Positions 1-64,000 of a stretch of 64,000 nt of DNA are shown piece after piece. The position numbers were made by a program, and so were the translations under genes. The notes beneath the pieces were generated by a model. That model was not told the DNA's origin, did not search any database, and worked only from the letters and a program-made list of their open reading frames with translations. Position 1 is the first letter of the stretch; every line of letters starts with the position of its first letter. The stretch covers positions 7,314 to 71,313 of the IMG/VR virus record IMGVR_UViG_3300015195_000005; one strand, written 5' to 3'. Source of the stretch: a virus.

Positions 1-3000
1 CACCACCCCCAAATCCCTTAACGCTCCCTGTTTGGCCTATCCCCATCTGCCCTGCCGATAGTCCTAGTTGAGCGGCCTTGTTAGCGTTCAGGGTTGCCGT
101 GTTAATATCCCACAGGCTCTGTTTAAGTATCACAGCCTGAGCATTTGCTACAGACAGCGGCCCAGCTACGTTGTTGATTATGAAATGGCCTGCCGTAACT
201 AAATCGGGATTATGACCGGCAGTACCTATGTCGATAAGATGATGAGCCAAGATAAGGGCTTTTTGGCCTACCCCATCTATGATCCCCTTGGAAGCATCCA
301 GATCCACTTGCACTCTAGTTTGTGCTTCGGCCTCTTGATACAGAGCCTGCGTAAGTGCCAAGTGAGCCGCACTTGCGGCTCTCTGTGCAGACCCATCCTG
401 CAACTTGGCAAGTGTACGCTCAGCATCTATGATCCCGTTATCTGCCTTGAGCACGTTATCTTTGGCAGTAACCAAAGCATCGTGGGCCTTGATGACACCT
501 ATGTTGTCGGCACTTATCAATTGCTGCCTAGCAAGCGCCTCTTGTACAGCAGCTAGGGCCTCTCCTGAGCGGGTCAGAGTGATCTGAGAAGCCTCAAGGG
601 CATCGTTAGCTGCTGCAACCTGCCGAGCATGGTCAGCAGGCATATTATTGACCTTCTGCTGAGCCGCTGCCTGATTGGTGGTTACATCCGTGACTTTCTG
701 CTGAGCAGTAGCAAGATCAAGTTGGGCCTTAGCTATATCTGCGGGAGATCCGCCCTCCTCAACCACCTTGTTGAGTTGCCATACGGCGTCAGCAGACTTA
801 GTTTGGGCATCCCTAAGAGATATTTGGGCATCAGCAACAGCATTGATGGCCTGCTGCAAGCTGATCCAATAGTCGATACCGTTTAACTTCTGTAGGGCCG
901 CTTGAGCAGTAGCTACCGCTTCAGTATCGGTTTCTATCTTGATCTGGGCATCTGCAACAGCATTTTGAGCAGTAACCAGAGCCCTTGCTTGATCTTCAGC
1001 GGCATGGTCAGCATCGAACTGAGCTATCTTTTCCGAAAGTCCAGCCTCAGTAGCAGTGTTACGGGCAACTGTAACTGCCAGAGTAGCCTCAACCACCTTC
1101 TGTGCAAGATCAGCCTGTGTCTGTAGAGCGGCATTATAACTTATAGTAGCATCAGCAACTCTGTTTGTATCCTCACCAACTATGACCAATTCTTTCGCAT
1201 AATCCTGTACTGCCTTGTTGGTAGCATCCAGATCCGCTTGAGTGGGACCGATAGTGCCGGAACCACTAGCAGCAGTCTTGGTATCTCCCAGAGCAGTCTT
1301 GACATCTGCAAGCACTCCACTGAGAACAACACCCTTCTTTGCAGCCAAGTCAAACACCGCTTGGACACTTATCCCCATGTCCGTAGCTATCTGGTTGGCG
1401 TTGGCTGTTGTAGTGCCGTAGCCATCCATCTGCCCCTGGAGGTTTGCTATCTCTGCTCTAAGCTCTTTGACATGCGTTTGAGGATCTTTGGTGCCAACTC
1501 CAAACGCATCCCACAATTTAGCCCCAGTAGTTTGTGTGGTGTCAAGCTCCTTCTGCAACTTCTGTAGCTCAAGTTCTGTTGCATGAGCAGCCTGCGAGTT
1601 GGCATCAGTAGACCCAGTGGGTTGTTGCTTGGCCCACTGATCGGCAAAGTCCTTAGCAGCCTTGGTAGCTTTTTCGGTTTCTGCCCTGGCGTGGGCCTGT
1701 GCCTGCTCCCAGACAAAGAAAGCAATAGCAACAACGCCCAGTACGGTAGTTAGCGTTCCTATAAGTCCAGTGGTGGTTACTACCGCCCCATCTGTTGCTA
1801 TAAGCGCACTATCAGTATCTACGAGAGCAACAACAACTCCCTCTTCAGCTACAGCCAAAGCCTCAGTAGCAGTTCGTACATTAGCTGTAGCCAGGGCCAG
1901 GGCATCCATAGCCTCTGTATCGCCCATAGCCCCTGTAGAGACTTTTGTAAGAGCCTCATCTTCAGCGGCTTGTGCCGCAGCCAGGTTGGCTGTTGCTCTT
2001 TCAAGTGCTTCCATAGCTATAGTAACTTCATCTATCGACAAAGCATGTTCTTGGGCGGCAACAGTAGTTCTCTGATGAGCCGCATACATGGCCTGTAGGG
2101 CACTTATCATCTGAAGTGCCCTTACGCCGAACAGGAGCACTACGCCACCTATCATGGTGAGAACACCCATAAGCAGCGTAAGAACAACAATTACCGCCTT
2201 CATGGGTTCAGGCAGCATCTTAAAGATGTCTGCAAGAGCACCAAGAACGGTATATCCTACTTTTAGTATGGGAAGCAGTCCTGACTCACCAAAACTAGTC
2301 TCAAGCTGAACCAACTTGTCTTTGAAAGATACGATGGCCCCAGCCACAGTATCGGTAGCGGCCTTATAGGAGTTGGTCAGGGTAGTAGAGTCCCCATACG
2401 CCTTGTTTATCCCGGTAAGTGTGTCTGTGTACGTCTTGCCGTTGACTGCACTTGCCGTCTGGGCCTGAGCAAGATCCAAGATGCCAGTAGCGGTTTGGCC
2501 ACTCTTGGCCCCGATGTCTGTAAGAACGGGGATGATGTTTTGACCCGACTGTTTGGCCTTCTCAAGATTGGCAAGCCAAGCAGTTAGAGTGCCGCCAGGA
2601 TCAGCTTGGAACGCCGCCTTGAACTGCTCCCCTGTCTGTCCAGAGATAGCGGCTATGTCCTTGAGTTTTGTGCCGCCCTGCGCCATAGCATCTACGAAAC
2701 CAACAGTGAAAAGTTGGAAGGTACCGGCCATACCACGGACACGGCCATCCAAGTTAGCCATAACAGCAGTCAAGGCCAACGTCTGTGTAACACTAAGGCC
2801 AATGGACTGACCCAAAGCCCCGCCACGATCAGCCATCGTCAGGAAAGCGGCCGTACCTCCAACTGTCTCAACAGCAGCAGCCTTGACGGCAGACGCCAGA
2901 TTGAGAGACTTATCTGCGGTAACACCGAACAGATCAGCTAACCGGCTAAACGGGACAGCCACAGATGATGCTGATGCCCCCGATGTGGTAGCCAACTCCT

Positions 3001-3427
3001 GAATGGCTGTTGATACTGTGGTTATGTCCTTCCCACGATAACCGAAGGTAGCTACTGTGGTGTTCAGATCATTGAAAGCAGTTATTGGTTGCTTAAGAGC
3101 AACAGCCGTATCTCTGATCTGACTCTCTTGAGCAGAACCAGCCGCTACGTTCTGCTGAAGGCTCTTGGTATTGTCGTAGGTGATGGCACTTATCTGTGCT
3201 GCTGCTGTCTGATAAGCCTCAGCAGCACTAGCAAAGCCACCTACGACCCCTAAGAGGGCATCCCCAACCTGCTTGAGCCCTATGCCAACTTGGTTGAGCC
3301 CATAGAAACTGCTCTGAGCGACTGTTACAAGCCCCTGTAGGACTCCCTGAGCCTGTTGAGCACCTACACTCATACCAGATGCGTCTAGGGTTATGACGGC
3401 CTTCATGTTGCTCAGGATGTCGCTCAT
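1..3427 (-). CDS. Tape measure protein (runs off the window edge, 3' partial, >1140 aa)
   Basis: ATG at 3427 overlaps the TGA of the upstream ORF (ATGA). It begins MSDILSNMKAVITLDASG. The frame was open where I spot-checked both ends and the ORF track misses it because it has no stop in the window. Ala/Gln/Thr-rich helical composition, a hydrophobic segment near 2100-2270 and its position after the tail chaperone fit a TMP. Confidence 0.9.
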   Translation of the reverse strand, partial: MSDILSNMKAVITLDASGMSVGAQQAQGVLQGLVTVAQSSFYGLNQVGIGLKQVGDALLGVVGGFASAAEAYQTAAAQISAITYDNTKSLQQNVAAGSAQESQIRDTAVALKQPITAFNDLNTTVATFGYRGKDITTVSTAIQELATTSGASASSVAVPFSRLADLFGVTADKSLNLASAVKAAAVETVGGTAAFLTMADRGGALGQSIGLSVTQTLALTAVMANLDGRVRGMAGTFQLFTVGFVDAMAQGGTKLKDIAAISGQTGEQFKAAFQADPGGTLTAWLANLEKAKQSGQNIIPVLTDIGAKSGQTATGILDLAQAQTASAVNGKTYTDTLTGINKAYGDSTTLTNSYKAATDTVAGAIVSFKDKLVQLETSFGESGLLPILKVGYTVLGALADIFKMLPEPMKAVIVVLTLLMGVLTMIGGVVLLFGVRALQMISALQAMYAAHQRTTVAAQEHALSIDEVTIAMEALERATANLAAAQAAEDEALTKVSTGAMGDTEAMDALALATANVRTATEALAVAEEGVVVALVDTDSALIATDGAVVTTTGLIGTLTTVLGVVAIAFFVWEQAQAHARAETEKATKAAKDFADQWAKQQPTGSTDANSQAAHATELELQKLQKELDTTQTTGAKLWDAFGVGTKDPQTHVKELRAEIANLQGQMDGYGTTTANANQIATDMGISVQAVFDLAAKKGVVLSGVLADVKTALGDTKTAASGSGTIGPTQADLDATNKAVQDYAKELVIVGEDTNRVADATISYNAALQTQADLAQKVVEATLAVTVARNTATEAGLSEKIAQFDADHAAEDQARALVTAQNAVADAQIKIETDTEAVATAQAALQKLNGIDYWISLQQAINAVADAQISLRDAQTKSADAVWQLNKVVEEGGSPADIAKAQLDLATAQQKVTDVTTNQAAAQQKVNNMPADHARQVAAANDALEASQITLTRSGEALAAVQEALARQQLISADNIGVIKAHDALVTAKDNVLKADNGIIDAERTLAKLQDGSAQRAASAAHLALTQALYQEAEAQTRVQVDLDASKGIIDGVGQKALILAHHLIDIGTAGHNPDLVTAGHFIINNVAGPLSVANAQAVILKQSLWDINTATLNANKAAQLGLSAGQMGIGQTGSVKGFGGG

Positions 3428-3876
3428 TTGGCCAACCTCTCAGCCTCTCGTCGGGCCTTGACCTTCGCAAACACAACAGCAGGGTCTTGATAACGACCCT
3501 TTGAGTCATCCTCAAAGATAGCCTGACTACCGGGGGCTTCCTTACGCATACTATTACTATTAGAATCAGATCCAGGGGTCCAGTCCAAGATAGTGGTAAG
3601 CCTATGAAAGATAGCCGCAGACATCCTATCCTTTTTCATCCTGGTTTCACCATCCAAGAACTCATCTTGCACCTTATCTATCTCTGCGTCTACCCATGTG
3701 CCGAACATGAATACAGCCTCGTCCAGACACCAAGCAGCATAACTAGGACTTTGGCTTAACTCTGACCCGTCGCTGTTCTCTGTTGAGTTGCGAAGCCCCA
3801 CTATCTGACTCGGTAGTTGTCCCCACTCCTGAGACATCCGCCATAGTTGCCACAATCTTCGCCTGTTGCTCGCGAA
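3424..3876 (-). CDS. Tail assembly chaperone, C-terminal frameshift extension (gpGT-like)
   Basis: The ORF overlaps the chaperone 3' end in the +1 frame, has no good start of its own and ends against the TMP start. The frame opens just after a TAG at 3885-3883. Confidence 0.75.
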   Translation of the reverse strand, partial: FASNRRRLWQLWRMSQEWGQLPSQIVGLRNSTENSDGSELSQSPSYAAWCLDEAVFMFGTWVDAEIDKVQDEFLDGETRMKKDRMSAAIFHRLTTILDWTPGSDSNSNSMRKEAPGSQAIFEDDSKGRYQDPAVVFAKVKARREAERLAK

Positions 3877-4321
3877 ACTGGGCTAGGTCGGTGGTCCCTC
3901 CCTGAGCCACCGAGAAGATAAAGCCCTTGTCATCCCAAGGGACATCAGCAATAGATATTTCATCTACACCTGTTGGAGTCCAGATGTCCCTGTTCTCTCC
4001 TTCAGGGACCAACAAAATAGTTGGATAGATAACTGTCTTGCATACCATCTGGTCTATGAACTCAGCCATCTGCTGAAAGGCTTCGGGGTTCAAGGTCTGC
4101 ATGTCCACCTTGATGCCCTTGCCTATCTGGCCCTGTAGGGCATCGGCAAGGGGATTGGGTATCTGCCCGGTACGCAGCATGAACATGAGATCCACAGAGC
4201 GGGACATGCGTATCACCCGCTGGGATGGAAGGGTTACCACTATCCCCCGCTGTGTGCTGCCCTTCCATTCTGATGCTGGCGTTACCTGTGGTTCAGCACT
4301 TCCGTTATCTGACGTGCTCAC
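3743..4321 (-). CDS. Tail assembly chaperone (gpG-like)
   Basis: 192 aa between the major tail gene and the TMP, with an overlapping downstream ORF, which is the canonical G/GT arrangement. Confidence 0.8.
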   Translation of the reverse strand: MSTSDNGSAEPQVTPASEWKGSTQRGIVVTLPSQRVIRMSRSVDLMFMLRTGQIPNPLADALQGQIGKGIKVDMQTLNPEAFQQMAEFIDQMVCKTVIYPTILLVPEGENRDIWTPTGVDEISIADVPWDDKGFIFSVAQGGTTDLAQFREQQAKIVATMADVSGVGTTTESDSGASQLNREQRRVRVKPKS

Positions 4322-4377
4322 GATCCTCCTTCAAGGATTCCGGCATCTAGGTTTTGACTATCTTCTCACATGCAGAA

Positions 4378-4397
4378 GGCCACCCCGAAGGATGGCC
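4378..4397 (-). terminator. Stem-loop after major tail gene
   Basis: Minus strand GGCCATCC-TTCG-GGGTGGCC followed by TTCT; UUCG tetraloop. Confidence 0.65.
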
Positions 4398-4440
4398 CCC
4401 TGCTGCTTGGACTTTCGGAAACTGCTATGAGGCGATAAAC

Positions 4441-5256
4441 CTATGAGGCTACGATCACGATGCTCTGACTGGTAACAGTGCCAGCAGCGTTGGTAGCAGA
4501 GACAGTGAACGTGGACGTACCTGCCCCTGTCACAGCGCCGTAGAGGACACCAGCAGCGGTATCCAGCAACAGACCAGCGGGCAGGGCACCAGAGGCAACC
4601 GCCCAGGTGATCGGCGTATCCCCAAGGGCCGTAAAGGTGTAGATGTAAGCAGCACCGTGGACCGGTGCCAGCGGAGGCGTATGGGCCACCAGCACAGGAA
4701 CATTGGGACCGATAGCAGCGGCCTGCTCATTCTGCACGAAGTCATAGAGAGAGCCGTCTGAGATACGGGGAAGGGCAATGCCCTTGGCTCCTGTGAGCCA
4801 GAATGCGTTCTCATCCATAGTCCCTGTAATGTTGCCGTTTAGCTTGCAACGATAGAGGATCACATGGAAGTCGCCACCTGAGTCTGAGTAAGCCTGTCCC
4901 TCAAGACGGAAGTAGGGGCGCAAGTTGGTGGACTTCTTGGTAAACACCCGCTTACCGGTACCAGCACCGTTGTTCCACGTACCCGACTCAGTAATGGTAC
5001 CGCCAGTGATGGCCTTGACAACATCGAGGGTCACGCCACCAGCGGTGATATCCCAGTCAACTTGCGGGCCTTTACCGTGGACAGCCTGAAGGGCATCATC
5101 TCCCCTAAGCTCCACGTAAGTCTCGGCTTCTGCAAAGGTCAGCTTCTGGTTGGCAGCGAGATCAAGACCGGACCCAGGCGTCTCACCAGTAAGGGGAAAG
5201 ACCTGAAGATCCCGCAAACCAAACGGCAGCGGTACAAAACTGTTTGAGGGGGCCAT
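4441..5256 (-). CDS. Major tail protein with C-terminal Ig-like (He_PIG-type) domain
   Basis: N-terminal PFGLRD...ELRGDD tail-tube pattern. C-terminal WAVASGALPAGLLLD...TFTVSATN matches putative-Ig repeats. Synteny agrees. Confidence 0.85.
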   Translation of the reverse strand: MAPSNSFVPLPFGLRDLQVFPLTGETPGSGLDLAANQKLTFAEAETYVELRGDDALQAVHGKGPQVDWDITAGGVTLDVVKAITGGTITESGTWNNGAGTGKRVFTKKSTNLRPYFRLEGQAYSDSGGDFHVILYRCKLNGNITGTMDENAFWLTGAKGIALPRISDGSLYDFVQNEQAAAIGPNVPVLVAHTPPLAPVHGAAYIYTFTALGDTPITWAVASGALPAGLLLDTAAGVLYGAVTGAGTSTFTVSATNAAGTVTSQSIVIVAS

Positions 5257-5451
5257 CTAAGTCTTCCTTTCGGGAAATAATGAGGCGGGGTTTCTGTATT
5301 TCACTGTCTCGACCAACTGCATCGTATCTACATCGAAGTAGTGCAACACTACTGTACCGTTACCTGCCCCACAGGCTTTGGAATGGCACATAATCTCTAT
5401 GCGACCATCTTCTATCCTGAACTGGATACGGGACGGACATCTGACATCCAC
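5257..5451 (-). CDS. Small zinc-ribbon protein (Mu Com-like)
   Basis: 64 aa with RCP and EIMCHSKAC Cys motifs, tightly packed in the operon. Confidence 0.5.
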   Translation of the reverse strand: MDVRCPSRIQFRIEDGRIEIMCHSKACGAGNGTVVLHYFDVDTMQLVETVKYRNPASLFPERKT

Positions 5452-5453
5452 TG

Positions 5454-5726
5454 TTATGCAGAGATGGGCTTGTAAAGCTTTTCGTATTCGTTTCGTGGGA
5501 CATTGCCACCTGCAACATCATCGGTAACGTCCTTGAACTCATCGAACTCAAGCAGCACGTCCCAAAATTCTTGGGGGACATCTGGGTGATCCTCGGTGTC
5601 AAGAAGATGCTCAGTGGCCTTGTCCCATACAAGTTCTTCCTCAAGGGGCTCTACCTGATCCAGCAGAGTTGCACCGGGATAGAACATCCGAATGTCGCTG
5701 GAACCCATAAACTTTACGATCATCAT
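5454..5726 (-). CDS. Hypothetical protein (acidic, tail region)
   Basis: 90-aa ORF tightly packed in the operon. Confidence 0.6.
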   Translation of the reverse strand: MMIVKFMGSSDIRMFYPGATLLDQVEPLEEELVWDKATEHLLDTEDHPDVPQEFWDVLLEFDEFKDVTDDVAGGNVPRNEYEKLYKPISA

Positions 5727-5732
5727 TGCTCC

Positions 5733-6164
5733 TTAAATACTGGTAAGAAACCGCATGGTCAAGGTTTTGAATATCTTGTCCAGCACAGGGTCGTCGCTAT
5801 CTAGCCCGAAGCCCTGCCACTTCACATCCGTACATCTAGCCCCTGAAGGGCTTACGGACAGAGCCAATCCCAAAAGTGTATCTCTAACCAGACGAAGCAA
5901 AGTTTCTATCCTTAGATAGTCCCCTCGTTCGTCATAGGCCCGTATGTCAAATATCTGTACAGCAGACCGCCTTACCTTCTGAACCCCCGGTGCAGCATGG
6001 TCAACGATGTTGGGCATGGAGTGGATCAACAGGAACGGAGGATCAGGATTAGACGATATGGGGGATACCCCCAGAGAGTTGGCCTCATAGATACGAGCAG
6101 GTACGCCAACTATATCTGTGACAGCAGTTGTGTTGCTAAGGGTAGTCCATATCAACTGTCTCAT
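5733..6164 (-). CDS. Tail terminator / tail completion protein
   Basis: 143 aa in the usual position between the gp10-like gene and the tail tube gene; motif RIYE...PPFL and a beta-rich C-terminus. Confidence 0.65.
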   Translation of the reverse strand: MRQLIWTTLSNTTAVTDIVGVPARIYEANSLGVSPISSNPDPPFLLIHSMPNIVDHAAPGVQKVRRSAVQIFDIRAYDERGDYLRIETLLRLVRDTLLGLALSVSPSGARCTDVKWQGFGLDSDDPVLDKIFKTLTMRFLTSI

Positions 6165-6628
6165 CTGTGTGCCCTCAACTTACCAGCAAAGATGGGCGCA
6201 AAGTAACGAATAGTAGGCAAGATTATGGCATAAGATATGCCTCCGTAAGTCTTGTCCTCCAGAAAGATGCCGTAGAACATAGAGTGCCCAAGGCTGATGT
6301 CACTACTGCCATCCTTGTCACGATGCACTACAACAGCCTTCAAACCGTCCCGTGCAAGACCAGTACGATCTTTCCACGGAGCGTTAGCCTTCATGTACTG
6401 CTCCATGACAGGGCCTAGTTCGGCTGCCACTTTACGACGATAATCCTGCCAGTCATCAGCATACTTCTTCATGCTCTGATCGAATAAGTCAAGTCCTTGC
6501 CAACTGAACCCAACTCCGTCCTTTACAAATCTTCCAACACTATCTCTAAGTGCTGACGAAAGAGCATATTCAGGACGCCCAGCGTTAACTATGCCATATT
6601 TACTATCTGACCCGTAGATACTGTTCAT
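6161..6628 (-). CDS. HK97 gp10-like tail component
   Basis: MKANAPWKDRTGLAR and YGIFLE...YAIILP motifs typical of the gp10-like family. Confidence 0.75.
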   Translation of the reverse strand: MNSIYGSDSKYGIVNAGRPEYALSSALRDSVGRFVKDGVGFSWQGLDLFDQSMKKYADDWQDYRRKVAAELGPVMEQYMKANAPWKDRTGLARDGLKAVVVHRDKDGSSDISLGHSMFYGIFLEDKTYGGISYAIILPTIRYFAPIFAGKLRAHR

Positions 6629-7020
6629 TGGACTGGCTCTATCTCTGCTCGTGTCTCCATAGAGCGGTCAGGATGCACATACTGGATCACGAACTTTCGG
6701 TTATCTACAGGGTTGATGAACCAATCCCCTTTTTGCAGGTCATCATCGGGCATCCCGACCATGTACTTCTTCAGATGCTCTCCTGCACCTACCCCTGGAG
6801 ACTGCTCGTACTGCTCTCTTCCCTGTACCCCAAAGAACCTACGCTTAGGGGGAAAGATACGGGGTGACCCTGAACGGGTCACACCGCCAGCGTTATTGGT
6901 TTGTTGCGTAGCAGGACGGTTTATCTGCACTAGCGTCCCATAGAAACGTATAATCATACTAGTATTACGTTGAGCAAGTATCTGCTCCTGGGATACATAG
7001 ATACCGTCTGCTGTGGACAT
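6625..7020 (-). CDS. Head closure / head-tail adaptor
   Basis: Probable start ATG 7020 overlaps the upstream stop (ATGA). DDDLQKGDWF beta-barrel pattern and synteny. Confidence 0.6.
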   Translation of the reverse strand: MSTADGIYVSQEQILAQRNTSMIIRFYGTLVQINRPATQQTNNAGGVTRSGSPRIFPPKRRFFGVQGREQYEQSPGVGAGEHLKKYMVGMPDDDLQKGDWFINPVDNRKFVIQYVHPDRSMETRAEIEPVQ

Positions 7021-7529
7021 CAGTAACCTATCGTGTCCCAAGCAAGATAAGCCCTGTCGATGTGACTGACATCCCAAAGCTGGTTGTACAGGTTAAGAGA
7101 ATTGTCATCGTAGACACGTGCCGTCATACCAGCAGTACGGACTGCTCCTGCGAATGCTGCTATCTCTATATCTGCTCTGGCTTGCCACAGATGGGCTACC
7201 TTCTGGGCCGCAGCAGAGGCTTGGGAGAACTTCTTTTGAGCCCCTATGCCATCATTACGGTCCACCATAACGGCATAAGCGCCAGCCTTTATCATCCACC
7301 CTGTCGCAGCAGCAACTGTGATGAAGTTGTTGGACCGATTGAGTATCTCTACGATGTGGCCGTTCAGGAACAAGGTATCCGAATCGGAGCCACTGGGCGG
7401 GATAACTTCTTGCAAAAGCAACCGAAGATACTGACTATTGCTTTCTGTAACGTCACCAGGAGCCTCAACCTCAGGGGCTTGAGGGGTCCAAATCTCTTCA
7501 GGACTCAAACTAAGGTCTGGTGCAGGCAC
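7020..7529 (-). CDS. Head-tail connector (gp15/gp6-like)
   Basis: LRLLLQE...D...F...I helical pattern, downstream of the capsid gene. Confidence 0.65.
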   Translation of the reverse strand: MPAPDLSLSPEEIWTPQAPEVEAPGDVTESNSQYLRLLLQEVIPPSGSDSDTLFLNGHIVEILNRSNNFITVAAATGWMIKAGAYAVMVDRNDGIGAQKKFSQASAAAQKVAHLWQARADIEIAAFAGAVRTAGMTARVYDDNSLNLYNQLWDVSHIDRAYLAWDTIGY

Positions 7530-7570
7530 CCTATCTCCTTCGTATTGCTTCTAAACCTGCTGTTATGCCA

Positions 7571-7604
7571 CTGGAGCGCCGATCCCGAAGGACCGACGCT
7601 CCAG
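7571..7604 (-). terminator. Strong stem-loop (terminator or RNA-stabilising hairpin)
   Basis: Minus strand CTGGAGCGTCGGTCC-TTCG-GGATCGGCGCTCCAG, a 15-bp stem; no U-tract. Confidence 0.6.
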
Positions 7605-7637
7605 GGCCTCTGGGGGTTGAGCCGCTTAGGGATCTGG

Positions 7638-8114
7638 CTATGCCCTTGTCCGACGTTTAGTAGCGCCGGTTGGACTGACAGTGGAATCCTGCGGGCCTTC
7701 TGAGCCACCAGAAGATTGCAGAGTACCGACTTCCTCTTCTTCGTAACTAGAGGTATCGGTACCACTTCTAAGATCATCGAGCTTCTTACGGGTATCCACT
7801 CCGATTGCCTGGAGAGCCGCTTCTTGATGCCCATAGCGGTCATGGGCATCGTGCTCGTTAAGCTGATCTACGTGGGCCTGTGACATAGCCCTGCGGGAAT
7901 CCTGCACGACCTTATGCTCCTCAGGGCTAGCAGCTTCAAGATGTCCCTTACGCAGCTTGTCACGGACATAAGCTGCCGCAACAGGGTTTGCTTCAGGGTC
8001 AGGAAACACCTTGACATCGTGACCCCCGATGAACCAACCGCTGTCAAGATCAGCCATAGAGCCGCTCAGCAGTCGCTCAGGGAGTCGAACGTGGGTGGGA
8101 TCTTCTGTGGACAT
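7638..8114 (-). CDS. Hypothetical protein (head region)
   Basis: 158-aa ORF in operon order, followed by a hairpin. Confidence 0.65.
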   Translation of the reverse strand: MSTEDPTHVRLPERLLSGSMADLDSGWFIGGHDVKVFPDPEANPVAAAYVRDKLRKGHLEAASPEEHKVVQDSRRAMSQAHVDQLNEHDAHDRYGHQEAALQAIGVDTRKKLDDLRSGTDTSSYEEEEVGTLQSSGGSEGPQDSTVSPTGATKRRTRA

Positions 8115-8117
8115 GAC

Positions 8118-8717
8118 TTATTCCTCGACTTTCTTGATAGACCAGGGCCGCTCAGCACGTGCCCGCTTCATACTTTCGGAAATCTTCTGCTTCCACTCTG
8201 CGCTGAACGGCGCTCGCTTCTTGCCAAGGTGGCCTGCGGCTATCTTGGCCCGCACTTCTGGTGGCCGTGGGATACCACGCAAGGCGGCTGCTCGTTTCTC
8301 ATTAACTTCAGGATCAAATACTTGCTGCGCCCTGGCTTCTCGAACTTTGATCAGCGATTCTTCCGAGTGCTTGTACCCACTTGAGCCTCTGCCGCCTACT
8401 GTCTCGTTCAGCAAGTCGGCACCATCAAGTAAATAGTCCTCTATCCACAGCCGTTCCTCCTCATCACCGTCTACGAGAGCTACTTGAGCAAGTAACACGG
8501 CCTCGGGCCGCACACCTTCAGCAAGTAGCTCTCGCACCCAACTTGAAACTTTGGACGACCTGCCATAGTTCGCCGCAGCTACGTGGCGATACAGACGATC
8601 ACGGACAGATTGCTGAGTCTGCCCAACATATCGGGCCGCTCCTGTCCGTAGATCTTGCAGGACGTACACGTTCACCTTTCCGACATTTTCGATTGGCATA
8701 TCACTAGGATACGCCAA
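8118..8717 (-). CDS. Free-standing GIY-YIG homing endonuclease with NUMOD3 repeats
   Basis: VY-x10-RYVGQT, conserved R and E...E..WI, then GYKHSEES / RPPEVRAKI / FSAEWKQKISESMK NUMOD3-like repeats. Confidence 0.85.
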   Translation of the reverse strand: MAYPSDMPIENVGKVNVYVLQDLRTGAARYVGQTQQSVRDRLYRHVAAANYGRSSKVSSWVRELLAEGVRPEAVLLAQVALVDGDEEERLWIEDYLLDGADLLNETVGGRGSSGYKHSEESLIKVREARAQQVFDPEVNEKRAAALRGIPRPPEVRAKIAAGHLGKKRAPFSAEWKQKISESMKRARAERPWSIKKVEE

Positions 8718-8731
8718 CCACGTCCGACTAC

Positions 8732-9829
8732 TTACGAGTAGATTGTAGGCCCTGGGTTAGTACCGAGCGTCGTGAGATAGCTGAGCACCAAGCGACCGTC
8801 ACGGAAGATGTTCGCAAACCCGGTCATCATGGAGACGAACGTCTCATTGAGTTGACGGGAGATAATACGATCCGACTCCGTAAGAAGTGGCTGTGCTGTC
8901 AACTGGATGAAGGAACGGGCCACATCCACGAAAACAATGGTGCCGTCCGGCACAGCATCGTGGATATACACATCCTGATAGGACGGAAGTGGAGTGGAAA
9001 CGTTCAGGGTCACACCAGAAAGCGGAACAGCGCCAGGGAAGATAGTCCGCTGGAATTGGCTCGTATTGAGCAGAGTAAGCGCATCGGCTTCCGAGCACAA
9101 CATGACTGTTGAGTTACGGAACATACGCTTCATACGGGTCCAGAGCCGGGCTACGTCGATGTACTGCAAAGACGTACCTGTGGTAGAACCCATGACGTAA
9201 GCAGACTGGCTACCGTCCCCTTGATCGCCATTGATAGCGATGTTGATGAGGTCACGGTCCAGATCCGCACCAAGGCGGGCGCCAAGCTCCTCGAAATAGA
9301 TAGCAGCGAGATTGATGGGCGTGAACTGGATCGACTCGTAAGACTGCTTCAGGCCACGGGCCTTCTTGTGGATACTGACCTGCTTCTCAGCCCAGATGAT
9401 CGCTTCACTTTCGGGAATCGTGCCAGCCTCCTGCACATCTCGCAGCCGGAACACGTTGGGATCAACGAGCCGGTAGTCCATCATTGGCATCGTTACGCCT
9501 GTGCCGTTGATGGTTTCCTCGCCCGTAATGAGCTTGGAGAAGAACGGAGTGTACTCAAGTCCCCGACGAATAGCGTCACGGATGATCTCAGGGAACATCC
9601 AACGGGAAAGCTCCCCTGTGTTGAGGATCTTGTCCACGGTGAGATTGCGAAGATCGATACCAAGGGTCTGATAGAACGCCTCTGGGGTGGTACCGGGCCA
9701 AGTATCGTCAAGATACTGCTTCAGGGTCACATCTTCCCTGGTTGTCTGACGGACTCGCTGGATCTCCTTGTGGAAGTGCTCCAAATCAAGCCCCTTTTCC
9801 AGCGCAACTGTGGAAAACCGGGTAGCCAT
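8732..9829 (-). CDS. Major capsid protein (HK97 fold)
   Basis: 365 aa; EAGTIPE, KKARGLKQSYE, ELGARLGADLD..INIAING patterns; downstream of protease and decoration genes. Confidence 0.9.
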   Translation of the reverse strand: MATRFSTVALEKGLDLEHFHKEIQRVRQTTREDVTLKQYLDDTWPGTTPEAFYQTLGIDLRNLTVDKILNTGELSRWMFPEIIRDAIRRGLEYTPFFSKLITGEETINGTGVTMPMMDYRLVDPNVFRLRDVQEAGTIPESEAIIWAEKQVSIHKKARGLKQSYESIQFTPINLAAIYFEELGARLGADLDRDLINIAINGDQGDGSQSAYVMGSTTGTSLQYIDVARLWTRMKRMFRNSTVMLCSEADALTLLNTSQFQRTIFPGAVPLSGVTLNVSTPLPSYQDVYIHDAVPDGTIVFVDVARSFIQLTAQPLLTESDRIISRQLNETFVSMMTGFANIFRDGRLVLSYLTTLGTNPGPTIYS

Positions 9830-9866
9830 AGTGGGTTATTTCTCCTTTCAGGGGATTGATACTGGA

Positions 9867-10517
9867 TTATTGGACAAGCACGTCAATAGAGGTACCCGCA
9901 CCGGTAGCGCCGTTGAGAGCGATACCGTAAGTTGCAGAGCCACCAACCGATGCCGTGATCGTACCAGTGGCCGTAGCCAGGACATTGACCTGGGACGTAG
10001 GCGACGATGACAGGAGATAACTGGCACCAGGGGCAACCGTGCCAACGAAGGTGTTGGCCGGAATACCAGCGCCGGTAACAGTAGCGCCCTTTTCAAGAGC
10101 CAGGATGCCCGGATCGGTAACCGTGGCCGAACCAGACGTAGTGCCCGTAGAAGCAGCACTACGAGCCGCACGAACAGGTTCAGCGAGCCCAGCGGCATTG
10201 ATACCTACCGCAGCACCAACCGTGACAGCAGCCCCAGTCTTCTTGGTCTGCACCGCATGACCCCTGACCCCGATAGAAACATCGCCGGGAACATTGGCCT
10301 GGGGATAGGTACCGGCAAGAGCCCCGGTCCCACGCTTGACGTTGGGCATGATGACATCGCCCAAGATAGGAAGGGAGCCGTCAGCCGCTACACACTGAAA
10401 GTCACCCGGCCCTCCCATGACACAATCACCGATAGCGGCGGCATAGTTAGCTTCAAGCGTTAGAGCGATGCGATACCCAACAACGCCTCCCGCGATTTTC
10501 GTTGTGATTCTAACCAC
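9867..10517 (-). CDS. Capsid decoration/cement protein with inserted beta domain
   Basis: Gly/Ala-rich; GAAVTVGAAV...G and GIALNGATGAGTSIDVL match the DUF2190/cement pattern; immediately upstream of MCP. Confidence 0.7.
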   Translation of the reverse strand: MVRITTKIAGGVVGYRIALTLEANYAAAIGDCVMGGPGDFQCVAADGSLPILGDVIMPNVKRGTGALAGTYPQANVPGDVSIGVRGHAVQTKKTGAAVTVGAAVGINAAGLAEPVRAARSAASTGTTSGSATVTDPGILALEKGATVTGAGIPANTFVGTVAPGASYLLSSSPTSQVNVLATATGTITASVGGSATYGIALNGATGAGTSIDVLVQ

Positions 10518-10598
10518 CTTCTTTCTGTGAAAAGCGGAGCAGATACTTAGGACAGTATGCCTTACTTCTAACTACACATAGTTAGATCGTTATTTAAC

Positions 10599-12602
10599 TC
10601 AGCCGTGAATCCTGCGAACCCTCTCATCTGCATCCTTCTTGTTACCCTCATCAGGCATGTTGGGAGCAGGCGTAGGCGTGTTGTGATCCTGCTCCACGGT
10701 GGAACGCCTGACTGCCTGAGGGAACTTGGCCCTAAAAGCCGCTTCGTACTCATCCCGCAGAGTGCTAAGGGTTTCAGGATCGTCACCAACCCTGTCTAAG
10801 AGCCGCTCAATCTTCTCAACATCCACAGGGGAGCCCCCACCAGGGATCGTCTTGGACTTGGCGTACATATCGAGCACATCAGCCCGCAGTTCCTTGACAT
10901 AAGCCTCGCCCGCAGCGGCCTTGGGAGTCAATTCAGCGATGTGTTGAGACACTTCCCCCATCAGCATCACGAACGCCTCCTGACCCTCTTCAGGGGCCGC
11001 TGTGACCTTCTCCACGATGGACCGTGGCAATGACATCTTGGTCATGACGGCAAGAACCGCTTTCTTGGACATCTCATCTCCTTCAGGGTGGGCGCTCTTA
11101 TCTTCGTGGGCATGGCTGTGTGTCACATCGGTATCGCTGGCATCGTGGTTGTACCCAACAGCATCAGTATGGTTATGGAAGTGGCTGTGAGTGGTATCGG
11201 TAGTTGGATGATTATGAGAATGACTGTGACCCTTAGCCAACTTGGCAGCCTTGGACTCCTCAGTATCATCGTCCTCTGCACCTTCGGCTTCGCCAAGTTC
11301 CTCGATCAACTGCTTGATCTGATCCTGTGCCGTATCAATGAGCTTGTCACAGTCATCATCGTTATCTGCCTCGATAGCCCCGTCCAAGGCGCTCAAGGTG
11401 CCCTCAAGCTGCACAGCGATGACAGCAGCACCAGAAGTATCCTTGGCAATAGCATCTGCCAAATCTGCCAGCTTGGCCTTGACAGCATCCCGCTTAGCCT
11501 TGATTTCCGAAACTCTGGACGAGGTATCGGCAGCCCGACCAAAGCACAACGGGGACGTGTCCTCACCGGGGGTGAAGCTCCAAACGAGATTCTGCTCGTC
11601 CTTCCATTGGAACCGACCATCCTCTTCCCGCAACTTGTGGCTACGAGCAGCCTTGACTACCGCCGCTGGCATCTTGGGGGTAGGAACCTTGCTGCCCTCA
11701 TCATGTCGCAGCCCAATAACCGAAATGTGCTTGGTGTTGGCGCTCTTGACGATGGCCTCGATCCCAGCAGCCTTGGATACCTCGGCAAAATACTGAGCAC
11801 CAAGGAACACTTGCGAAAGCTCGTACATATCCTTCGCATCATCAAGATCCCTGGTGCATTTGACAGCCTTGGCATCACTTTCGGAAACTGGGACCGGCCA
11901 GCCCCAATCGTCCTCTTCATCAGAGTCGGGATCGTAGTAAAGCCCCTTCTCATGTCCCTCAGAACAGAACCACCAAAATCCCCAGTCATGCTCCTTACCG
12001 ATCGTACAGGCCGACTTACCCAACATTACGCCAACTGAGACAGCCCAGTTAATACCAAACTCAAGGTTCTCGATAAACTGTTCGTTGGCAACAGTACGGG
12101 GGATATAGACATCGTTGTCAAGGAAAGTAGCCGTTACTTCTTGCCCGCTATCGGGGTCAGCAACCTTGATCCTGCTGTTAGCAGCATCAAAGATGCGTCC
12201 AACAGCCAACTTGGTGTAGTCATGACCCACCATGTAGGACTTGCCGATAGGTGAGTATGGATAAGGAAGTTCCGCAAACCCCTTAACCGCAGAGGTACGG
12301 AACCTATCATCATCCCTATCGAGCAGGTCGTTGCATGAATGGGTAGTGAAACAGGCAACCTCATCGGCACCCACTGAACGAAGAGTGAACTTGTTGATCT
12401 TTGCCAACTGCTCTTCTGACGGAACAAACAGGGACGGAGAGATAAGGCCCCCAGTTGAGGCTTCCTTCTCCTCTACATTGGCAAGCCGCAACGTAGTAAC
12501 ACGCTTGTCGATCCCCTTACGGGAAGTATCGCTATCCTGCGGGGGACTACCTACAAGCAGATCAGTTAGCGAAGTCTCAGGCCGCTTGCGCTTGATAGTC
12601 AT
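10599..12602 (-). CDS. Prohead protease-scaffold fusion
   Basis: N-terminal protease-like region (VGHD, VGRIFDA, AVSVG, YELSQV) with a Cys/His insert, then coiled coil, a His-rich tract and a helical scaffold C-terminus; between portal and capsid genes. Confidence 0.75.
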   Translation of the reverse strand: MTIKRKRPETSLTDLLVGSPPQDSDTSRKGIDKRVTTLRLANVEEKEASTGGLISPSLFVPSEEQLAKINKFTLRSVGADEVACFTTHSCNDLLDRDDDRFRTSAVKGFAELPYPYSPIGKSYMVGHDYTKLAVGRIFDAANSRIKVADPDSGQEVTATFLDNDVYIPRTVANEQFIENLEFGINWAVSVGVMLGKSACTIGKEHDWGFWWFCSEGHEKGLYYDPDSDEEDDWGWPVPVSESDAKAVKCTRDLDDAKDMYELSQVFLGAQYFAEVSKAAGIEAIVKSANTKHISVIGLRHDEGSKVPTPKMPAAVVKAARSHKLREEDGRFQWKDEQNLVWSFTPGEDTSPLCFGRAADTSSRVSEIKAKRDAVKAKLADLADAIAKDTSGAAVIAVQLEGTLSALDGAIEADNDDDCDKLIDTAQDQIKQLIEELGEAEGAEDDDTEESKAAKLAKGHSHSHNHPTTDTTHSHFHNHTDAVGYNHDASDTDVTHSHAHEDKSAHPEGDEMSKKAVLAVMTKMSLPRSIVEKVTAAPEEGQEAFVMLMGEVSQHIAELTPKAAAGEAYVKELRADVLDMYAKSKTIPGGGSPVDVEKIERLLDRVGDDPETLSTLRDEYEAAFRAKFPQAVRRSTVEQDHNTPTPAPNMPDEGNKKDADERVRRIHG

Positions 12603-12671
12603 ACTATGCCTCTTTTCTCAGTGCCCTCGACGGTTTTGAACAACTTGCCTTGCGTGGGGTCAACCAATATC

Positions 12672-14237
12672 CTACTCATCGACTCCTTCTTCAATTTCTT
12701 CTTCGGCTTCTTCAGTTCTTTGACCGGATCTTTTCCTTTGCTCATCTGCGATAGTCCCTTCCGGTTCGGTAGAACCAATAGAACCCGGCTCCTTCATATT
12801 AGACGATGCTGTAAAGATGGGGTTATCTGGCAGCGCATCCATCGCACGGTCAACATCGGCGTAGCCCAACTTATGAGCACCGTCTACTTGGCCGATAATG
12901 CCTGCTGCCCACAAAAACAGGATGTTGATGATCTCAAAGTGCTCAGCCTGAGCATCATCCTTGCGGTGCAGACTCTTGTTGCTCTTAAACTGCATGGTAA
13001 TACGGTTTACCTTCTCACCCCACAACTGCGCCATCAGGTAGTACCCGTACTCAATCATCATGCCTACCGACCGCTGATACCTAAGAGCGTTGCGGATCAT
13101 AATATCATAGGCAACGCCCGCATAAGTTTCCGTGGTCGAATAACTTCTCCCCTGAATTGAAGGCATGGACTTAAGCCCTGAGAAAACCTGCTCTTCGTTC
13201 TGAGTAAAGATATTGGTTGCTCCTGCTGCGTTACCTGCTAAGTTCTGCGAGGTAACTGTAGAGTCGTCAAAGTGAACCAAACCGCCATCATCCAGCATCT
13301 GTGCAGCCAGATCGGCATACTCAGAGATAAATGCAGCAGCCCTGGCTTGAAACTGGGTCTGAGTTTCACCAGGAAGAGGCTTAAGCCCTTGTACCTGTAT
13401 ATCTATCAGGCCCAGCAGGGCCAGTTTCCGAACAACTGCGGCCATATTGGTCATCATGTCCCGCTGGATTGAGATGTTGTTCAGGGCAGCCAAGAACGGG
13501 GGGACACCGTAAGGTGAGCCTGGAGCGGCATTGAAGGCAAAGTATTGAAAAGTTATCTCGTTTAGCTTGAGATAAGCCCCGTTTAGCACCTTCTGACCAT
13601 TCTTACGAGCCTCTTCTATCTGCATCATGGTGGCCCGCTGGTACGGAGCCCAGTGTGGACCCACAGACCACGGATCTAGCTCGGGATCTGGCTCCCAGAA
13701 GAACCGTATCGTCTTGGGGTTGACATCTATAAAGTCAACTATGTCAGTAAGGCTTTCGTTAGGAACATATTCCCCTGCCATAGCTCCGTGAACAGCAGCT
13801 TGCCACAACAACTTGTCCATGAGTCCTTCTACACCGCCATGCTTACGCTGTATCTGACGGTCCTTCTCCCATATCCTCTGCTTGAGCCGCTTCTGTACCC
13901 CGCCAGTAGCGTCAATGATAAGCATGTGACTGGGATTAGATAGCGTCTGTATGTTTGCTACCGCTTGGGAATAATCGGGGTTGTATACAGCCAACAACTC
14001 GATATAATCCAAGATTTCAAACGGCAGCATGTAACTCATGGGGGCATAGCTACGGAACATCCCCAAGATAGAGGAGTAGACCGCTGGCCCTGTTACAACA
14101 GATGGGTCAGCTTCTGAGTTGCCTTTGCTGGGCCTTCTAAGGGTACGTGCAGAGCCGCTTCCCTTGGCACGGGCATAGGCGCCATCAGTCATCTTCATGA
14201 TCTCTGCTAGGTCATCAGGAATCCCTGTAGTAGTCAC
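12672..14237 (-). CDS. Portal protein
   Basis: 521 aa after TerL; DPKTIRF-like, PYGVPPF and helical core; acidic C-tail. Confidence 0.85.
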   Translation of the reverse strand: MTTTGIPDDLAEIMKMTDGAYARAKGSGSARTLRRPSKGNSEADPSVVTGPAVYSSILGMFRSYAPMSYMLPFEILDYIELLAVYNPDYSQAVANIQTLSNPSHMLIIDATGGVQKRLKQRIWEKDRQIQRKHGGVEGLMDKLLWQAAVHGAMAGEYVPNESLTDIVDFIDVNPKTIRFFWEPDPELDPWSVGPHWAPYQRATMMQIEEARKNGQKVLNGAYLKLNEITFQYFAFNAAPGSPYGVPPFLAALNNISIQRDMMTNMAAVVRKLALLGLIDIQVQGLKPLPGETQTQFQARAAAFISEYADLAAQMLDDGGLVHFDDSTVTSQNLAGNAAGATNIFTQNEEQVFSGLKSMPSIQGRSYSTTETYAGVAYDIMIRNALRYQRSVGMMIEYGYYLMAQLWGEKVNRITMQFKSNKSLHRKDDAQAEHFEIINILFLWAAGIIGQVDGAHKLGYADVDRAMDALPDNPIFTASSNMKEPGSIGSTEPEGTIADEQRKRSGQRTEEAEEEIEEGVDE

Positions 14238-14317
14238 GGTCTATCGTCATCCTCCCATATATCTGCCCAAGCAATACCAAATACAACCAAAACCATGACC
14301 AAGAGAATAGTAAGCAT
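14234..14317 (-). CDS. Small membrane peptide (27 aa)
   Basis: Own translation MLTILLVMVLVVFGIAWADIWEDDDRP; its TGA overlaps the portal GTG (GTGA). Confidence 0.45.
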   Translation of the reverse strand: MLTILLVMVLVVFGIAWADIWEDDDRP

Positions 14318-14328
14318 AATCACAGGAC

Positions 14329-14676
14329 TCACGACGCTTGAACCAGCCAAAGTCCTTTGACGACAGTAGTTGCCGCCAAACCGTTTAGAATATCAATCCG
14401 ATAACAGAATTGTCCTGCCCTAGCAGTAGCACTTGAAGGTACAGCTACGGACAAAATGCCATGAACACGATCTGTCCATGTCAACTGACCCCCAACGGTA
14501 CTGCCAATTGCCAGGGCCGCACCATCATCATCTGTGGCATTGCGCTTAACCACAAATTGAGCATCCAACCCCATGCAAGAAAACGGCACGATACCCGAAA
14601 CAGGATCGGTGAGCACAACGGGCACGCTCAATACAGGTTGGTTTTCATAACCAATCACCAAATCTTGAATCCTCAT
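14329..14676 (-). CDS. BppU N-terminal-like Ig-fold virion protein
   Basis: AQFVVKR...G.LTWTD...GILSVAVP...G...YRIDI pattern. Confidence 0.6.
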   Translation of the reverse strand: MRIQDLVIGYENQPVLSVPVVLTDPVSGIVPFSCMGLDAQFVVKRNATDDDGAALAIGSTVGGQLTWTDRVHGILSVAVPSSATARAGQFCYRIDILNGLAATTVVKGLWLVQAS

Positions 14677-14798
14677 AGTATGACTACCAGACCAGTCTCT
14701 ATCATGTAGACATACGCACTTACTCTGCCAAGAGTCAGATTAGATACCATCCTAACTCCGGCCTCTACGGCTGTCCCTTCGTCATCACCTGTAGGCAT

Positions 14799-15536
14799 TT
14801 ATGCTATCCCACAAGTAATAGTCAAAGTCCACGTACCACCAGTCTTAACTCCAAGGTTTTGGACAAAACGGTTCAGACACTCCAAGGCAGTAGCTCCGTT
14901 GTCAACAACCCACTCCTGCCAACCAGTGCCCCACTCCCCTACTCCACCTGTAAATGCCGCAACCCACTGCATCTTGTTGGGAGAACCCCCTGTAAGGGTC
15001 GCAGAGGTAACCGTAACGAGCACCTTGTTGGTAGCTGCCTGAAGGGCCGTTTGGGACTGTGTGGCCGCAGTAGACGAGTCGCCAACCCCAACACGAGCCA
15101 ATCCAGCAAACTGTCCAGTCGGATGCAAAATGGTACAAGTAACTGTGGCGCTGGCAGTGGCGTTAACCGAAAGAGTAAAGCTCACTCCCGCAGACACAGA
15201 GATGATGGTGGCCCCAAGAGGCACACCGGCCCCTACGACTACAGAGCCCACATCAGTAGCCAACGCTGAAGCATCAGTGACCACAGCACTAGTGTTGGTG
15301 GTCACACAACTAGCATCAGCACGGCCAAGATAAGTCCCTGTGCCAGCTATCAGGGCCGAGATACGAGTGATACCGGTAAGTACGAGCAGATTGCGCTCAA
15401 GAGTGATTATCTCGTTGGGTGGCTTACCAGAGTTATAAGCCTCGTCGGTATCCCACTTTTGACAAGTGGTTTGTGCATACCAAGGAGCATAGTCAATCTC
15501 TTGTACATCAGATTTAGCATCAAGCAGGATAGTCAT
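14799..15536 (-). CDS. Virion structural protein (fibre/decoration-like)
   Basis: Thr/Gly/Ala-rich; VGVGDSSTAA..SQTALQ and WQEW...LNR motifs seen in phage structural proteins. Confidence 0.6.
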   Translation of the reverse strand: MTILLDAKSDVQEIDYAPWYAQTTCQKWDTDEAYNSGKPPNEIITLERNLLVLTGITRISALIAGTGTYLGRADASCVTTNTSAVVTDASALATDVGSVVVGAGVPLGATIISVSAGVSFTLSVNATASATVTCTILHPTGQFAGLARVGVGDSSTAATQSQTALQAATNKVLVTVTSATLTGGSPNKMQWVAAFTGGVGEWGTGWQEWVVDNGATALECLNRFVQNLGVKTGGTWTLTITCGIA

Positions 15537-16036
15537 GCCTCTGGCTCCTTAAAAACATCCTCTAGGTAACCTTCTGCCACATCCCCGCTATCATCCACCC
15601 ACCACAGCGTAAGTGTAAGAGGGTCATGAGGATTAGCTCCGGTGACAACATAATCATTACCATCATGAGTGCCTGTGTACTGGATCACAAGCCCATCATC
15701 CACGATCTTCTGATGGACTTTGATGAGAAATGCCCGCTTGGCCTCACCGTCCTTGATTCCCTGAAACTCACTTTCCGAAACTACGAGCCGGTTGTAGTTG
15801 GCACCCTGAGCATTGACATGCTGCACCACGATGCCACTTGGATTACCGTGAACTTCCTTGAGAGCAGCATGAGCATCGTCAGGAATCACCGCCAACAAAT
15901 GATCTCCCACAGTTTCCTCTCTATGTCCAAGTTCCCTGGCCGCTGCCCTGCGTAGAGCAATCACCTTTGGATGCTGCGCTTCAGCACCCACCCCCACATC
16001 CTCTACAACTATTGCCTTGGATTCACTCGTTGTCAT
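15533..16036 (-). CDS. Hypothetical protein
   Basis: 167-aa ORF overlapping the next gene start. Confidence 0.6.
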   Translation of the reverse strand: MTTSESKAIVVEDVGVGAEAQHPKVIALRRAAARELGHREETVGDHLLAVIPDDAHAALKEVHGNPSGIVVQHVNAQGANYNRLVVSESEFQGIKDGEAKRAFLIKVHQKIVDDGLVIQYTGTHDGNDYVVTGANPHDPLTLTLWWVDDSGDVAEGYLEDVFKEPEA

Positions 16037-16096
16037 CTACGCTCCTCCTAAAAGGTGTGTCCTATTATCTCTCACAAGGGGTACTTGGGGGTTAGA

Positions 16097-19000
16097 TCAC
16101 CTTCTACGCACCCCGCTGGCCCCAAAGCTAGCACCGGCAGGAGTGCGGAACACGCCCTGAGAACCTGATGAGGAAGACGTACCCGGTACCAATGGCATGT
16201 GAGTCTGACCCGTCCCTGTATTGAAGGATTTAGGCGGAATCCTCAAGTGACTGACCCCAAGTTCCTCTACAAACCTTGCAAAGTAACAGACCGCGGCGTC
16301 ACACAGATGGTCGTTGCCCTTCTGGATGCGCCCATTCTTCCTACGCCACTTCTTAGCCTGATCTATGAAGTCCACATTGGATGCAGGGATAATAAGATCG
16401 TGGGCCTCACTTGTTATGTTCCATGCCGCTACTGCCGACTCCTTCTCTTCAGAGAAGTTCACATCCCTTACTTCAAACCCCTTCTCCCGCATATAGGGAT
16501 TTAGATAGTTACCACCCCCGCCAATGTCGCAGGCCATCTCCTGAAACCCCGCCACATATTTGTTGGCGTACCCGATCAGAGCAGCAACTATCTGATTTAT
16601 CCCTGCATTCTCAATCTGCTCAGATGCCAACAGGACATGTTTGGACCCTGGAAGTGCCTGCCATACACAGACCCCCGCTGCCACAGTATTGCCTTGATAA
16701 GCCACGCAACCAGCCCGACGAGTAACAATAAACTCATCAGGGACAGTACAACAATAAACTTTACCATTATAAGCTACCCGCTCAGGTTGTGTTAGCACGC
16801 GATCTGCCATCAAGGACACGCTAACCGACCATCTAGCCTTTCTATTACCAACAGCAGGAAATCTTAGTTTCATATATGCCCTGTAACCCAACCGAACGGC
16901 AAGTTCTTGAAAATCAGAACAAAGTTGCTCTGAAGTAGAGTGGTAATCTCCCCCACCTTCGGAGCGCCATGAGCCATCTCCCGTCATCATAGCATTAAAT
17001 AATATGGCCAACTGACGATCAGAAAGATTCAAGAACTGCCGAGGTATCCGTTTATCAGAACTTATAGTCCCGATATTGTCTACCCACCACATCCACAATT
17101 GTCGGCCACACATCGTCCAGTTAGTATCTCCCGTCTTAGGATTGAAATACTCTTGGTAATCAATACCCAACCTATCCATACAAGCCCGCATCTGCTTAGT
17201 GTTCAGTGGATGCCGCTGAGACATCTTGACACAAGCAGGCTTACGACCACCATCTTTAGCTGGTCGATAACACAAACCGCCTTCAGACAGCAGATAACCA
17301 AGAAACTCTAACCAGTCGTCCATACAGTAAACCTTGGGATTAACCGCATCCCAGCCCCTGTAACCCTGTATGCCTTTAGATTCGATAGCATCTATTTCTG
17401 GCATAGTAAAGTATTGTTTTTCCCGGCCTCTCCACCATACACTTCCTACAGCATAGGGTTTAGACCACTTCTCTATCTCGTCGGCTCGCTCAACTCGCCA
17501 CTCAACATTCCACGCTTTACGAGTAAGCATCCTGTGATTAGGAGTAACCATCATATCTACTCCCCGCCCAGAAAAGTGCAACAACTCGCCTTGATAATCC
17601 TTGACAGTCAACTTGCTGGGAATAACAAAAGACATCTGACGAGTATCTTTGTTAAACTGAGCTACTTTCTGATTGAGAAGCACATCTTTGAATAACTTCC
17701 ACCCTGTATCTGTCAATATCTCAGTATGGTCATCATGACAGCCCCAGTCAACACATACCGAGACAGGGAACCCAGGCATGTAGAACGTGGACCCGTCCTC
17801 TTCCACCACACTGTCTAGGAACGCTTTTCGGCTTTTGATGACAAAGCCAGAAGAACCGGGCCTAGATCCCATCTGCTCTATCTCAAAAGTCTCATGGTGG
17901 CGCTTCATGCGCATCCAGAGAGTGACTATCTCGTCATAGGGCACCCAACCCTCTGCATACATGGCTCTACCGCCACAATATGCCCGATGCAGTAGTTTAC
18001 GTTCCTCTATGCCAGTATCGGGATCAATATAAGTTTCATAATGATCCTCTCTGAAGCACACTTCCTCAGACTGGCAGGCATCCCCTATACACTCACATCC
18101 CGCACATACATCAAAAACATCCCAACGGTATAACTTGTACCCCATCTCTTCGTGATTGTCGATCAAGTCAGCAAACGATCCTGTTTCATTGTGAAACGTC
18201 GAGGATCTTATATTAATAGAAGGACGAGCGGTGTTGATGGTCGGTAGAGCAGACTTCACCACTTCGGGCTCAGCCTCAGCCTCTTCATCTATTACCAACA
18301 ACCCACCACGGTTAACCTTGACCCCGTTCACAATGCGGATACCACCGGCATGAGGGGATCTAGTCTGCTTCTGAGAGGCGGTAAGCACCCTGATCCATGC
18401 CCGCTGCTTGTTGGTACTTTCAGAAACTTTCATCTCTCCCGAGACAAGCATCTTCCACTCTTCATGACTCTCCACATACTGCTGAAGATAGGTGTAGACG
18501 TTAGCAGCCTGTAACTCAGAACCACCCAAGTTCAGAGCATCAAAGTCCATAATCATCCACAGATAGAACTCAACAAAACTGACTCCTTGTGAATTATGCG
18601 TTGGGACCATCTGTTCGCCTACCAAATAAGTATGGGAAGGTGAATCAACTTCAATACAGCGCACCGGCACCGAAGGTACTTCTCGTACATTAACGATCAT
18701 CCTACGAAGATGACGAGTCTCTTGAGCTACATTAAAATCCATCATAGCGTGTTTGCGATTGCTACGAAACACTCGCTCAGTAGGCCGAAAAGACACCCCA
18801 TGACTCACTCCATAGCTAATCCCATCTAAGATGGCATCCTTCTTGTATCGAGTGGCCTTCCACCCTAGAGATACCACCAACTCATACACAGCATCAGATA
18901 ACTGCTCGTTCATATTATCAAACTGACAATTATTATTATAATTGCGGCAGGTGCCATCAGTATCCATCAAGCCAGCCAGGAGCCATCTACGTTGGCTCAC

Positions 19001-19981
19001 AGAGGCCCGTAGATATTGAGCAGGGACATGCTTGTTGTTAAGCACCCCGAGTGCTCTGAACCTCGGCAACATGCCTAAAACACCAACTCGATAACAGTGC
19101 TTACCAATCTCCTTACTACAAGCCCCAATAGTGACGCCTCTACGCTTCATCCTCCGAACTATGTCAAGATCAGAAGCATTAAACGAAATCATCCCCGTAC
19201 CTGTTGTCCCATTACCTAACCAAAGACCAAGCAGATAAGGGTCTACAGGTAGTTCTGCCTTCGGAAATTGTATCGGGAGCGTGTTATCAATAGAATGGTT
19301 AGTATCGCCCCGTCTACCATACAACAAAGTATCTTTTATCTCTTGAGTAGTCCGCTTACCCTCTCGCTTGCCCCTCCACTGGCCATGCCAGCCATCATCT
19401 CGTAATGTGCGCTGATCGTGCATTAAATTGGCAGCACGCTCTGGGGCCGTTTGCGTCAACCAAGGATGAGTGTCTGAGCACACGATAGTAGAACCATCAC
19501 TGAACTCCATCTCATAGCACTTCTTATCACGATAAATAGGATACAGATGCGTAACTTTGCAAGGTTGACCTTCACGATCAAAAAGTGTGTCCCCTACTTG
19601 TAATTGGCCCATCGTTGTCCACCCATCAGGAGTGGGACAAATGGTATAAAGCGAGACAAGCTTGCCTCCCCCTCTTGGGCCTACAGCGGCAGCCGATCTA
19701 ACCTCTAAACTACAGGTGTCAATGACCAGATCCCGTAGGCCAGGTTGTATGTCCCCAAACCGAGATACCGCTTCTTCAGACGTGATGATCCCCAGCCGAA
19801 TCATCTTAAGAACAGGCTTCTCAGGCAGTATCAGGCCAAGCCGTATGGCTAAACCCTCTGGGTCATCCCTATATTTAGTCTTCAGGTTGACTGACCTGTT
19901 ACGGGTGGCCTTGACATACGACTCTAAGCCCTGAACCGTGGGCAATCTTGGTGACTGTGGCATCTGTCCATCATGCCACAC
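16097..19981 (-). CDS. terL: Terminase large subunit with two inteins
   Basis: Walker A GPRGGGK|S, Walker B LLVIDEE, nuclease CVDWG|T and DHLCDA; upstream of the portal. Confidence 0.92.
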   Translation of the reverse strand: MWHDGQMPQSPRLPTVQGLESYVKATRNRSVNLKTKYRDDPEGLAIRLGLILPEKPVLKMIRLGIITSEEAVSRFGDIQPGLRDLVIDTCSLEVRSAAAVGPRGGGKLVSLYTICPTPDGWTTMGQLQVGDTLFDREGQPCKVTHLYPIYRDKKCYEMEFSDGSTIVCSDTHPWLTQTAPERAANLMHDQRTLRDDGWHGQWRGKREGKRTTQEIKDTLLYGRRGDTNHSIDNTLPIQFPKAELPVDPYLLGLWLGNGTTGTGMISFNASDLDIVRRMKRRGVTIGACSKEIGKHCYRVGVLGMLPRFRALGVLNNKHVPAQYLRASVSQRRWLLAGLMDTDGTCRNYNNNCQFDNMNEQLSDAVYELVVSLGWKATRYKKDAILDGISYGVSHGVSFRPTERVFRSNRKHAMMDFNVAQETRHLRRMIVNVREVPSVPVRCIEVDSPSHTYLVGEQMVPTHNSQGVSFVEFYLWMIMDFDALNLGGSELQAANVYTYLQQYVESHEEWKMLVSGEMKVSESTNKQRAWIRVLTASQKQTRSPHAGGIRIVNGVKVNRGGLLVIDEEAEAEPEVVKSALPTINTARPSINIRSSTFHNETGSFADLIDNHEEMGYKLYRWDVFDVCAGCECIGDACQSEEVCFREDHYETYIDPDTGIEERKLLHRAYCGGRAMYAEGWVPYDEIVTLWMRMKRHHETFEIEQMGSRPGSSGFVIKSRKAFLDSVVEEDGSTFYMPGFPVSVCVDWGCHDDHTEILTDTGWKLFKDVLLNQKVAQFNKDTRQMSFVIPSKLTVKDYQGELLHFSGRGVDMMVTPNHRMLTRKAWNVEWRVERADEIEKWSKPYAVGSVWWRGREKQYFTMPEIDAIESKGIQGYRGWDAVNPKVYCMDDWLEFLGYLLSEGGLCYRPAKDGGRKPACVKMSQRHPLNTKQMRACMDRLGIDYQEYFNPKTGDTNWTMCGRQLWMWWVDNIGTISSDKRIPRQFLNLSDRQLAILFNAMMTGDGSWRSEGGGDYHSTSEQLCSDFQELAVRLGYRAYMKLRFPAVGNRKARWSVSVSLMADRVLTQPERVAYNGKVYCCTVPDEFIVTRRAGCVAYQGNTVAAGVCVWQALPGSKHVLLASEQIENAGINQIVAALIGYANKYVAGFQEMACDIGGGGNYLNPYMREKGFEVRDVNFSEEKESAVAAWNITSEAHDLIIPASNVDFIDQAKKWRRKNGRIQKGNDHLCDAAVCYFARFVEELGVSHLRIPPKSFNTGTGQTHMPLVPGTSSSSGSQGVFRTPAGASFGASGVRRR
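16688..17740 (-). mobile_element. Intein TerL-2 (351 aa, Cys1, LAGLIDADG endonuclease)
   Basis: DWG|CHDDHTEILTDTGW ... VAYQGN|T; LGYLLSEG and AMMTGDG motifs. Confidence 0.9.
18593..19660 (-). mobile_element. Intein TerL-1 (356 aa, class-3 type, Leu1, LAGLIDADG endonuclease)
   Basis: GGGK|LVSLYTICPTPDGW ... THPW ... VRCIEVD ... VPTHN|S; LAGLMDTDG. Confidence 0.9.
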
Positions 19982-19984
19982 GGG

Positions 19985-20566
19985 TCAAGGAGTTTCGGTT
20001 ATCTCCTCTAGACCCCAAAGCTCAGAATCGTGTGGACGACGGCCATACTCCAAATTGTACTGGTCACTGGCCCTGTTCATGGCTCCATCTTCAGTATGGG
20101 CCACTACCCTGAGACTAGTGCGCTTACTACCGGGGGTTATTACCTGCACCTGCCAATCTTTGACTGGCATGGCGTTCTCCTCAACCGCCCCTGAGTTGGG
20201 ATCTACTACATCCGATTCTATACCAATTGGGATAGGAGGATAACTATACTTGCCGTCCTTGGCTTCCAAGAGGACAGTGGCCCCTGGCCGCACATAAGCT
20301 TCCACGTTCATGTAGGACAGCCGACAGAGCCCTGTTTCAGACACCGCTACTGAGATGTCCGAATACTGCCACTTGCTAACTTTATCAGCAAGCGACTTGG
20401 TTAAGTGAGCAATCTGATCGTCTGCGGCTTCAAGTTGCCGTTTCAGTTCCTGTGGTTGGCTTCTGAGATTCCTGTTCCTGCTCTGCTCTGACTCCAACTG
20501 TGCTCTCAACCCGTGGATATGGCCCTTCAACTCCCTCTTAGACCACCCCTTGTACAATTTGGTCAT
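19985..20566 (-). CDS. Hypothetical protein with N-terminal coiled coil
   Basis: 193-aa ORF directly upstream of terL. Confidence 0.6.
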   Translation of the reverse strand: MTKLYKGWSKRELKGHIHGLRAQLESEQSRNRNLRSQPQELKRQLEAADDQIAHLTKSLADKVSKWQYSDISVAVSETGLCRLSYMNVEAYVRPGATVLLEAKDGKYSYPPIPIGIESDVVDPNSGAVEENAMPVKDWQVQVITPGSKRTSLRVVAHTEDGAMNRASDQYNLEYGRRPHDSELWGLEEITETP

Positions 20567-20745
20567 CTATTCCTCTCTCTACGGTCTGTTATCTGTACCT
20601 CGATAGATATACCTTCTGGCAATAAGACACTCTTGCTGCACGCAACAGCGAACTTCTCAGCCATCTCCCGAGATAACCAGCCTTTGATGACCACTTCGTA
20701 GACTACAGGGCTCTCGCCTTGTGATCTACGATGCTGTAGATTCAT
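20563..20745 (-). CDS. Hypothetical protein
   Basis: 60-aa ORF abutting both neighbours. Confidence 0.5.
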   Translation of the reverse strand: MNLQHRRSQGESPVVYEVVIKGWLSREMAEKFAVACSKSVLLPEGISIEVQITDRRERNR

Positions 20746-21114
20746 TCATCCCCCTTCTATCTCTAACATAGCCTTATCATGCTCTGTGTGGGCCGCTATA
20801 GAACAAGCCACTAAGTAAGAAGCATATCTGATCCCATTAGCATAACTTCGTATCTCTTCTTCACTGAGCCCCTGAGCGCCATCCATCTCGATGCGATCGG
20901 CCTGTAACAACAAATCAGCAGGTATCTCCTGGGTGAACCCAACCAGACGACGGATAATATCGTTATAGCGGTCTGTAAGTTCCATCAAAGCCTCAAACAA
21001 CGCTGTCTGATCCTCTGGCTTACGATCGGGACCAACCATTCCAAATTGGAATTCCATGCTATGATGATACGCAGCAGAGTTTCGGAAACCGAGAGGAGAG
21101 CGCATGGCAGGCAT
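20746..21114 (-). CDS. Hypothetical protein
   Basis: Open frame from 21171; ATG 21114 is a plausible start; abuts the next gene. Confidence 0.55.
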   Translation of the reverse strand: MPAMRSPLGFRNSAAYHHSMEFQFGMVGPDRKPEDQTALFEALMELTDRYNDIIRRLVGFTQEIPADLLLQADRIEMDGAQGLSEEEIRSYANGIRYASYLVACSIAAHTEHDKAMLEIEGG

Positions 21115-21277
21115 CAGTCTAGTAGGCAGGCCGCACGGGTCCAAGATGGCTTCCAAGGGGCCTGGTCCCAACCGCCCCAGTTATACGCCCAATACCGGCA
21201 CCAGCCGTGGAGTCGGTGGCGGCAAGGGCAAGAGCTACGTCGGAGGCAAGCAGAAGTAGAGATACAAAGGCAATACA

Positions 21278-21314
21278 TAGAGAAGCCCACCCTGGTTGGG
21301 GGTGGGCTTCTCTA
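21278..21314. terminator. Perfect 15-bp inverted repeat, likely terminator
   Basis: TAGAGAAGCCCACCC-TGGTTGG-GGGTGGGCTTCTCTA. Confidence 0.75.
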
Positions 21315-21336
21315 GCTCTATGGACCGGAGAGGGCG

Positions 21337-21666
21337 CTAGGCGCCCGCAGGAGCCGCAGGAGCCGCTGGCGGCAAGGCAGCGGTCAAGGCCGTAACCTCA
21401 GCCTCGATAGCGTCAGCAGCAGCCTGAGTAGCCGCACCATTGCCAGCGGCAACAGCCGCCTGTAGGGATGCAACCTGAGCCGCAAGGCCAGTCTCGTTGG
21501 TAAGTGTTGCAGAAACAGCCGCTACCAGATCGGCCTCTGCCTGTGTGATGTTTGCCATATCGTGTGCTATCCCTTCTTGTTGGTTTGCCAGGTGAGATAC
21601 CTGAATGGTAAGCGCATTGACTCTATCCGTTAGATCCTGTACTTGTCTCCACATGGGGACACCCAT
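21337..21666 (-). CDS. Ala-rich coiled-coil hypothetical protein
   Basis: Heptad-rich 109 aa ending in a PAAP tail, followed by the terminator. Confidence 0.65.
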   Translation of the reverse strand: MGVPMWRQVQDLTDRVNALTIQVSHLANQQEGIAHDMANITQAEADLVAAVSATLTNETGLAAQVASLQAAVAAGNGAATQAAADAIEAEVTALTAALPPAAPAAPAGA

Positions 21667-21786
21667 CTATTGCCTGAACCGTGCCAAAATAAACATAATC
21701 AGAGCAATAATAGCAAGCACAATCAAAACTGTGAGCAAAGTGCTTTGATTGATCTTGACATCGCCCAGCAAGGCGATCAATGACAC
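21667..21786 (-). CDS. Small membrane protein (39 aa)
   Basis: Strong RBS AAAGGAGGT, GTG start, MSLIALLGDVKINQSTLLTVLIVLAIIALIMFILARFRQ; stop abuts the next ATG. Confidence 0.6.
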   Translation of the reverse strand: MSLIALLGDVKINQSTLLTVLIVLAIIALIMFILARFRQ

Positions 21787-21887
21787 GACATACCTCCTTT
21801 GTTGACCAAATATACCACCTTTCATAGCCAGCCCCAAATCATATCATATATTTCTCAAGTTGCTGTAACTACCATCGAAATATCAGC

Positions 21888-22337
21888 ATGAGACTAAAAA
21901 TGCCGTCTATCGTTATGGCAACCGCCACCGCTCTCACACTAGGCCTCGGTATGATAGCTACCCCAGCCTATGCTGGCGTAAAGCCAGTTGTCCCAGCCTG
22001 TCACAACGACACCAACCTGCCTAACAACTTTATCAACGGCAGCAAGTTTGGTGGCGATCCCAATGTTGGCCTTAAGCCGCAGGGTGGATATTACTATCTC
22101 GACCTTACGGCCTGTGGTTCTACAGTTACGTTTGCACTGGATACCACGCCGGGTTGTTGGAACTTTCAGATGTTCGACGGCCCTGATCATAACTCACCCC
22201 GCTTGGTGCATTTCAAGGTCATGCACCCCTTCACTTACACCCTTACCGGTACCATCCCTGGCCATGTCTACTCGGCAAGGGTAGACAACCTTGAAACCTT
22301 CGTTGTCACAGACCATTCCAGTATCAATAGCCCCTAA
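21888..22337 (+). CDS. Secreted protein with Sec signal peptide (moron-like)
   Basis: Basic N-region, hydrophobic core, PAYA cleavage site, three Cys; opposite strand to its neighbours. Confidence 0.65.
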   Translation: MRLKMPSIVMATATALTLGLGMIATPAYAGVKPVVPACHNDTNLPNNFINGSKFGGDPNVGLKPQGGYYYLDLTACGSTVTFALDTTPGCWNFQMFDGPDHNSPRLVHFKVMHPFTYTLTGTIPGHVYSARVDNLETFVVTDHSSINSP

Positions 22338-22526
22338 CTACGAGCGGGCATTAGCTATGACATCGTGCCACCTACGATGCGCTTCCTTGTCGATGAAGAC
22401 CACCCCACAGGCATCGCACACTTTCATCAGTTTCAGAAACTCTGTGTCCTGCTCCAATGTACGATAGCTCAGACCTGTGATAGTCATTTTGGGCCATCCT
22501 AGTGCTCGTCGGGACGGATACGCCAA
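22338..22526 (-). CDS. Small zinc-binding protein
   Basis: CDACG...AHRRWH, a C2H2-like motif. Confidence 0.55.
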   Translation of the reverse strand: MAYPSRRALGWPKMTITGLSYRTLEQDTEFLKLMKVCDACGVVFIDKEAHRRWHDVIANARS

Positions 22527-22720
22527 GCCCTGACTGTACTACCCCTGTGGATGGCCAATGGATATTGCAATCCCTCCACTTGAACCAAAACTGTATACCC
22601 ATCGGGTGCGACACGGGTACTGAGGACTTTTCGGTTCCCATCAGGGACATCCAGAGTGCTGGTTTCCAGCACGTCATTAGAGCGTAATTTGGCCGGTGGA
22701 ACCTCCATAAAGTCCATCAA
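22499..22720 (-). CDS. Hypothetical protein (SH3-like)
   Basis: PAKLRSNDVL pattern; 73 aa. Confidence 0.5.
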   Translation of the reverse strand: MMDFMEVPPAKLRSNDVLETSTLDVPDGNRKVLSTRVAPDGYTVLVQVEGLQYPLAIHRGSTVRAWRIRPDEH

Positions 22721-22769
22721 AAGCCTCCAGAAGTCGAAATAAATGGCTAAAACAGGTCAAAAAAGCAGA

Positions 22770-23021
22770 TTATAGGGTTGTTTCTCTCACAGAGGCCCCA
22801 GAGGACAGAAACCCCTCCTTTTCAGCCAGATAAGTGACTGCTTTTAGGGCTACATCCACATATTCGAGGGTTGGAGTCTTAGTTGTCTCCTGACCGGGCA
22901 CATATACCGCCCACACAGCCAATCTCATTGACCTTGGCAGCATGTACCAGTGTTTTTTACACATAAATAGATTTTCAGGGGTTATGACATTGCACCGAAG
23001 AGCGTGACAGGTATGGTTCAC
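22770..23021 (-). CDS. Small zinc-binding phage protein
   Basis: CHALRC...MCKKHWYMLP motif common in phage small ORFs. Confidence 0.65.
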   Translation of the reverse strand: MNHTCHALRCNVITPENLFMCKKHWYMLPRSMRLAVWAVYVPGQETTKTPTLEYVDVALKAVTYLAEKEGFLSSGASVRETTL

Positions 23022-23260
23022 GGCCTCTGATCCTTATAGATCATGCTGGACACTACACCACCTGTAACAAATCCCAAAAGGATCAAGACAATGACTCCTG
23101 CCTTGCCAAATATCTCCCACACTATGAGTGCTAGAACCAACCAAGACCCAACGGTAAAGCAGAACAGCACAAATGGTGTCAGATTGGTGAAATAGCTCTT
23201 ACTCACGCTATATGTTCCTTTCATCGGCATGCCCTGTGATCTGACGGTGGTGTAACTCAC
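23018..23260 (-). CDS. Small two-helix membrane protein
   Basis: Two hydrophobic stretches; overlaps the next gene. Confidence 0.5.
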   Translation of the reverse strand: MSYTTVRSQGMPMKGTYSVSKSYFTNLTPFVLFCFTVGSWLVLALIVWEIFGKAGVIVLILLGFVTGGVVSSMIYKDQRP

Positions 23261-23393
23261 ACAGACCGAGCCCAGTGGCCCCTGGACGCCCGCACGAGTC
23301 CCTGTTGACAGGCCACAGAGGACTTGCCCAACATTCCGGCAGATCGTGGGACAGAGGGTCAGGGCGCCATGTCATTGCATTGTACCCGTTCAT
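23208..23393 (-). CDS. Small zinc-binding protein
   Basis: ECW...SCG...LCELHH. Confidence 0.45.
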   Translation of the reverse strand: MNGYNAMTWRPDPLSHDLPECWASPLWPVNRDSCGRPGATGLGLCELHHRQITGHADERNI

Positions 23394-23434
23394 CTAATCA
23401 GTCTAGTTTGCTTACTTCGTTCGCCTGTAACTCG

Positions 23435-23668
23435 TCAACAGCACGATTGCTGCGCCTCTTTGACTGTGACATTCTGAGTCTTGTTCAGATCACCCCTGTT
23501 TATCAGTGAGAGCAGGTGAAGTGGGGCGGAAGAGTGGGTCCAGTTGACTATCCAAGGATCAGGGTAAAGGGCCGTCAGAGCGTTGACTATCTCATGGCCC
23601 TTGTCTGAGTCCCATTGGATACCTTGAACGACGGCGTTCTTCTTACGGAGTGTCTGCATGGGATACAT
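23435..23668 (-). CDS. Hypothetical protein
   Basis: First ORF of the leftward operon after the AT-rich gap. Confidence 0.45.
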   Translation of the reverse strand: MYPMQTLRKKNAVVQGIQWDSDKGHEIVNALTALYPDPWIVNWTHSSAPLHLLSLINRGDLNKTQNVTVKEAQQSCC

Positions 23669-23787
23669 GATACGTTAGTACTACCTAAGATAAGCAAACG
23701 GGACTTGTATATCCACCTAGAGACTCCAACTGGGATTCCCACATGGAGACAAGTACCTATCATTCACTTTGTTCACATACTTCGTAT

Positions 23788-23958
23788 CTATCCCTTTCTT
23801 ACATAACTTATCACTTCGTTTCTTCGATCTATTGATATCTCCTATTTCTATTGTCTATCCCTTTCTTACATAACTTATATATCTATCTAACCAATAACTA
23901 CTATCGCTAATCAACTTGTTATATAACTTATATATTGATATCTCCTATTTCTATTGTC
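23788..23958. repeat. AT-rich interleaved direct repeats
   Basis: CTATCCCTTTCTTACATAACTTAT at 23788 and 23855; ATTGATATCTCCTATTTCTATTGTC at 23831 and 23934; three ATAACTTAT copies. Confidence 0.9.
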
Positions 23959-24014
23959 CCTGTTTAATCTACTATCCGCAAGACTATAGAAACACGACCT
24001 ACTGCTACTGACTG

Positions 24015-24048
24015 CATAGTGTAGTTACCCCATTGTAACTACACTATG
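24015..24048. repeat. Perfect 14-bp inverted repeat with 6-bp spacer
   Basis: CATAGTGTAGTTAC-CCCATT-GTAACTACACTATG; a related site lies at 27621-27661. Confidence 0.85.
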
Positions 24049-24082
24049 AGTACGGGTCAGTAAGTTAGGACCAGTCAAGTAC

Positions 24083-24236
24083 AGACTGATCGGCCAATCG
24101 CTTAGCCTCAAGTGCTGCAACGAAACATCCCAAGGAGGATGTCGGATCAGTAGCACTGGCTACCAAACGGTCGAAAGCGTAAGCTTTACGTGGGATCATG
24201 GGTCAGTCTCCAGTCTGGAGCCCCTCAGGGCTCCGG
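24083..24236 (+). ncRNA. Candidate structured non-coding RNA plus terminal hairpin
   Basis: Nested helices 24083-91/24201-09, 24103-07/24158-62, 24111-18/24150-57, 24125-30/24137-42 and hairpin 24215-36. The G-U pairs work only on the + strand. Confidence 0.4.
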
Positions 24237-24312
24237 TAGTGTCACAGGATGATGGCATAGGGGAACTATGAGTAATGGCGAGTGTAACCCGTAGTGGGCC
24301 ACGCTCTTATAT

Positions 24313-25125
24313 TCAGTCTGACAATAGACCTAGGCTACGCAGATGATCTGTTACGAACCTATCTGCGTCTGGCACGTCTGAGGATGACCGTAACGACGGA
24401 AGATAGATCGTACCGTCAGGTAGATCATGTTCGCAGTCTGTCGGTAAGCCATACCCTTTGCCCAGGCCAAACGACAAATGCATGTTAGCAGGCATGGCGA
24501 ACGATTCCATGAACCCGAGTCGCCTAAGCATGGCAGGGTGGCCATAAGCGAAAGCAATACGTTCAGGGTCAACCAGATCATGAGCGCCTTTAACCAGTAC
24601 CCGCACGTAAGAGAAATGGCCATTGCGAGATTCTGAGGATAGGTCCGCCCATAGCTCAGTCTCATGGCCGGTAGCCTCAAGTGCTAATGCAAGTGCCGTG
24701 ATGGCAGCACCGCGCTTAAAGGCACTCTCACTTGAGATAGCGCCAGAGTACGAAACACTGGCAACCAGAGTAACTACCCTGCCAACTCTGCTGATCGGTG
24801 GCATTTCGTACTCAACCATGCACTCTGGCATACCGGCCAGATACCGGCCTACGTCAACTTGACCGCCAACAACGTCATGATATGACTCGAACGTCTGGGC
24901 AGGATGTTCACGCTCAACCAGGGCCAGAGCATTATTCACTATCTCAGTAGCCTTGGTAAGTCCGTCGGCCCAACCGTTAGAGGCTAGACCGAAAGCTTCT
25001 TCGCAGGTAGCACCGGCCCATTCGTCCCGATTCTTAGTAAAGGTGGCTTGTCGTCCGAGATATTCGACGTTGGCAACGTCGGCAAACTCTGCCAACGATT
25101 GATAAGTACGGCGGGTGATAGTCAT
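24313..25125 (-). CDS. vWA/CobT-like partner of AAA+ ATPase
   Basis: DVVGGQVDVGRYLAGMPECM and VVTLVASVSYSG...RGAA motifs of phage vWA-like proteins; next to a MoxR-type AAA. Confidence 0.7.
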   Translation of the reverse strand: MTITRRTYQSLAEFADVANVEYLGRQATFTKNRDEWAGATCEEAFGLASNGWADGLTKATEIVNNALALVEREHPAQTFESYHDVVGGQVDVGRYLAGMPECMVEYEMPPISRVGRVVTLVASVSYSGAISSESAFKRGAAITALALALEATGHETELWADLSSESRNGHFSYVRVLVKGAHDLVDPERIAFAYGHPAMLRRLGFMESFAMPANMHLSFGLGKGYGLPTDCEHDLPDGTIYLPSLRSSSDVPDADRFVTDHLRSLGLLSD

Positions 25126-25340
25126 GACGAATAGTAAAAACGTCGGGATTCATCCATACCGGCAACGTATCCACCGATATAGTTGAAACCATGATAGTTG
25201 CCGGTATCCATAAGGATACGCTCCAACATGGATGCAACAGCCATGCGGGATTCAGCAGATACCGCATGGGTCGAATTGGCAAGCATGTTGTTTGCCATCG
25301 ACAATACCGCCGATACCTCTATTGTCTTACGCTGTTTCAT
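25122..25340 (-). CDS. Hypothetical protein
   Basis: 72 aa; LERILMDTGNYHGFNY; overlaps the next start. Confidence 0.65.
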   Translation of the reverse strand: MKQRKTIEVSAVLSMANNMLANSTHAVSAESRMAVASMLERILMDTGNYHGFNYIGGYVAGMDESRRFYYSS

Positions 25341-25410
25341 TTGGTGCCTTTCTTATTTGGGTTAGGAATTCAGCACGGGAGCGATAGTTAGTCGCTCCCG
25401 CACTCAACCA

Positions 25411-26673
25411 CTAAGCTGGAATGGTTACGTCTGTTGTGACCTTGCGCCAATCGGCATCCGAAATACCCTTGCGAACCCTCATGGCGATAACCTCAGTCAT
25501 TGTGAATCCGCCTTTAAGTAGTTTGGCACCGAAGATACATGCCCGCGGACTGAAGATCACTTGCATTTTATGTGCTTCAGCCTTGACACGTAGCGCACGA
25601 ACAAATGTGATCAGGCTATCGGTGACATGAGTGTCGGCGCCCTGGCCATGAGCGATCAAATGCTCTAGCGTTTCATCGACAGGCACCGTAACGGTAGCAA
25701 ACCTGTCAAGCGTAGCGCCGTCAATCTGCAAGCGGCCGACGTAGATACGGTCCGGGCCGGTACCGTAAGTGTTAGCCGCCGCGGCCATATGACAGTCCGC
25801 ATGTTTCGTGACCATACCATCGGGGAATGCCATATGGCCATTGGCCATAGCCATGTTTACTTTCCCCAGTGTGGAAGGATGTCCGTTATCTACTTCGTCA
25901 AACAGGAATACCCCACCATGTTCGTAAAAGTCACGAAACATGGTTCGGACATAGTTACCGTTAGCATCCATATATCCGACCAATTCGGAGACTGGCATGG
26001 TTGGTGTCAGTGAAACAGCGCCGAACCGTAGGCTAAGTGCCATTGCGCAATTCTCCGCGATAGTGGACTTGCCAGTACCTGCCGGACCGGTCATCCACAC
26101 ATTATCGCCGGACAGTAGAACCTTAAGCACGGCAGGCATAACCTCGTGCACGGCATTGGGGAGCGTAACTGTCGTACCGGCTGCCATGTCGTTAATCGTG
26201 ATCACGGTCGGCAAGGATAGGGCGGCAAATTTACCGTCAATCACTGTTGCGACCGTATCCAACAGGGCCGAAGAGTGCTCGTTGGTAACAGCTTCAGCGA
26301 TGGTGCGGACCGCACTTTCGTCAAGCGTGGCGCCGATCAGGGTCCGTAACGTGTCGATCAAGCTTGACTCTGACTCTGACACGACAGGTGCCGATACGGC
26401 AAGCGGCGGGATGATAGCGGCCGGATAAGGTACCGGGGCATCATCTGTATTGTAGATAGGTGTAGCCGGTACGGCCGTTGGGAACGTCGAGCACGTATGC
26501 CTAGCGCCAGCTTCGTCACATAGCACCCACGAAGCATGGGTGCCGTTAGCCTCGCATGTTGACTCTGCGCACCGATTACCGAAGGGCCGCTCAGTATCAT
26601 GAAACCAGTAATACGATCGGACGCCGCAACGCTTGCACTTGTTGGACCGTTGGGAGTGCTTGACCATAGACAT
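25411..26673 (-). CDS. MoxR/CbbQ/CobS-type AAA+ ATPase with N-terminal zinc-ribbon region
   Basis: Walker A GPAGTGKS, Walker B FLFDEVD, AAANTYG, DGATLDRF; N-terminal CKRCG. Confidence 0.9.
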   Translation of the reverse strand: MSMVKHSQRSNKCKRCGVRSYYWFHDTERPFGNRCAESTCEANGTHASWVLCDEAGARHTCSTFPTAVPATPIYNTDDAPVPYPAAIIPPLAVSAPVVSESESSLIDTLRTLIGATLDESAVRTIAEAVTNEHSSALLDTVATVIDGKFAALSLPTVITINDMAAGTTVTLPNAVHEVMPAVLKVLLSGDNVWMTGPAGTGKSTIAENCAMALSLRFGAVSLTPTMPVSELVGYMDANGNYVRTMFRDFYEHGGVFLFDEVDNGHPSTLGKVNMAMANGHMAFPDGMVTKHADCHMAAAANTYGTGPDRIYVGRLQIDGATLDRFATVTVPVDETLEHLIAHGQGADTHVTDSLITFVRALRVKAEAHKMQVIFSPRACIFGAKLLKGGFTMTEVIAMRVRKGISDADWRKVTTDVTIPA

Positions 26674-26678
26674 TGTGA

Positions 26679-26846
26679 CTACTTTCCAAAGCCGTAGGAT
26701 GTGACGAACATGGCAAATCGTAGGTGATAGGCGAATTCGGCGATACTGGCCGATACCGTATTCTGATGGGTAACGCGGTGCTCTGCGATCATGGCATCAT
26801 GAGCCCTAATCCCGATCTCATGGTCTATCCGAAGATAGTTGCTCAT
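26679..26846 (-). CDS. Small hypothetical protein (55 aa)
   Basis: Own translation MSNYLRIDHEIG...SYGFGK; ATGA overlap with the upstream ORF. Confidence 0.5.
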   Translation of the reverse strand: MSNYLRIDHEIGIRAHDAMIAEHRVTHQNTVSASIAEFAYHLRFAMFVTSYGFGK

Positions 26847-26965
26847 GATGCGAACCTTGCCGCACGGGTGATAAGTGCGAGGTTGCGACGGTAGATACGC
26901 TCTGTATCCTGCTTGGCCAACATGGCAAGCATGTTGTCTATTGCTGTTGACTGCTCTTTGCTCAT
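26843..26965 (-). CDS. Small hypothetical protein (40 aa)
   Basis: RBS GAAGGA; MSKEQSTAIDNMLAMLAKQDTERIYRRNLALITRAARFAS. Confidence 0.5.
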   Translation of the reverse strand: MSKEQSTAIDNMLAMLAKQDTERIYRRNLALITRAARFAS

Positions 26966-27233
26966 GGCGTGTCCTTCGTAGTGGTTAGTAGTTGTTCGGG
27001 TCTATCTGATTTATCCCGACTTAGTAGAGTCTGCCCAACTTCGTAGTCTTTTTTCCGGGAGACTTCTCCCGCCCGCCACCTTTACCAGCTACCTAACTGG
27101 TCGCCATGACTAGGCGAGGTCTTTCGGAAGACCCATCCGGGGCTAAGTGCGCTAGACCGTACTCTGCGCATCCGTGCTTGCAACATGAGTATCGCTCATA
27201 GTTCGGCTATACCTTAGCTAAATTGGGAAATAC

Positions 27234-27278
27234 TTATCCACAGATGTTATCCACAGGATGTTGATAAGCTGTGGATAA
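27234..27278. promoter_or_regulatory. DnaA-box cluster 1 (4 boxes)
   Basis: TTATCCACA 27234 and 27247, TGTTGATAA 27259 (1 mismatch), TGTGGATAA 27270. Confidence 0.8.
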
Positions 27279-27620
27279 CTGCCATACCTGTAGTACAGCT
27301 ATACCGGGGGAACACTCAAAGACAGGGGCTCACAGGGCCTACGATGCCCCATAAGGTCACGAAACAGGATTAATGGCGCCTAGGACCATGTTCGCTAGAT
27401 TGCCCTGAGGGGGGCTTATATGAGGATATGAGCCGGGCATGCCTGCCAAGCCTCAGTTATCTGACCAAATCTGACCGATACAGGGCTCAGATGGGCCATA
27501 TATATGTTATGAAAGTACACGATAAGCGGTAGACCGATTTGCACGGCTCAAATTTGATCGTTGGTAGGCCATGTTGCAGGGTCACCCGGCAGGATCTAAG
27601 TGAGCAGTAAGACCCTAACC

Positions 27621-27661
27621 AGTGTAGTTACATAGGGTGTAACTACTCGCCATGTAACTAC
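27621..27661. repeat. GTAGTTAC-N7-GTAACTAC inverted repeat plus third half-site
   Basis: Shares AGTGTAGTTAC with the 24015 site; extra GTAACTAC at 27654. Confidence 0.75.
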
Positions 27662-27789
27662 ATGTCGCCTGTTAGATCCTTAAATCAGATCGGTCTAAGA
27701 CTTGACTCTTGCTTGCATTATGCAAGTATGTCAATATGGCCGATCCTCTAGCTTCGATCCCGGCAAGTACCGGTGATAGCTGGCCGGAC

Positions 27790-27843
27790 TTATCCACAGG
27801 GTTATCAACAGGGGTGTGGACAACTATCTCATCCTGTGGATAA
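27790..27843. promoter_or_regulatory. DnaA-box cluster 2 (4 boxes), followed by AT-rich DNA
   Basis: TTATCCACA 27790, TTATCAACA 27802, TGTGGACAA 27815, TGTGGATAA 27835. Confidence 0.8.
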
Positions 27844-28324
27844 CTCTGGATGAGATACTAGATAGTGAAAAAGGACAAAATAGGACATTGGAGCAACTTC
27901 CATAATGCGTTTTGGCTATCTGCGGTACAAAATCGGTATTTTGATGAACATAAGTACCTATTATCTCACTCAAAGTAAGTGGTATTAGGTCGGTTGCCGA
28001 TCATATATCGCCAGATAACCCTCATTTTCACCATAAAGAGGGGGAATAATGGGGTAAATAGTAAGTAGACATAGATAGAGTGACTGATATCCATCTGGAA
28101 TACGTGTATAGATACCTATACGCTACAAGGTAGTCTCTCTCTACTACTCCCGAGGTAAGGTATACATCCCGTTTTATTATAGATAATAGTACTTTGATGT
28201 GTTTCTATCTACATAGGGGGCTTCGCCATTGTGACTTCCTATGTGGAGCCTGGTATACAAGGGAGACTGGAGAAGATAGAGCCCATTTTGTTAGAGTAGG
28301 TATGACTCTACTATGGATATATGA

Positions 28325-28558
28325 ATGGCAGTGTCCTCGGAGACGTACTATGGGGGTATGACACTTTCCCTGTTCAAAGACCTTGGGCATGGTGATGAGG
28401 TAACGATCACTACCCGGCACGGTGACCAGTTTGGGGGCCATATACAGCACCCTGACCAGATACAGCACACGGTCTGTCTCAAGCCCGCATTCGGTCAAGG
28501 TAGATACCACTGGGTAGTAGTCAATGAGATAACCGCTATCACTAAATACGTCAAGTAG
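28325..28558 (+). CDS. Small hypothetical protein (Sm/SH3-like)
   Basis: LGHGDEVTITTRHG...G.I pattern; start may be ATG 28358. Confidence 0.5.
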   Translation: MAVSSETYYGGMTLSLFKDLGHGDEVTITTRHGDQFGGHIQHPDQIQHTVCLKPAFGQGRYHWVVVNEITAITKYVK

Positions 28559-28813
28559 CCGTCTAATTCAGGGATGGTCTTACGGATGGTCACATCCCGT
28601 TTTCCGAAAATCCAGCCAGTGGGTGTGCTGTCACGCCAAAGGGAAGCTCGGCCTTACCAGTTACGGGGTGCTCTGCTACTATCCACGTCCTCCACAAAGG
28701 TAATTCGGCATCGGTACAAGTCCTAGCCGTCTGCCCTATTCGTGGCGCTTCGTCCCACTCTTTAACGGGTGGCTGCTTCTAAGCCTACCGTCCCACTACC
28801 TTAAACCTTACAG

Positions 28814-28999
28814 CTACAGGTCATCCCTGGAGTCGTTGAAATGGTCGTCATCGTACTCTTGTTGTGAGTAGTAGAACCCTTGCAGTTCCTCGTCCTCGTC
28901 TGTCTCTGGCTCGTCTTCCTCTTCGTCATCGTCCTCACCGGAGATGTTGTCGGGGGCATCCTGTGGGTCGTCGTAGGTGGGCATATCCTCACTATACAC
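28814..28999 (-). CDS. Very acidic small protein
   Basis: 28 of 61 residues are D/E and only one is Arg. Confidence 0.5.
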   Translation of the reverse strand: MYSEDMPTYDDPQDAPDNISGEDDDEEEDEPETDEDEELQGFYYSQQEYDDDHFNDSRDDL

Positions 29000-29052
29000 A
29001 TGGGGTGGTCCCTCTACAACCTCTTGAGAGAGAAACTTTCATAAGTTTTCCC

Positions 29053-29080
29053 TTGACATCCCTGAATATACCTGTACTAT
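29053..29080 (+). promoter_or_regulatory. Sigma70/SigA-type promoter
   Basis: TTGACA-16-TACTAT upstream of the first rightward gene. Confidence 0.55.
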
Positions 29081-29130
29081 AGGGGTATGCCCACAGAAAC
29101 CCAAGTCCAGACCCCATACGGGGCCACCAC

Positions 29131-29475
29131 ATGAACAAGAAGTTTGCAGTTACAGCCGTTATCTTTGGGACACTAGCCCTTGGGGCTTGCGGTACCAAGA
29201 CCGTCTATGTGAACAGTCCCGCCCCTGTACCTGTCGTTACTGCTGCTATATCTACATCGCAGTATGTGACTGATGTGCAGACCGCTTATCCTATGGCGCT
29301 GAATGTTGACTCAGCTACCATCATCAGGACCGGTAACTCTGTCTGTGGGGCTCTTGCTAGAGGGGCTTCTGTTACTGACCTTATCACCGCTGGTGATGCC
29401 GCTACCCCCGGATACCCTGGGATGTCACAGGCCGTTGTGGATGCCGCACGTAACGATCTGTGCCCCGGATCATGA
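29131..29475 (+). CDS. Lipoprotein, DUF732-like
   Basis: Lipobox LGAC; G..VC..L..G ... A...LCP pattern of actinobacterial DUF732. Confidence 0.7.
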   Translation: MNKKFAVTAVIFGTLALGACGTKTVYVNSPAPVPVVTAAISTSQYVTDVQTAYPMALNVDSATIIRTGNSVCGALARGASVTDLITAGDAATPGYPGMSQAVVDAARNDLCPGS

Positions 29476-29669
29476 GTATCTATGGGCCACATATCTATAA
29501 CGCTGTGGCTAAGGATCTAAGAGAGATCCGGCAAGAGCGCAAGACGAAGGTGCGTTGGGAGATGGTTGACAAGATGGCCCTTAAAATGGCCCTTAGATTC
29601 AAGCTGGACGATCCTAACTTCGATCATGACCGCTTCCTTGCCAATACGTTCCCAAAGGAAACTTCTTGA
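29472..29669 (+). CDS. Hypothetical protein, paralog A
   Basis: YNAVAKDLRE...RF..DDPNFD..RF; ATGA overlap with the lipoprotein stop. Confidence 0.65.
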   Translation: MSIYGPHIYNAVAKDLREIRQERKTKVRWEMVDKMALKMALRFKLDDPNFDHDRFLANTFPKETS

Positions 29670-29687
29670 AACTTATTAGGAAACAGG

Positions 29688-29716
29688 TTGCAAACCGTAG
29701 TATGAGCAGGTATAGT
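29688..29716 (+). promoter_or_regulatory. Sigma70/SigA-type promoter
   Basis: TTGCAA-17-TATAGT. Confidence 0.6.
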
Positions 29717-29722
29717 AAGGGT

Positions 29723-29938
29723 ATGGCAACCAACCCGAAGTTCTCTGCTCAGCACTACAACGCAATCGCCAAGGATATTCGTGAGGTTCGGTCTGACCTG
29801 GATACCACATCTATCTCCCGTTTGGACTCTGATCCGGTGCTCAACATCGTCTGTCACAAGTTGGCAATCCGTTTTGCTGCCGATAACCCCAGGTTCGATA
29901 TTGAGCGTTTCGTTGCCGCTTGCATGGACAACGCATGA
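29723..29938 (+). CDS. Hypothetical protein, paralog B
   Basis: YNAIAKDIRE...RFAADNPRFDIERFVAAC. Confidence 0.65.
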   Translation: MATNPKFSAQHYNAIAKDIREVRSDLDTTSISRLDSDPVLNIVCHKLAIRFAADNPRFDIERFVAACMDNA

Positions 29939-30213
29939 CAAAACCATTGTTCTCACTGGGCAGGGTCGTTGGTACTCCAGGGGCCATAGACGAGTTGGAT
30001 CATGCCGCTATCTCTGCTATGTCTGTACTGGCTCTGCACCAGACGGGATACTGGGGAGACATGGACGAGGAAGACAAAGCCGCTAACAACGCTGCTGTCA
30101 AGAACGGTAACCGCATCATGTCGGCCTATACCCTTACTACAGGGGTCACGATCTGGGTTATCACAGAGGCCGATCGTGCAAGCACAACTATCCTTCTACC
30201 AAGGGAGTACTAA
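29935..30213 (+). CDS. Conserved plasmid/phage hypothetical protein
   Basis: LGRVVGTPGA...HQTGYWGD...RIMSAY...IWVITEADR.STTILLP.EY, a recurrent mobile-element family. Confidence 0.75.
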   Translation: MTKPLFSLGRVVGTPGAIDELDHAAISAMSVLALHQTGYWGDMDEEDKAANNAAVKNGNRIMSAYTLTTGVTIWVITEADRASTTILLPREY

Positions 30214-30450
30214 ATGAGCAAAGTTGTTATCACTACAGCTATGGGCACCAAGATGGAGCTACTGACCATTGTTAGAGCAGGTCGGCAATGCCCCGCAGTC
30301 GTCTTGACTATGGGGCATGAGATCATGGAGCACATCTTTAACAGCGAGCATGAGCGGGCTATCAACATAGTGCGCATAGAGGATTACGACCAACTCCAAG
30401 CCGATGAGCACATCAGGGACTTTAGAAAGACCTTGACATCTATCCCATAG
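30214..30450 (+). CDS. Hypothetical protein
   Basis: 78-aa ORF in operon order. Confidence 0.55.
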   Translation: MSKVVITTAMGTKMELLTIVRAGRQCPAVVLTMGHEIMEHIFNSEHERAINIVRIEDYDQLQADEHIRDFRKTLTSIP

Positions 30451-30456
30451 TGTAAG

Positions 30457-30485
30457 TTGCATATCATCAGACTATGGGATATACT
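30457..30485 (+). promoter_or_regulatory. Sigma70/SigA-type promoter
   Basis: TTGCAT-17-TATACT. Confidence 0.6.
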
Positions 30486-30511
30486 GCCAGATAACCACCA
30501 AAGGAGAAACC

Positions 30512-30754
30512 ATGCCCAGACCTATCAGTGATGCTAAACGGAACGAAGCGACACGAAGGCTTACTATGGCCATGAACAACCGTACAAGGGCCGCACATCA
30601 AGCCGAGCTTGCCCGCCAGAAGTTCTTTAGGTACTGTCTCAAGGCTTACAACGCTGGGCTCAGTTATGCTGAGATCAAGGAAGTTACCGGCTTGACTGAG
30701 ATCCGTATTAGCCAGATCCTCCGCAAAGAGCGTGAGATAGCAAATGGTGACTGA
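30512..30754 (+). CDS. Helix-turn-helix DNA-binding protein
   Basis: AGLSYAEIKEVTGLTEIRISQIL. Confidence 0.8.
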   Translation: MPRPISDAKRNEATRRLTMAMNNRTRAAHQAELARQKFFRYCLKAYNAGLSYAEIKEVTGLTEIRISQILRKEREIANGD

Positions 30755-31025
30755 CCCAAGCTCACAAGATGATCCTATGGAGCAGCATCGCTCTAACATA
30801 GAGCGGACAGGGGCTGTCGTAGCTGAGGCTATCCATACCCTTGCCAAGACCAAGCATGAGCTTGACAAAGCCAGGATTGCGGATGAGGCGACTCCTAAAA
30901 GGGTATTTACGGCTGCCAAGGCTTATCGCCAAGCTGACTTTGCTGCGGTAGAGGCCGTCAAGGCACAAGTACAGGCTTACAGGGATATGTTCACCATGAT
31001 TGACGAACATGCAAATCCTAGCTGA
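30744..31025 (+). CDS. Hypothetical helical protein
   Basis: 93 aa, overlaps the HTH gene end. Confidence 0.55.
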   Translation: MVTDPSSQDDPMEQHRSNIERTGAVVAEAIHTLAKTKHELDKARIADEATPKRVFTAAKAYRQADFAAVEAVKAQVQAYRDMFTMIDEHANPS

Positions 31026-31254
31026 CCTGCTTGGGGTGGTCGTCATCATTGTGCTCTCAGGGTGCCTGTACGGGCTCCTACGCTTCTGTCACTTCGTCTA
31101 TTGGATTGTGTGGGCAAGCCCCCACGACCCCAACTACAAGGAGCTACAGCACTCCAAGCGCAATCATGGACACGGTACCTACTGTCCGCCCAACTTCAAT
31201 GGTCCCCAAGTCCAATTCGGTTCGTCTATGGACGAGCCCGATGAGTGGTACTAG
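31000..31254 (+). CDS. Small membrane protein
   Basis: N-terminal hydrophobic helix. Confidence 0.5.
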   Translation: MTNMQILADLLGVVVIIVLSGCLYGLLRFCHFVYWIVWASPHDPNYKELQHSKRNHGHGTYCPPNFNGPQVQFGSSMDEPDEWY

Positions 31255-31880
31255 GCCAATACTTCTTCCCCTTCGGCATCCATGTCGAAAGAGGTTTCCG
31301 AAAGCTCTGGCATCATCTGACCGAGGAACAATTGTAGGCGCACCCTGTCTATCTCGCATAGCTGGGTCTGTAGAAATTCCAGTAGCTTGTTTTGTAGCTC
31401 AGACACCTGCTGTATGTGCAGGAACACATCCTGCTTGACCCCCAACAGGCCGAACAATTTGGTGCGCTGATCCATAGCCTTTAGCACCACGTTGTGCAAA
31501 GTAGCGGCACTTTGGGCATTCAGGGTTACATAGCAGCCACATTCTAGGCCACACTCCTGACAACAGTGGGGCTCTGCTTCCTGCAATCTTGCCCAAGCAT
31601 CTGCCCGCACAAGATCGAGTTCCTCAAGGCTTCTTAAAGTGTTACCGAGGACATCCATCAACACGCCGGGATTGTTCTCCTTGACCAACAGGAGATGTTC
31701 CTCGTACTTATGCCGATACGTCGTTATAGTGTCGGGATGAACCTTCAGGTTCCTAGCCACCTGGGCATTGGTCATGCCCTGCTTAAAGTACGTAAAGGCG
31801 TGATCTAAGCGAACCTTGCGGGTCATGGTGCTGGCGGTCTTACCTTTTGGCATGACCCCATAGTACGCTAACTCAGGCAA
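31251..31880 (-). CDS. HTH protein, probable terminase small subunit
   Basis: HTH GMTNAQVARNLKVHPDTI; LEELD...AW and VLKAMDQRTKLFGL resemble actinophage TerS-like proteins; Cys insert CCQECGLECGC. Confidence 0.55.
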   Translation of the reverse strand: MPELAYYGVMPKGKTASTMTRKVRLDHAFTYFKQGMTNAQVARNLKVHPDTITTYRHKYEEHLLLVKENNPGVLMDVLGNTLRSLEELDLVRADAWARLQEAEPHCCQECGLECGCYVTLNAQSAATLHNVVLKAMDQRTKLFGLLGVKQDVFLHIQQVSELQNKLLEFLQTQLCEIDRVRLQLFLGQMMPELSETSFDMDAEGEEVLA

Positions 31881-31953
31881 GGTGGCCCAATACCCGAACT
31901 TAGAGCCCCCTAGATGGGCTTCTACCTGCGGTTTTACAGTTCGGTATCCGAAG

Positions 31954-32178
31954 TCAACTACGGTGGAGACTTCGGCGTATCCTGGTACCTATCCCCAGTA
32001 CGGGGGATTTCGTATGGGCCGCACACTCATTGGATGCGTTGTAGCGGCTCAGGACCGTCTCGCACTCATCGTGGCTACATAGGCGCCCCTCTTGAAAGTG
32101 CTTGGACGGGCGCACGTTGGCGGCTGTTGCTGTCACCGCTGTCTGATGGGGTTCAATCATGTCTTCAACTGTACTCAT
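31954..32178 (-). CDS. Small zinc-binding protein
   Basis: GRLCSHDECETVLSRYN..N.CAAH motif; likely start ATG 32178. Confidence 0.6.
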   Translation of the reverse strand: MSTVEDMIEPHQTAVTATAANVRPSKHFQEGRLCSHDECETVLSRYNASNECAAHTKSPVLGIGTRIRRSLHRS

Positions 32179-32290
32179 AGGCCCGTCAACCTTCGGAAAA
32201 CGGCAGAAGTGGGCATGCCGCCAGCGGACAGTCCAGCGGCACGACCCACAGCCAGGGAGCCACCACCCCGGCTGTCCGAATGATACCAAG

Positions 32291-32332
32291 TTGTCCACAA
32301 GCTGTGGATAACTCTGCCCGATCTGTGGATAA
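32291..32332. promoter_or_regulatory. DnaA-box cluster 3 (3 perfect boxes)
   Basis: TTGTCCACA 32291, TGTGGATAA 32303 and 32324. Confidence 0.8.
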
Positions 32333-32338
32333 CTTGTA

Positions 32339-32956
32339 TTGCAATTTGGGTTCGGTTTACTGTACGGTGTTTGTATGCGTCTTTGTGAAAATTGTGGCCA
32401 GAAGTTGACCAAGAGACAAAAGAGATTCTGTAGCTATACCTGTTTGTGGGCAATCTGCCGAGTTGATCGTACCGAGCCGCTAGATAGTCGATTTTGGCGG
32501 CATGTAGACAAGCACGGGCCGTTGGCCATAAGTCATACTACCGGTAGAAAAATAGGGCGATGTTGGGAATGGACTGCTTATCTAAATCCACAGGGATACG
32601 GAAATGTCGGACTAGACGAGAAGGCTCCTTCAGGGAAACCTAAAACCTCCTTATCTCATCGAGCAGCATGGTTTCTAGCCGAAGGCAGATGGCCTACGTA
32701 TCATTTAGAACATCTGTGCGACAACCCATCATGTGTGCGCCGTTCCCATCTTGAGGACGTACCACAAGCTACAAATAACCGGCGTAGCCCTAGACCTAAA
32801 CTTCAGCAGTGTAAGTATGGCCACAAACTAAGTGGTGACAACCTCTACACGACCACTCGCGTTGTAGCACAGGACGGGAGACGAATTGAAGTCCGTAACT
32901 GTAAAAAGTGCGCTCTACGACGATCCGCTGAGCGACGAGCAAGAAATCTTGCATAA
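32339..32956 (+). CDS. HNH homing endonuclease
   Basis: RFW..VDK...CWEW...GYG...HR...HLCDNPSCV...HL...N; C-terminal CKYGH...C..C. Confidence 0.9.
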   Translation: MQFGFGLLYGVCMRLCENCGQKLTKRQKRFCSYTCLWAICRVDRTEPLDSRFWRHVDKHGPLAISHTTGRKIGRCWEWTAYLNPQGYGNVGLDEKAPSGKPKTSLSHRAAWFLAEGRWPTYHLEHLCDNPSCVRRSHLEDVPQATNNRRSPRPKLQQCKYGHKLSGDNLYTTTRVVAQDGRRIEVRNCKKCALRRSAERRARNLA

Positions 32957-33004
32957 GTTTCAGAAATCTATTGACTTCCTAGAGTTTGGTGGTAAGCTTC
33001 GAGT

Positions 33005-33907
33005 ATGCGTATGTATGGCATCGAAATTGAGTTCCTCTACGAAGGACTGCGGGACAACAACAGGGTTATGCCCGAGTTGTTGAACCAAGGGCTTAGGGCC
33101 GTCGATCGTCGTAATACCCATCTCGGCTTCTCTGCTAGCGAGTGGGTGCTCAAGCGGGACGGCTCTGTAGCCGGGGGCGGGGAGCTTGTATCTCCTCATC
33201 TCGATTGGGACAACCCCGAAGATCATGCCCAGATAGAGAAGGCTATGGCTGCTCTGATCGCTGCCGGTGCCAATACCGATAAGGCAGCCGGTATCCACGT
33301 GCATGTCGAGTGCCGTAACTTTACTCCTAAGCAGGTAGCGGCAGTCATGCGGTTCACCTATAAGTTTGAGGATGCCATCTATCGCATAGCATCTAGTGGC
33401 TGGGATGCCCACAGGGGACTCAGCTACTGTAACCCGATGGCACTAGCATATGACCGCTATGGCTCTCATGATGGTCGTGAGACACGCTTCGCCAACACGC
33501 TCATGAAGATACGTAATGCTGACCAACTTCGCACGTTCTACGGGCGCATGGACCGTTACGCTGCCGTTAACGTACATGCCTGGTACCGTCATGGGACTAT
33601 GGAGTTCAGGGTCTTTAACTCTACGCTTAACGCTAAGAGGGCTCTTGCCTATGCTGCTCTGTGCGTGACCATCGTGGACGATGCCCGTAAGGGGTACAGC
33701 CGCTCAACAGCCAAGCACTATCCTTTAGGACACATGGCCGCTGCTGCTAACCCTGAGACGGCTTCCAAGGCCCTGTTTCTGAGGCTTCAGCAGGTACTGA
33801 GGTACGAGAGCGGCATGTCTGCCACAGACTGGAAGCGCATACTATGGGTATGGAACGACAGTAAAAATCAGACCACAGAAACTATCTCACGAAGCAGGTA
33901 TGCATAA
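33005..33907 (+). CDS. Phage amidoligase (COOH-NH2 ligase, Amidoligase_2-like)
   Basis: GIEIE, DGSV, ELVSP, GIHVH, Y.AVN, GTMEFR...STL. Confidence 0.9.
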   Translation: MRMYGIEIEFLYEGLRDNNRVMPELLNQGLRAVDRRNTHLGFSASEWVLKRDGSVAGGGELVSPHLDWDNPEDHAQIEKAMAALIAAGANTDKAAGIHVHVECRNFTPKQVAAVMRFTYKFEDAIYRIASSGWDAHRGLSYCNPMALAYDRYGSHDGRETRFANTLMKIRNADQLRTFYGRMDRYAAVNVHAWYRHGTMEFRVFNSTLNAKRALAYAALCVTIVDDARKGYSRSTAKHYPLGHMAAAANPETASKALFLRLQQVLRYESGMSATDWKRILWVWNDSKNQTTETISRSRYA

Positions 33908-35175
33908 TGTGCCGCCTATGGGGTATCTCATATAGCGATACAAGATCCGAAAAACTGTCAACGGCTCAGATAGCCAGGATCATGTTCCCTATCCTTACTC
34001 CTGGGGGACCACACGCATTTGGCTGGGCACAGAATACCGACTCAGTACCTGACCATCTGATCGTCCGTAAGTACGAGGGTAAGGCAGATACTCCCGAAGC
34101 CCTGTTCAAGATCAACAGCATCCGTAATCAGTGTAAATGGTTCATTGGGCATACCCGCTTCGCTACCCACGGTAGCCCTACGATCATGCTCAACAACCAC
34201 CCTGTTAAGCACGACAACATCATCGGGGTACACAACGGAGTACTTACCAACCACGCCGACATCCTCTCTGTGACGGGCCGTGACAATCCCCTGACCGAAG
34301 TGGACAGTGAAGCTATCTTTGCTGCTGTCAACCGTTGGGGACACAAGAAGGGTCTAGCCAAGATCCACGGCTCTATGGTTACCGTATACGCTGACTTCCG
34401 TAGGTTGGACACCGTTATGATCGGGCGCAGCTATGGACGTAGCCTGCGATTGGGTTGGACTGATAGAGATAATCTTATCTGGGCCAGTGACCAGCGGGCT
34501 CTGGATGCACTTAGCAACGCCGGTATCGTGTTCACCAAGTTCTCTGGAGTCTCCGAGAATCGTTTGCTGACCATCTGTAACGGAGATATCATAGGACGCA
34601 CCTTCTTTCGCGAGCCTCTTCCTATGCCTACGTTGGCTCCCTGGCACCCCTTGGTTGATCTACGCCCGCTGGCTCCTACTGGTACACGCAAGGCGCTTAA
34701 GCAAGCGCAGAAGCGGTCCAGGGCCAAACTGGATGCTGAGGCCGCTGCAAACCTTCGGTACCGCTTGAACAACAACGGCCCCATGTCCACAAGGGAGCGT
34801 TGGGAGTACCATCCTCTGAGGCGGGCCATCATGGATTTCCTAAACCCGCCACAGGGAGATCCATTTCTGGAGCAGATAGCTGAGTATCTGGTAACCAATG
34901 GGTTTCTCACCATGCCACAGATAGCTAGGGTGCTAGATGCTATGGGCCGATTATCTTCTCCAAGGGCACACCCTAAGACGCACATCACTAAACCTGCTAA
35001 AGCTACTAACAATGTCAGGCCCGAGATAATCGGCACCGATCAGGTTAGCTACCAAGGCAAAGTTATGAGTGTGGACGACTACCTTGTTATCTGTAAGCAG
35101 GCTGACTTGGAGTGGGAAGCTGACGACAAGGAAACTTCCGAAGATGTCAATAAACCTGTTGACAATAAGTTATGA
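33907..35175 (+). CDS. Class II (Ntn) glutamine amidotransferase with C-terminal extension
   Basis: N-terminal MCR, GHTRFAT, HNGVL, VDSE. Confidence 0.9.
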   Translation: MCRLWGISYSDTRSEKLSTAQIARIMFPILTPGGPHAFGWAQNTDSVPDHLIVRKYEGKADTPEALFKINSIRNQCKWFIGHTRFATHGSPTIMLNNHPVKHDNIIGVHNGVLTNHADILSVTGRDNPLTEVDSEAIFAAVNRWGHKKGLAKIHGSMVTVYADFRRLDTVMIGRSYGRSLRLGWTDRDNLIWASDQRALDALSNAGIVFTKFSGVSENRLLTICNGDIIGRTFFREPLPMPTLAPWHPLVDLRPLAPTGTRKALKQAQKRSRAKLDAEAAANLRYRLNNNGPMSTRERWEYHPLRRAIMDFLNPPQGDPFLEQIAEYLVTNGFLTMPQIARVLDAMGRLSSPRAHPKTHITKPAKATNNVRPEIIGTDQVSYQGKVMSVDDYLVICKQADLEWEADDKETSEDVNKPVDNKL

Positions 35176-35187
35176 AAGATGTACGAT
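35159..35187 (+). promoter_or_regulatory. Promoter with ATAAGTTAT palindrome in the spacer
   Basis: TTGACA-17-TACGAT. Confidence 0.75.
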
Positions 35188-35412
35188 CAGGGTATGGAAA
35201 AGATACTAGCAGCTTCGGTAGCAGCAGCAACGGCCCTGTGTGGGATAGATGCTCTCTACAACACTGATCCCACAACCACCGACCTTCACAAAGCACTTCG
35301 TATTATGACTACACAGGTCAAGGGACGTATCGACCACAATCGCTACGGTACAAAATTGGCTTCTCTGCCAACCAAGTCCACCGAGGTAATAAAGGAGATG
35401 TGGGCAGCATGA
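35179..35412 (+). CDS. Hypothetical protein
   Basis: Short ORF; true start probably ATG 35194, downstream of the promoter. Confidence 0.5.
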   Translation: MYDQGMEKILAASVAAATALCGIDALYNTDPTTTDLHKALRIMTTQVKGRIDHNRYGTKLASLPTKSTEVIKEMWAA

Positions 35413-36218
35413 GGCTTCACCTTAGGTACAAGCATTTCAAGCCCGATGCAGTAGCAGCTACTGAGGCGCTGTTTGCTCAGAAGCTGTGGCGGCTCAACGG
35501 GTCTGCTACTGCTGAGGATGAGCAGAGCACAGCTATGCAGCAATGGGCCGACAAGATGTGTACCATTTACGGAGTCCCACATCTGCATGTGGCTGTGGAT
35601 GCCAAGCAAGGTTACCGATACGGTAACTACACCCCACCGGCCTATGTGATGGAAGAGGATGAGACTCCCCACGGTATGCAGGAGGGCAGTATCATTCTGG
35701 GCCAATTCAGCTTGACCAACCTGCTGTGGCACTTTGCCACTCATCTACAGGTTGCGGGGCTCCTGCGAAATAACGGGTTCTATAGCTCGTTTAGCTGGGC
35801 AACCAGCATGTTCTACACAGTAAGGCCGGTTATGTTCAGGGCCAGGGTGCGTGAGGGCCGTATCGCTGGAGTTACTCCTCGTGATACCTATTCCTCTGAG
35901 ACGTTCGCTCAGATGCTTGACGCCGGTATCGACCCTGATGCAAAGGGGGCTCTGGATGAGCTACGTGGCGCTGAGAACGAAGCTATCTCCTTGGACGATC
36001 CCCCCGCTACCGAGGCCGAGATACTGGCGGAAACCGAAAGTGTTACCGCCCCTCGCACAAACACTAGGGCCGACTTCGATGGTCAGGCTTATGGACGACC
36101 CTTAACTGCTCTAACCACCCGTGAGCTTAGGCGTTATGCTACTGAGCGAGGTATCACAGGGTCATGGGGGCTTACTAAGCCCCAACTGCTAGAGGCCCTT
36201 GGAGTTACCAATGCCTGA
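35409..36218 (+). CDS. Hypothetical protein: degenerate zincin-like region plus C-terminal Rho-N/HeH domain
   Basis: SLTNLLWHFATH resembles a decayed HExxH helix; LTTRELRRYATERGI...TKPQLLEAL is HeH-like. Confidence 0.6.
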   Translation: MRLHLRYKHFKPDAVAATEALFAQKLWRLNGSATAEDEQSTAMQQWADKMCTIYGVPHLHVAVDAKQGYRYGNYTPPAYVMEEDETPHGMQEGSIILGQFSLTNLLWHFATHLQVAGLLRNNGFYSSFSWATSMFYTVRPVMFRARVREGRIAGVTPRDTYSSETFAQMLDAGIDPDAKGALDELRGAENEAISLDDPPATEAEILAETESVTAPRTNTRADFDGQAYGRPLTALTTRELRRYATERGITGSWGLTKPQLLEALGVTNA

Positions 36219-36636
36219 GCAAGCCGTATTTGTCTACGGCACTCTTAGAGTTGGTTGGTGGAACCACAGGGCCATAGAGGATGCAGTAGTTTCGGTTATC
36301 TCTGATTGTACGGCTCCTGGCTTCATCTGGAGAGTATCTGACTACTCTGAAGCCTACCCTGTTGCCAAGTTCACAGAATGGGGTGGCAAAGAACTGCAAA
36401 ATAGTGCCCGTATCACAGGGGATCTCCTATATATCCGCACAGATACCCAGGACTATGAGTACATGCGACAGATGGAGTTGGGAGCGGGCTACAAAGAGGT
36501 AACTGTACCGGTGCTCACTCCCGCTGGCGATACGGTCTATGCCATCGCCTACCACTACATGCACTCAGTACGGAAGGAACTTCTCATAAAAAGTGGAGAT
36601 TGGGCCGCACAAGCAGAGAAAATCAGGTATACTTAG
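36199..36636 (+). CDS. Gamma-glutamylcyclotransferase (GGCT/AIG2-like)
   Basis: VFVYGTLR, ITGDL, catalytic-type E in MELGAGY, SGDW. Confidence 0.9.
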   Translation: MELPMPEQAVFVYGTLRVGWWNHRAIEDAVVSVISDCTAPGFIWRVSDYSEAYPVAKFTEWGGKELQNSARITGDLLYIRTDTQDYEYMRQMELGAGYKEVTVPVLTPAGDTVYAIAYHYMHSVRKELLIKSGDWAAQAEKIRYT

Positions 36637-36639
36637 ACT

Positions 36640-37890
36640 ATGCCCCGCCAACCAAGAGTCCTTCACCCTGAGCGCAACACTAGGGTATCTTCATATCAGG
36701 CCCGCATTGAGCGTACCCTGACAGACATCTACACTGAAGTTCCTGCATGGGAGCGGGGATCTGGGGACTGGACATTGGTGGCTGTTGGGCATACCCACGG
36801 TCATGCTACCTGCGAGTTGTGCGGGCACAATCCTATCCGCCGTCTGTTCTGGATCAAGCAAAACAGCACAGGGCGTGAGCTTATGGTGGGCTCTGAGTGT
36901 GCTGTCAACTACGCTAACGCCGATCTAGTGCGTGGGTACATGAGCCGTTTGCAGTCAGAGCAGAATCGTAACCGCACCAGGGCTCTACGTGAAGCTGCTT
37001 ATGCTGAGCGTAATGCTCGTAACGAGGCTATTGCTGCCGAACGTAGAGCTATCTGGGCCAACAACATTGACCGTGAAGCCATCACAGAGTTCATCAACAC
37101 CGACTTACCTGCAACAAACCGTAGTTCTGGATTTATCCAATCTCTTAGAAACTGGCTAACTCATGCCGGTTATCTCACAGAGGCCCAAGTCACTAGTGCC
37201 CTGCGGATTATGAGAGAGACTCCTGCTTTGCCTGTACAGACCCCACTACCAGATCCCGAACTAGAACGGTTGCTTACTGAGGAAGAAGAGTACGAGCGCC
37301 GAATTCGTGCGGTCGAAACCATACCGGCAGTTACTACCCCGCCCGTTATCCGAAACTGTGAGGCCGCTGACCTTCCCAACATCGCTGATGCAGAATATCT
37401 GGTAGCAGACAGCCACAACCAGATCAGTTACCAGATCCACACGGTACAAAGAGGGCGTCTTGAGGGCAAGCGCATCATCAAGGTCAAGGTAAACGGCACC
37501 TACAAGGGGTTTGCCTTTCTGACTACCGCTCCAGGGCTACTTACATGGCGCTCTGCCCAAGAGTGGATCACAACCGATCAGAAGCGGTTCGCCCGTGCGA
37601 TGGTTCAAATCGTTGCCGCTAACAGTACCGGGATTTCTCAAATTGTCCGCACCGGCATCTACAACGAAGTTACCTACACTGTGACCCGTTCCAATGTGGT
37701 TCCTAGTGCTGCTGCAAGAGCCGCTGCCGTTCTAGAAGCGGCCGAGGATGCTCGCTACGTTGCCAACCGTAATGCCCGCCTACATCGGGAAGAAGCCGCT
37801 AGAGCTATCCCTGAGCCTGTACAGCATGTGGGATATGTCAGGCGTACACCATTGGCCATGTCCTCTATTACCCCCACGGAGATACGATGA
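36640..37890 (+). CDS. Zinc-binding hypothetical protein
   Basis: CELCGHNPI...TGRELMVGSEC motif followed by a coiled coil. Confidence 0.7.
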   Translation: MPRQPRVLHPERNTRVSSYQARIERTLTDIYTEVPAWERGSGDWTLVAVGHTHGHATCELCGHNPIRRLFWIKQNSTGRELMVGSECAVNYANADLVRGYMSRLQSEQNRNRTRALREAAYAERNARNEAIAAERRAIWANNIDREAITEFINTDLPATNRSSGFIQSLRNWLTHAGYLTEAQVTSALRIMRETPALPVQTPLPDPELERLLTEEEEYERRIRAVETIPAVTTPPVIRNCEAADLPNIADAEYLVADSHNQISYQIHTVQRGRLEGKRIIKVKVNGTYKGFAFLTTAPGLLTWRSAQEWITTDQKRFARAMVQIVAANSTGISQIVRTGIYNEVTYTVTRSNVVPSAAARAAAVLEAAEDARYVANRNARLHREEAARAIPEPVQHVGYVRRTPLAMSSITPTEIR

Positions 37891-38057
37891 GCAGGCCCAT
37901 CTGTTCAGGCAGCTATAGCAGAGTTATACGAGTCTCAAGGGACGACCCCATGAAAGCCATCTGCCCTGTGTGCCATAGGATCAAACGTATAGTTCCCGAT
38001 GGCATCCGCATGTCTGGTAGATACATCTTTGCCAGTCACTATCCGGTCAAACCATGA
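37887..38057 (+). CDS. Small zinc-binding protein (56 aa)
   Basis: Own translation MSRPICSGS...ICPVC...SH; ATGA overlaps at both ends. Confidence 0.55.
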   Translation: MSRPICSGSYSRVIRVSRDDPMKAICPVCHRIKRIVPDGIRMSGRYIFASHYPVKP

Positions 38058-38497
38058 GAAAACCGAAACGTGACCCCAAGGTGTTCGTACTGGCCACAGG
38101 CTCTAGGGATTTTACTGACGATTATATCGTGGGTATCTTCATCCACGGTATGCGGCTCTACCACGGGCTAGGGCTTGAGTTGTACCACGGAGCCGCTAAA
38201 GGGGCCGATACAATGGCCGCTGAAGCTACCAAAGTTACTAACGGCTGGATCACAAACCCATTCCCCGCAGACTGGGCTAAAGATGGCAAGGCTGCTGGCC
38301 CTATCCGCAACAAGAGGATGCTAGAAGCCATGCTGAAGGCCGCTGACCATCCTGATGACATCTGCATGTGCATCGCTTTTAAGGACGATCTAGGGGCTCA
38401 GAGACACCCTGACGGACACACTAAGGGTGGTACTGAACACATGATCCGTCTGTGCCAAGAGGCAGATGTACCTGTGTACCACTTGGAATGCCTATAA
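38054..38497 (+). CDS. SLOG family protein (DUF2493/YspA-like)
   Basis: TGSR, HGAAKGAD, ADW...G.AAGPIRN..M, GT.HM. Confidence 0.88.
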   Translation: MRKPKRDPKVFVLATGSRDFTDDYIVGIFIHGMRLYHGLGLELYHGAAKGADTMAAEATKVTNGWITNPFPADWAKDGKAAGPIRNKRMLEAMLKAADHPDDICMCIAFKDDLGAQRHPDGHTKGGTEHMIRLCQEADVPVYHLECL

Positions 38498-38538
38498 CTT
38501 ATGATACACTGAGGACTGTGACAACCGAAAGAGATACC

Positions 38539-38778
38539 ATGACGACCCCGACGATGATCTATGAGACACCAGATGGTGAGATATACGAGGCCGTCACTTA
38601 CGATGGCATCGTGGAGCAAATGGCCCAAGGGAAGATGACTGAACCCCGATCTATGGCCAGTTACCGCAAGGCTACGGCTAAGCGCATCAAGCGACTGCTG
38701 GATCTGGACATAGACCCCACGAATTCCGAAACTTTCGTACTGGGCATGATAGCCGCAGACTTGCTAAGAAGAATATGA
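38539..38778 (+). CDS. Hypothetical protein
   Basis: RBS GAAAGAG upstream of ATG 38539. Confidence 0.55.
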   Translation: MTTPTMIYETPDGEIYEAVTYDGIVEQMAQGKMTEPRSMASYRKATAKRIKRLLDLDIDPTNSETFVLGMIAADLLRRI

Positions 38779-38921
38779 TGGCTGAGCACAAGTGCGCTAC
38801 AGATGGATGTGAAGATCCTGTAACTGTCATTGACCATGAGTATGAGGAATATTGGTGCCAAGAACACTGGGACGCCTTCAGTCCCGAGGAACAGGGTGTC
38901 AATTGGGATTTTATCTCCTAA
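38775..38921 (+). CDS. Small Cys/His protein (48 aa)
   Basis: Own translation MMAEHKCATDGC...WCQEHW; ATGA overlap. Confidence 0.45.
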   Translation: MMAEHKCATDGCEDPVTVIDHEYEEYWCQEHWDAFSPEEQGVNWDFIS

Positions 38922-38974
38922 CAGGGTGATCTTGTATCGTATATGCTGTATACTATGAGTATGGGAACGAACTG

Positions 38975-41900
38975 ATGGGGCTGAAGCTCACGCTGTCAAA
39001 GACTGGGGATGCCAGGCCAAAGCATCTGGTGGTCGTAGTACCTACCGCCGAGCACTACGAAGTCATGCGTTTGCTGGAGGCCGAAGTTACCGGGGGCAAG
39101 CGTATCGAGCGTAACTTCCTGCGCCAGACCAATCAAGTCCAGTTGAGATTCAATATCTCCTACCTTGAGAAGCTGATGCTGTGCGTACCCTTCGCTACTT
39201 TGAGCGAGGGCGTAGAGAAAATGTTGCTGAAAACCGAAAAAGCACGGCTGGCAGCTATGCCCGTACCAGAGTTGGACATCCCCGGCATGGTCAACCGTGA
39301 GCTATGGGACTTTCAAAAGATCATGGTACAAAAACTGGCAAACGAGGAAGTAGAGCTAAACAACGATGAAATGGGCTTGGGTAAAGGGGTTGTCTATGGT
39401 ACCCCCTTACTTACTCCTAACGGGTGGCGTAAGATTGAGTATATCCACACCGGGGACAAGGTTATCGGTAGCGACGGTAAGCCTACTATCGTAGTTGGAG
39501 TCTATCCTCAGCCTGCACAACCGGTCTACCGGGTAACGTTCTCGGACGGTGCTTGGGTCCGCACCGATGCAGCCCATTTATGGCAAGTATCAGACGCTAA
39601 TGGGCGCTCCTGCATCCTATCTACCGGCCAGATGCACCAAGCGGTAGACACCTACATCTATGGCAAAATGCCCAATGGCGGCTCCCGGACCTACCGTGCC
39701 AACGCCGGTATCCGACTAGCCAACGGTGATCGCAAATGGCGCGTCCCCCTGGTCGAGCCAGTCCACTTCAATCCAACAAATCTCCCTATAAAACCTTATG
39801 TGCTGGGCGTAATCTTGGGTGATGGCGCTATTTCCACCAAAGGTTACGTATCTGTGAGCAAACCTCTGGACACAACCGCTCTAATCCAGCTACTAGAGCA
39901 ACAGGGAGCTAAAATTCCCGGAATCGGTAGCCAAGGGCAGTTTTCTATCTCAGAAGTTAGTACCGAGCTATGCGCAATGAGACTGAACGGCAAGCGGTCC
40001 TGGGAAAAGTTTGTACCCAGGGGATATCTACAAGGTATTCCTGCTGACCGCCTGGCGTTGCTTCAGGGCCTTATGGATACTGACGGTTACGCCATGCCCG
40101 ATGGAGGCGCTGAGTTTTCGTCTACCTCCTACCGCTTGATTACCGCTGTAATTAGCTTAACCCAATCCCTAGGGGGCGTAGCCAAGTGTGACCGCAACGG
40201 CCGATACACTAAGTATCCATACAACGGAGAGATGAGAACGGGCCGCAAGTCGTGGCGGGTTAACATCAAGCTACCATCCCCCTACAACCCCTTCAGACTG
40301 CCCCGCAAGGCCACTCAGTATGTCGTGCCAACCAAGTACCAACCAACTCGATTGATCGACTCTATCGAGCCTGATGGGGTTGCAAAAACTATTTGCATCA
40401 AGGTAAGTGCTCCTGACGAACTTTATGTCACTCGCAACTACATCGTCACCCATAATACTACCGCTATCTTGGCTACCCTGTCTCTGAAGCAGTGGTTCCC
40501 CTGCCTTGTGGTTGTTGGGTCTGTTGCAGGGAAATGGGTCTGGGAGCGTGAGGCTGCCTTAGCTTTCCCTGAGCTTACGGTACAGGTAGTGGACGGGACC
40601 AGTATCCAACGCCGCAAGCAGATCAAAAGTGGAGCCGACATTGTTATCGTCAATGCTCAGGCACTCAGAGTCAAACGTTGGATCGACAAGGATACCCACA
40701 CGATCCAAGAAGAGGTTATGAACCCCGATCTTTTCAAGATCGACTGGGAGTGCCTGGTTGTGGACGAGTATCACAAGTTCAAGAACCCATCCGCTCAGCA
40801 AACCGTTGGCTTTCTGAAAATGGGCTGTGGGCACTTCATCGGAGCTTCAGGGCCTCAACCGCTTACAGCCAAGGTGCTAACTCCTAGCGGGTGGAAGTCA
40901 ATGGGTGACATGACCCCTGGTACTGACATCATCGGTCAAGATGGGAAAACCTATCAGGTCACTGGATTCTTTCCCAAGGGCCAACAAGAGGTCTTTGAGG
41001 TTACCTCGTCGGATTATGGAGTTACGCACGCTACTGCCAATCACCTTTGGTCTGTAAACAGCCCTGGCAGGATGCAAAGCAAACTACCGTACCGCCTTAT
41101 GACTACACAACAGATCATCGACCGAGGGCTTCAGGTATGTCATAACTGGATTCACTTCCTGCCTATCCCCCAACCCGTTGAGCTATCTGACAGCGGGTAT
41201 CAACCTATTCCGCCCTACATTCTAGGGTTACTCTTAGGCGATGGAACATTCAGAAACGGTATAACAGCTATAGCCAACAATGACCAAGAAATTCTAGATT
41301 ATGTCGCCAAACGACTTCCCAAATCAGTTCACTTGACCGACAAGGGGCACTCTAGTTGGAACATTTCTTTGCGCGACAATCAACTACGAGGGAAAACTAA
41401 TCCAGTCACAAGGGGGGTTCGCAAACTTGGACTAGCTGAAGTAGAAGGACGGTACAAATTCATTCCTATCGCATACAAGACAGGTTCCATCGAAACTAGA
41501 TTGGCAATCTTGCAAGGTTTGTTAGATGCTGATGGCCACATCACACATAAAAACGCCATTGAATTTACGTCTATCTCTAAACAACTCGCTGAGGATGTTG
41601 TGTTTTTAGCTCGTTCATTGGGCGGCACCGCTTCAATGTGTAAGTCAACTTACGAAGGCCAGTTTGGCAGAGAAAATAATCATCCTCGTTATAGAGTTGT
41701 GCTAGCAATCGCTCCTGGCCTAGTTCCATTTAAGTGTTCTAAGAAGGTAAACAGGTGGACTCCCCAACAACCTCGCACCCGCTCCTTGGTGAGAAAAATA
41801 AAGTCCATCACAAGTGTAGGAGTGCAAGATGTGGCTTGTATCTCTACCAACATCCCTGACCAACTTTACATAACTGACGATTTCATCGTCACGCACAACA

Positions 41901-42829
41901 CCCCGATCATGAACCGGCCCGAAGAGGCTTGGAGCTTCATGCACAAGGTAGACCCTGAGCTATATCCCACTTACTACAACTTTGAGAGCAAGATAGCTGT
42001 TACCAACAAGGCTGGTCATATTGTAGGATACAACCCCTCTGAAATGCTTAAGCTGAAGAATTGGCTCAATACCCACTCGCTTAGACGGCGCAAGGAGCAT
42101 GTACGGGATGATCTACCTGAAGTTATCCGCTCAGATCAACTTGTACCTCTTACCCCTGAACAGAGGCGGCTCTACAACCAGATCAAGAATGAGATGATCC
42201 TGGCTATGGACGATGGCGAGCTTAAGGACATAACCCAAGTACGGGTACAGATCATGAGGCTCAAGCAAGCTTGCTTCTCTCCCGAGTTGTACGGTGGTAG
42301 TCCCCATAGCGGCAAGATAGATCAGATCAAGCAGGACGTAGCTGACCTTGTGGCATCCGGCGAGAAGGCCATCATCTTCTCTGAGTGGGCACGGGCCGCA
42401 CGTATCTTGGAGAGGGAGCTTGCCGAGTACAACCCCGCTTACGTGGACGGCAGCGTGCCTGGCAAGAACCGTCAGGCTCAGGTAGACCGCTTTAATTCAG
42501 ATCCCGACTGCCACTTATACATAGGGACCATCAAGGCTAACCAGGAAGCTATAACGCTATCTGCGGCCACATACGTTCTCTTCGCAGACGAGGATTGGAC
42601 TCCAGCGGCTAACGCTCAGGCTGAGGCCCGTAGCGCATCTGGCGGTATGCGAGGTATCAACGTGACGGGCTCTATCAACATTATCCGCTATCAGGCTGAA
42701 GATACCGTGGAACAGAGACTTAGCGAACGTCTGTACCGCAAGCAGAAGACATTTAACGCGATGGTAGAACGGGATGCAGGATCAAGTCTCAAGAAAATGA
42801 GCATTCGTAGACTTAGGGATCTACTTTAA
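38975..42829 (+). CDS. SNF2-family helicase/translocase with two inteins
   Basis: DEMGLGK|T, VVDEYH, SG|TP, LRRRKE.V, SGKI, IIFS, QAEAR. Confidence 0.92.
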   Translation: MGLKLTLSKTGDARPKHLVVVVPTAEHYEVMRLLEAEVTGGKRIERNFLRQTNQVQLRFNISYLEKLMLCVPFATLSEGVEKMLLKTEKARLAAMPVPELDIPGMVNRELWDFQKIMVQKLANEEVELNNDEMGLGKGVVYGTPLLTPNGWRKIEYIHTGDKVIGSDGKPTIVVGVYPQPAQPVYRVTFSDGAWVRTDAAHLWQVSDANGRSCILSTGQMHQAVDTYIYGKMPNGGSRTYRANAGIRLANGDRKWRVPLVEPVHFNPTNLPIKPYVLGVILGDGAISTKGYVSVSKPLDTTALIQLLEQQGAKIPGIGSQGQFSISEVSTELCAMRLNGKRSWEKFVPRGYLQGIPADRLALLQGLMDTDGYAMPDGGAEFSSTSYRLITAVISLTQSLGGVAKCDRNGRYTKYPYNGEMRTGRKSWRVNIKLPSPYNPFRLPRKATQYVVPTKYQPTRLIDSIEPDGVAKTICIKVSAPDELYVTRNYIVTHNTTAILATLSLKQWFPCLVVVGSVAGKWVWEREAALAFPELTVQVVDGTSIQRRKQIKSGADIVIVNAQALRVKRWIDKDTHTIQEEVMNPDLFKIDWECLVVDEYHKFKNPSAQQTVGFLKMGCGHFIGASGPQPLTAKVLTPSGWKSMGDMTPGTDIIGQDGKTYQVTGFFPKGQQEVFEVTSSDYGVTHATANHLWSVNSPGRMQSKLPYRLMTTQQIIDRGLQVCHNWIHFLPIPQPVELSDSGYQPIPPYILGLLLGDGTFRNGITAIANNDQEILDYVAKRLPKSVHLTDKGHSSWNISLRDNQLRGKTNPVTRGVRKLGLAEVEGRYKFIPIAYKTGSIETRLAILQGLLDADGHITHKNAIEFTSISKQLAEDVVFLARSLGGTASMCKSTYEGQFGRENNHPRYRVVLAIAPGLVPFKCSKKVNRWTPQQPRTRSLVRKIKSITSVGVQDVACISTNIPDQLYITDDFIVTHNTPIMNRPEEAWSFMHKVDPELYPTYYNFESKIAVTNKAGHIVGYNPSEMLKLKNWLNTHSLRRRKEHVRDDLPEVIRSDQLVPLTPEQRRLYNQIKNEMILAMDDGELKDITQVRVQIMRLKQACFSPELYGGSPHSGKIDQIKQDVADLVASGEKAIIFSEWARAARILERELAEYNPAYVDGSVPGKNRQAQVDRFNSDPDCHLYIGTIKANQEAITLSAATYVLFADEDWTPAANAQAEARSASGGMRGINVTGSINIIRYQAEDTVEQRLSERLYRKQKTFNAMVERDAGSSLKKMSIRRLRDLL
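39386..40456 (+). mobile_element. Intein SNF2-1 (357 aa, class-3 type, Gly1, LAGLIDADG)
   Basis: GLGK|GVVYGTPLLTPNGW ... AHLW ... TICIKV ... VTHN|T; LQGLMDTDG. Confidence 0.9.
40853..41899 (+). mobile_element. Intein SNF2-2 (349 aa, class-3 type, Pro1, LAGLIDADG)
   Basis: ASG|PQPLTAKVLTPSGW ... TANHLW ... VACIST ... VTHN|T; LQGLLDADG. Confidence 0.9.
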
Positions 42830-43081
42830 ATGTCAACTGAAACCACCCGACCATATTGGTACGAAGTAGCCGAGGGCGGTATTTACTGTCAATGGTGCAG
42901 AGCCAAAATGCTAGAGGAATGGAGCCCCCATGCCGTTGCCCAAAAGGGTGGTACCGAAGACGAGATGGCTCGACCTTCAGATTTCAGACCGCTAGGCCGT
43001 ACACCTTGGGCCGGTAATTCAGTAGGCGAGCGGTACATGCAGTGTGACAATTGTAACGGACAGTGGGGACCAGATGCCTAA
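42830..43081 (+). CDS. Small zinc-binding protein
   Basis: CQWC...CDNC. Confidence 0.6.
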   Translation: MSTETTRPYWYEVAEGGIYCQWCRAKMLEEWSPHAVAQKGGTEDEMARPSDFRPLGRTPWAGNSVGERYMQCDNCNGQWGPDA

Positions 43082-43158
43082 GATCACATACAAGTTAGAA
43101 AACTTCTCAAAGCTACCGGCGCCCGGTGGGATGAGGTAACGCAACTACTACAGGCCAG

Positions 43159-43713
43159 TTAACACCCGTCGTAGGCCACCCAAGGGGACCAACCAGACCG
43201 TGCGTAAGCGTTCAAGGCCACTCGCCATTGCTCTGCCACAGATGCCTGCCAGGCATTGCCGGTACCACCGTAAGCTCGCCAAGATGAGGGCAAAAACTGA
43301 AACAATCCACCGGCCATAGATGACCGATTGATAGCCCCCGGATTGCCCCCGCTCTCCCTAGAGATGATGCAGGCCCACTTGCCACCTACCCCGGCCACAC
43401 CTGCCTTGACAGCAGCAACTACGTGTGTAGCCGCTCGTAGAGCCCGGTGGGGCACTGAGACTGCTATATGGCGGGGAACGACTGCTAGAACCTTTTTAGC
43501 AGGAGAGGGAGCCACAGTAGACGGGACAGTAGAGGCGATCAGGAGCCCAGGATGAGGAGGCTCAGACTTGACGATGGGCTCAGAAACCGAAACTATGGGA
43601 GCAACAGCGGTCGGCTTGGAGACAGGAGCGGCATCACTGACGACCCCCGCAAAAGTAGCAATAGCAATCAGGATGAACACAAGGGCGACGACAATTAGGA
43701 GTCTCTTGACCAT
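43159..43713 (-). CDS. Rpf-like lytic transglycosylase with N-terminal membrane anchor
   Basis: WACIISRESGGN...AGGLFQF..SSW...A...EQ...A...SGW.PW; hydrophobic N-terminus and Pro/Ala linker. Confidence 0.85.
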   Translation of the reverse strand: MVKRLLIVVALVFILIAIATFAGVVSDAAPVSKPTAVAPIVSVSEPIVKSEPPHPGLLIASTVPSTVAPSPAKKVLAVVPRHIAVSVPHRALRAATHVVAAVKAGVAGVGGKWACIISRESGGNPGAINRSSMAGGLFQFLPSSWRAYGGTGNAWQASVAEQWRVALNAYARSGWSPWVAYDGC

Positions 43714-43794
43714 GAGGGGGTTTTTTACCGATAGAGCCATATTAAGAGGTTCGATGTCCCCAAGAAGAACTTGAGAGAATTCTTCCCCACCTAC

Positions 43795-43823
43795 TTGCAT
43801 AACTTATGAAAGAGTGATACGAT
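43795..43823 (+). promoter_or_regulatory. Promoter with ATAACTTAT palindrome
   Basis: TTGCAT-17-TACGAT. Confidence 0.7.
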
Positions 43824-43958
43824 GAGTCCTATGGACAAGAACCTAACCAGTCCCCTTGGGGCTATCCGAGAGAACGCTGTACCATGCCGTGTCTGCTTGA
43901 AAACAACAACATGGAACTTCTCGGCGGTCTGTGACAACTGCTTGACAAAGGAATCTAA

Positions 43959-44354
43959 ATGACCGTTAAACCCGCCAAGCTGTCAGATGCAAAACTGGCC
44001 GACTTGGGCCGAGAGCGTGAGCAGATCAAGAAGGACATGGGAGACATGGCTCTCAAGATGTCCACTATTGACGACAAGATCATCGCTGAGTTGGAAACCC
44101 GTGGCACAGATGTTATTGAAAACAGCGGCATCCGAGTTACCAGGGTCCAGCAGATGATAACCACTTACGATTGGCTTGGGCTCCGCAAGAAGTTGAAGCC
44201 TGCCATCCGCAAGTTGTGTGTCAAAGAGGTACTTGACACCAAGGGGCTTAGCGCATGTGTCCAGCAGGGACTCGTCCCTGTCGAGCTAGTAGCCCGTTAC
44301 TCTGAGCAGAAGCCCAAGAAGGCTTATGTCTCAGTTACTGAGATCCCTAGTTGA
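43959..44354 (+). CDS. Hypothetical protein (coiled coil plus beta region)
   Basis: 131 aa with RBS AAGGA. Confidence 0.65.
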   Translation: MTVKPAKLSDAKLADLGREREQIKKDMGDMALKMSTIDDKIIAELETRGTDVIENSGIRVTRVQQMITTYDWLGLRKKLKPAIRKLCVKEVLDTKGLSACVQQGLVPVELVARYSEQKPKKAYVSVTEIPS

Positions 44355-44384
44355 TCCTAAAGTTATGAAAGGCTATGACTATAA

Positions 44385-44648
44385 ATGACCTTGCGAAAAA
44401 TTGGGGCCAAAAACGTGGACGAGAAGCTGGTGTCTATGGGTGAAATAGCTAAGTACTGCAACGTATCATCTTGGACAGTCAACCAGTGGCGAGTTACCGG
44501 CAAGATCCCTGCCCCTGTGGTTGACGAGTACGGTAACAGGCTTTGGACGGTATCTCAGGCCCGACAGATCATGCAATGGTGGGCAACAAGAGCTACCCCG
44601 AGACATCTACTCCTACTAGGAAAGAAGAGAAAACCCGATGGACTTTAA
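44385..44648 (+). CDS. MerR/excisionase-like winged HTH protein
   Basis: SMGEIAKYCNVSSWTVNQWRVTGKIPAP...G.RLW. Confidence 0.8.
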   Translation: MTLRKIGAKNVDEKLVSMGEIAKYCNVSSWTVNQWRVTGKIPAPVVDEYGNRLWTVSQARQIMQWWATRATPRHLLLLGKKRKPDGL

Positions 44649-44808
44649 CGAGATACTGGCAAGTATAGACCCCACAGGTACGTGGGGAACAGACGGATTT
44701 GGCATAGATAGCTGCCTGGAGCATTGCGGGGAGCTAATTGAGCAGGACTGCCCCAAATGTTGTATCTGCGGGGCACCTAACCCACTCATGGCCGCAGGGC
44801 TCATCTGA
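44635..44808 (+). CDS. Small Cys-rich protein (57 aa)
   Basis: Own translation MDFNEILASID...CLEHCG...CPKCCICG; TGATG coupling to the next gene. Confidence 0.5.
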   Translation, partial: PMDFNEILASIDPTGTWGTDGFGIDSCLEHCGELIEQDCPKCCICGAPNPLMAAGLI

Positions 44809-45047
44809 TGGACAATGACTCTGATTGGGCCACAGTAGAAATAGGGGATACCGTAACCCTAAAGCCCGCTGATTGGGCATCTAGGGAACAAGCACCTGTC
44901 ATTAGCGGGGAAGTGCGAGGGGTAACCCGTCTGCTGGACAGCAACGATAACTTGCAGTATCAACTACTTATCAAGCAACCCAACGGTATACAAACTTACG
45001 GTACTCCCCTGTGGTCACTAACTGGAGCGGACAGAGACAGTGCTTAG
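44808..45047 (+). CDS. Hypothetical protein (SH3-like)
   Basis: EIGDTVTL...GEVRG. Confidence 0.55.
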   Translation: MDNDSDWATVEIGDTVTLKPADWASREQAPVISGEVRGVTRLLDSNDNLQYQLLIKQPNGIQTYGTPLWSLTGADRDSA

Positions 45048-45255
45048 CAAGAAACCGAAACTCCACTGGGTATCGTGGACATGGAACATCTATGTATTCA
45101 ACAAGTGGATAGAAGCCAACCCTGCCAAAGAAGTTGCGGTACTGCCGTTATCACCCTTCACCGTCCCTCTTATTGGCCCAATCCTTAAACGGCTCAACTT
45201 GGGCAGCAACTATTCCATCCTGATCGTCCGAAGCAGAAAGCGTACCGATGCCTAG
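45040..45255 (+). CDS. Hypothetical protein
   Basis: Overlapping operon ORF. Confidence 0.45.
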   Translation: MLSKKPKLHWVSWTWNIYVFNKWIEANPAKEVAVLPLSPFTVPLIGPILKRLNLGSNYSILIVRSRKRTDA

Positions 45256-45538
45256 CTCAACCGAGAGACTGATAGCGGCCCTACATGCCGCTGCACAGGC
45301 CGATCCAGAGGATGCGATAATTAAGGTCAGTGAGTATGTGACCCTCAAAATTGGGATACCCAACACTTACTCGTCTGCTGAGATCAACTTTGGTCACAGT
45401 AGATCATGCCGTAACGATCCTGAGCAGATAGCCCTTACCAGTACCCTTGTGCATGACTTTAACGCCGATGTTGCCCAACGTCAGGCCGAGGAATACATAA
45501 CTATACTACAGTCACTCATTGAGAGCGTTACGCCGTGA
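45248..45538 (+). CDS. Hypothetical protein
   Basis: Overlapping operon ORF. Confidence 0.55.
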   Translation: MPSSTERLIAALHAAAQADPEDAIIKVSEYVTLKIGIPNTYSSAEINFGHSRSCRNDPEQIALTSTLVHDFNADVAQRQAEEYITILQSLIESVTP

Positions 45539-45837
45539 GTGATCCACGCTCAACAAAACTACAACACTTACAGGCCGTTGAGAGCAAGATAGTAGTTCTG
45601 GCCGAGAAGGTTGGGCAAGTATCCTGTGATCTTGAGGAACTGGCCCTGTATGTAGGCCAGATGATAGTCAGAGAGCGCGCTCAAACACCACCAGAAACCG
45701 AAAGTTTATATGTACAAGCAGGATGGTGGAGCCCATATGTCAGAGATGGCAGAGTTCACGATCATTCAAGCATCGTTAGCCGCACAACTTATCATCGTGA
45801 TTGTAAGCCTGTGTATACGAAACAAGATAAGCCATGA
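45535..45837 (+). CDS. Hypothetical protein
   Basis: GTGA and ATGA overlaps at its ends. Confidence 0.55.
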   Translation: MSDPRSTKLQHLQAVESKIVVLAEKVGQVSCDLEELALYVGQMIVRERAQTPPETESLYVQAGWWSPYVRDGRVHDHSSIVSRTTYHRDCKPVYTKQDKP

Positions 45838-45971
45838 CCCGTACCGAGGCTATTGCTAAGGCCATCTATCATCTTGAGCGAGCAGAGACACTAGGTAAGG
45901 ATTGGCGTCTATCAGAAATAAAGATAGCCAAGACATACCTAGACTTGGCAACCCTGCTGCCGCCAGACTGA
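45834..45971 (+). CDS. Small hypothetical protein (45 aa)
   Basis: Own translation MTRTEAIAKAIYHLERAE...; coupled at both ends (ATGA, TGATG). Confidence 0.55.
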   Translation: MTRTEAIAKAIYHLERAETLGKDWRLSEIKIAKTYLDLATLLPPD

Positions 45972-46819
45972 TGACCTTCCCTGTAGGTACCCCGATCGCG
46001 TTCTACCCTCGCAAGGGGTCTACCAGGCAGGGTGTAGTATGTTATGATTTCTCTCCACAACGCAATAAGACTCTGATACGCTTAGTTTCAGATCCACTAG
46101 ATGTTTATGTCCGTACTGACCAACTCAAGAAAGTAGAAGCCACCGTGCCCACCGCTACCATCGAGGCGCCCGTTTCGGAAAATGGGGCCAAGCCCAAACG
46201 GACCAGGCGTACCGCTAAGCCTGATGTCATTGACCTGACCGACTCCGCTCCTGTCAAACGTGGACCGGGAAGGCCCAGGAAGGATGGCAGCGCCCCTCAG
46301 AAGGCCACTACAGCCCGTAAGCGGGTAGCCAAAGCTCCTGTTGCGGAAGCACCTGTTGTGGTCAAGCGAGGGCCAGGGCGTCCCAGAAAGGATGGTAGTC
46401 CCCCGGTACCTAGTGCTCCTAAGCGTGGAGACAAGGCTAAGGCCGCTCGTAAGGTCATAGAGGCCAAGGACAGGGCTATCGTCAAAGCTCGTGCAAAGGC
46501 TGCTGTCCCCAAGATCACAGTCAACGGAGATACCAGGGCTACTGACAACCCATTCAGGATTGGGTGTAACAGCTATATCTACACAGAGATGCTGAAGCAG
46601 GGTGGTAAGCGGTCGGCACTTATCCGTAGGATCAAGTCTAAGGTGCAACTACATCCCTGGACTAAATCAGAAGCCGACATAGATGTAGACTACGAGATAG
46701 ACCAACGGCTCATCCTTGTTGCCAACAAGCTGTCTAACTTGGGATGGAAGGTTGAGAAGGGTGGCCGTGGCAGGGAAAGTACCATCAAGGTGTACCCGCC
46801 AAGTAGGAGAAAAGCATGA
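45971..46819 (+). CDS. Basic AT-hook DNA-binding protein (nucleoid-associated/histone-like)
   Basis: Two VKRGPGRPRKDGS motifs in a K/R/A/P-rich linker between an SH3-like N-terminus and a wHTH-like C-terminus. Confidence 0.7.
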   Translation: MTFPVGTPIAFYPRKGSTRQGVVCYDFSPQRNKTLIRLVSDPLDVYVRTDQLKKVEATVPTATIEAPVSENGAKPKRTRRTAKPDVIDLTDSAPVKRGPGRPRKDGSAPQKATTARKRVAKAPVAEAPVVVKRGPGRPRKDGSPPVPSAPKRGDKAKAARKVIEAKDRAIVKARAKAAVPKITVNGDTRATDNPFRIGCNSYIYTEMLKQGGKRSALIRRIKSKVQLHPWTKSEADIDVDYEIDQRLILVANKLSNLGWKVEKGGRGRESTIKVYPPSRRKA

Positions 46820-46982
46820 CTTACGAGACTAGGTAACACGACTACTTATATATTGATAATGTGCAGGTTTAAGATGTGCAGTAGCAGTTAGTAACACCCG
46901 ATACTGACCTGGGATGTGCCAGCTAGCCTTTTATGCTAGCGGCATCATCCAGAACCAACCCGCTGTCTAGTTGTCGGGGGGT

Positions 46983-47080
46983 TGGGGCTCATCGGTGGGT
47001 TCCGCAAATGGCCAGATAACGGAATCCGAGTACCTGCGTAACTCAAACCCACCAAGATAGAGCGGAGAGGGTCAGCCCCA
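46983..47080 (+). ncRNA. Candidate structured RNA with alternative pairings
   Basis: TGGGGCT/AGCCCCA outer stem; GGTGGGTT/AACCCACC competes with GGGTTCCG/CGGAATCC. Confidence 0.35.
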
Positions 47081-47192
47081 GTAGATAGGAGGGTTGGCCC
47101 TCTCTTTACATCTATCTGAGGATAGATACGGCTTGCTTTCCGAAACCATGCTATGTATTCTGTTACCTATGGTAGCGATGGGGAGCACAGAA

Positions 47193-47339
47193 ATGGACAA
47201 AACGACAATCCTAACCCAAGCAGTAGCTCAACTGCGAGCCGAGCTTGCTAAGACCATCTCTGAGCGGGATGCTGCCTTGCAAGAGGCTTATCTGGTCATG
47301 GCTGATAACGAGCGACTCAGGACTCATACGGCTGCTTGA
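47193..47339 (+). CDS. Small coiled-coil protein
   Basis: MDKTTILTQAVAQLRAELAK... with RBS GGGAG. Confidence 0.5.
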   Translation: MDKTTILTQAVAQLRAELAKTISERDAALQEAYLVMADNERLRTHTAA

Positions 47340-47372
47340 AGTATCCTTGGGTGAAACCTACCTAAAGGATGT

Positions 47373-47765
47373 GTGATGTCTGACCTGCGTGTGAACATGA
47401 GTGAAGCCGATGTTGAGGGACCAGACCTTATCGACCAGCTAAACAAGGCCAACACCCACGTCAAGGCTCTACTGGCTAGCGGAGGGGCAACACAGTCCAG
47501 CAACATTCCCGCTCTGGGGGCACTTACTTCTGCGGCGCCAGCGGCTCTCACATCAGTTCAGAACGCCACCACAGCCGCTGTGGACCTGGCTACCTCCGAG
47601 GCCCTTGCAAACGCTCTCAAGGCCAACTACAACGCTCTCCAGACAGATGTAGTGGCTATCCGTACTGCTCAGGGGCTCATCCAAGCCGATGTGGCTGTCA
47701 TCCGTACCAAGATCAACGCCATCCTGACTGCTCTAACAGGTACAGGCAAGCCCATCTCCAGCTAG
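47373..47765 (+). CDS. Head-fibre-like protein
   Basis: Ala/Thr-rich; ends N.L..D...I..KINAILTAL...G.I, a head-fibre-type coiled coil. Confidence 0.55.
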   Translation: MMSDLRVNMSEADVEGPDLIDQLNKANTHVKALLASGGATQSSNIPALGALTSAAPAALTSVQNATTAAVDLATSEALANALKANYNALQTDVVAIRTAQGLIQADVAVIRTKINAILTALTGTGKPISS

Positions 47766-47771
47766 TCGCAC

Positions 47772-47800
47772 TTGCCAAGTTATGAAAACCCTGGTACATT
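47772..47800 (+). promoter_or_regulatory. Promoter with AAGTTATGAAA element
   Basis: TTGCCA-17-TACATT. Confidence 0.7.
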
Positions 47801-47805
47801 GACTT

Positions 47806-48400
47806 TCAGCAGACCCGGCACCGGAACGGTTGCCTCCGATCAAGCCATATCCTTGTGATCCCTGGTACTTCGGACAACCGTTCCTAGAGTCTTAACTTCT
47901 AGCCAAGACCGGCAAGGGCGAAGAGGGGCATCCCGAGGAGTTGTCGATTCGGACAAATGCCATAGAACAGGCAACTGGGCTCTACCGTCCGATCGCACGG
48001 TAGGTAGAAGGCAAGAGGGGCCGCTTCCACCGAGCGGTCCCTCTTCTGCGTCCGGGGTTATGTCGCTCCGAAGGTAACCAAATGGCCGGTTTCCGAAAGA
48101 AGTACTGGTCAAACAACAAGTGCCCCCGATCCTTGCGGACACATGGGGGCACTTGGTAAATTCACTCCCACCACCACAGCCCACCACAGAGCGAGGAAGA
48201 CAGGAGGTAGCCTTATAGTACCACGGTGACGTAGAGCGCAAGCAAGAAATTGCTTTTTCACGCTCCGCACCCGTCCCGCCACTGGCGATGACCTTGGTAC
48301 AGCCTTGCCTCCGCTGAGACTTTCCAAAGTCTCCGAGGCAAGAGAAAACCCCCAAACATACCAAAGCCCCCGATCTCCAAGGATGGAGTGAGGGCCTTGG
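47806..48400 (+). ncRNA. Candidate large structured RNA / rep leader (~600 nt)
   Basis: No credible + strand ORF; many helices, e.g. 47823-32/47875-84, 47982-88/47997-48003, 48013-25/48033-45, 48117-27/48145-55, 48305-11/48335-41; starts just after a promoter. Confidence 0.5.
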
Positions 48401-48437
48401 TACTTTGATTTTTCCACAACCAATAGGAGATTACCTG

Positions 48438-48779
48438 ATGACAACCCACAAGTCAAGCAGCATCGTTCGGCGTAGCCGACCGGCGTTTACCACCATCCCA
48501 GTAAAACTATTTGAAGCCCTGGAGTGGGGAGACGTAAGTATTGCCGCTCCAACTCTTTATGCACTGTTGGGCACTTATGCCGACAACACAACTCACAATG
48601 CTTATCCAGGGCAAAAACGTCTAGCTGAACAGATGGGGCTAACTGATCGTCACATCCGACGCCTGCTCGCTGAACTGAAGAAGACAGGATGGCTCGAAGT
48701 TCGCCGCAGAAGAAACAAGACCAACATCTACACCTTGCGGGATAAGCCACGGAGACAGTCCGCCAATCCCCGTAACTAG
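48438..48779 (+). CDS. Winged-HTH replication-initiator-like protein (HTH_36-like), short
   Basis: FTTIP...LYALL..YAD.....YPGQKRLAEQMGLTDRHIRRLLAELKKTGWL...N.Y.L; RBS AGGAG. Confidence 0.8.
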   Translation: MTTHKSSSIVRRSRPAFTTIPVKLFEALEWGDVSIAAPTLYALLGTYADNTTHNAYPGQKRLAEQMGLTDRHIRRLLAELKKTGWLEVRRRRNKTNIYTLRDKPRRQSANPRN

Positions 48780-48845
48780 CTAACATTCTGCGATAGTCCA
48801 GCATGAGTTTATCTCTACTGATATACCCGTGTTCACTTCTGGACC

Positions 48846-48945
48846 GGACATGGGTGTCCGGTCGGGATAGGACATGGGTGTCCGGTCCTGGACCGGACAT
48901 GGGTGTCCGCCTAACTAGACTCAGAGTAAACCTAACTAGACTCAG
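48846..48945 (+). repeat. Iteron-like repeats (candidate origin)
   Basis: GGACATGGGTGTCCG at 48846, 48870, 48895 (internally palindromic); CCTAACTAGACTCAG at 48910 and 48931. Confidence 0.85.
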
Positions 48946-49134
48946 GCAAGCAACTAGAGAAACTAAAGTCAAAACCCTAGGGGGAGACGTACTTGCAAAA
49001 CTATACTATACATACTTGTTACCATGTGGGAATCCCTAGATACAAGATCTTGGGGTTTTGGGGTTGTTTCCCTCCTAGAAGGTGTTAATGACATCTATAC
49101 CGAAATATATGTTTATGATTCTACATGAAGGCGG

Positions 49135-49452
49135 ATGCTTGTGACATCGTATAATGCAGGGATGGCAAGAACAGACGTGTTGACCTTGATGGACATAACC
49201 TTCTCCCACTGGGATGACAACCCTTGGTTGAACAAGGCCGCTTGTAGAGATAAGCCCACCGACTTGTGGTTCCCCGAGAAAGGGGACATGGCCCGTGAGG
49301 CTTACGCTATCTGTAGGAGATGCCCTGTCAAGGACGAGTGCCTTGACCATGCCATGCGAATCCCCAAGTTGCGGGGGATCTGGGGCGGTACGACAGAGAA
49401 GGAAAGATCCCGCATGCGGGGGGCCAAAAGAAGATATGCCGAATCCCTCTGA
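49135..49452 (+). CDS. whiB: WhiB-family transcription factor
   Basis: W...AAC......LWFP......A..IC..CPV..EC...A......GIWGG; four Cys. Confidence 0.93.
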   Translation: MLVTSYNAGMARTDVLTLMDITFSHWDDNPWLNKAACRDKPTDLWFPEKGDMAREAYAICRRCPVKDECLDHAMRIPKLRGIWGGTTEKERSRMRGAKRRYAESL

Positions 49453-49582
49453 CCATGCCTGTGACTACCCAGACCTTGAGTACCTGTCCAGACCCCGTAC
49501 AGGCGTCTACAGGATCGTCTGTGGGGTCTGTGGGAGATACTGAAGCCTATCGCTATACCCCTCCAGGGATGCTCCTGACAAG

Positions 49583-49858
49583 ATGGTGGGATTCTGGCGG
49601 TGCTCTGCCCCTATGCCCATGCCAGGCTTTGAGGGCCGTGCAAGGTTCTATCGGCTGGTAGACGATAACCAGCATGAGGAGAACGAGGCTGACATAGCCT
49701 TACGGGAACATAACCGTACTATGAGATTGGCCCGAGAAGCACAGCAACAAGAGAAAGACAACTGGATCGAGTTCCAAGAGTTTCGGAAAGCGGGTGGGTA
49801 CAAGCGATGGGTTCCTACAAGCCCTGTCCCATCGAGGGATGCAAGTGGTGGGGCGTGA
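49583..49858 (+). CDS. Hypothetical protein
   Basis: 91-aa ORF, helical C-terminal half. Confidence 0.5.
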   Translation: MVGFWRCSAPMPMPGFEGRARFYRLVDDNQHEENEADIALREHNRTMRLAREAQQQEKDNWIEFQEFRKAGGYKRWVPTSPVPSRDASGGA

Positions 49859-49964
49859 ACCCTCGTATGCACTTCCAAGCATGTAGAGGGGACGGCAAAC
49901 ATACCGCAGAGTTACGGGACAAGTTGTATCCGCCTAAGTTCACATCCCATAGAAAGGTAGCAGG

Positions 49965-50291
49965 ATGACTGCCAAGATAAAGGGTGTAGGCCCAAATGTG
50001 CCCACACATACGAACAAGTTAGGGGCCGGGCAATCTGATATCCCTTACCGTTTCGATCTAGTGGATGCCAAAGCCATGTTTGCCATGACAGAGGTACTAG
50101 CCCAAGGAGCAGCTAAATATGGCCAAAATAACTGGAGGGGCATACCGATAGAAGATCATCTGAACCATCTCGTCATGCACGCCTATGCTTATCTAGCGGG
50201 AGATAGGACAGACAACCATCTTAGTCATATTTGTTGCAGGGCTATATTTGCACAGGGTGTCGAAGCTCAAGGTGGCCCTACCTCTAGGTGA
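49965..50291 (+). CDS. dATP/dGTP diphosphohydrolase-like protein (DUF5664)
   Basis: RFDLV...VLAQGAAKYG.NNWRG....HL.H....HL.H..C. Confidence 0.8.
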   Translation: MTAKIKGVGPNVPTHTNKLGAGQSDIPYRFDLVDAKAMFAMTEVLAQGAAKYGQNNWRGIPIEDHLNHLVMHAYAYLAGDRTDNHLSHICCRAIFAQGVEAQGGPTSR

Positions 50292-50331
50292 CCACGTATC
50301 ATAGAAGTACATCGCCCACCACAAGGACGCC

Positions 50332-53300
50332 ATGAGCTTAGATGCCCAGATCATCTCCCTAGTAGTACGCAAACCCGAACGCCTGGTACTTTTACAGCAG
50401 CAGGGCGTTACCGCAGATGATCTACAACCCCCTTACGATCGTCTGTGGGGCTACATCCTCCGTATGAAGAGAGATCACGGCTCTGTACCCTCCAGGGCCA
50501 TGATAGAGGCCCGCTACGACTCTGTTCACTGGCCCAGAGTGCTTGAGCGGGACATCCCCCTGATAGTCCACCATCTGAAAGAGCGTACCCGGTTCAATAA
50601 GTTTCTAAACCTCCTGGGTGAGAGTGCTCGCAATTGTGCGGAGCCAGAGGACATGGAGGACACCCTCCAGATGCTCATGGGGGAACTGAATCAGTTACAG
50701 ATGTCCAATGGGCAGCCCAGTTTGGTCAACATCGCCAGTCCTGAGTATCGGGCGCACATAGTTTCGGAAATTACACATCGACGTATGGGTCGGGCACAGG
50801 GCTTACCTACCGGGTTGCCGACTCTTGATGCTGTAACTGGCGGGTTGCAACGTCAACGCATGGTTGTAGTCATTGGTAGAACGGGCACGGGGAAATCATG
50901 GGTTGACCTTCTCTTTGTGGCAGAGGCCATACGATCAGGGGCCAAGGTCATCTTGTATCCCCTTGAGATGTCCCTGGACGAGACAGCCATGCGGCTCTAC
51001 ACCATCTTCTCTCAACGACTGTTTGGCGGCTCTAGAGTGCTCAGGAACTTGGAACTTACCAAGGGCCATGTGTCCAAGCGCAAGTTTCTCCAATTGCTTG
51101 ACGTGCTGGAGAACCAGTTTAACGGCCAACTGCTTATCTCAGATGTCGGGCGACTTAACACTCCCTATACTGTAGAGCGGATAGAGGCTGAAGTAGAGAT
51201 ACACCAGCCGGATATGTTTTGGGTTGACTATCTTACGCTGCTAAAGGCCCCCAACCCAGGAGGCGGTGCAGATGACTACAATACCGTAAGAGCATTGTCT
51301 TCAGGGATCAAAGGGATTGCGACCCGTCATAACTGTTTTGCAGGACCAACACGGTTCCTTACGGCTGATGGAACCAAAAATCTTAGAGAGATGACTAATA
51401 GCTCCGTCAAGGTCTTGGGAGCTACCGGAAGTTGGGTAGACGCCACTGTTGAATCTTTCGGCACTCAAAGGCTGTGGGAAGTAGTGGTCAGGCGCAAAGA
51501 TCACCGGATGAAGTTCCTAACTACCAAGGAACATCGTTGGTTCATCGTTCGACGGTCTAAGGGAGGTTATGCCAAGGTAGAAGTCACTACTGACCAGCTT
51601 GAGCCAGGGAATAAGCTGTCCAACAACTCAGTTAAGAGCAAGGGGTATGACTTATCTTCGTGGGGCGTATCTCGCGGGATAACTTATGGAGATGGATGTG
51701 TACCAAAAGGAAAAAGGTCTGCCCATACCGTATTATGTGGTGACAAGGATGCTCAACTACTCAAATGGTTCCCGCTATCTCCAACCAGGCAACTAATTAC
51801 AGGGCTAGAAGTTGGTTGCCTACCTCGTTACTTCAAGCACCTTCCGTCACTATCAGAAAGTACCTCGTATCTTTACGGATGGCTAGCTGGTTACTTCGCC
51901 GCTGATGGCACAGTCGGCAAGGATGGCACATGCCGTATTGGTTCTGTCGATAAAAAGGATATCCAGCACGTCAAAGACGTTTGTAGCTTGCTGGGCATAG
52001 AGGCTGGGCCAATAGGCGAGATAGTTAATACTTCTCAGTGGGCCGCTTCTCATGTAATGTACACAACGCACCTTGCTCTACGGTCCTTGAGGCGTGACTT
52101 CTTCCTGATAGATGAACACCTACGCAGATGGGAAGAAGCAATGGCTCGTCCCGGTAAAATCTCGCAACACTGGTCTGTCGATAGTGTTCGTTCAACCAAT
52201 AGATATGAAGAAGTGTTCTGTGCTGTAGTGCCCAACGGGCAGGCATTTACCTTGGACGGAAACATCCTTACTGGTAACTGTGTGGGTGGGTGCTCTGCTC
52301 AAGTCAACAGGGAGGCTCTACGGGTACGCTCGTTCCTTCCCCGCTTAGAGCACATAGCCTATGGAGACTGTGTTCGAGGCGATCAGATCATCCAAACTGC
52401 TGATGGCATGGTAAGGCTACAAGATGCTGTAGGCGTACCTATGAAGATTTTTGACGGAACAGGATGGGAAGAAGGCATAATTACTTATGCCGGTATGAAA
52501 CAAGAGTGGGAGATACTTTTTGAAGATGGCTCTCGACTAATAGGTAGTAAAGATCACAAGTTATGGGCACAAACAGGTAGTGAAAACTTTGAATGGAGTA
52601 AGTTCACAGACTTACAACCTGGAGACTATGGGTTGGTAGGCGGGGAGTTTGAATACGGAATAGATACTGTTCCTTATCTCACTCAATATACACCTAAGGG
52701 ATTAGGAAACAAAGATAATCGAGGCAACTTTGTACGGACACGACTTGTGAACTGTCTAACTGTGCCATTGGCTGAGGTTATGGGCTTGTTGGTAGGCGAC
52801 GGCGCTTTGAAACAAAACAATACTTGGAATCTGGCTTTGGATCTCAAAGATCAAGACGTGGCTGACTACTTCTGCCAATCTATCTATAATATATTCGGGT
52901 ATTTACCTAAACTTCGCCCATCTTACAGTAGCGCCAAGTGTCAATATGCTCATGTTAACGCCAAAGGCATCATTCATCAGATGGTGCAGATGGGTATGCA
53001 AAGAGTTTATTCTTGTCAACGATATATTCCTCATACTATTTTACGCTCTACTCCAGAGATGCGATCTGCATTTTTGCGGGGTCTGTTTGAAGCAGATGGA
53101 TCTTTCAACGACAAGTGCATTGATTTGGCTACTACATCTGGACAACTGGCTCAAGAAGTGCAACTGGTATTAAGAACGCTTGGAATTGACAGTACCGCTA
53201 GTTGTAAAGAACGACGTTGGGGTATGCCTCAGTCTGATGGATACCGACGTTCAGATATATGGCGAGTGCGTATTCGTAAAGAGATGTGGCCGTTTTTTGA

Positions 53301-53703
53301 GAATGAAATAGGATTTATCTCTCAGCGTAAGAAAACCCTGTTGGTTCAACGCACCGAGTTTGGCAAACGGCCGCACACTTATTCCAAGCCATTTACACGG
53401 GGGCTGGAACCGATGCGTATAGTTTCTGTAACATCTACTGGCAACATGGCCCCAATGTACGATGTAGTAAAGGCAGCAGCGGGTAGTCATAAGTTTTCAC
53501 TAAACGGCTTTGTTGTTCATAACAGCATCGGTCAGGATGCTGACCAAGTTATCCCGATTAATCGCAGAGGAGATAAACTATACTATGCTTTAGTCAAAAA
53601 TAGGGGTGGCCCAGAAATAGGTAAAGTTACTTGTGACTTTCTGGTCAACTCAGGTATAATTAGAGAGATAGCGGAACAGGAGGACACGGAAGATGACAAC
53701 TAA
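50332..53703 (+). CDS. dnaB: DnaB-like replicative helicase with two inteins
   Basis: Walker A GRTGTGKS, LEMS, VDYL, SAQVNRE, D|SIGQDAD, KNRGG. Confidence 0.93.
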   Translation: MSLDAQIISLVVRKPERLVLLQQQGVTADDLQPPYDRLWGYILRMKRDHGSVPSRAMIEARYDSVHWPRVLERDIPLIVHHLKERTRFNKFLNLLGESARNCAEPEDMEDTLQMLMGELNQLQMSNGQPSLVNIASPEYRAHIVSEITHRRMGRAQGLPTGLPTLDAVTGGLQRQRMVVVIGRTGTGKSWVDLLFVAEAIRSGAKVILYPLEMSLDETAMRLYTIFSQRLFGGSRVLRNLELTKGHVSKRKFLQLLDVLENQFNGQLLISDVGRLNTPYTVERIEAEVEIHQPDMFWVDYLTLLKAPNPGGGADDYNTVRALSSGIKGIATRHNCFAGPTRFLTADGTKNLREMTNSSVKVLGATGSWVDATVESFGTQRLWEVVVRRKDHRMKFLTTKEHRWFIVRRSKGGYAKVEVTTDQLEPGNKLSNNSVKSKGYDLSSWGVSRGITYGDGCVPKGKRSAHTVLCGDKDAQLLKWFPLSPTRQLITGLEVGCLPRYFKHLPSLSESTSYLYGWLAGYFAADGTVGKDGTCRIGSVDKKDIQHVKDVCSLLGIEAGPIGEIVNTSQWAASHVMYTTHLALRSLRRDFFLIDEHLRRWEEAMARPGKISQHWSVDSVRSTNRYEEVFCAVVPNGQAFTLDGNILTGNCVGGCSAQVNREALRVRSFLPRLEHIAYGDCVRGDQIIQTADGMVRLQDAVGVPMKIFDGTGWEEGIITYAGMKQEWEILFEDGSRLIGSKDHKLWAQTGSENFEWSKFTDLQPGDYGLVGGEFEYGIDTVPYLTQYTPKGLGNKDNRGNFVRTRLVNCLTVPLAEVMGLLVGDGALKQNNTWNLALDLKDQDVADYFCQSIYNIFGYLPKLRPSYSSAKCQYAHVNAKGIIHQMVQMGMQRVYSCQRYIPHTILRSTPEMRSAFLRGLFEADGSFNDKCIDLATTSGQLAQEVQLVLRTLGIDSTASCKERRWGMPQSDGYRRSDIWRVRIRKEMWPFFENEIGFISQRKKTLLVQRTEFGKRPHTYSKPFTRGLEPMRIVSVTSTGNMAPMYDVVKAAAGSHKFSLNGFVVHNSIGQDADQVIPINRRGDKLYYALVKNRGGPEIGKVTCDFLVNSGIIREIAEQEDTEDDN
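51334..52278 (+). mobile_element. Intein DnaB-1 (315 aa, Cys1, LAGLIDADG)
   Basis: RHN|CFAGPTRFLT ... TKEHRW ... ILTGN|C; LAGYFAADG. Confidence 0.9.
52369..53523 (+). mobile_element. Intein DnaB-2 (385 aa, Cys1, LAGLIDADG; visibly more AT-rich DNA)
   Basis: YGD|CVRGDQII ... SKDHKL ... VVHN|S; LRGLFEADG. Confidence 0.9.
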
Positions 53704-53854
53704 GGTAGATGTTGTATACGATAACAAAACGGAGTTGTGGAGATACGTGTGCAAAGCTCCCAACTGTAGGGCTACAGCTATCTACGAGACAAGGGAGCAG
53801 GCCAGACACTTTGCGCTGGCCCACGCCAGCATCAAGTGTGCTGAACATGTGTAA
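53693..53854 (+). CDS. Small zinc-binding protein (53 aa)
   Basis: Own translation MTTKVDVVYD...CKAPNC...AH; RBS GGAGGA. Confidence 0.5.
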   Translation: MTTKVDVVYDNKTELWRYVCKAPNCRATAIYETREQARHFALAHASIKCAEHV

Positions 53855-53878
53855 TACGGTCGGGCCGAGGAGGCGACA

Positions 53879-54058
53879 ATGGCTGAGGTCACGGTCAACC
53901 TTGACGATCTGAAAACCGTCATGCAGTGGGCCGAGCCACGGATCATCGAAGAGCGGGGACGGGGGTTCCCACCCGTTCGGGTCATGGAGGCCATCGACCG
54001 AATGGCCGCTCAGATCACCGACGAGTGGGCGACACAGTTGGGCCGTTCCGATGGCTAA
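53879..54058 (+). CDS. Small hypothetical protein (59 aa)
   Basis: RBS GAGGAGG; MAEVTVNLDDLKTVMQW...; higher GC than its flanks. Confidence 0.55.
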   Translation: MAEVTVNLDDLKTVMQWAEPRIIEERGRGFPPVRVMEAIDRMAAQITDEWATQLGRSDG

Positions 54059-54245
54059 CGGCCGACCGCCCTATCCACCCGAAGACCGGGCACGGCAGAT
54101 GGCCGACGACATCTCGGCATTCTTGGAGATGTACCCGCTCATGTGGGTTACCACGGCGGACAAGCTGAGGGATGGCGCTGAGTCGCTGCGCTGGCAGATC
54201 AAGCATGGTTACGTGCGCTCACAGTCAGGCCGGGCTGATGCGTAA
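54051..54245 (+). CDS. Small hypothetical protein
   Basis: Overlaps the previous ORF; same GC-rich patch. Confidence 0.5.
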   Translation: MANGRPPYPPEDRARQMADDISAFLEMYPLMWVTTADKLRDGAESLRWQIKHGYVRSQSGRADA

Positions 54246-54429
54246 GTTAGCGCAAGAGTGGGTCGTTCCTTATGTAGATGAGAACAAGCCTCGAACCTGT
54301 GCCATCCATCAGGGGCCGTCAATAGTGGGTATCGTAGTCCATACCAGACTGGGGACCAGCACCCGATCCAAGAGCCATTTTGTCTGCCTGAGTTGTATCT
54401 GTGCATCTATGAACGACCCTAAACTATGA
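54238..54429 (+). CDS. Small zinc-binding protein
   Basis: CAIH...CLSC; ATGA overlap with primase. Confidence 0.5.
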   Translation: MRKLAQEWVVPYVDENKPRTCAIHQGPSIVGIVVHTRLGTSTRSKSHFVCLSCICASMNDPKL

Positions 54430-55454
54430 CCAATATACGGCCTAAACCTAAAACTGCTGCTGAACTTGGGATCGGAGATGTACGTCAAGTCATAGACGAA
54501 GTATACATATTGGACTACGAGATAAGAAGTGGTGAAGCCCACTTTATCTGTCCCTCACATGATGACAAGAAGCCATCTGCCCACGTCAACCTTGTAACTG
54601 GATATTGGAATTGCTGGAGTTGTCAGGGTGGAGGAGATATCATATCTCTGGGATGTGCGATCCTCAAGAAGAAGCGGCTTGCTGTAGAGGCCGCTCTGAT
54701 CCCCCGAGAGCCTGATGCGATACGTGCGGCCATAGTTAGGACCGTAGAGGCTCGTAGGGCCGTACAGACACCCGACAAAGATACCCAGACCAAAGATAGG
54801 GTCGCAGACCCCGACGAATACGATGTACGCCCTATGGATTATATGTACAATAGGGGATTTACCCAAGATACCCTGGATAAGTACGGGGTTAGGTATGTAC
54901 ACAGAACGTCAGTTAAGACACGTTCCAACAAGGACATGACTATTTATCACTCAGTAGCCGTTCCTATCTATGATGAGAGCGGCGCTAAGTTGCTTAGCTG
55001 GTGCTACAGGAGCACACCGGATAGCGCAGAGCATCAGCCTAGATACTTCTACTTGGCGGGAACCAGTACCGCTGATCTGCTGTTTGGACACCATTTGACC
55101 CACGATAGTCACACGGTGGTAGTTACAGAGGGGCCACTTGACTCCATGTTCGTATCTCAGGCTGGGCACCCTGCTGTAGCCCTGTTTGGAGCCTCAAACA
55201 ATCGTTCCCTGGTCAAAATCGGCAAGCTGGCAGAGTTTCGGAAAGTGGTTATCTTCGGGGATCGCAACGAAGCTGGGATAAATTTCAGTATCTCTACCGG
55301 AAAGTTGCTATCTGACCAGACATCTGTTAGTGTTGCTAGATACAGGCGGACCTGGGTAGGCAACGATCCCAACACGCTGACAGAAGATCAAGTCAGATAC
55401 GCAGTAGAACATGCGATCCCTTACAGAGCTTGGATGATGGAGTCCGAGCACTGA
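54426..55454 (+). CDS. dnaG: DNA primase (CHC2 zinc finger plus TOPRIM)
   Basis: CPSHDDKKPS...WNCWSC, RYFY, VTEGPLD, ALFG, GD.NEAG. Confidence 0.9.
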   Translation: MTNIRPKPKTAAELGIGDVRQVIDEVYILDYEIRSGEAHFICPSHDDKKPSAHVNLVTGYWNCWSCQGGGDIISLGCAILKKKRLAVEAALIPREPDAIRAAIVRTVEARRAVQTPDKDTQTKDRVADPDEYDVRPMDYMYNRGFTQDTLDKYGVRYVHRTSVKTRSNKDMTIYHSVAVPIYDESGAKLLSWCYRSTPDSAEHQPRYFYLAGTSTADLLFGHHLTHDSHTVVVTEGPLDSMFVSQAGHPAVALFGASNNRSLVKIGKLAEFRKVVIFGDRNEAGINFSISTGKLLSDQTSVSVARYRRTWVGNDPNTLTEDQVRYAVEHAIPYRAWMMESEH

Positions 55455-55479
55455 TACCACCACAAGGAACAGCCACCAC

Positions 55480-55932
55480 ATGCACCCATCAATCTTCCTT
55501 GAAGTGCAGGCCGTCTACCAACGCAAGATACATACGGCAGCCTCAAGGGCATACAAACAGTTACCGGGCTTCGCCACAGAGGATGTGGAACAGGAGCTAT
55601 TAGAAGTCCTATGGCACTGTGTAGCTGAATACGATCCCAACAACGGGGCCAAGTTCAATACCTATTTTTGGCAATGTGCCCGCAACAAGATAAGCGATCT
55701 GACTCGCAGGGCGACAACTATCATGCGCCAGTCCGAGAACTTCGTGACCCTGATAGCCTCTGAGGATCTGGACGAAGACACCTTTACCACGATCTGTGAT
55801 AAATACCGCCAAGAGATAAGCGCCGAAGATTGGGCCGATCTCAGGGAAGGTGTGCGTATCGCTGTCAACTGGCTGAACGACGAGGCATGGGGTAAGTTGG
55901 TTGGGGACGAACAGACTTGGCAGGTTGGTTAA
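55480..55932 (+). CDS. Sigma-factor-like protein (region 2 only)
   Basis: EDVEQE....LW.....YDP..G.KF.TY......N.I.D matches sigma70 region 2; no region-4 HTH is apparent. Confidence 0.75.
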   Translation: MHPSIFLEVQAVYQRKIHTAASRAYKQLPGFATEDVEQELLEVLWHCVAEYDPNNGAKFNTYFWQCARNKISDLTRRATTIMRQSENFVTLIASEDLDEDTFTTICDKYRQEISAEDWADLREGVRIAVNWLNDEAWGKLVGDEQTWQVG

Positions 55933-55950
55933 CTTACGTATCATAGATAC

Positions 55951-56139
55951 ATGGCCGAAGATAAAGATAATAGGGCAGTTGTAGTGATGGAAGATGCTGA
56001 CATGGCCGAGTTAGCCAGTCTGGATGTTCACAGGGCGCAGAAGTTCCTGCAACTATTGACCACCCACCCGTTTATCTGTACGATCTTTGCCTCAGACGAC
56101 AGAGACAAGATCGTTAAAATCTACACTAAGGGAAAATGA
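55951..56139 (+). CDS. Small hypothetical protein
   Basis: 62 aa; ATGA overlap with the next gene. Confidence 0.55.
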   Translation: MAEDKDNRAVVVMEDADMAELASLDVHRAQKFLQLLTTHPFICTIFASDDRDKIVKIYTKGK

Positions 56140-56933
56140 TGCCAACTAAACCATTCAAGCTAAGTCCAAATGTCTTCAAAGGCGGTATCTCAGAAAAGAG
56201 ACTAGGTGAGCGGGCCGCTAGGCAAGCAGCAGCGGCCGGGGGTGGGGACCAACTACGGTACAAAGTTGGAGATACCCGCTTGGTACAGTTCTTTGGGGAG
56301 CCCACCGATACCACTTACTTCCTTGAGTTTGCCCAGCACCAGTTCAAGGCAGGCAACACATGGAACTACATCCCCTGTGCGGGGGAAGATAGCCCTGACT
56401 GTGAACCCTGTCAGTCTGAGGACGACTCCAAGTCCAAGATCCATAACCGGCTTATATGCGTAGTATGGTCATTCAAGGATAGAGCCGTCAAGATACTGGA
56501 GGGGCCAAATGCCCTGTCTCAGAACATCTTCCACCAGTGGAAGCGGGCACCTGAGAGGTTCCTGAAGCGTACCTACGAGATAACCAAGCTGAACACACAG
56601 CCCGTAGGATACTCAGTGGACAGGGGCGAAGAACGGCCCATAGACCTATCCAATAAAGAGCCCCTGGATCTGAACAAGTATCTCGTAGATGCCATGCAGA
56701 AGTACTACGCCGGTATCTCGTCCAGGCCGTCTACCTTGGACGACGACGAGGATGAAGACATAGAGGACGAAGAGATGGAAGATAACGAGGAGGAGCCAGA
56801 AGAAGACGAGATGCTCGACAAAGATGCCTACTCCTGGTCAGACCTGAAGGAATATGCCAGGGAAGTTGGCGTGCGGTCAGATACTAAGAGCCGTAGCGAG
56901 TTGGTCAAACTTATCTTGCACAAAAGGGCTTGA
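56136..56933 (+). CDS. Single-stranded DNA-binding protein (gp32-like) with acidic tail and HeH domain
   Basis: OB-like core with H...C...C..C zinc ligands, D/E tract, then SWSDLKEYAREVGV...RSELVKLI. Confidence 0.7.
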   Translation: MMPTKPFKLSPNVFKGGISEKRLGERAARQAAAAGGGDQLRYKVGDTRLVQFFGEPTDTTYFLEFAQHQFKAGNTWNYIPCAGEDSPDCEPCQSEDDSKSKIHNRLICVVWSFKDRAVKILEGPNALSQNIFHQWKRAPERFLKRTYEITKLNTQPVGYSVDRGEERPIDLSNKEPLDLNKYLVDAMQKYYAGISSRPSTLDDDEDEDIEDEEMEDNEEEPEEDEMLDKDAYSWSDLKEYAREVGVRSDTKSRSELVKLILHKRA

Positions 56934-56958
56934 TAAGTTATAGATTGACTGGTACAAT
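56930..56958 (+). promoter_or_regulatory. Promoter with ATAAGTTAT palindrome
   Basis: TTGATA-17-TACAAT. Confidence 0.7.
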
Positions 56959-56994
56959 ACACATGATCTACAAAAACCACAACAGGAGAACACA

Positions 56995-57459
56995 GTGAGC
57001 ACAGTTACACTGACATTCAACGGTACTGCCGGTGAGATTGCCGACATCTTGGATAAGGTCCAAGGCACGACAGTCACCAAGGTCACCACAACCAAGACCA
57101 AGGCCCCCAAAGTTTCGGAAACCGAAGAGGTTGAAGATACCGAGGAGGACGAAGAGGTCGTCTGGACCGAGAGGAAGCTGGAGGGCAAGTCGTTTGGTGA
57201 ACTCAAAACCATAGCCAAGGGTCTTGACATCGACATCGAGGGCAAACGCTCGGCAGGGCTCAAGAAGGCCATCCTTGAAGCCTCAAAGCCCGAGGAAGAG
57301 GACGAAGAGGAGGAAGAGGAGAGCGAGGACGACGATTGGGAGGAGGAGGAGGAGGAAGAGGAGGAAGAGGAGGAAGAGGAGCCTCCTGCCCGTAAGCGCC
57401 CAGCTAAGAGGGCCGTTGCTGCCAAGAAGGCGCCAGCAAGAAGGCGCAGGGCTTCATAG
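56995..57459 (+). CDS. Acidic protein with Rho-N/HeH domain, poly-Glu tract and basic tail
   Basis: RBS AGGAG; LEGKSFGELKTIAKGLDI...LKKAILE; long E/D run; C-terminal ARKRPAKRAVAAKKAPARRRRAS. Confidence 0.75.
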   Translation: MSTVTLTFNGTAGEIADILDKVQGTTVTKVTTTKTKAPKVSETEEVEDTEEDEEVVWTERKLEGKSFGELKTIAKGLDIDIEGKRSAGLKKAILEASKPEEEDEEEEEESEDDDWEEEEEEEEEEEEEEPPARKRPAKRAVAAKKAPARRRRAS

Positions 57460-57497
57460 TCTCAGCAAGCCCTACAAGGGACTAGGGCGTTGCTGAT

Positions 57498-57534
57498 AGA
57501 GAGGGTCGGACTTCCCGAGGGTCCGACCCTCTCT
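57498..57534 (+). terminator. 14-bp perfect hairpin terminator
   Basis: AGAGAGGGTCGGAC-N9-GTCCGACCCTCTCT. Confidence 0.8.
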
Positions 57535-57606
57535 TCATGTCCCGTATCATAAGGGTCTATAAGGCCGTATAACAGAAGGGTTTGGAATGATACCCAGTGA
57601 TGCCAA

Positions 57607-60600
57607 ATGACGATGTTGCCCCGAGTGGAGTTGCATCTTCATTAGCTGCATACAGACTTCTCTCTGTTGGATGGGCTAGGAAAGATACCCGCTTATGTAG
57701 AGCGGGCCAAGAGGCTGAACATTGCCGCTCTTGCGATCACAGATCACGGGACGATGGGCGGGGTGTTTGAGCACTACCGCACCTGTAGAGATGCGGACAT
57801 AGAGCCCATCATCGGGTTGGAAGCATACTTCGTACCTTCGGTTTCCGAAGCCCGTCAGTTCAAGAACGCCGAGCGGTTCCATGTGACCCTGCTTGCCAAG
57901 GGCGAGCAAGGATACCGAGTATTGAATGAGTTGAATACTGCCGCTCATAGCAACTTCTACTACAAGCCCTTAGTGGATCGTGCTCTGTTGGGGCAACTTG
58001 GAGAAGATGCTCAGCACCTTGTATGCCTGTCTGGTTGTACTGGTTCCAAGATAAGCCAACTGTGGATAGCACAAGATCCCACTTATGTTGACGAGATACA
58101 GTGGTGGCAATCTATTTTCCACCGGAACTTCTATCTTGAAGCCCAGTACCACAGCATAGATACCGACCAACTTGTCCTGGGTGGTATCTTGGAGACTCAG
58201 AGCCACACCAGGCTCAAGCATGTCTTTACCAACGATTGCCATTATGTCTCCAAACGAGATGGAGCCCCGCATGATGCGCTACTTGCCATCCAGACTGCTG
58301 CAAACATTGACGATCCCGACCGCTTTAGGTTTGACGGCAGCGGCTATCACCTGCGCAGTCGCCGTGAGCTATACAGAGTGGTTGTTGAAGCAGGCTACGA
58401 CCCAAGATGGGTTAAGAACGGCATTGAGAATTCCCTTAGTATCGCCCGTAGTTGTCATACACGGATCGCAGAGTGGGAAACACGGACTTGGCACATACCG
58501 CAGTATCCCGGCGCTAAAGATCCTGAGCGATTGCTCGTCAAGCTCGTTCGCACCGCTTTGGACGAACGAGGACTCTCGCAAGACCTTAGATATGTTCGAC
58601 GGGCCAAGCACGAAATAAGACAGATCAAAAAGGTTGGAATAGCTGACTTCCTACTTATCTGTAGGGAGCAGAATAGATGGTGTGCCACTCGCCCTAAGCC
58701 AATACGGGTGGGACCGGGCCGTGGCAGCGTGGCCGGTTCCCTCATAGGGTGGCTCATAGGGATGCACAAGATCGACCCTATCCGTCATAACACCCGCTTT
58801 GAGCGGTTCATAAATCCTGAGCGCCCCAAGATGCCTGATGTGGACACCGACTTCCAACCGTCCAGGCGTGATGAGGTTATCGAGCACCTGAAGCACCTGT
58901 ACGGAGCCGACAACGTGATCCAGGTTGCGGCCTATCAGACGATGGGGGTAAAGGGCACTTTCCGAAAGTTAGCCAGGGCACACGGCATGGACTGGAATGA
59001 GATCAACCGTATCTCTACCAAGCTGAATCCAGGGGGTACAGACGAGGACACCGACGACATATCTGTGTTACCTGCTGAAGTTCGAGAGAACTACCCTGAC
59101 ATACATGCTCAGATCCAAGCCCTGATCGGTACCAAGTCTGCACTGTCCTCACACGCCGCTGGACTGCTCATCTTCGCCCCTGACGACCCTGTGAAGGATC
59201 TTGTGCCGCAGATGTGGCTGACGGGTCAGAAACGCCTTGTAGCGGCCTTCGATCTGAAGTCCACCGAAAAGATGGGCCTGATGAAGATGGATGAGTTGGT
59301 GCTCCGCACCCTGGACACCATTCAGGTCTGCGTAGACATGCTTTCGGAAAACGGGATCGAGATAGAGCCTGACGACTGGATACCGGACGAGGAGGATAGG
59401 GACTCCGATGTGTATGCGATGCTTGGCAGCGGGAGGACCGCTGGAGTTTTCCAAATGGAAGGTAATACCAACACTAGAGGCATCCAAGAAGTCGGTTGCC
59501 GCTACTTCGAGGACATCGTTGCCACAACTAGCCTCTACCGAGCCGGTCCCTTGGGTGCGGGTGCCGCGACTCGTTATCTCGCCAACAAACGATCCAAAAA
59601 GATCAGAGTTGCACATGAATCCCTTAGACCCATCCTGGCTAATTCATGGGGGGAGATGATCTATCAGGAACAGATGATGGATATATGCCATGACATAGCA
59701 GGATTCAACTGGACAGATACCGATGATGTCAAGGAAATAGTCCGATTTAAAGACCCGGCAAGGATGCACGCTTACCGGCAGAAGTTTGTGGACGGATGTA
59801 AAAATCACTCAGAGTTGGATGAGAATACGGCCTTGGAGATATGGGCCATGATAGAGAGCCAGTCCTCATATCTTTTCAATCGTAGTCATGCTATAGCTTA
59901 CTCATACTTGAGCTATCAAACAGCACGGCTCAAGTATCTGTACCCGGTGGAGTACATGGCAGCGTACATGGCCACAGTAGATGCAGATACAGACGCCCAC
60001 AAGGCCAACCGCAACAAGGTGCTCAGCGAGGCGCATGAGATGGGCGTACATATCCTAGCCCCTGACATAAATCAATCGGGAATCCACATGACCTGTTGTG
60101 CAGACGACCAGAGGATAGGGCTCGTTAGGGGGCCGTGGATGAGATTTGGGTTTGTAGACCTGAAGGGCATAGGAGAGTCCAAGGCAGCCAAGCTGGTAAC
60201 TGCCAGGGACCAAGATCCTGTGGGCTTCTACGGGGTTCAGGACGTGGCTGAGGCCATAGACAAGCGCACTCTGGGCATCTTGGGAGACAGCGGGGCTCTG
60301 GCTTCTGTAGGCGGCCCCAAGGTCACCACACGCCAGATAGAGCAGTACATAGATTGGGATTTCTCAGATCGCATGGCCAAGTACCGACCCCAACTGCGCT
60401 CTCAGGTAAAGTTCCCCACCAAAGAAGGTCAGTGGGGGCAAGTGGCAGGGGAACTGATAGCCAGTGAATCACGTATGACCAAGAAGAACACGCACTTCAG
60501 AGTGTGGACTCTAAAGTGGTCACCTTCTGAAACTTTTAGAATCACGCTATGGGACAGCACATCAGGTATTTGGGACACGCCTATAGGCAGTATCCTGGCA

Positions 60601-60687
60601 GTAGAAGGCAAGTACAGCAGGGAGTTTGACAACATAGGAGTATCCGACCCAGATTATGTGACTGTGATAGCAAGGAGAAAGAGATGA
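57607..60687 (+). CDS. dnaE: DNA polymerase III alpha (DnaE); in-frame TAG at 57643-57645 in the PHP motif
   Basis: SLLDG, ITDHG, GLEAY, TNDCHY, GRGSVAGSL, FERF.NPER...PDVDTD, FNRSHA..YS, OB tail. The upstream in-frame text MTMLPRVELHLH*LHTDF continues the conserved motif. Confidence 0.93.
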
Positions 60688-60932
60688 TGAAAAGAATTGT
60701 TGCCGTAGTAGCACTTGGGTTCCTAGCCGGATGCAGTCAGTCAGGTTACGGTAAGTCCCACGGTATCTACGATGCTTCTATTGGTCAACAAGATACTGGC
60801 CCAGCATTTGTCATCGACATGCCCAATGGGTACATGAACGTGGCCTTTAAGTGTCACGGCAAAGATGGTATCTATGCCCATACCCGTATTGCTGCCCCTG
60901 TCATCGTTCCCAATGACCCTAACTGTCACTAG
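60684..60932 (+). CDS. Small lipoprotein
   Basis: Lipobox LAGC; C-terminal C...C pair. Confidence 0.7.
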   Translation: MMKRIVAVVALGFLAGCSQSGYGKSHGIYDASIGQQDTGPAFVIDMPNGYMNVAFKCHGKDGIYAHTRIAAPVIVPNDPNCH

Positions 60933-60944
60933 CACAAGGAAAAA

Positions 60945-61154
60945 ATGGACATCGAACTTCGCCATCCCGCCACTCAGCAAATCTTTCAGTTCTTCAACTA
61001 CGACCATCTGCCAGCCAATCTTCAAGGCATATCCAAGCTGTGCTATGGGTTGGCTTATTCAATGGTCGAGCGACTGGATGATGGTCCCGAGTTGACGGCA
61101 GGACTTCGTAAACTATTAGAGGCTAAGGATGCGTTCGTCCGTGCTGCACTATGA
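60945..61154 (+). CDS. Small helical-hairpin phage protein
   Basis: FF.Y.HLP..LQ..S...GPE...GLRKLLEAKD..VRA, a recurrent phage family. Confidence 0.7.
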   Translation: MDIELRHPATQQIFQFFNYDHLPANLQGISKLCYGLAYSMVERLDDGPELTAGLRKLLEAKDAFVRAAL

Positions 61155-61381
61155 GTAAGCTACTTACTGATACTGAGAAGGAAGCTCTAGCACTTAGCGG
61201 GCAACTAGCTGGTCTACTCCGTAAGATCATAGGGGATGGGCCGCAAGCGGCTAACGACTGGGCTGAAGCTGCCATCCACATTCATAACATCCAGCACACG
61301 ATCATGTCTCAGGCAGCGGCCCGAGCCTACCCGCAAGAATTTCGGTTATTGGGACAGACCCTTGACAAGCGATCTAGCTAG
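61151..61381 (+). CDS. Small helical phage protein
   Basis: T..E......D..E....IH.IQ..IM...A.R.YP; ATGA overlap. Confidence 0.65.
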   Translation: MSKLLTDTEKEALALSGQLAGLLRKIIGDGPQAANDWAEAAIHIHNIQHTIMSQAAARAYPQEFRLLGQTLDKRSS

Positions 61382-61937
61382 GCTTCTACGAGGCAACCCC
61401 CGCATCCGCTTCGATGTGATTGTGGCTGACCCGCCTTATTCTTACTATGGACAGCAGGATAAATGGGGCGCTGCTTCAAAGTTTTACACAACCATGCCAG
61501 ATAAAGACATATGCACCTACTCAGTTTCCGAAAGATTATCTGAGACAGGGATCGTGTTCTTATGGGCTACAAGCCCCCGATTGGACTTTGCTGTCAAAGT
61601 GCTCAGGGCATGGCGTTTGTACTACAGGGGAGTGGCTTTCGTATGGGTCAAGACCAAGCAGGACGGCACTCCTATAGGGGCTCAAGGAGTACGGCCATCT
61701 ATCACTAAGCCCCTGTGCGAGTTTGTCATAGCAGGCTCACGGGTGAGTACAGGACGGCCCATGCCCCTGTCTGATGAGTCTATCTGTCAGACAGTGTTCG
61801 CACCCAGGCAAGAGCACTCACGCAAGCCTGAAGCGGTACAAGATAGAATAGAGCGCATGTACTCCAACACGCTTAAGCTAGAGTTATTTGCTCGTAGACA
61901 CCGACCAGGATGGGTCTGTGAAGGAGATGAGTTGTGA
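61362..61937 (+). CDS. MT-A70 family N6-adenine methyltransferase
   Basis: VADPPY, FLWAT, FVWVK, HSRKP, LELFAR; likely TTG start at 61362. Confidence 0.9.
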   Translation: MTSDLARLLRGNPRIRFDVIVADPPYSYYGQQDKWGAASKFYTTMPDKDICTYSVSERLSETGIVFLWATSPRLDFAVKVLRAWRLYYRGVAFVWVKTKQDGTPIGAQGVRPSITKPLCEFVIAGSRVSTGRPMPLSDESICQTVFAPRQEHSRKPEAVQDRIERMYSNTLKLELFARRHRPGWVCEGDEL

Positions 61938-62209
61938 CCAGAGAGATAGACGGCAAGTTGTTTGTGCATAGGGAAGAACTTATCATCCCTGTATCAGACC
62001 GCATAGAGCAGCAGATCAAGGACGACAAGGATAAATTGGAGCCTTGTCTGAACATGGGCAAGATGTATGCGGGAGACTGTCCTGACTGTAAGCGTAGGGT
62101 TATCTATCACTGCCCTGAGTGCAAGCAGAAAGTCAGCGGGTGCTCTTGTTCACTTGGCCCTAAGTTGCAAGCAATCAAGGATGAACTTTCAGATCGGTTG
62201 TTCCGATGA
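61934..62209 (+). CDS. Small zinc-binding protein
   Basis: CPDC...HCPEC...CSC. Confidence 0.6.
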   Translation: MTREIDGKLFVHREELIIPVSDRIEQQIKDDKDKLEPCLNMGKMYAGDCPDCKRRVIYHCPECKQKVSGCSCSLGPKLQAIKDELSDRLFR

Positions 62210-62359
62210 GATTCTGCATGGATCACTGGAACATGCTAAAGAAGGCCATAGACAAGCGTGGACTATCCACTTTGGTAGCTGGAAGGTGGCGAAGAACTCG
62301 TCAAGAAGTTAAATTCCAGAGTTGTCGAGGGTACTACCATAGACAACTTTGAACCTCTC

Positions 62360-62584
62360 ATGGACGCCCACAACGCCATCATAGCCAATGTTATGGATGT
62401 TGTAGGGATAGAAGCTGCGGCATCAAACCCAGATGGATCTGATCGCTGTCCTCTATGCTTCATCAACTGGGCTCACAAGAAATACTGTGTAAATTCTGCC
62501 TGCACAATGAAATCTGGATACAACCATTGGATCGACAGGGCCGCTGATGACCAACTTGAGATATGGAAGAGTCTCAAGATATGA
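62360..62584 (+). CDS. Zinc-binding hypothetical protein (true start probably upstream, near 62206)
   Basis: CPLC...H...C...C; the upstream text reads as a Cys/His-containing N-terminus. Confidence 0.5.
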   Translation: MDAHNAIIANVMDVVGIEAAASNPDGSDRCPLCFINWAHKKYCVNSACTMKSGYNHWIDRAADDQLEIWKSLKI

Positions 62585-62731
62585 TCGCTCATCTTGGAAC
62601 CGAGGATGCCAACGGTATTTTTTATGCGTTCCTTGGCGTGTGGATTATTGTACTTACCATCTGTATCACTGTCCTTGTAGCCAAGGGTAAGATCAAATTC
62701 CCTTGGTGGGACTAGCACGTATCATAAGGCT

Positions 62732-63766
62732 ATGGCAAAGGTCACGTCGCTTACCCCCGCTACTCTGCGGTCACAGATCAATTCTCACTACAAGAAACAG
62801 GTGGTATACCAAGCCTCCGACAAGAGATTTGAGATAACTCGCATACCTACCGGCGTGCTATCTGTGGACTATGTGATGAACGGCGGGTTCCCAAGAGGTA
62901 GGCATATTGAGATATACGGGCAATTTAGTGCAGGTAAAACGGCTCTAAGTCTTCTACTATGCGCTATGGCGCAGCAACTAGGAGGTAGAGCCGGTTTCGT
63001 AGATGCTGAGAACACCTTTGATCCTGTGTTTGCCAAGCATCTAGGCGTAAATCTCAAGGAACTGGACTTAGAGCCACAGGAAGAGCACGGCCAGCAACTC
63101 ATAGATACTATGGATGTGATGCTCCGTAGCGGGCTCTACGATGTGCTGGTGCTGGACTCCATCGCTGCCCTGCTACCCAAGGCGGAACGGGAAACCGAAA
63201 GTTCCCAAGCCTCTATGGGCACCTATCAGGCCCGTCTGATGAGCGCCGCTCTCAGAAAGTTGACCGCAGCCAACCGAAACACTGTCCTGGTCTACATCAA
63301 TCAGATGCGAGAGTCGGTAGGTCAGATGTTTGGGCCTAAGATGACTACCAGTGGTGGCAGGGCTATGGGATTTTACGCTGGTACTCGTCTTGAATTGGTT
63401 ATCGTTGAGAACTTGAAGGTCAACCAAAAAGTTATTGATCCCAAGACAGATAAGGAAGTTACTAAACCTGTCATTAAGGGTCATCGTGTATTGATGAAGG
63501 TCACCAAGGATAAAACCGGGGCTCAACCATTTGACGAGACTACCTTCGTGTTCGACTACACAACCAGCAAAATAGATCCCATCGAGGATCTTATCTATCT
63601 TGGTAGGCGCCTTGGATTCATCAGTATCTCAGGAGATACTTGGTGGATCATCGGGCATGAAGATGCCAAGCAACATGGCCGTACTAGATTTAAGTCCTAT
63701 CTCAAACGCAACCCCGAGATAGCAGACGACCTAGAAGATGCCATCCGAAACTTTGAAGGAGAATAA
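62732..63766 (+). CDS. recA: RecA/UvsX-like recombinase
   Basis: GGFPRGR..EIYG..SAGKT, FVDAE, VLDSIAAL, INQMR, TSGGRAMGFYA..R. Confidence 0.95.
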   Translation: MAKVTSLTPATLRSQINSHYKKQVVYQASDKRFEITRIPTGVLSVDYVMNGGFPRGRHIEIYGQFSAGKTALSLLLCAMAQQLGGRAGFVDAENTFDPVFAKHLGVNLKELDLEPQEEHGQQLIDTMDVMLRSGLYDVLVLDSIAALLPKAERETESSQASMGTYQARLMSAALRKLTAANRNTVLVYINQMRESVGQMFGPKMTTSGGRAMGFYAGTRLELVIVENLKVNQKVIDPKTDKEVTKPVIKGHRVLMKVTKDKTGAQPFDETTFVFDYTTSKIDPIEDLIYLGRRLGFISISGDTWWIIGHEDAKQHGRTRFKSYLKRNPEIADDLEDAIRNFEGE

Positions 63767-63972
63767 TGACCATCGAGTCACTGATAGAAGACATTAGAAC
63801 TGCCGGGGGAATACATGCAGGAGTAAAGTACGACTCATCCTTACGCACCTACAAAGCCACCTGTACCTACAAGAAGACTATGACAAGTGCAGAAGGCCGT
63901 GGGTCCAGTCCTGAAGTCGCTCTTACCAATCTGCTGCAAAGCGTAGAGATACTAAAGGCAAGAGATGAGTGA
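63766..63972 (+). CDS. Small hypothetical protein
   Basis: TAATG coupling to recA. Confidence 0.55.
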   Translation: MTIESLIEDIRTAGGIHAGVKYDSSLRTYKATCTYKKTMTSAEGRGSSPEVALTNLLQSVEILKARDE

Positions 63973-64000
63973 TACGGGCGGGACTGTGGAGCAGCACGTT

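Follow-up and report, generated by a model that had tools for sequence, protein, structure and literature searches.

The closest analogue of the sequence word described here is HIP1 (GCGATCGC) of cyanobacteria. Both are short palindromes, over-represented tens to hundreds of times, that lie between genes and, in every frame, within them; in both, sites are conserved between relatives and no peptide, RNA or promoter role is apparent (PMC5861425). HIP1 is thought to concern chromosome structure (PMC5861425). However, HIP1 is a cellular, phylum-wide signature, an even-length 8-mer with a methylated core, whereas the present word, TTTCSGAAA, is borne by a phage lineage and is on, off or W-centred between related phages. 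It is also odd in length, A/T-armed, asymmetrically flanked and tracked by no methylase. Another point of comparison is provided by Cluster A mycobacteriophages, likewise phages of Actinobacteria, whose stoperators are copies of a short word, more than 20 in number and scattered over the genome (PMC9283540). In both cases, a small phage protein would fit as the reader. Stoperators are, however, asymmetric 13-mers of temperate phages, found at promoters and in short gaps between genes, with an orientation that follows transcription (PMC9283540). The present word has a symmetric core, is unoriented and mostly genic, and occurs in a record where an integrase was not seen.

Small Xis/MerR-like proteins of actinophages and their relatives bind short repeats, some of them intragenic, and lower expression; D29 Gp36, BldC and RacA, with its ram sites, are winged-helix proteins of this kind, their words lying in some cases within genes or scattered over a chromosome region (PMC12266134). 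The present phage encodes an Xis/MerR-like protein and, in two unrelated viral contigs (G006 and G007), tandem 9-bp arrays of TTTCCGAAA occupy both an HTH_17 gene and the DNA upstream of it. The known systems differ: their repeats are few and clustered, or their sites number about 25 close to an origin. We know of no Xis/MerR-like case with tens to hundreds of sites reshaping coding sequences. Finally, parS and the Noc-binding site consist of TTTC and GAAA arms separated by 4 bp. The arms of the present word are alike but its spacer is 1 bp, its sites are dispersed, and no ParB-family gene was found in the record.

The window studied here is the whole 64,000-nt stretch of viral DNA that was analysed; it belongs to a record of 78,350 bp, estimated to be 81% complete. 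The window contains TTTCSGAAA 19 times as an exact match, where dinucleotide shuffles yield 0.27 copies on average and never more than 2; TTTCWGAAA is found 4 times (0.25 expected). The whole record contains 24 S-centred copies, where an order-3 Markov model predicts 0.21; the reversed control word has none. When proteins and per-gene codon usage were kept in a synonymous shuffle (n = 300), 0.90 ± 0.95 copies were obtained (maximum 5), to be compared with 20 observed inside ORFs. Thus, the enrichment noticed in the first-pass annotation survives a codon-preserving null, and the 19 S-centred and 4 W-centred positions that it gave all proved exact in a word search of the window. The excess over chance is 20 to 100 times, in this uncultured phage and in some relatives. 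There is roughly one strong 9-mer every 2-3 kb, and no local arrays were found in the phage. Near-misses are few (~14 one-mismatch copies, roughly 7 expected) in comparison with the 24 exact copies. This sharp contrast resembles enzyme-type recognition more than a typical transcription-factor site.

In the window, nine S-centred copies read TTTCCGAAA on the + strand. They are found at 1030-1038 in a tape-measure-like ORF (TCCGAA on the + strand), at 11504-11512 in a 667-aa ORF of the head module, at 15772-15780 in an ORF, at 28601-28609 in a divergent early region devoid of a confident ORF, at 31295-31303 in a small-terminase-like HTH gene, at 47137-47145, at 48090-48098 in surroundings that we take to lack a credible + strand ORF, at 58959-58967 in a DnaE-like polymerase gene and at 61525-61533 in the MT-A70 gene. 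The ten others, in the - orientation (TTTCGGAAA), are located at 4413-4421 (intergenic), 8174-8182 (in an ORF), 11879-11887 (in the 667-aa head-module ORF), 21080-21088 (in an ORF), 46173-46181 (305-aa ORF), 49781-49789 (91-aa ORF), 50762-50770 (DnaB-like helicase gene), 55236-55244 (DnaG-like primase gene), 57113-57121 (154-aa ORF) and 59342-59350 (DnaE-like polymerase gene). The W-centred copies, also exact and unstranded, correspond to TTTCAGAAA at 18418-18426, 22431-22439 and 32958-32966 and to TTTCTGAAA at 40811-40819.

The true unit is wider than first reported. The flanks had been described as usually S; when all copies are turned so that C is central, this holds on the 3′ side (22/24 copies) but less well on the 5′ side (15/24). 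C is found at -3 in 17/24 copies, R at -2 in 23/24 and T at +10 in 16/24, giving an extended consensus, C-R-N-TTTCCGAAA-S-T, with asymmetric flanks. Besides, WAACCGAAA, a sister form, is found 14 times in the window for 0.58 expected. These are AAACCGAAA at 1672-1680 (-), 36031-36039 (+), 38060-38068 (+), 39231-39239 (+), 43584-43592 (+), 45052-45060 (+), 45695-45703 (+) and 63192-63200 (+), and TAACCGAAA at 6695-6703 (-), 11717-11725 (+), 15164-15172 (+), 19993-20001 (-), 36290-36298 (-) and 61340-61348 (-). All six places near which a related form had been mentioned are among them, and the form extends beyond what had been described. Sister-form sites are farther from S-centred copies than random (P=0.03), and 45 sites pooled from the three forms, a pooling chosen after the data were seen, are spaced more evenly than random (CV 0.69, P=0.006). 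We take TTTCSGAAA to be the strongest version of a short word with almost two-fold symmetry, probably a recognition word, whose core is TCSGA/TTCSGAA.

The pressure acts on the DNA itself, not on peptide or RNA. As had been claimed, the frames are mixed, the word occurring in all three; it is also found in either orientation and, outside coding DNA, at a density equal to that within it, and selection on the DNA is further borne out by the survival of the codon-preserving null. The commonest frame, xTT-TCS-GAA-Axx (V/L/I-S-E), accounts nevertheless for 15/23 genic copies. No strand polarity was observed along the genome, and the orientation relative to transcription is unbiased. Of the 37 peptide positions at which the 9-mer could be encoded in the phage, 20 actually carry it (54%), versus 0/8, 0/11 and 1/11 in motif-free relatives (0-9%). 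Such encodable positions are themselves 3-5 times more frequent in the phage (1.8 per 1000 aa) than in motif-free relatives (0.36-0.55). The force at work on the DNA prevails over the choice among synonymous codons and alters amino-acid sequences.

The distribution among relatives is patchy, the word being either present or lacking in genomes of similar divergence. In two distant relatives, G002 and G005, the core TTCSGAA reaches 134 and 185 sites, for about 25-27 after codon shuffling, a 5-10-fold enrichment absent from other relatives. By comparison with the motif-free relative G003, the one-mismatch neighbours of TCSGAA are enriched 2-4-fold in these two genomes, the W centre 3-5-fold and the S centre ~13-fold; extension to the 9-mer is favoured a further 4-7-fold, longer A/T arms adding to the enrichment. 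This gradient over 6-, 7- and 9-mers looks like one of binding energy, as judged from word counts. Some family members carry hundreds of weaker 6-7-mers besides the strong 9-mer. Site positions are conserved between G002 and G005 little above background (9/24 and 9/52 vs 0.17). The early region of G002 contains intergenic clusters of the word, among them seven 16-bp palindromes that each consist of a pair of TCCGAA half-sites, and in G005 promoter spacers contain copies. Relatives may share individual sites: two nearer relatives, L005 and L186, use the TTTCWGAAA form, and the three sites of L186 are all retained in L005, within alignment blocks 71-76% identical. One of these conserved W-centred sites aligns with the S-centred copy at window position 11879. 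Loss in close relatives, named in the first-pass annotation as evidence against the signal, is therefore seen in part: some lack the word, two keep its W-centred form at conserved positions, and distant relatives carry it in greater numbers than the phage.

These properties lead us to propose, tentatively and from sequence comparisons, that the copies would be selected, putative binding sites for a small sequence-specific protein marking or organising the phage chromosome. A signal for a DNA-binding protein, the general idea of the first-pass annotation, stays the best reading; the parS/Noc, MT-A70 and stoperator forms of that idea are not supported. Neither ParB, nor an integrase, nor a methylase common to motif-positive genomes, nor strand polarity was found, which argues against parS/Noc sites, stoperators, MT-A70 targets and Chi. 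Two features sit uneasily with ordinary regulators. For a helix-turn-helix dimer, a palindrome of 7-9 bp around one central base would be a very short target, and the site numbers of G002 and G005, in the hundreds for each genome, are, to our knowledge, far above those of any known phage regulator. The best candidate reader, still a weak and doubtful one, might be the conserved 87-aa Xis/MerR-like winged-helix protein encoded at 44385-44648 (+). It matches Pfam HTH_17 below the cut-off (E=0.004) and the PHROG family 'excisionase and transcriptional regulator' (1e-7), and has orthologues in 6/6 compared genomes. Its subfamily split follows the motif state but also the phylogeny, so that the two are confounded, and its recognition helices differ among the three motif-positive genomes. 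The reader could also be encoded by the host.

Among other explanations, the word may, with a rather low probability, be the target of a sequence-specific DNA enzyme (methylase, other base-modifier or nickase) encoded by the phage or its host; a high density of sites would then be favoured, since marking or nicking would shield the phage chromosome or serve its processing. Type II restriction-modification targets typically have the shape seen here, a short palindrome of odd length in which S and W are told apart at the centre, as illustrated by CCWGG versus CCSGG enzymes. The preferred centre switches between S and W from one lineage to another, and the word is nearly all-or-none in the phage. 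HIP1 itself has a methylated CGATCG core (PMC6604393). However, no methylase family common to motif-positive genomes was found. The MT-A70 gene, which had been suspected of modifying the word, occurs in this phage only; G002 and G005, which show the strongest enrichment, lack it and have, respectively, no methylase match and one weak N6_N4 match (in G005). Phages normally avoid restriction targets, whereas here the word is enriched, and the gradient in G002 and G005, with its one-mismatch neighbours, is unlike strict enzyme recognition. Moreover, the cassette whose presence follows that of the motif (amidoligase/GATase/GGACT) resembles a peptide-ligase system accompanied by an SprT-like peptidase, not one for DNA modification.

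It is less probable that a host factor reads the word, for instance as a Chi-like signal taming a host helicase-nuclease (AdnAB/RecBCD), in which case host range, and not the genes of the phages, would determine where the word occurs. The genome is covered densely and fairly evenly, and no DNA-binding-protein gene confined to motif-positive genomes was found among the compared genomes. The genes so confined encode the GGACT enzyme and a small, holin-like membrane protein, and proteins of the latter kind are frequently host-linked. Recombination matters to the phages, as they have RecA, RuvC-like and PD-(D/E)XK genes, and a palindromic 7-mer presents its 6-mer on both strands at once. Known Chi sites, however, are asymmetric and read on one strand, whereas symmetric 7- and 9-mers are preferred here, longer A/T arms raise the enrichment and the non-palindromic 6-mers have no polarity. 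The host is placed at the level of Actinomycetota and the enrichment data concern viral genomes.

A non-adaptive by-product of biased repair or gene conversion, similar to very-short-patch repair and turning near-matches into matches, is improbable. Such a mechanism was put forward for HIP1 (PMC5861425), and it would agree with the presence or absence of the word at similar divergence and with the turnover of positions between G002 and G005. However, one-mismatch neighbours are not depleted and are even enriched in those genomes, sites are kept between L005 and L186 with one common to the phage, proteins are shifted towards encodable peptides, and no Vsr-plus-methylase pair is apparent. Stoperator-type sites, by which an immunity repressor would silence a prophage, are very unlikely: the dispersed copies and the operator-like clusters of relatives recall them, but 20/24 copies lie in ORFs, their orientation relative to transcription is random and no integrase was found in the record, itself estimated to be 81% complete. 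Least likely of all are parS/Noc-type sites serving a ParB-family protein in partition, nucleoid occlusion or SMC loading, since despite matching arms the 1-bp spacing would shift the half-sites by about 100 degrees round the helix, no ParB_N domain was detected in the record (11/14 control genomes were positive) and the sites are dispersed through genes instead of clustered near the origin.

According to the binding-site model, then, a small sequence-specific protein would have to find the phage chromosome at regular intervals by means of the word. It may be a nucleoid-associated or chromosome-marking protein of the phage, or a global dampener of transcription, which would also bind denser clusters where control is needed. 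Its specificity would drift between lineages, leading to an S or W centre and to a 7- or 9-bp reach. The word is kept along the whole chromosome by a subset of one actinobacterial siphovirus-like phage family, and the codon and amino-acid skew caused by so abundant a word points to a genome-wide DNA-recognition system.

The word TTTCSGAAA, where S is a central C or G, occurs 19 times in the window (starting at 1030, 4413, 8174, 11504, 11879, 15772, 21080, 28601, 31295, 46173, 47137, 48090, 49781, 50762, 55236, 57113, 58959, 59342, and 61525). These are exactly the copies reported by the first-pass annotation, and dinucleotide-preserving shuffles gave a mean of 0.27 copies and never more than two. 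Copies with an A or T (W) centre, also reported at that stage, number four in the window against 0.25 expected. The full IMG/VR record (78,350 bp, estimated to be 81% complete), of which the window represents bases 7314–71313, contains 24 S-centred copies where an order-3 Markov model predicts 0.21, and the reversed control word is absent. The word and its sub-words top each of the over-representation lists established for 7- to 12-mers of this record. The excess persists when synonymous codons are shuffled inside each ORF, with proteins and codon usage fixed: 20 copies are observed, against 0.90 ± 0.95 in 300 shuffles, with a maximum of 5. Hence, the observation is confirmed, and the excess is strongly non-random. 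A literature search on the word strings returned no paper.

Other words are over-represented in this phage. ATAASTTAT, which has the same 4-S-4 build, is present in 9 copies in the genome (including window positions 23803, 23870, 23923, 35165, 38494, 43799, and 56933), several of them directly behind TTGACA-like boxes; it has no W-centred copy, and none of the five whole relatives has it. GAGATA/TATCTC is found 139 times across the window, against 38 expected from an order-1 model, and GGGACCA/TGGTCCC is over-represented too.

The form of TTTCSGAAA is strict. Single-mismatch variants are close to background, with the exception of the central base (W form, n = 4), and each of the 24 copies is built around one central base. 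When the copies are oriented with C at the centre, C is found at −3 in 17 of 24 and R at −2 in 23, with T at +10 in 16. The S-flanked 11-bp palindrome first proposed is therefore retained only in part: S is indeed present at +9 in 22 of the 24 copies, but the flanks are asymmetric once the centre is set to C. The related form that had been noticed corresponds to WAACCGAAA, with 17 copies in the genome, 14 of them in the window, against 0.58 expected. Its flanks match those of the main word (R-R upstream, S-T downstream), whereas CCGAAA with a prefix other than TTT, AAA, or TAA is at background level. Because the two words have the same flanks, their common element is CCGAAA-S-T placed after TTT, AAA, or TAA.

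The genic copies (n = 23) differ in reading frame, as initially suggested, and use all three frames, xTT-TCS-GAA-Axx (V/L/I-S-E) in 15 cases, F-R/G-K/N in five and F-P/R-K in three. Twenty of the 24 copies lie within ORFs of at least 100 aa, the density in ORFs being equal to that outside, and their orientation is mixed on both arms of the genome. Taken alone, the S-centred copies show random-like spacing (CV 0.96). After pooling of the S, sister, and W forms, a choice made post hoc, the 45 sites are more evenly spaced than random (CV 0.69, P = 0.006); sister-form sites keep a greater distance from S-centred copies than expected at random (P = 0.03), and the sites of the relative G005 are likewise more even than random. 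Even spacing of about 1.7 kb would fit primase start sites, but the sites of the relatives G002 and G005 far exceed priming needs, and this candidate was rejected. Moreover, we know of no primase that needs 7–9 bases.

Homologues of the portal protein are abundant in metagenomes, where the portal family amounts to roughly 270 contigs. The portal used as a single protein query gave no match in viral contigs and alignment queries gave matches; in a scan of the genome collection, the only portal relatives were distant ones from MAGs of the Marinimicrobia type and others. Five whole IMG/VR relatives (G001–G005, portal identity about 50%) were compared with this phage. Two of them carry the motif, with 42 (G002) and 34 (G005) copies of TTTCNGAAA, and three do not (0, 1, and 1 copies in G001, G003, and G004, respectively). 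The enriched unit of G002 and G005 is shorter, TTCSGAA being found in 134 and 185 copies, respectively. TCCGAA and TCGGAA each occur 200–293 times, versus 20–27 times in the negative genomes. In these two genomes, single-mismatch neighbours are raised 2–4-fold, and extension to the 9-mer is enriched a further 4–7-fold beyond the 7-mer prediction. The codon-preserving null gives 25–27 sites against 115–142 seen. Since this null is itself about six times that of the negative G003, codon and amino-acid usage have been drawn towards the word. The sites occupy every frame and both strands, are as dense inside ORFs as outside, and have no polarity, whether along the genome or with respect to transcription (sense/antisense 67/82 and 65/65).

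Nearer relatives, with a major capsid protein 87–91% identical, were also considered. Contigs L006, L007, L184, and L185 have no copy. In L005 and L186, every copy is W-centred (7 and 3, respectively) and the S-centred form is missing. L011 is positive and L010, L012, and L017 are negative. The distribution of positives, W-types, and negatives thus makes the trait patchy on the family tree. Two contigs envisaged as distant positives, L024 and L028, were discarded as the word was not raised by unbiased k-mer ranking. Viral contigs having two 9-mers at most 30 bp apart were discarded as well, being mostly chance pairs or local tandem arrays rather than genome-wide carriers. L186 also contains another palindrome, TCAAATTTGA, in 4 copies in 7.9 kb, against 0.03 expected.

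The action of selection can be followed at peptide positions able to encode the word by synonymous choice. Such encodable positions actually encode it in 20 of 37 cases (54%) in this phage and in 48–49% of cases in G002 and G005, as compared to 0/8, 0/11, and 1/11 in the negative genomes. In addition, encodable positions are 3–5 times more frequent in the positives (1.8–2.8 per 1000 aa versus 0.36–0.55). Both observations together indicate that the force acts on synonymous and non-synonymous sites. The persistence in related phages, set as a check by the first-pass annotation, is observed for some relatives only. The three W-type sites of L186 all recur at orthologous positions in L005, in alignment blocks that are 71–76% identical, and one falls opposite the S-type site of window position 11879 in the alignment, where the serine codon is TCT or TCC depending on the lineage. 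In contrast, L006, L007, L184, and L185 lack the word, and at the 11879 site the sequence of the motif-free relatives is unrelated. The 6-mers of G002 and G005 are conserved in position only weakly above background. The word is a DNA-level signal under selection, in agreement with what had been proposed at first.

Matches to PHROG and Pfam identify structural and packaging genes (portal, large and small terminase, tape-measure protein), replication genes (DnaE-type polymerase, DnaB-like helicase, DnaG-like primase), recombination genes (RecA, RuvC-like nuclease, PD-(D/E)XK nuclease), several sigma-factor-like proteins, and one MT-A70 methylase. The presence of WhiB, of an Rpf-type transglycosylase, and of a DUF732 protein points to a host within Actinomycetota, no narrower; the nearest Atlas clusters of the Rpf-like protein are mostly from Actinomycetota. 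When 7.9 kb of the window was compared at the nucleotide level with the phage collection, there was no match, and protein searches returned only distant cultured phages and no close cultured relative. Some further features of the gene content may be mentioned. The large terminase, a helicase, and the DnaB-like helicase (16097–19981, 38975–42829, and 50332–53703) are 1123–1294 aa long and have common extra PHROG matches, typical of inserted intein/endonuclease segments. A dATP/dGTP diphosphohydrolase N-domain (MazZ-like, PF18909) is found at window positions 49965–50291; no PurZ-like gene was seen among the scanned proteins. Outside the window, a second WhiB-like match (41.9 bits; record positions G000:C1:74588–74701, equivalent to L066:10589–10702) lies at the N-terminal end of an ORF that also matches RuvC, which may correspond to a WhiB-RuvC fusion or to an overlapping small gene.

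In the reading that we tentatively favour, at somewhat less than even confidence, the word would represent dispersed putative binding sites of a sequence-specific protein marking or organising the phage chromosome. Two known systems of this kind had been evoked at the outset. parS/NBS sites are even palindromes of 14–16 bp, with TTTC and GAAA arms 4 bp apart. The present word differs by its single central base in all copies and by the distribution of its sites. Moreover, the 78-kb record (estimated 81% complete) has no match to ParB_N (PF02195), for which controls matched in 11 of 14 genomes. On these points, a parS/Noc-type role is not upheld. A stoperator-like role does not fit either. Cluster A stoperators have an orientation that follows transcription and are located in promoters and short intergenic gaps (PMC9283540). 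They belong to temperate phages with an integrase and an immunity repressor, whereas here sites are of mixed orientation and mainly within ORFs, and the temperate lifestyle is apparently absent: the record has no match to tyrosine integrase or serine recombinase (PF00589, PF00239), and no immunity repressor was recognised among the phage proteins with PHROG and Pfam.

Xis/BldC/RacA-type systems involve a small HTH_17-type protein, and one is encoded here. Xis/MerR-fold proteins read short repeats, even within genes, in actinophage D29, Streptomyces, and Bacillus (PMC12266134). The best candidate reader, though a weak one, is the Xis/MerR-like winged-helix gene at window positions 44385–44648 (PHROG 66 at 1e-7; HTH_17 with E = 0.004, below the cut-off). 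Further small proteins that are candidates for DNA binding are encoded at 43959–44354, 45902–46819, 48405–48779, and, on the minus strand, 31251–31880. Orthologues of 72–87 aa are present in this phage and in all five whole relatives. Two winged-helix sub-types follow the motif state, yet phylogeny is a confounder of this split, and the positives have different recognition helices. In the early region of G002, the word forms dense intergenic clusters; in its stretches L032–L033, a 16-bp palindrome made of two TCCGAA half-sites, TATCCGAATTCGGATA (n = 7; G002 positions 8233, 21567, 22719, 28338, 28375, 29384, and 31376), and nearby TTCCGAA words make operator-like clusters. Some copies of G005 are located in promoter spacers, directly past TTGACA. 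Finally, two unrelated viral contigs, G006 and G007 (L169:5600–6200 and L172), carry head-to-tail arrays of the 9-bp ATTTCCGAA, encoding ISEISEISE, within and upstream of an HTH_17 gene. Support for the putative binding of the word by such a protein is by association, through these arrays. Taken together, the clusters, the arrays, and the conserved winged-helix protein point to a DNA-binding protein as the reader. Another candidate, an HTH_36 winged-helix protein, was rejected: G002 and G005 have one, it is weakly present in the negative G001, and it is not alignable to the copy of this phage. In G006 and G007, the HTH_17 gene adjoins a diversity-generating retroelement with a reverse transcriptase, bAvd, and a target protein having an FGE-sulfatase-like end.

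A second explanation, which we consider unlikely, is that the word is the target of a DNA enzyme. The full cassette at window positions 33005–36636, encoding an amidoligase (PF12224), a class-II glutamine amidotransferase, a 272-aa protein, and a GGACT cyclotransferase, is found in the three motif-positive genomes only. By presence and absence of genes, tblastn retrieved the GGACT enzyme in all positives and no negative, together with a small holin-like membrane protein and weak short matches. However, the Atlas model of the 272-aa member resembles SprT/WLM-type metallopeptidases, which suggests chemistry on peptides rather than on DNA. On this model, the cassette looks like a peptide-ligase system, and DNA modification by it was not retained. 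The methylase profiles PF05063, PF01555, and PF00145 gave a single weak match among the five whole relatives, in G005, and no family is common to the motif-positive genomes. The MT-A70 gene, initially seen as a possible modifier of the word, is private to this phage.

A signal for a host factor, as in the case of Chi, is less probable still. Chi is asymmetric and has polarity, being read on a single strand, whereas symmetric forms are preferred here and the 6-mers are without polarity. That the word would be a product of biased repair appears very improbable.

Hyper-abundant short palindromes within genes are a long-standing puzzle. As far as likeness goes, the closest analogue is HIP1 of cyanobacteria, for which, to our knowledge, there is no agreed function after decades of study. 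HIP1 is a hyper-abundant intragenic palindrome maintained by selection; it does not act as a peptide, RNA, or promoter element, and it is suspected of a role in chromosome structure (PMC5861425). The present word is likewise over-represented at least 15-fold (24 versus 0.21 in the Markov model, 20 versus 0.9 in the codon shuffle) and is distributed within ORFs in all frames as well as between ORFs, with no gene-level role. It differs from HIP1 in being phage-borne and of odd length with A/T arms, in having a lineage-specific centre base, and in the lack of a linked methylase.

In this context, it may be imagined, as a possible though rather doubtful scenario, that an actinobacterial phage lineage marks its own genes with a private “self word”, and that a dedicated reader finds or coats the phage DNA, or distinguishes it from host DNA, over the full length of the chromosome. 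Selection would then be strong enough to recode proteins, and the word and its reader would co-evolve fast, through S centre, W centre, and loss. The S, W, and word-free states among relatives should allow the reader, whether a protein or an enzyme, to be discovered through comparative genomics and a few binding assays, with TTTCCGAAA and TTTCTGAAA set against each other as DNA probes. More generally, a DNA-level signal can shift the codon usage and the amino-acid content of a phage, which is relevant to phage annotation, k-mer host prediction, and phage genome recoding. The phenomenon is the same as with HIP1, but in a 78-kb phage with natural controls, namely S-centred, W-centred, and word-free relatives. 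If the scenario is true, phages would have their own equivalent of HIP1 in the self word, and its reader would be tractable.

Follow-up and report, generated by a model that had tools for sequence, protein, structure and literature searches.

Analysis of a 64,000-nt stretch from the genome of an uncultured soil actinophage (hereafter the window; positions 7,314 to 71,313 of IMG/VR record IMGVR_UViG_3300015195_000005) points to a promoter-led, untranslated leader of ~600 nt, composed of independent stem-loops and closed by a terminator-like end, that would control transcription into a replication initiator gene and the neighboring origin. We assign this reading a probability of roughly 45%, and prefer a leader RNA gating the replication module because a conserved promoter, a high density of stem-loops and a place before the initiator gene and the origin repeats are found together in one gap of 672 nt (47766–48437), located between the P0002 gene and the initiator-like gene. 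The element is real, non-coding, rich in hairpins and probably transcribed, and has a small conserved core; with two known relatives, it is best regarded as a candidate rather than a discovery.

Genomic setting and relatives

The source record comprises 78,350 bp and is estimated to be ~81% complete. The host is very likely an actinobacterium, as the phage carries genes for WhiB and an Rpf-type transglycosylase. The gap, which is not AT-rich, leads into a replication module on the plus strand that runs from the initiator-like gene to DnaE (Table 1). A Z-genome, an idea prompted by the dATP/dGTP diphosphohydrolase gene of this module, was dropped when a search for PurZ found none.

Table 1. Features of the gap and its surroundings (window coordinates; positions in the relative L012 where a counterpart was found)
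Feature	Position	Strand	L012	Details
P0003	upstream of gap			305-aa AT-hook-like protein
Coiled-coil ORF	47193–47339			48 aa; upstream of gap
P0002	47373–47765			130-aa coiled-coil protein; upstream of gap
Sigma-70-type promoter	47772–47800	+		TTGCCA-17-TACATT, TG before −10 (extended −10); consensus scan
Motif CCYTGGTAC	47789, 47860, 48292, 48395	+		
Motif CCYTGGTAC, reverse copy	48218	−		
Motif CCYTGGTAC, looser sixth copy	47704	−		
11-nt block ACCCGGCACCG	47813–47823	+	3153	~+6 of predicted transcript; identical in L012; collinear
Long bulged hairpin	47823–47884	+		10+5+4 bp; hairpin of ≤5 bp in L012 there (by eye)
Hairpin CUUC-[UA]-GCC / GGC-GAAG	47896–47923	+		around invariant 12-nt loop AAGACCGGCAAG (47905–47916); local MFE
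Shared word AAGACCGGCAAGGGC	47905		3204	15-mer identical in both; collinear
7-bp hairpin CUACCGU / ACGGUAG	47982–48003	+		fold prediction
13-bp hairpin	48014–48044	+		two G-U; splits into 6+5 bp on minus strand; pair probability 0.97
8-bp hairpin	48083–48111	+		two G-U; contains GTTTCCGAAAG (48089–48099), copy of a family-wide DNA motif; fold prediction
Shared word GTTTCCGAAAGAA	48089		3362	collinear
Palindromic hairpin	48117–48155			12 bp, near-perfect; fold prediction
C/A-rich repeat CCCACCACCACAGCCCACCACAG	48167–48189	+		partly paired in predicted ensemble
Shared word GCCCACCAC	48179		3407	collinear; C/A-rich tract follows in both
Possible shared word AGACAGGAG	48198		3748	
Branched domain	48218–48300			closing helix GUACCA/UGGUAC, probability 0.95
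GC-rich hairpin	48304–48342			8+7 bp, no U-tract; −20.7 kcal/mol, z −4.5
Terminator-like hairpin	48359–48414			stem 48359–48402, −22.7 kcal/mol, z −3.0; tail CUUUGAUUUUU on plus strand
Possible shared word GGAGTGAGG	48385		3995	
Initiator-like gene	48438–48779	+		113-aa winged-helix protein; HTH_36; matches PHROG replication-initiation families
Three iterons	48829–48909			24–25-bp spacing, palindromic core GGACATGGGTGTCC, then AT-rich DNA
WhiB	49135–49452			replication module
dATP/dGTP diphosphohydrolase-like gene	after WhiB			replication module
DnaB	50332–53703			with intein; replication module
Primase	after DnaB			replication module
Sigma-70-family gene	55480–55932			replication module
DnaE	after sigma-70-family gene			replication module

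DnaB has about 120 relatives at 41–62% identity, and through it thirteen contigs were reached whose flanks were compared. Among these thirteen, L012, a 6.9-kb soil contig with a 53% identical DnaB, is the sole one sharing DNA with the stretch (nhmmer E 0.04–0.06; blastn 84% over 38 nt). The other of the two metagenomic contigs that do so, L074, is a 1.2-kb JGI contig and 95.6% identical to L012 2286–3528. Comparison of the window with L012 for shared words of at least 9 nt yielded the collinear set and the two possible additions given in Table 1. Synteny is the same in both, from a P0003-like gene through the small coiled-coil ORF (54% identity over 26 aa) and the non-coding unit to DnaB, while the gene content between these anchors differs, P0002 and the initiator being found only in the window and absent from L012.

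Other routes to relatives gave little. A word-indexed search of a 5.8-billion-cluster protein set returned zero relatives of the initiator; against IMG/VR, a single-sequence DnaB query returned nothing and a DnaB alignment six loci at 32–46% identity, all without the element. A P0003 profile has 141 relatives, and the contigs examined end early (L061, L062, L076) or hold an unrelated gap (L075); scans of IMG/VR and GTDB genomes with the P0003 alignment returned nothing. Exact scans for the conserved 15–21-mer in IMG/VR, JGI metagenomes and GTDB genomes gave coincidences only, none with the flanks and mostly in unrelated sequence reading A-K-T-G-K-G, and a phage DNA collection held no match to the stretch. 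Judged by these sequence searches, the element is rare and its family has three known members. Two soil DNA runs yielded short pieces only: five contigs of ~200 nt and, in the region itself, one piece (48006–48203) with two changes (48080 and 48083).

A conserved promoter and no credible coding capacity

The promoter that the initial annotation had reported at the 5' edge of the stretch is present, carries a TG before its −10 element, and has an architecture that is conserved in L012 (TTGACA-17-CATGAT with TG, 3111–3139). The transcript would start near 47807, just ahead of ACCCGGCACCG, a block found as a single copy within the window. The distance from the −10 element to ACCCGGCACCG is 12–13 nt in the window and L012 alike, and because the promoter is conserved in the relative and equidistant from the conserved block, the pair constitutes the best evidence we have and points to plus-strand transcription from ~47807. 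A consensus scan detected no minus-strand sigma-70-like sites within 47766–48437, the nearest being at 49005–49147.

The gap is non-coding, with no credible ORF on either strand, in agreement with what had been claimed for the plus strand. There, stops every 50–220 nt close all three frames, and the longest ORFs are 20–32 codons, only one of them preceded by an SD-like sequence. A six-frame comparison of the window region with L012 gave noise only, and no small conserved peptide in any frame. On the minus strand a frame of 196 codons (47843–48430) nearly spans the gap and yields an ORF of 174 aa (47840–48364), so that a protein encoded there has to be weighed. The idea is close to refuted. The codon-usage score of this ORF, −0.02 per codon, is that of shadow ORFs, as opposed to 0.12–0.25 for real phage genes; its translation is rich in Cys, Arg, Ser and Gly (8% Cys), with TTG as the sole start and no internal Met until the end; and it has no matches in Pfam or PHROG. 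The initial annotation had named conservation of this ORF in homologs as a finding that would speak against an RNA; the only homolog lacks it, tblastn against L012 returning nothing and the homologous place there holding only minus-strand ORFs of 65 aa.

Predicted secondary structure

The stretch of 666 nt from the promoter to the initiator gene folds beyond shuffles on both strands across its whole length (z = −4.65 plus and −4.20 minus; −6.1 in a separate shuffle run), whereas ten 666-nt coding control segments of the same genome range from +1.8 to −2.8. The structure expected initially, in terms of dinucleotide shuffles, is hence borne out at z −4.2 to −6.1, and the eight or more helices then listed, several of them long, are present in the fold predictions. 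When 200-nt windows are regressed on GC, the region does not stand out in the genome (z −0.03 to −1.45), and therefore the excess comes from many hairpins taken together with some longer-range pairs. One predicted pairing of the latter kind joins two conserved words, GGGC at 47916–19 and GCCC at 48179–82, with a probability of 0.84. The C-rich repeat, described at first as single-stranded, exists as reported but is partly paired in the predicted ensemble. A second hairpin-rich gap occurs upstream (46820–47190, z −3.55).

The strands differ in one part only. In the 5' half (47807–48160) the z-score is −4.6 on the plus strand versus −2.4 on the minus strand, and three helices carry G-U pairs on the plus strand alone (48014–48044, 48083–48111 and 48056–48079); the G-U pairing claimed for the first of these, at 48013–25/48033–45, was found to comprise two pairs in a 13-bp helix that on the minus strand is reduced to 6+5 bp. 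The 3' half (48200–48420) is strand-symmetric (z −5.2 and −5.6). Over all helix pairs the G-U share is 5.6% on the plus and 13% on the minus strand, many helices being perfect palindromes. The symmetric 3' half and the palindromes with few G-U pairs, as DNA-level palindromes would have, count against a leader RNA.

The same features are what would be expected of an origin accessory region that works as DNA, its palindromes acting in single-stranded or cruciform form and its blocks serving as protein-binding sites. Primase or helicase entry signals such as plasmid ssi sites or a G4-type origin provide examples, and the proposed sites would be an initiator half-site and a family-wide GTTTC-C-GAAAC site. 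We consider this unlikely but well worth keeping in view. Beyond the strand symmetry, iterons and an AT-rich block adjoin the stretch, and the repeated motifs described below add to its case. Conversely, every palindrome has its own sequence, and because all differ, they are not sites for one protein; moreover, the conserved promoter coincides exactly with the 5' edge, plus-strand asymmetry with G-U helices marks the 5' half, and the region lacks AT-richness.

The terminator-like hairpin ends about 10–25 nt before the initiator SD, AGGAG (48425–48429). Its U-rich tails on both sides resemble those of a bidirectional terminator, and on the minus strand it is better than on the plus strand, with a 14-bp stem containing 3 G-U pairs followed by GUUUGGGGGUUUUCUCUU; the stem at 48359–48402 has internal loops and is absent from the plus-strand output of a simple terminator scanner. 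We considered a four-segment attenuator of the trp type, drawn from the repeated GUACCA/UGGUAC arms, and rejected it on energetic grounds: forcing the pairing of 48295–48300 with 48359–48364 costs 9.5 kcal/mol, and when the upstream arm is blocked the terminator still forms.

No known RNA family was recognized, and the initial annotation, too, had seen no hallmark of ROOL/GOLLD, RNase P, tmRNA or group I/II introns. Rfam 15, with these families, riboswitches and ribozymes included, gave no match at gathering thresholds in the whole window, four chance-level matches only (E 0.7–6) at E≤10 in 47600–48600, and no match in L012 at E≤0.1; a tRNA/tmRNA scan with ARAGORN found none.

What the relatives retain

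The loop AAGACCGGCAAG is identical in L012, while the stem around it is not (CUCCG-[C]-UAGCU / GGCUA-CGGAG; local MFE in both), and one C-G pair of this hairpin is U-G in L012, a change tolerated on the plus strand only. Most other hairpins differ in place and size. A long perfect hairpin stands before GTTTCCGAAAGAA in both phages, that of L012 (12 bp, 3277–3322) being unrelated in sequence to that at 48014–48044, at distances of 40 and 45 nt, respectively. The predicted full L012 unit (3146–3855) folds with z −4.9, comparable to that of the window (−4.65 to −6.1), and ends in a terminator-like site that is listed on the plus strand (3820–3849). Its homologous core (3137–3430), however, is no better than shuffles (z −0.5 plus, +0.6 minus), the excess being located upstream (2876–3100) and downstream (3431–3860), and therefore conserved sequence and excess structure do not coincide there.

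These observations bear on the idea, raised initially, of a large RNA of the ROOL/GOLLD class, which we regard as unlikely; in its general form, a new class of trans-acting RNA that folds into one large globular body, discrete at ~600 nt and ROOL/GOLLD-like in scale, we would give it a slim chance. A promoter and a terminator-like end bound the unit, the z-scores reach −4.6 to −6, the long-range GGGC/GCCC pairing is predicted, and the absence of an initiator gene after the L012 unit would suit an RNA acting in trans. Yet the Rfam searches were empty, the helices are mostly local, perfect and devoid of positional conservation, L012, judged by z-score, lacks structure in its homologous core, one hairpin cassette has been swapped between L012 and L074, and the element is very rare, with no other copy turning up when its most conserved block was sought by exact match in IMG/VR, JGI metagenomes and GTDB genomes.

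The swap deserves attention of its own. Of 51 differences between L012 and L074, 33 are confined to a single 79-nt hairpin that closely precedes the promoter. Each contig has a perfect 10-bp stem there, but the two stems differ in sequence and enclose unrelated interiors; by comparison of the two sequences, the change is a cassette exchange and not point covariation. Since L012 and L074 are near-identical, they count as only one independent homolog for any reading of covariation. Across their core of ~430 nt they differ at six positions, as few as in the neighboring genes. The six are placed in loops or junctions, or change A-U to G-U (3239, 3457), and break no high-probability helix; that at 3258 removes one pair of a 3-bp helix (P 0.5).

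Such exchange could also mean that the stretch has no function and consists of fast-evolving, swappable stem-loop cassettes or palindromes in a hyperplastic junction between gene modules, the cassettes being either modules of terminator/promoter junctions or palindromes that arose through recombination. The hairpin exchanged next to the conserved promoter, the hairpin-rich gap at 46820–47190 and the varying gene content from anchor to anchor, with P0002 and the initiator only in the window, would all be accounted for. We nevertheless find it quite unlikely: conservation of the promoter, the blocks and the loop speaks for selection on at least the 5' part, and the divergence of the L012/L074 core matches that of neighboring genes.

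Iterons and repeated DNA motifs

The three iterons and the AT-rich DNA after them are likely the replication origin. In L012, CCGGACATGG and a 13-bp palindrome occur at 3492–3532, inside its own non-coding unit. The sequence GACCGG, present in the invariant loop AAGACCGGCAAG, recurs in two of the three iterons and in the palindrome of L012, and read by eye the loop resembles the iteron flank (GACCGG-ACATGGG), a lead and not a result. The motif GTTTCCGAAA has 7 copies in the window against 0.06 expected, 6 in L012, and is present in L003, L004, L013 and L015; the conserved word GTTTCCGAAAGAA is a copy of this family-wide DNA motif and is not RNA-specific. A further motif, CCYTGGTAC, is concentrated in the stretch, which holds four of the five exact matches in the window (1.2 expected window-wide) and, with CCGTGGTAC also allowed, five out of eight for the 78-kb record as a whole; the copies are the arms of predicted helices. 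An attP or parS role for this cluster was discarded with no integrase, resolvase or ParB in sight, PF00589, PF00239 and PF02195 having zero matches across the 78-kb record (81% complete).

For a region acting as DNA, the shared GACCGG, the genome-wide distribution of GTTTCCGAAA and the clustering of CCYTGGTAC as protein sites cluster are the supporting points. The shared GACCGG could alternatively mark a new family of origin-linked phage RNAs in which part of the iteron (GACCGG...GGG) is mimicked by the loop AAGACCGGCAAG, which would serve as a decoy for the initiator or pair with the melted origin, coupling early transcription to replication initiation; we treat this as a long shot.

The iterons also invite a role in priming, either as a pre-primer forming a ColE1 RNA II-like hybrid or as an origin-activating transcript that opens the DNA in the manner of lambda pR. 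The promoter is aimed at iterons in both phages, the iteron-like palindrome of L012 is inside the unit, ~350 nt from its start, and the predicted RNA is as highly folded as RNA II. What makes such a role improbable is that the leader and the iterons of the window are separated by a complete gene as well as a terminator-like hairpin, that the plus-strand RNA is C-rich and not G-rich at 48167–48189, which disfavors a stable RNA-DNA hybrid, that the phage encodes its own primase, and that a consensus scan found no antisense promoter of the RNA I type.

Proposed mechanism and significance

Of the readings offered initially, a copy-control-like leader before an initiator and iterons fits best. In the leader we propose, host RNA polymerase would initiate at the promoter and produce an RNA of ~600 nt, a chain of largely independent stem-loops, that would run to the U-tract terminator-like hairpin just 5' of the initiator ribosome-binding site, the iterons following ~400 nt beyond. 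Because promoter, stem-loop chain and terminator-like hairpin precede that site, with the iterons beyond, the balance of termination and read-through in the leader may determine the level of transcription that arrives at initiator gene and origin, and so could affect initiator expression or origin firing. The stem-loops may also serve as pause, stability or binding modules, and the 5' end, ACCCGGCACCG with the hairpin carrying the AAGACCGGCAAG loop, would be the conserved recognition part, for which an anti-terminator, the phage sigma factor and the initiator itself are candidate effectors. It would not be strictly an initiator leader, because in L012 an initiator gene is missing downstream of the unit.

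For large soil actinophages equipped with a DnaB, primase, DnaE and sigma factor of their own, we know of no study of how replication is controlled. Should the leader gate expression of the initiator or firing of the origin, it would offer a handle on replication timing in such phages, and the likeness of loop and iteron would constitute a simple link between RNA and origin. If the stretch is a mere swappable stem-loop junction, it documents the exchange of hairpin cassettes beside a conserved promoter outside T4-type phages.

Comparison with known systems

ROOL and GOLLD are large ornate RNAs (PMC12286853). The stretch is like them in its size class of ~600 nt, in being phage-borne and in being free of ORFs, and unlike them in having no Rfam match, no conserved multi-helix architecture that could be seen, and a relative whose core is not significantly folded. 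PeSL cassettes of T4-type phages combine a promoter and a stem-loop, share sequence and occur in many copies per genome (PMC2839356, PMC4122927). Here, too, an early promoter has a stem-loop immediately before it, at a junction whose gene content varies between relatives, and a hairpin has been exchanged between near-identical genomes; however, the promoter and blocks are single-copy, and the phage family and host (an actinobacterium, from WhiB) are unrelated.

ColE1 RNA II is a folded, non-coding pre-primer of ~550 nt that forms a persistent hybrid at the origin, from which RNase H cleavage generates the primer. Like it, the stretch is promoter-led, highly folded, non-coding and directed towards an origin; unlike it, the stretch has neither an antisense unit of the RNA I type nor a G-rich RNA segment near the origin, and its phage possesses an initiator gene and iterons, neither of which ColE1 has, together with its own primase and helicase.

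The nut sites of lambda (boxA and boxB) and the put sites of HK022 occur at two promoters. They are paralleled here by a linear block followed, within ~110 nt of the promoter, by a hairpin with a conserved loop and variable stem, and then by terminator-like hairpins. In contrast to nut and put, this arrangement shows no sequence likeness to boxA, boxB or put, is single-copy in the genome, and is accompanied by no gene identified as N- or Q-like. Rep-gene leaders with transcription attenuation occur in iteron or theta and rolling-circle plasmids; those of pT181 repC and of pIP501/pAMbeta1 repR measure 100–300 nt and are switched by a counter-transcript. With pT181 and pIP501 the stretch has in common a promoter, a folded untranslated leader, a terminator-like hairpin with a U-tract immediately 5' of the initiator ribosome-binding site, and nearby repeats that the initiator would bind; it differs in its length of ~600 nt with many extra stem-loops, in that a consensus scan found no antisense promoter, and in that a pairing preventing the terminator costs +9.5 kcal/mol. 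Although the stretch is a member of neither group, because a counter-transcript, isoenergetic alternative pairings and boxA/boxB were not found where tested, by analogy it would work most like the rep-gene leaders of plasmids and the early leaders (nut/put) of phages.

Variation and Repeats in the Proposed Leader

The HTH_36 (winged-helix) initiator gene is retained in a relative represented by the metagenomic contigs L017/L061 (same sample, SRR29078210), in which three minus-strand genes lie immediately 5' of it in place of any long leader. Because this relative has the initiator without the long leader, the latter is, judged from the contig sequences, not universal among members of the phage family. 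Comparison of the leader-region relative L012, a soil contig, with the JGI contig L074 revealed another difference: directly 5' of the conserved promoter, L012 positions 3014-3092 and the same place in L074 are occupied by wholly different 79-nt hairpins, outside of which identity is ~98.6%. Each hairpin has a perfect 10-bp basal stem, and the difference therefore looks like the exchange of a stem-loop cassette.

The motif CCYTGGTAC is clustered at 47789-48403, where four of its five exact matches in the window are located; when the variant CCGTGGTAC is counted as well, the cluster holds 5 of the 8 copies in the 78-kb record. At one end of the cluster, the first copy overlaps the -10 element of the leader promoter; at the other end, the last copy overlaps TGGTACTTT (48398-48406), which may serve the initiator gene as an extended -10. 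The 3' end of the upstream coiled-coil gene P0002 is connected with the leader by an inverted repeat of 18 nt (16/18; 47704-47721 and 48283-48300). In transcripts reading through from upstream, this repeat could enclose ~560 nt of the region.

Flanking Region and Other Genes

A second over-folded stretch without genes is found at 46820-47190, 3' of the gene for the AT-hook-like protein P0003; folding of 46820-47372 gave a z of -3.55. The 48-aa coiled-coil ORF that follows is a shorter version of the listed TTG ORF (47094-47339). Its homolog in L012 has 61 aa (2690-2875; 54% over 26 aa), and the related contig L075 carries a comparable small ORF at the equivalent position.

LAGLIDADG intein inserts are present in an SNF2-type helicase (38975-42829) and in DnaB (50332-53703), and the WhiB-family gene points to an actinobacterial host. 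PurZ was looked for in this phage, which carries a dATP/dGTP diphosphohydrolase-like gene, and none was found; thus, nothing points to a Z-base genome.

Coordinates of sequence features (window numbering except for L012)
Feature	Position	Remark
Promoter-like site	46833-46860	within gene-free stretch 46820-47190
Near-copy of family motif, CTTTCCGAAAC	about 47136-47146	within 46820-47190; by eye
Coiled-coil ORF, 48 aa	47193-47339	+
WhiB-family gene	49135-49452	
dATP/dGTP diphosphohydrolase-like gene	49965-50291	
Sigma-70 region-2 gene	55480-55932	3' of primase
GTTTCCGAAA copies, window	4413-, 11879-, 21080-, 31294+, 48089+, 57113-, 61524+	
GTTTCCGAAA copies, L012	210-, 2099+, 2672-, 3362+, 3593+, 6305+	

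A Family-Wide Motif

With 7 copies in the window versus 0.06 expected, the 10-mer GTTTCCGAAA frequently takes the form of the near-palindrome GTTTC-C-GAAAC. It is also carried by related phage contigs, and the strand of the copies mostly matches gene direction. This candidate family-wide site may be a protein-binding site resembling a stoperator, or a promoter element for the phage sigma factor.

Follow-up and report, generated by a model that had tools for sequence, protein, structure and literature searches.

A predicted CAU-to-CAU stop-hop over a short insert in the first metal-binding motif of a phage dnaE gene

Introduction

The DNA analysed here (the window, 64,000 nt from a soil phage, positions 7,314 to 71,313 of the IMG/VR record IMGVR_UViG_3300015195_000005) carries a dnaE gene whose 5' end raises a simple question: how could a complete polymerase be made from a gene in which a stop codon lies inside the first metal-binding motif of the PHP domain? 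The source record was assembled from a metagenome and has a completeness rating of 81%. The gene product is a DnaE with PHP, pol3-alpha, finger and HHH domains (Pfam: PHP, E = 3.6e-36; pol3-alpha, E = 1.2e-53). In frame with it, the sequence reads ATG ACG ATG TTG CCC CGA GTG GAG TTG CAT (57634) CTT CAT (57640-42), then TAG (57643-45), CTG CAT (57649-51), ACA (57652) and GAC TTC TCT CTG TTG (57667) GAT GGG. The first PHP metal-binding motif, H-x-H, exists in the window only when the 5' segment is joined to the body downstream of the stop.

The first-pass annotation had read this 5' end in the same way, and re-reading the window returned the same letters at the same coordinates. It had proposed that the ribosome leaves the message at the CAT before the stop and lands on the CAT behind it. 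Natural bypassing is, to our knowledge, known from very few systems, namely T4 gene 60 and its homologues, the byps of yeast mitochondria (about 27-55 nt long in Magnusiomyces capitatus) and one Streptomyces phage terminase candidate. In this regard, we weigh the hop against other ways of accounting for the interruption, using the window and its relatives among phage dnaE genes.

Results

Organisation of the dnaE 5' end

The features around the interruption are collected in Table 1. Translational coupling between the short upstream ORF (uORF) and dnaE is plausible, since the interrupted relative L098 shares GTGATGCCAAATGA with the window; by sequence comparison, the final 14 nt of the uORF are common to both. 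The 5' segment of dnaE is homologous to the native N-terminus of an intact relative, L354 (MALPRAELHLH), and a member of the phrog_3724 family also lies upstream of dnaE in that relative. Identical codons flank the in-frame stop (CAT TAG CTG CAT, 57640-51), and with a hop between them the 9 nt would then amount to one residue. The second CAT is also the first NAY triplet 3' of the take-off codon. The same 9-nt insert can equally be written as CTT CAT TAG, at 57637-45.

Table 1 Features at the 5' end of dnaE, in window coordinates.
Feature	Position	Strand	Remarks
Upstream gene, function unknown (phrog_3724)	56995..57459	+	Not an endonuclease; its stop is TAG
SD-like AGAAGGG before the short upstream ORF	57574..57580	+	Direct reading; interrupted relative L098 has a similar leader (CAGAAAGG...GGTGATGCCAAATGA)
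uORF, 7 codons (MIPSDAK*)	57587..57610	+	TGA 57608-10 and dnaE ATG 57607 overlap as ATGA
dnaE 5' segment, 12 codons (MTMLPRVELHLH)	57607..57642	+	Last codon is the putative take-off CAT 57640-42; alternative start ATG 57613
Possible hairpin, 5' arm (AUGACGAUG)	57607..57615	+	Faces the His-Leu-His codons; 8 of 9 pairs with 57634-42
Possible hairpin, 3' arm (CAUCUUCAU)	57634..57642	+	Last codon is the putative take-off codon
Coding gap TAG CTG CAT, 9 nt	57643..57651	+	Stop 57643-45; putative landing CAT 57649-51; L354 is without the insert
dnaE body	57652..60687	+	Predicted to resume at ACA 57652 (TDFSLLDG...); 1011 open codons; ends at TGA 60685-87

The insert and its recurrence in related phages

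The 9 nt are a genuine insert and not an assembly artefact. A sequencing run of 2025, distinct from the one behind the IMG/VR contig, contains a segment spanning 57594-57665 with no gaps and four mismatches, among which the only listed one away from the ends is the synonymous 57624 A>C, the other three not being itemised; the TAG itself is probably kept in this independent run. An assembly error and a one-off mutation, both of which the first-pass annotation had kept in view, did not materialise: the independent run contains the 9 nt without a gap, and 23 further loci are interrupted in the same motif, which places the site far beyond chance.

Counting the window, 24 phage dnaE loci (22 distinct contexts) belonging to two clades and coming from separate metagenomes are interrupted inside the same H-x-H motif. 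An alignment of the dnaE 5' ends of related phages, in search of an insert of the form codon-stop-x-codon, had been proposed in the first-pass annotation, and its outcome was positive and stronger than the proposal had called for. The inserts are 5, 6, 7, 8 or 9 nt long, covering all three frame classes, and all of them fall within one five-codon stretch; across the 23 other loci, which come from a variety of samples and assemblers, the gene is interrupted at this one place and nowhere else. Every insert opens with an in-frame TAG or TGA immediately 3' of a His or Leu codon (24 of 24 loci, with TAG 57643-45 after CAT 57640-42 in the window), and once the insert is skipped the motif is canonical again in all loci. 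Intact relatives show the very product that a hop would predict, namely P0003/L354 (P0003 at 65% identity, MALPRAELHLHTDFSLLDG) and, in clade 2, the 595-kb phage LR756511.1. Thus the insert is real, the site has been hit recurrently and its features fit a hop.

Matched codons on the two sides of the stop are found in other loci as well, as in CUA UAG CUA (L003) and CUU UAG CUU (L104). More generally, the landing triplet that a hop would require is the first NAY (for His) or CUN (for Leu) downstream in 16 of the 22 loci, against 3.3 on average and at most 11 over 20,000 trials with shuffled inserts, statistics that overstate the number of events since related loci are not independent. The six loci that break this rule are L099, L286, L288, L311, L323 and L337.

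The two clades differ in how the interrupted state is distributed. It is fixed in clade 2. In clade 1, to which the window belongs, it is scattered, with 8 taxa requiring 7 changes and each case standing beside a close intact sister. Therefore, the clade-1 inserts are young, and little can be concluded about selection from the upstream motif having been kept in the window's lineage.

Association with homing endonucleases

A homing endonuclease lies directly upstream of dnaE in 5 of the 7 interrupted clade-1 loci (L003, L020, L101 and L104, with a remnant in L012) versus none of the 12 intact clade-1 loci. The comparison of L104 with its intact sister L353 is the most detailed: a 555-nt block, comprising the HNH gene and a new insert-bearing 5' end, replaces 26 nt, homology restarts at the second His codon, and the cassette took over the native start. 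Within 1.5 kb upstream of dnaE in the window we found no endonuclease or recognisable remnant of one, and looking for HNH remnants in its uORF and intergenic region returned only noise.

RNA structure around the junction

The pairing of start and take-off regions given in Table 1 has a predicted energy of -8.2 kcal/mol in the window, no better than that of shuffled sequences (fraction 0.22), and folding of 57580-57720 yielded a z-score of -0.72, with no significant structure. The clade-2 counterpart is a 12-bp stem between the start region and the codons ending at take-off, in which 99.4% of cells are paired and two pairs are compensatory. The hairpins of L101, L104 and L003 are strong, at -14.6 to -19.6 kcal/mol. 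Searching Rfam gave no family match, the sole hit being a chance match on the upstream hairpin.

Proposed mechanism

We consider this locus to be best read, and with reasonable probability, as a CAU-to-CAU stop-hop over an insert that would confer immunity to an endonuclease; in that case it would be a short counterpart of T4 gene 60/MobA. The hop appears most likely because the insert is real and because inserts of 5-9 bases recur at the same metal-binding motif in two dozen related genes. Translation would initiate at ATG 57607, possibly coupled to the uORF, and MTMLPRVELHLH would be synthesised. The ribosome would then pause while peptidyl-tRNA-His occupies CAU 57640-42 and the A site contains UAG with a C behind it. 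On some of the ribosomes the tRNA would detach, the mRNA would slide by 9 nt and the tRNA would re-pair at CAU 57649-51, after which decoding would restart at ACA 57652 and yield ...VELHLH-TDFSLLDG..., with VELHLHTDFSLLDGLGK as the predicted junction peptide and the motif as it stands in intact relatives. As for its purpose, the relatives suggest that such an insert alters the DNA of a highly conserved target while the protein stays unchanged; dnaE would thereby be shielded from HNH homing endonucleases, which travel with the new interrupted 5' end, and the window would represent an insert without its endonuclease.

Inference from the sequences compared is our basis for the hop, for its efficiency and for the function in immunity. 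Peptidyl-tRNAs carrying 12 residues are prone to drop-off and to release by RF1, which counts against a hop. Weiss and colleagues are said to have obtained synthetic stop-hops in E. coli in 1987 at roughly the per-cent level. The stop-hop put forward in the first-pass annotation has gained from the recurrence, the stop-first inserts, the re-pairing landing triplets and the product seen in intact relatives. For the purpose that it suggested for the hop, a translational throttle on replication, nothing was found; the data favour homing-endonuclease immunity instead.

Extended to the family, the reading becomes bolder: phage dnaE genes would hold a widespread natural class of programmed stop-hops of 5-9 nt, created or spread with HNH cassettes as immunity inserts, in which the first triplet able to pair at codon positions 2 and 3 would serve as the landing site and a hairpin between start and take-off would help to pull the mRNA forward. 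This class would be an independent, minimal counterpart of gene 60/MobA and would contain the first natural stop-hops. For this wider claim we see about as much reason to doubt as to believe.

Alternative explanations

Among the alternatives, the one that survives best is a truncated polymerase, although we regard it as unlikely. It supposes that the insert is tolerated and that translation starts at TTG 57667 (or at the non-canonical CTG 57646), giving a protein with no H-x-H strand and a crippled PHP exonuclease and leaving the 12 upstream codons as a leftover. Gene callers do choose TTG 57667, where the program-called ORF begins (1006 aa, stop TGA 60685-87), and the DnaE of E. coli functions with a degenerate PHP site. 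As the clade-1 inserts are young, their upstream motif could persist unselected, and some loci offer start codons near the junction, a GTG in L020 and L012 and an ATG five codons on in L003. However, TTG 57667 is without an SD, and the remaining conserved PHP motifs are all kept. The window body retains LLDG, TDHG, GLE, FHV, SGC and NDCHY, which we take to be the carriers of metal ligands. This retention was read from an alignment to Thermus aquaticus Pol III alpha (2hpi); the other clade-1 dnaE bodies are likewise open over about 1000 codons and keep the PHP motifs 3' of H-x-H.

Clade 2 also argues against truncation, as its upstream piece evolves as coding sequence: over the six codons outside the search pattern, pairwise differences in the frame of the mini-ORF are 113 synonymous versus 74 non-synonymous, as compared with 2 versus 182 and 0 versus 167 in the other two frames. 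Near the junction, start codons are lacking from most clade-2 bodies, and many of these bodies have none for more than 30 codons. Truncation also leaves unexplained why the inserts begin with a stop and why they usually end in a triplet able to re-pair.

Read-through of the stop is appreciably less probable than truncation. Here a near-cognate tRNA would decode TAG, whose UAG-C context is a weak one, and in the product VELHLH-X-LH-TDFS the first PHP-barrel strand would be three residues longer. The window's own sequence is compatible with this, its insert being in frame like those of L003, L020, L099, L104 and L286, and HMMER fits HLHxLHT to the Taq HLHQ-HT with one extra residue only. In-frame stops inside otherwise intact, conserved prokaryotic genes have been interpreted as read-through in a work from which frameshifted genes were excluded and which mentions neither dnaE nor hopping nor bypassing (PMC7918605). 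However, inserts of 5, 7 and 8 nt, found among relatives in both clades, change the frame and cannot be rescued in this way, and read-through therefore fails as an explanation for the family; the motif is free of extra residues in all intact homologues examined. The first-pass annotation had taken TAG for a normal stop elsewhere in this genome, and rightly so: it ends 9 of the 49 listed window ORFs of at least 150 aa, including the gene just upstream of dnaE. We found no tRNA genes in the whole 78-kb record, hence no suppressor tRNA is encoded there. Reassignment of TAG or a suppressor tRNA was rejected as well, because TAG terminates window ORFs, tRNA genes are absent and the relatives need changes of frame.

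Slightly less probable still, and in our view very improbable, is termination followed by re-initiation, by which the 12-residue peptide and a shortened body would be separate polypeptides and the peptide might supply the H-x-H strand in trans. The mini-ORF is short, re-initiation after such ORFs is common, and L020 and L012 have a body-frame GTG directly after the stop. However, most loci lack a start codon at or near the resume codon, the re-pairing landing triplets are left unexplained, and we know of no precedent for a 12-residue strand that complements a PHP barrel.

The two weakest alternatives we consider scarcely credible. A dead gene, a defective genome or a sequencing artefact might be suspected in a record that is assembled from a metagenome at 81% completeness and has no known cultured relative (the best GenBank phage matches are 31-33% identical), but the 9 nt recur in the independent run, the body stays open for 1011 codons and 23 other loci show the same kind of break in the same place only. 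Removal at the RNA level (a micro-intron or editing), or a programmed +1/-1 frameshift whose product retains part of the insert-encoded residues, draws on the facts that the level at which skipping occurs is not readable from sequence alone and that frame-changing loci have a body frame still open a few codons 5' of the junction; however, RNA removal would need no in-frame stop as the first three bases of each insert, CAT TAG offers neither a slippery heptamer nor a homopolymer, Rfam gave no family match, and among the relatives a single site would have to support 0, +1 and -1 shifts. Even close relatives would have to shift in opposite directions, +1 in some and -1 in others, while a single hop covers all of them.

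Comparison with known bypassing systems

A close parallel to the proposed stop-hop is T4 gene 60/MobA (Huang 1988; Bonocora 2011; Manning & Atkins, bioRxiv 10.1101/2022.08.31.505936). As in the dnaE sites, a stop there directly follows the take-off codon and the landing codon can be read by the take-off tRNA, a replication enzyme is interrupted in a conserved metal-binding motif, and, as in the dnaE relatives, the insert travels with an endonuclease gene and a new gene end; in both, insertions are mostly recent and some genomes retain the bypass after loss of the endonuclease. The differences lie in scale and origin. The dnaE gaps of 5-9 nt, against the 50 nt of gene 60, are too short to contain a take-off hairpin or an SD, and with a nascent chain of 10-14 residues the nascent-peptide signal of gene 60 is inapplicable. 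In the window, a gap of 9 nt and a nascent chain of 12 residues therefore make the gap stem-loop, the gap SD and the long peptide signal of gene 60 impossible. Unlike gene 60, moreover, the target is dnaE, the nuclease is of the HNH_3 type, the sequences are not homologous to the gene 60 cassette and the window is without an endonuclease.

The synthetic stop-hops made in E. coli (Weiss, Dunn, Atkins & Gesteland 1987, reviewed in PMC5009743), for which the trigger is a slow-to-decode A site, are fitted by CAU UAG CUG CAU of the window and by L003 and L104. Those were engineered, whereas the dnaE sites are natural, recurrent and fixed in clade 2, and they include frame-changing hops of 5, 7 and 8 nt and near-cognate landings. 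According to the 2016 review, no natural in-frame stop-hop was known (PMC5009743). The UUA-mediated bypassing of the terminase g6/g7 in Streptomyces phage phiHau3 is also a short bypass in a phage gene, for which mRNA structure and a landing codon have been proposed and the junction peptide has been shown in E. coli; it differs in its trigger, a rare sense codon tied to the developmental state of the host, in its target, a terminase, and in that no link to an endonuclease has been made (PMC10732093). The mitochondrial byps of Magnusiomyces capitatus (Lang 2014; Nosek 2015, cited in PMC5009743) resemble the dnaE inserts as many short, apparently mobile coding inserts that ribosomes skip ('corrective' recoding), but the translation system that skips them is mitochondrial, and they affect many genes, not a single motif.

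If the proposed reading is true, dnaE would provide a second, independent case of a homing endonuclease and a bypass insert acting as one mobile unit, and it would support the idea that bypassing evolves to break a nuclease target without altering an essential protein. The roughly two dozen natural sites, with gaps of 5-9 nt, varied take-off codons and near-cognate landings, form a ready mutational series for the minimal rules of hopping.

Searches for further cases

In the published literature we found no description of such short natural stop-hops in dnaE. Among GenBank phages, blastn returned no relative of the window, tblastn matches were at most 33% identical, and no cultured phage with the feature was found. 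One candidate, Rhodococcus phage Dorin, was rejected: its DnaE match overlaps an 'endonuclease VII' gene, but its dnaE is intact. With P0085, P0086 and P0098 as queries, the loci recovered from IMG/VR were all distant or uninformative. A scan of genome contigs yielded only cellular DnaE at 30-35% identity, 78 of 80 fitting the pattern of an intact motif and the other two being L245 and L246. Many homologues called from 'MLDG...' resembled additional cases; among those checked, five (L004, L005, L100, L102 and L103) were rejected, being intact genes with a miscalled start. The interrupted polymerases themselves are truncated by gene callers, and they are therefore mis-annotated and could pass for pseudogenes in phage and metagenome catalogues.

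A stop codon inside the first PHP motif of dnaE

The window belongs to an IMG/VR viral contig of 78,350 bp that was assembled from a metagenome and has a completeness rating of 81%. Its dnaE reads MTMLPRVELHLH up to a TAG, after which the unchanged frame continues as LHTDFSLLDG... for 1011 further codons. The domains of the product (PHP, pol3-alpha, finger and HHH) identify a DnaE-type polymerase. Alignment with Thermus aquaticus Pol III alpha (2hpi) showed that the PHP motifs LLDG, TDHG, GLE, FHV, SGC and NDCHY are kept and that the first one, H-x-H, straddles the stop. This confirms the interrupted motif described in the first-pass annotation, and the 7-codon uORF reported there, with its ATGA overlap and SD-like AGAAGGG, is likewise present. 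The 9 nt are not an artefact of the window's assembly, because a 72-nt piece from an independent 2025 run spans the junction ungapped, with a single synonymous difference listed. TAG terminates 9 of the 49 listed window ORFs of at least 150 aa, and no tRNA genes were found in the entire record. On the 3' side of the upstream gene, the arms AGAGAGGGTCGGAC and GTCCGACCCTCTCT form a perfect inverted repeat of 14 bp that looks like a terminator, though its T run is weak, and that accounts for a chance Rfam miRNA match (E = 0.38).

Features of the window and of related dnaE loci (inserts in parentheses)
Locus	Feature	Position	Sequence	Insert (nt)
Window	inverted repeat	57498-57534		
Window	72-nt piece, 2025 run	57594-57665		
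Window	dnaE start	57607	ATG	
Window	overlap of uORF with dnaE start	57607-57610	ATGA	
Window	take-off codon	57640-57642	CAT	
Window	stop	57643-57645	TAG	
Window	insert	57643-57651	TAG CTG CAT	9
Window	landing codon	57649-57651	CAT	
Window	resume codon	57652	ACA	
Window	dnaE end	60685-60687	TGA	
L003	interrupted motif		CAT CTA (TAGCTA) CAC ACC	6
L104	interrupted motif		CAT CTT (TAGCTT) CAC GTC CAC	6
L099	interrupted motif		CAT (TAGCGA) ACC	6
L012	interrupted motif		CAT (TAGCTAC) GTG CAC	7
L101	interrupted motif		CAT (TAGGTAC) GTT CAT	7
L098	interrupted motif		CAT (TAGTTAAT) CTC CAC	8
L020	interrupted motif		CAT CTT (TGAGTGCTA) CAT ACG	9
L012	97-aa ORF	1139-1429		
L012	upstream piece	1380-1500	..SRLVHLH*	
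L104	555-nt block	1931-2485		
L104	overlap of HNH gene with dnaE start	2444-2447	ATGA	
L020	overlap of HNH gene with dnaE start	1432-1435	ATGA	
L284	split polymerase (clade 2)	7105-8403 and 10393-12870		
L257	split polymerase (clade 2)	9700-11040		
L102	HNH-type ORF downstream of dnaE	5482-5949		
L005	HNH-type ORF downstream of dnaE	4825-5145		

Interrupted relatives in two phage clades

A start at 'MLDG...', directly past the motif, is called in about one quarter of 120 homologues, and we read the upstream DNA of those that were retrievable. Seven loci of the window's own clade (clade 1) proved to be interrupted like the window, with bodies downstream of the gap open for about 1000 codons. 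L004, L005, L100, L102 and L103 were rejected as interrupted genes, their upstream DNA showing the genes to be intact and the called start to be wrong. In intact dnaE genes of the window's clade, the start is frequently called at the inner Met of S-M-L-D-G (P0006, P0010, P0014, P0020 and P0027); such calls cut off H-x-H, and the motif is therefore under-reported in protein databases and the difference between intact and interrupted genes hidden.

Pattern scans of IMG/VR yielded a second interrupted phage group, clade 2, with the N-terminus (V/M)(K/E)IVG(F/Y)EHLHLH. A stop directly past the second His, followed by a gap, was present in 16/16 retrieved loci, the gaps being TGAAT, TAGCTT, TAGCTAT, TGACCAT, TAGCTAAC, TAGCTGAC, TAGTTCTT, TAGTTTAC, TAGGTCAA, TAGCCGTC and TAGTTAAC. 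The 595-kb phage LR756511.1, at 54% identity to clade 2, encodes an uninterrupted MANEIVGLEHLHLHTEQGSLLDG, the very product predicted for clade 2 with the gap skipped. Controls came from more distant metagenomic DnaE loci, of which 78/80 were intact, and from cellular DnaE loci, of which 78/80 matched the intact motif. The clade-2 polymerase is also encoded by two genes, separated by about 2 kb and divided within the pol3-alpha domain. PHP and profile positions 2-100 are matched by the N-terminal part (433-457 aa), and a separate 826-aa ORF matches positions 97-259 and the finger and HHH domains. In gene arrangement, this resembles the 'fractured genes' with split inteins (PMC2677866).

Possible routes to a full-length polymerase

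The first-pass annotation had proposed a hop, in which the peptidyl-tRNA leaves the take-off codon and re-pairs at the landing triplet with the gap untranslated; the interrupted relatives lend this comparative support, short of proof. Moving from the take-off codon to the one immediately 5' of the resume codon restores the canonical motif at all interrupted loci. Every insert opens with an in-frame TAG or TGA directly 3' of the last motif codon, a stop for which removal of the insert at the RNA or DNA level would have no need. Close relatives differ in insert length (5, 6, 7, 8 and 9 nt), and the upstream piece and body therefore stand in all three frame relations. A frameshift would need to be +1 at some loci and -1 at near neighbours, and read-through fails for the 5-, 7- and 8-nt gaps.

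Counting as re-pairing any NAY for tRNA-His (codon positions 2 and 3) or CUN for tRNA-Leu, we found that the required landing triplet is the first such triplet downstream in 16 of 22 distinct loci, against a mean of 3.3 and a maximum of 11 with shuffled inserts (20,000 trials). The window fits exactly, with CAT at both take-off and landing. Among the six exceptions, L286, L288, L323, L337 and L099 require CTT, CTT, CAA, GTC and CGA, respectively, with a perfect CAC lying 2 nt out of register in L337; in L311 the CAT comes after a GAC that is likewise in frame.

Over the six clade-2 upstream codons left free by the search pattern, pairwise differences in the mini-ORF frame were 113 synonymous and 74 non-synonymous; the two other frames gave 2/182 and 0/167. 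Selection thus acts on the short piece at the protein level, and does so in a different frame from the body's. Several clade-2 bodies run for more than 30 codons past the junction with no ATG, GTG or TTG, and thus could not be started alone. In L012, the upstream piece lacks these codons over 38 codons, and in the body frame ATG and GTG lie 16-17 codons upstream. We consider it more likely than not that a CAU-to-CAU hop yields full-length DnaE from the window, and hold the odds to be somewhat higher for the family as a whole.

Stop-hops are recorded in synthetic constructs only, with no natural occurrence known (2016 review, PMC5009743). The Streptomyces phage bypass lies in a terminase gene and involves a UUA codon (PMC10732093), and a 2021 survey interpreted conserved in-frame stops as read-through, with no mention of dnaE or hopping (PMC7918605). 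Our literature searches on dnaE bypass found nothing.

Pairing upstream of the gap

The clade-2 start region, GCAG GUG AAG AU, pairs with AU CUU CAC CUG C, an arm that ends on the first base of the take-off codon. In 11 distinct sequences, paired cells make up 99.4% (36-51% with partners slid), the 3' arm being largely set by the search pattern and the 5' arm and covarying positions not. Two pairs change on both sides, GUG/CAC to AUG/CAU and CAG/CUG to CAA/UUG. By analogy with the gene 60 5' stem-loop, such a stem might draw the mRNA forward as it refolds behind the ribosome; a role in controlling initiation is equally plausible. L101 (-19.6 kcal/mol), L104 (-16.0) and L003 (-14.6) have comparable duplexes, the intact loci averaging -6.3. 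We do not claim a hairpin for the window, since its pairing of AUGACGAUG with CAUCUUCAU (8/9 pairs, -8.2 kcal/mol) is no better than shuffles.

Homing endonucleases and the possible origin of the inserts

The eight interrupted clade-1 genes lie dispersed over a tree built from 115 DnaE homologues, each with a close intact sister, and require seven changes; the inserts are recent and arose repeatedly. Directly upstream of dnaE, L003 and L020 carry a homing endonuclease gene of one HNH type, and L101 and L104 carry one of another. The 97-aa ORF just upstream in L012, with a partial match to homing-endonuclease family phrog_314 (E = 5e-8), looks like an endonuclease remnant or fragment. In total, 5/7 interrupted clade-1 loci with readable upstream DNA have an upstream homing endonuclease versus 0/12 intact ones (Fisher, about 0.002, the taxa being non-independent).

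Comparison of L104 with its intact sister L353 (77% DNA identity) showed that 26 nt of L353 are replaced in L104 by a block that holds the HNH gene together with a new start of dnaE containing the TAGCTT insert, with homology restarting exactly at the second His codon. This arrangement matches that described for T4 gene 60/MobA, where endonuclease and bypass make up a single mobile element located in a metal-binding motif, self-cleavage is prevented by the insert with the protein unaltered, insertions are mostly recent, and the bypass outlives the nuclease in some genomes (bioRxiv 10.1101/2022.08.31.505936).

Unlike the relatives with an endonuclease cassette, the window keeps its native start (MTMLPRVELH, versus MALPRAELH in L354), and no endonuclease or recognisable remnant was found at its dnaE. 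L354 (P0003), its nearest intact relative at 65% identity, shares the upstream gene phrog_3724, and the window has 9 extra nt. Either the window's insert arose in place, under pressure from nucleases of co-infecting relatives, or the cassette has gone without trace; an endonuclease-immunity origin is less certain for this genome. The window and the interrupted L098 have in common a leader that includes the uORF end (GTGATGCCAAATGA); L354 lacks it. An upstream ORF overlaps the dnaE start by ATGA in L104, L020 and the window, which suggests that the polymerase may be translationally coupled to whatever lies upstream.

Clade-1 DnaE homologues P0033, P0035, P0045, P0067 and P0080 (1270-1370 aa) carry intein domains PF14890, one with PF13403; intein-borne mobile elements therefore target dnaE as well. 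HNH-type ORFs lie just downstream of intact dnaE in L102 and L005, and endonucleases thus occur at the gene's other end as well, without a 5' interruption.
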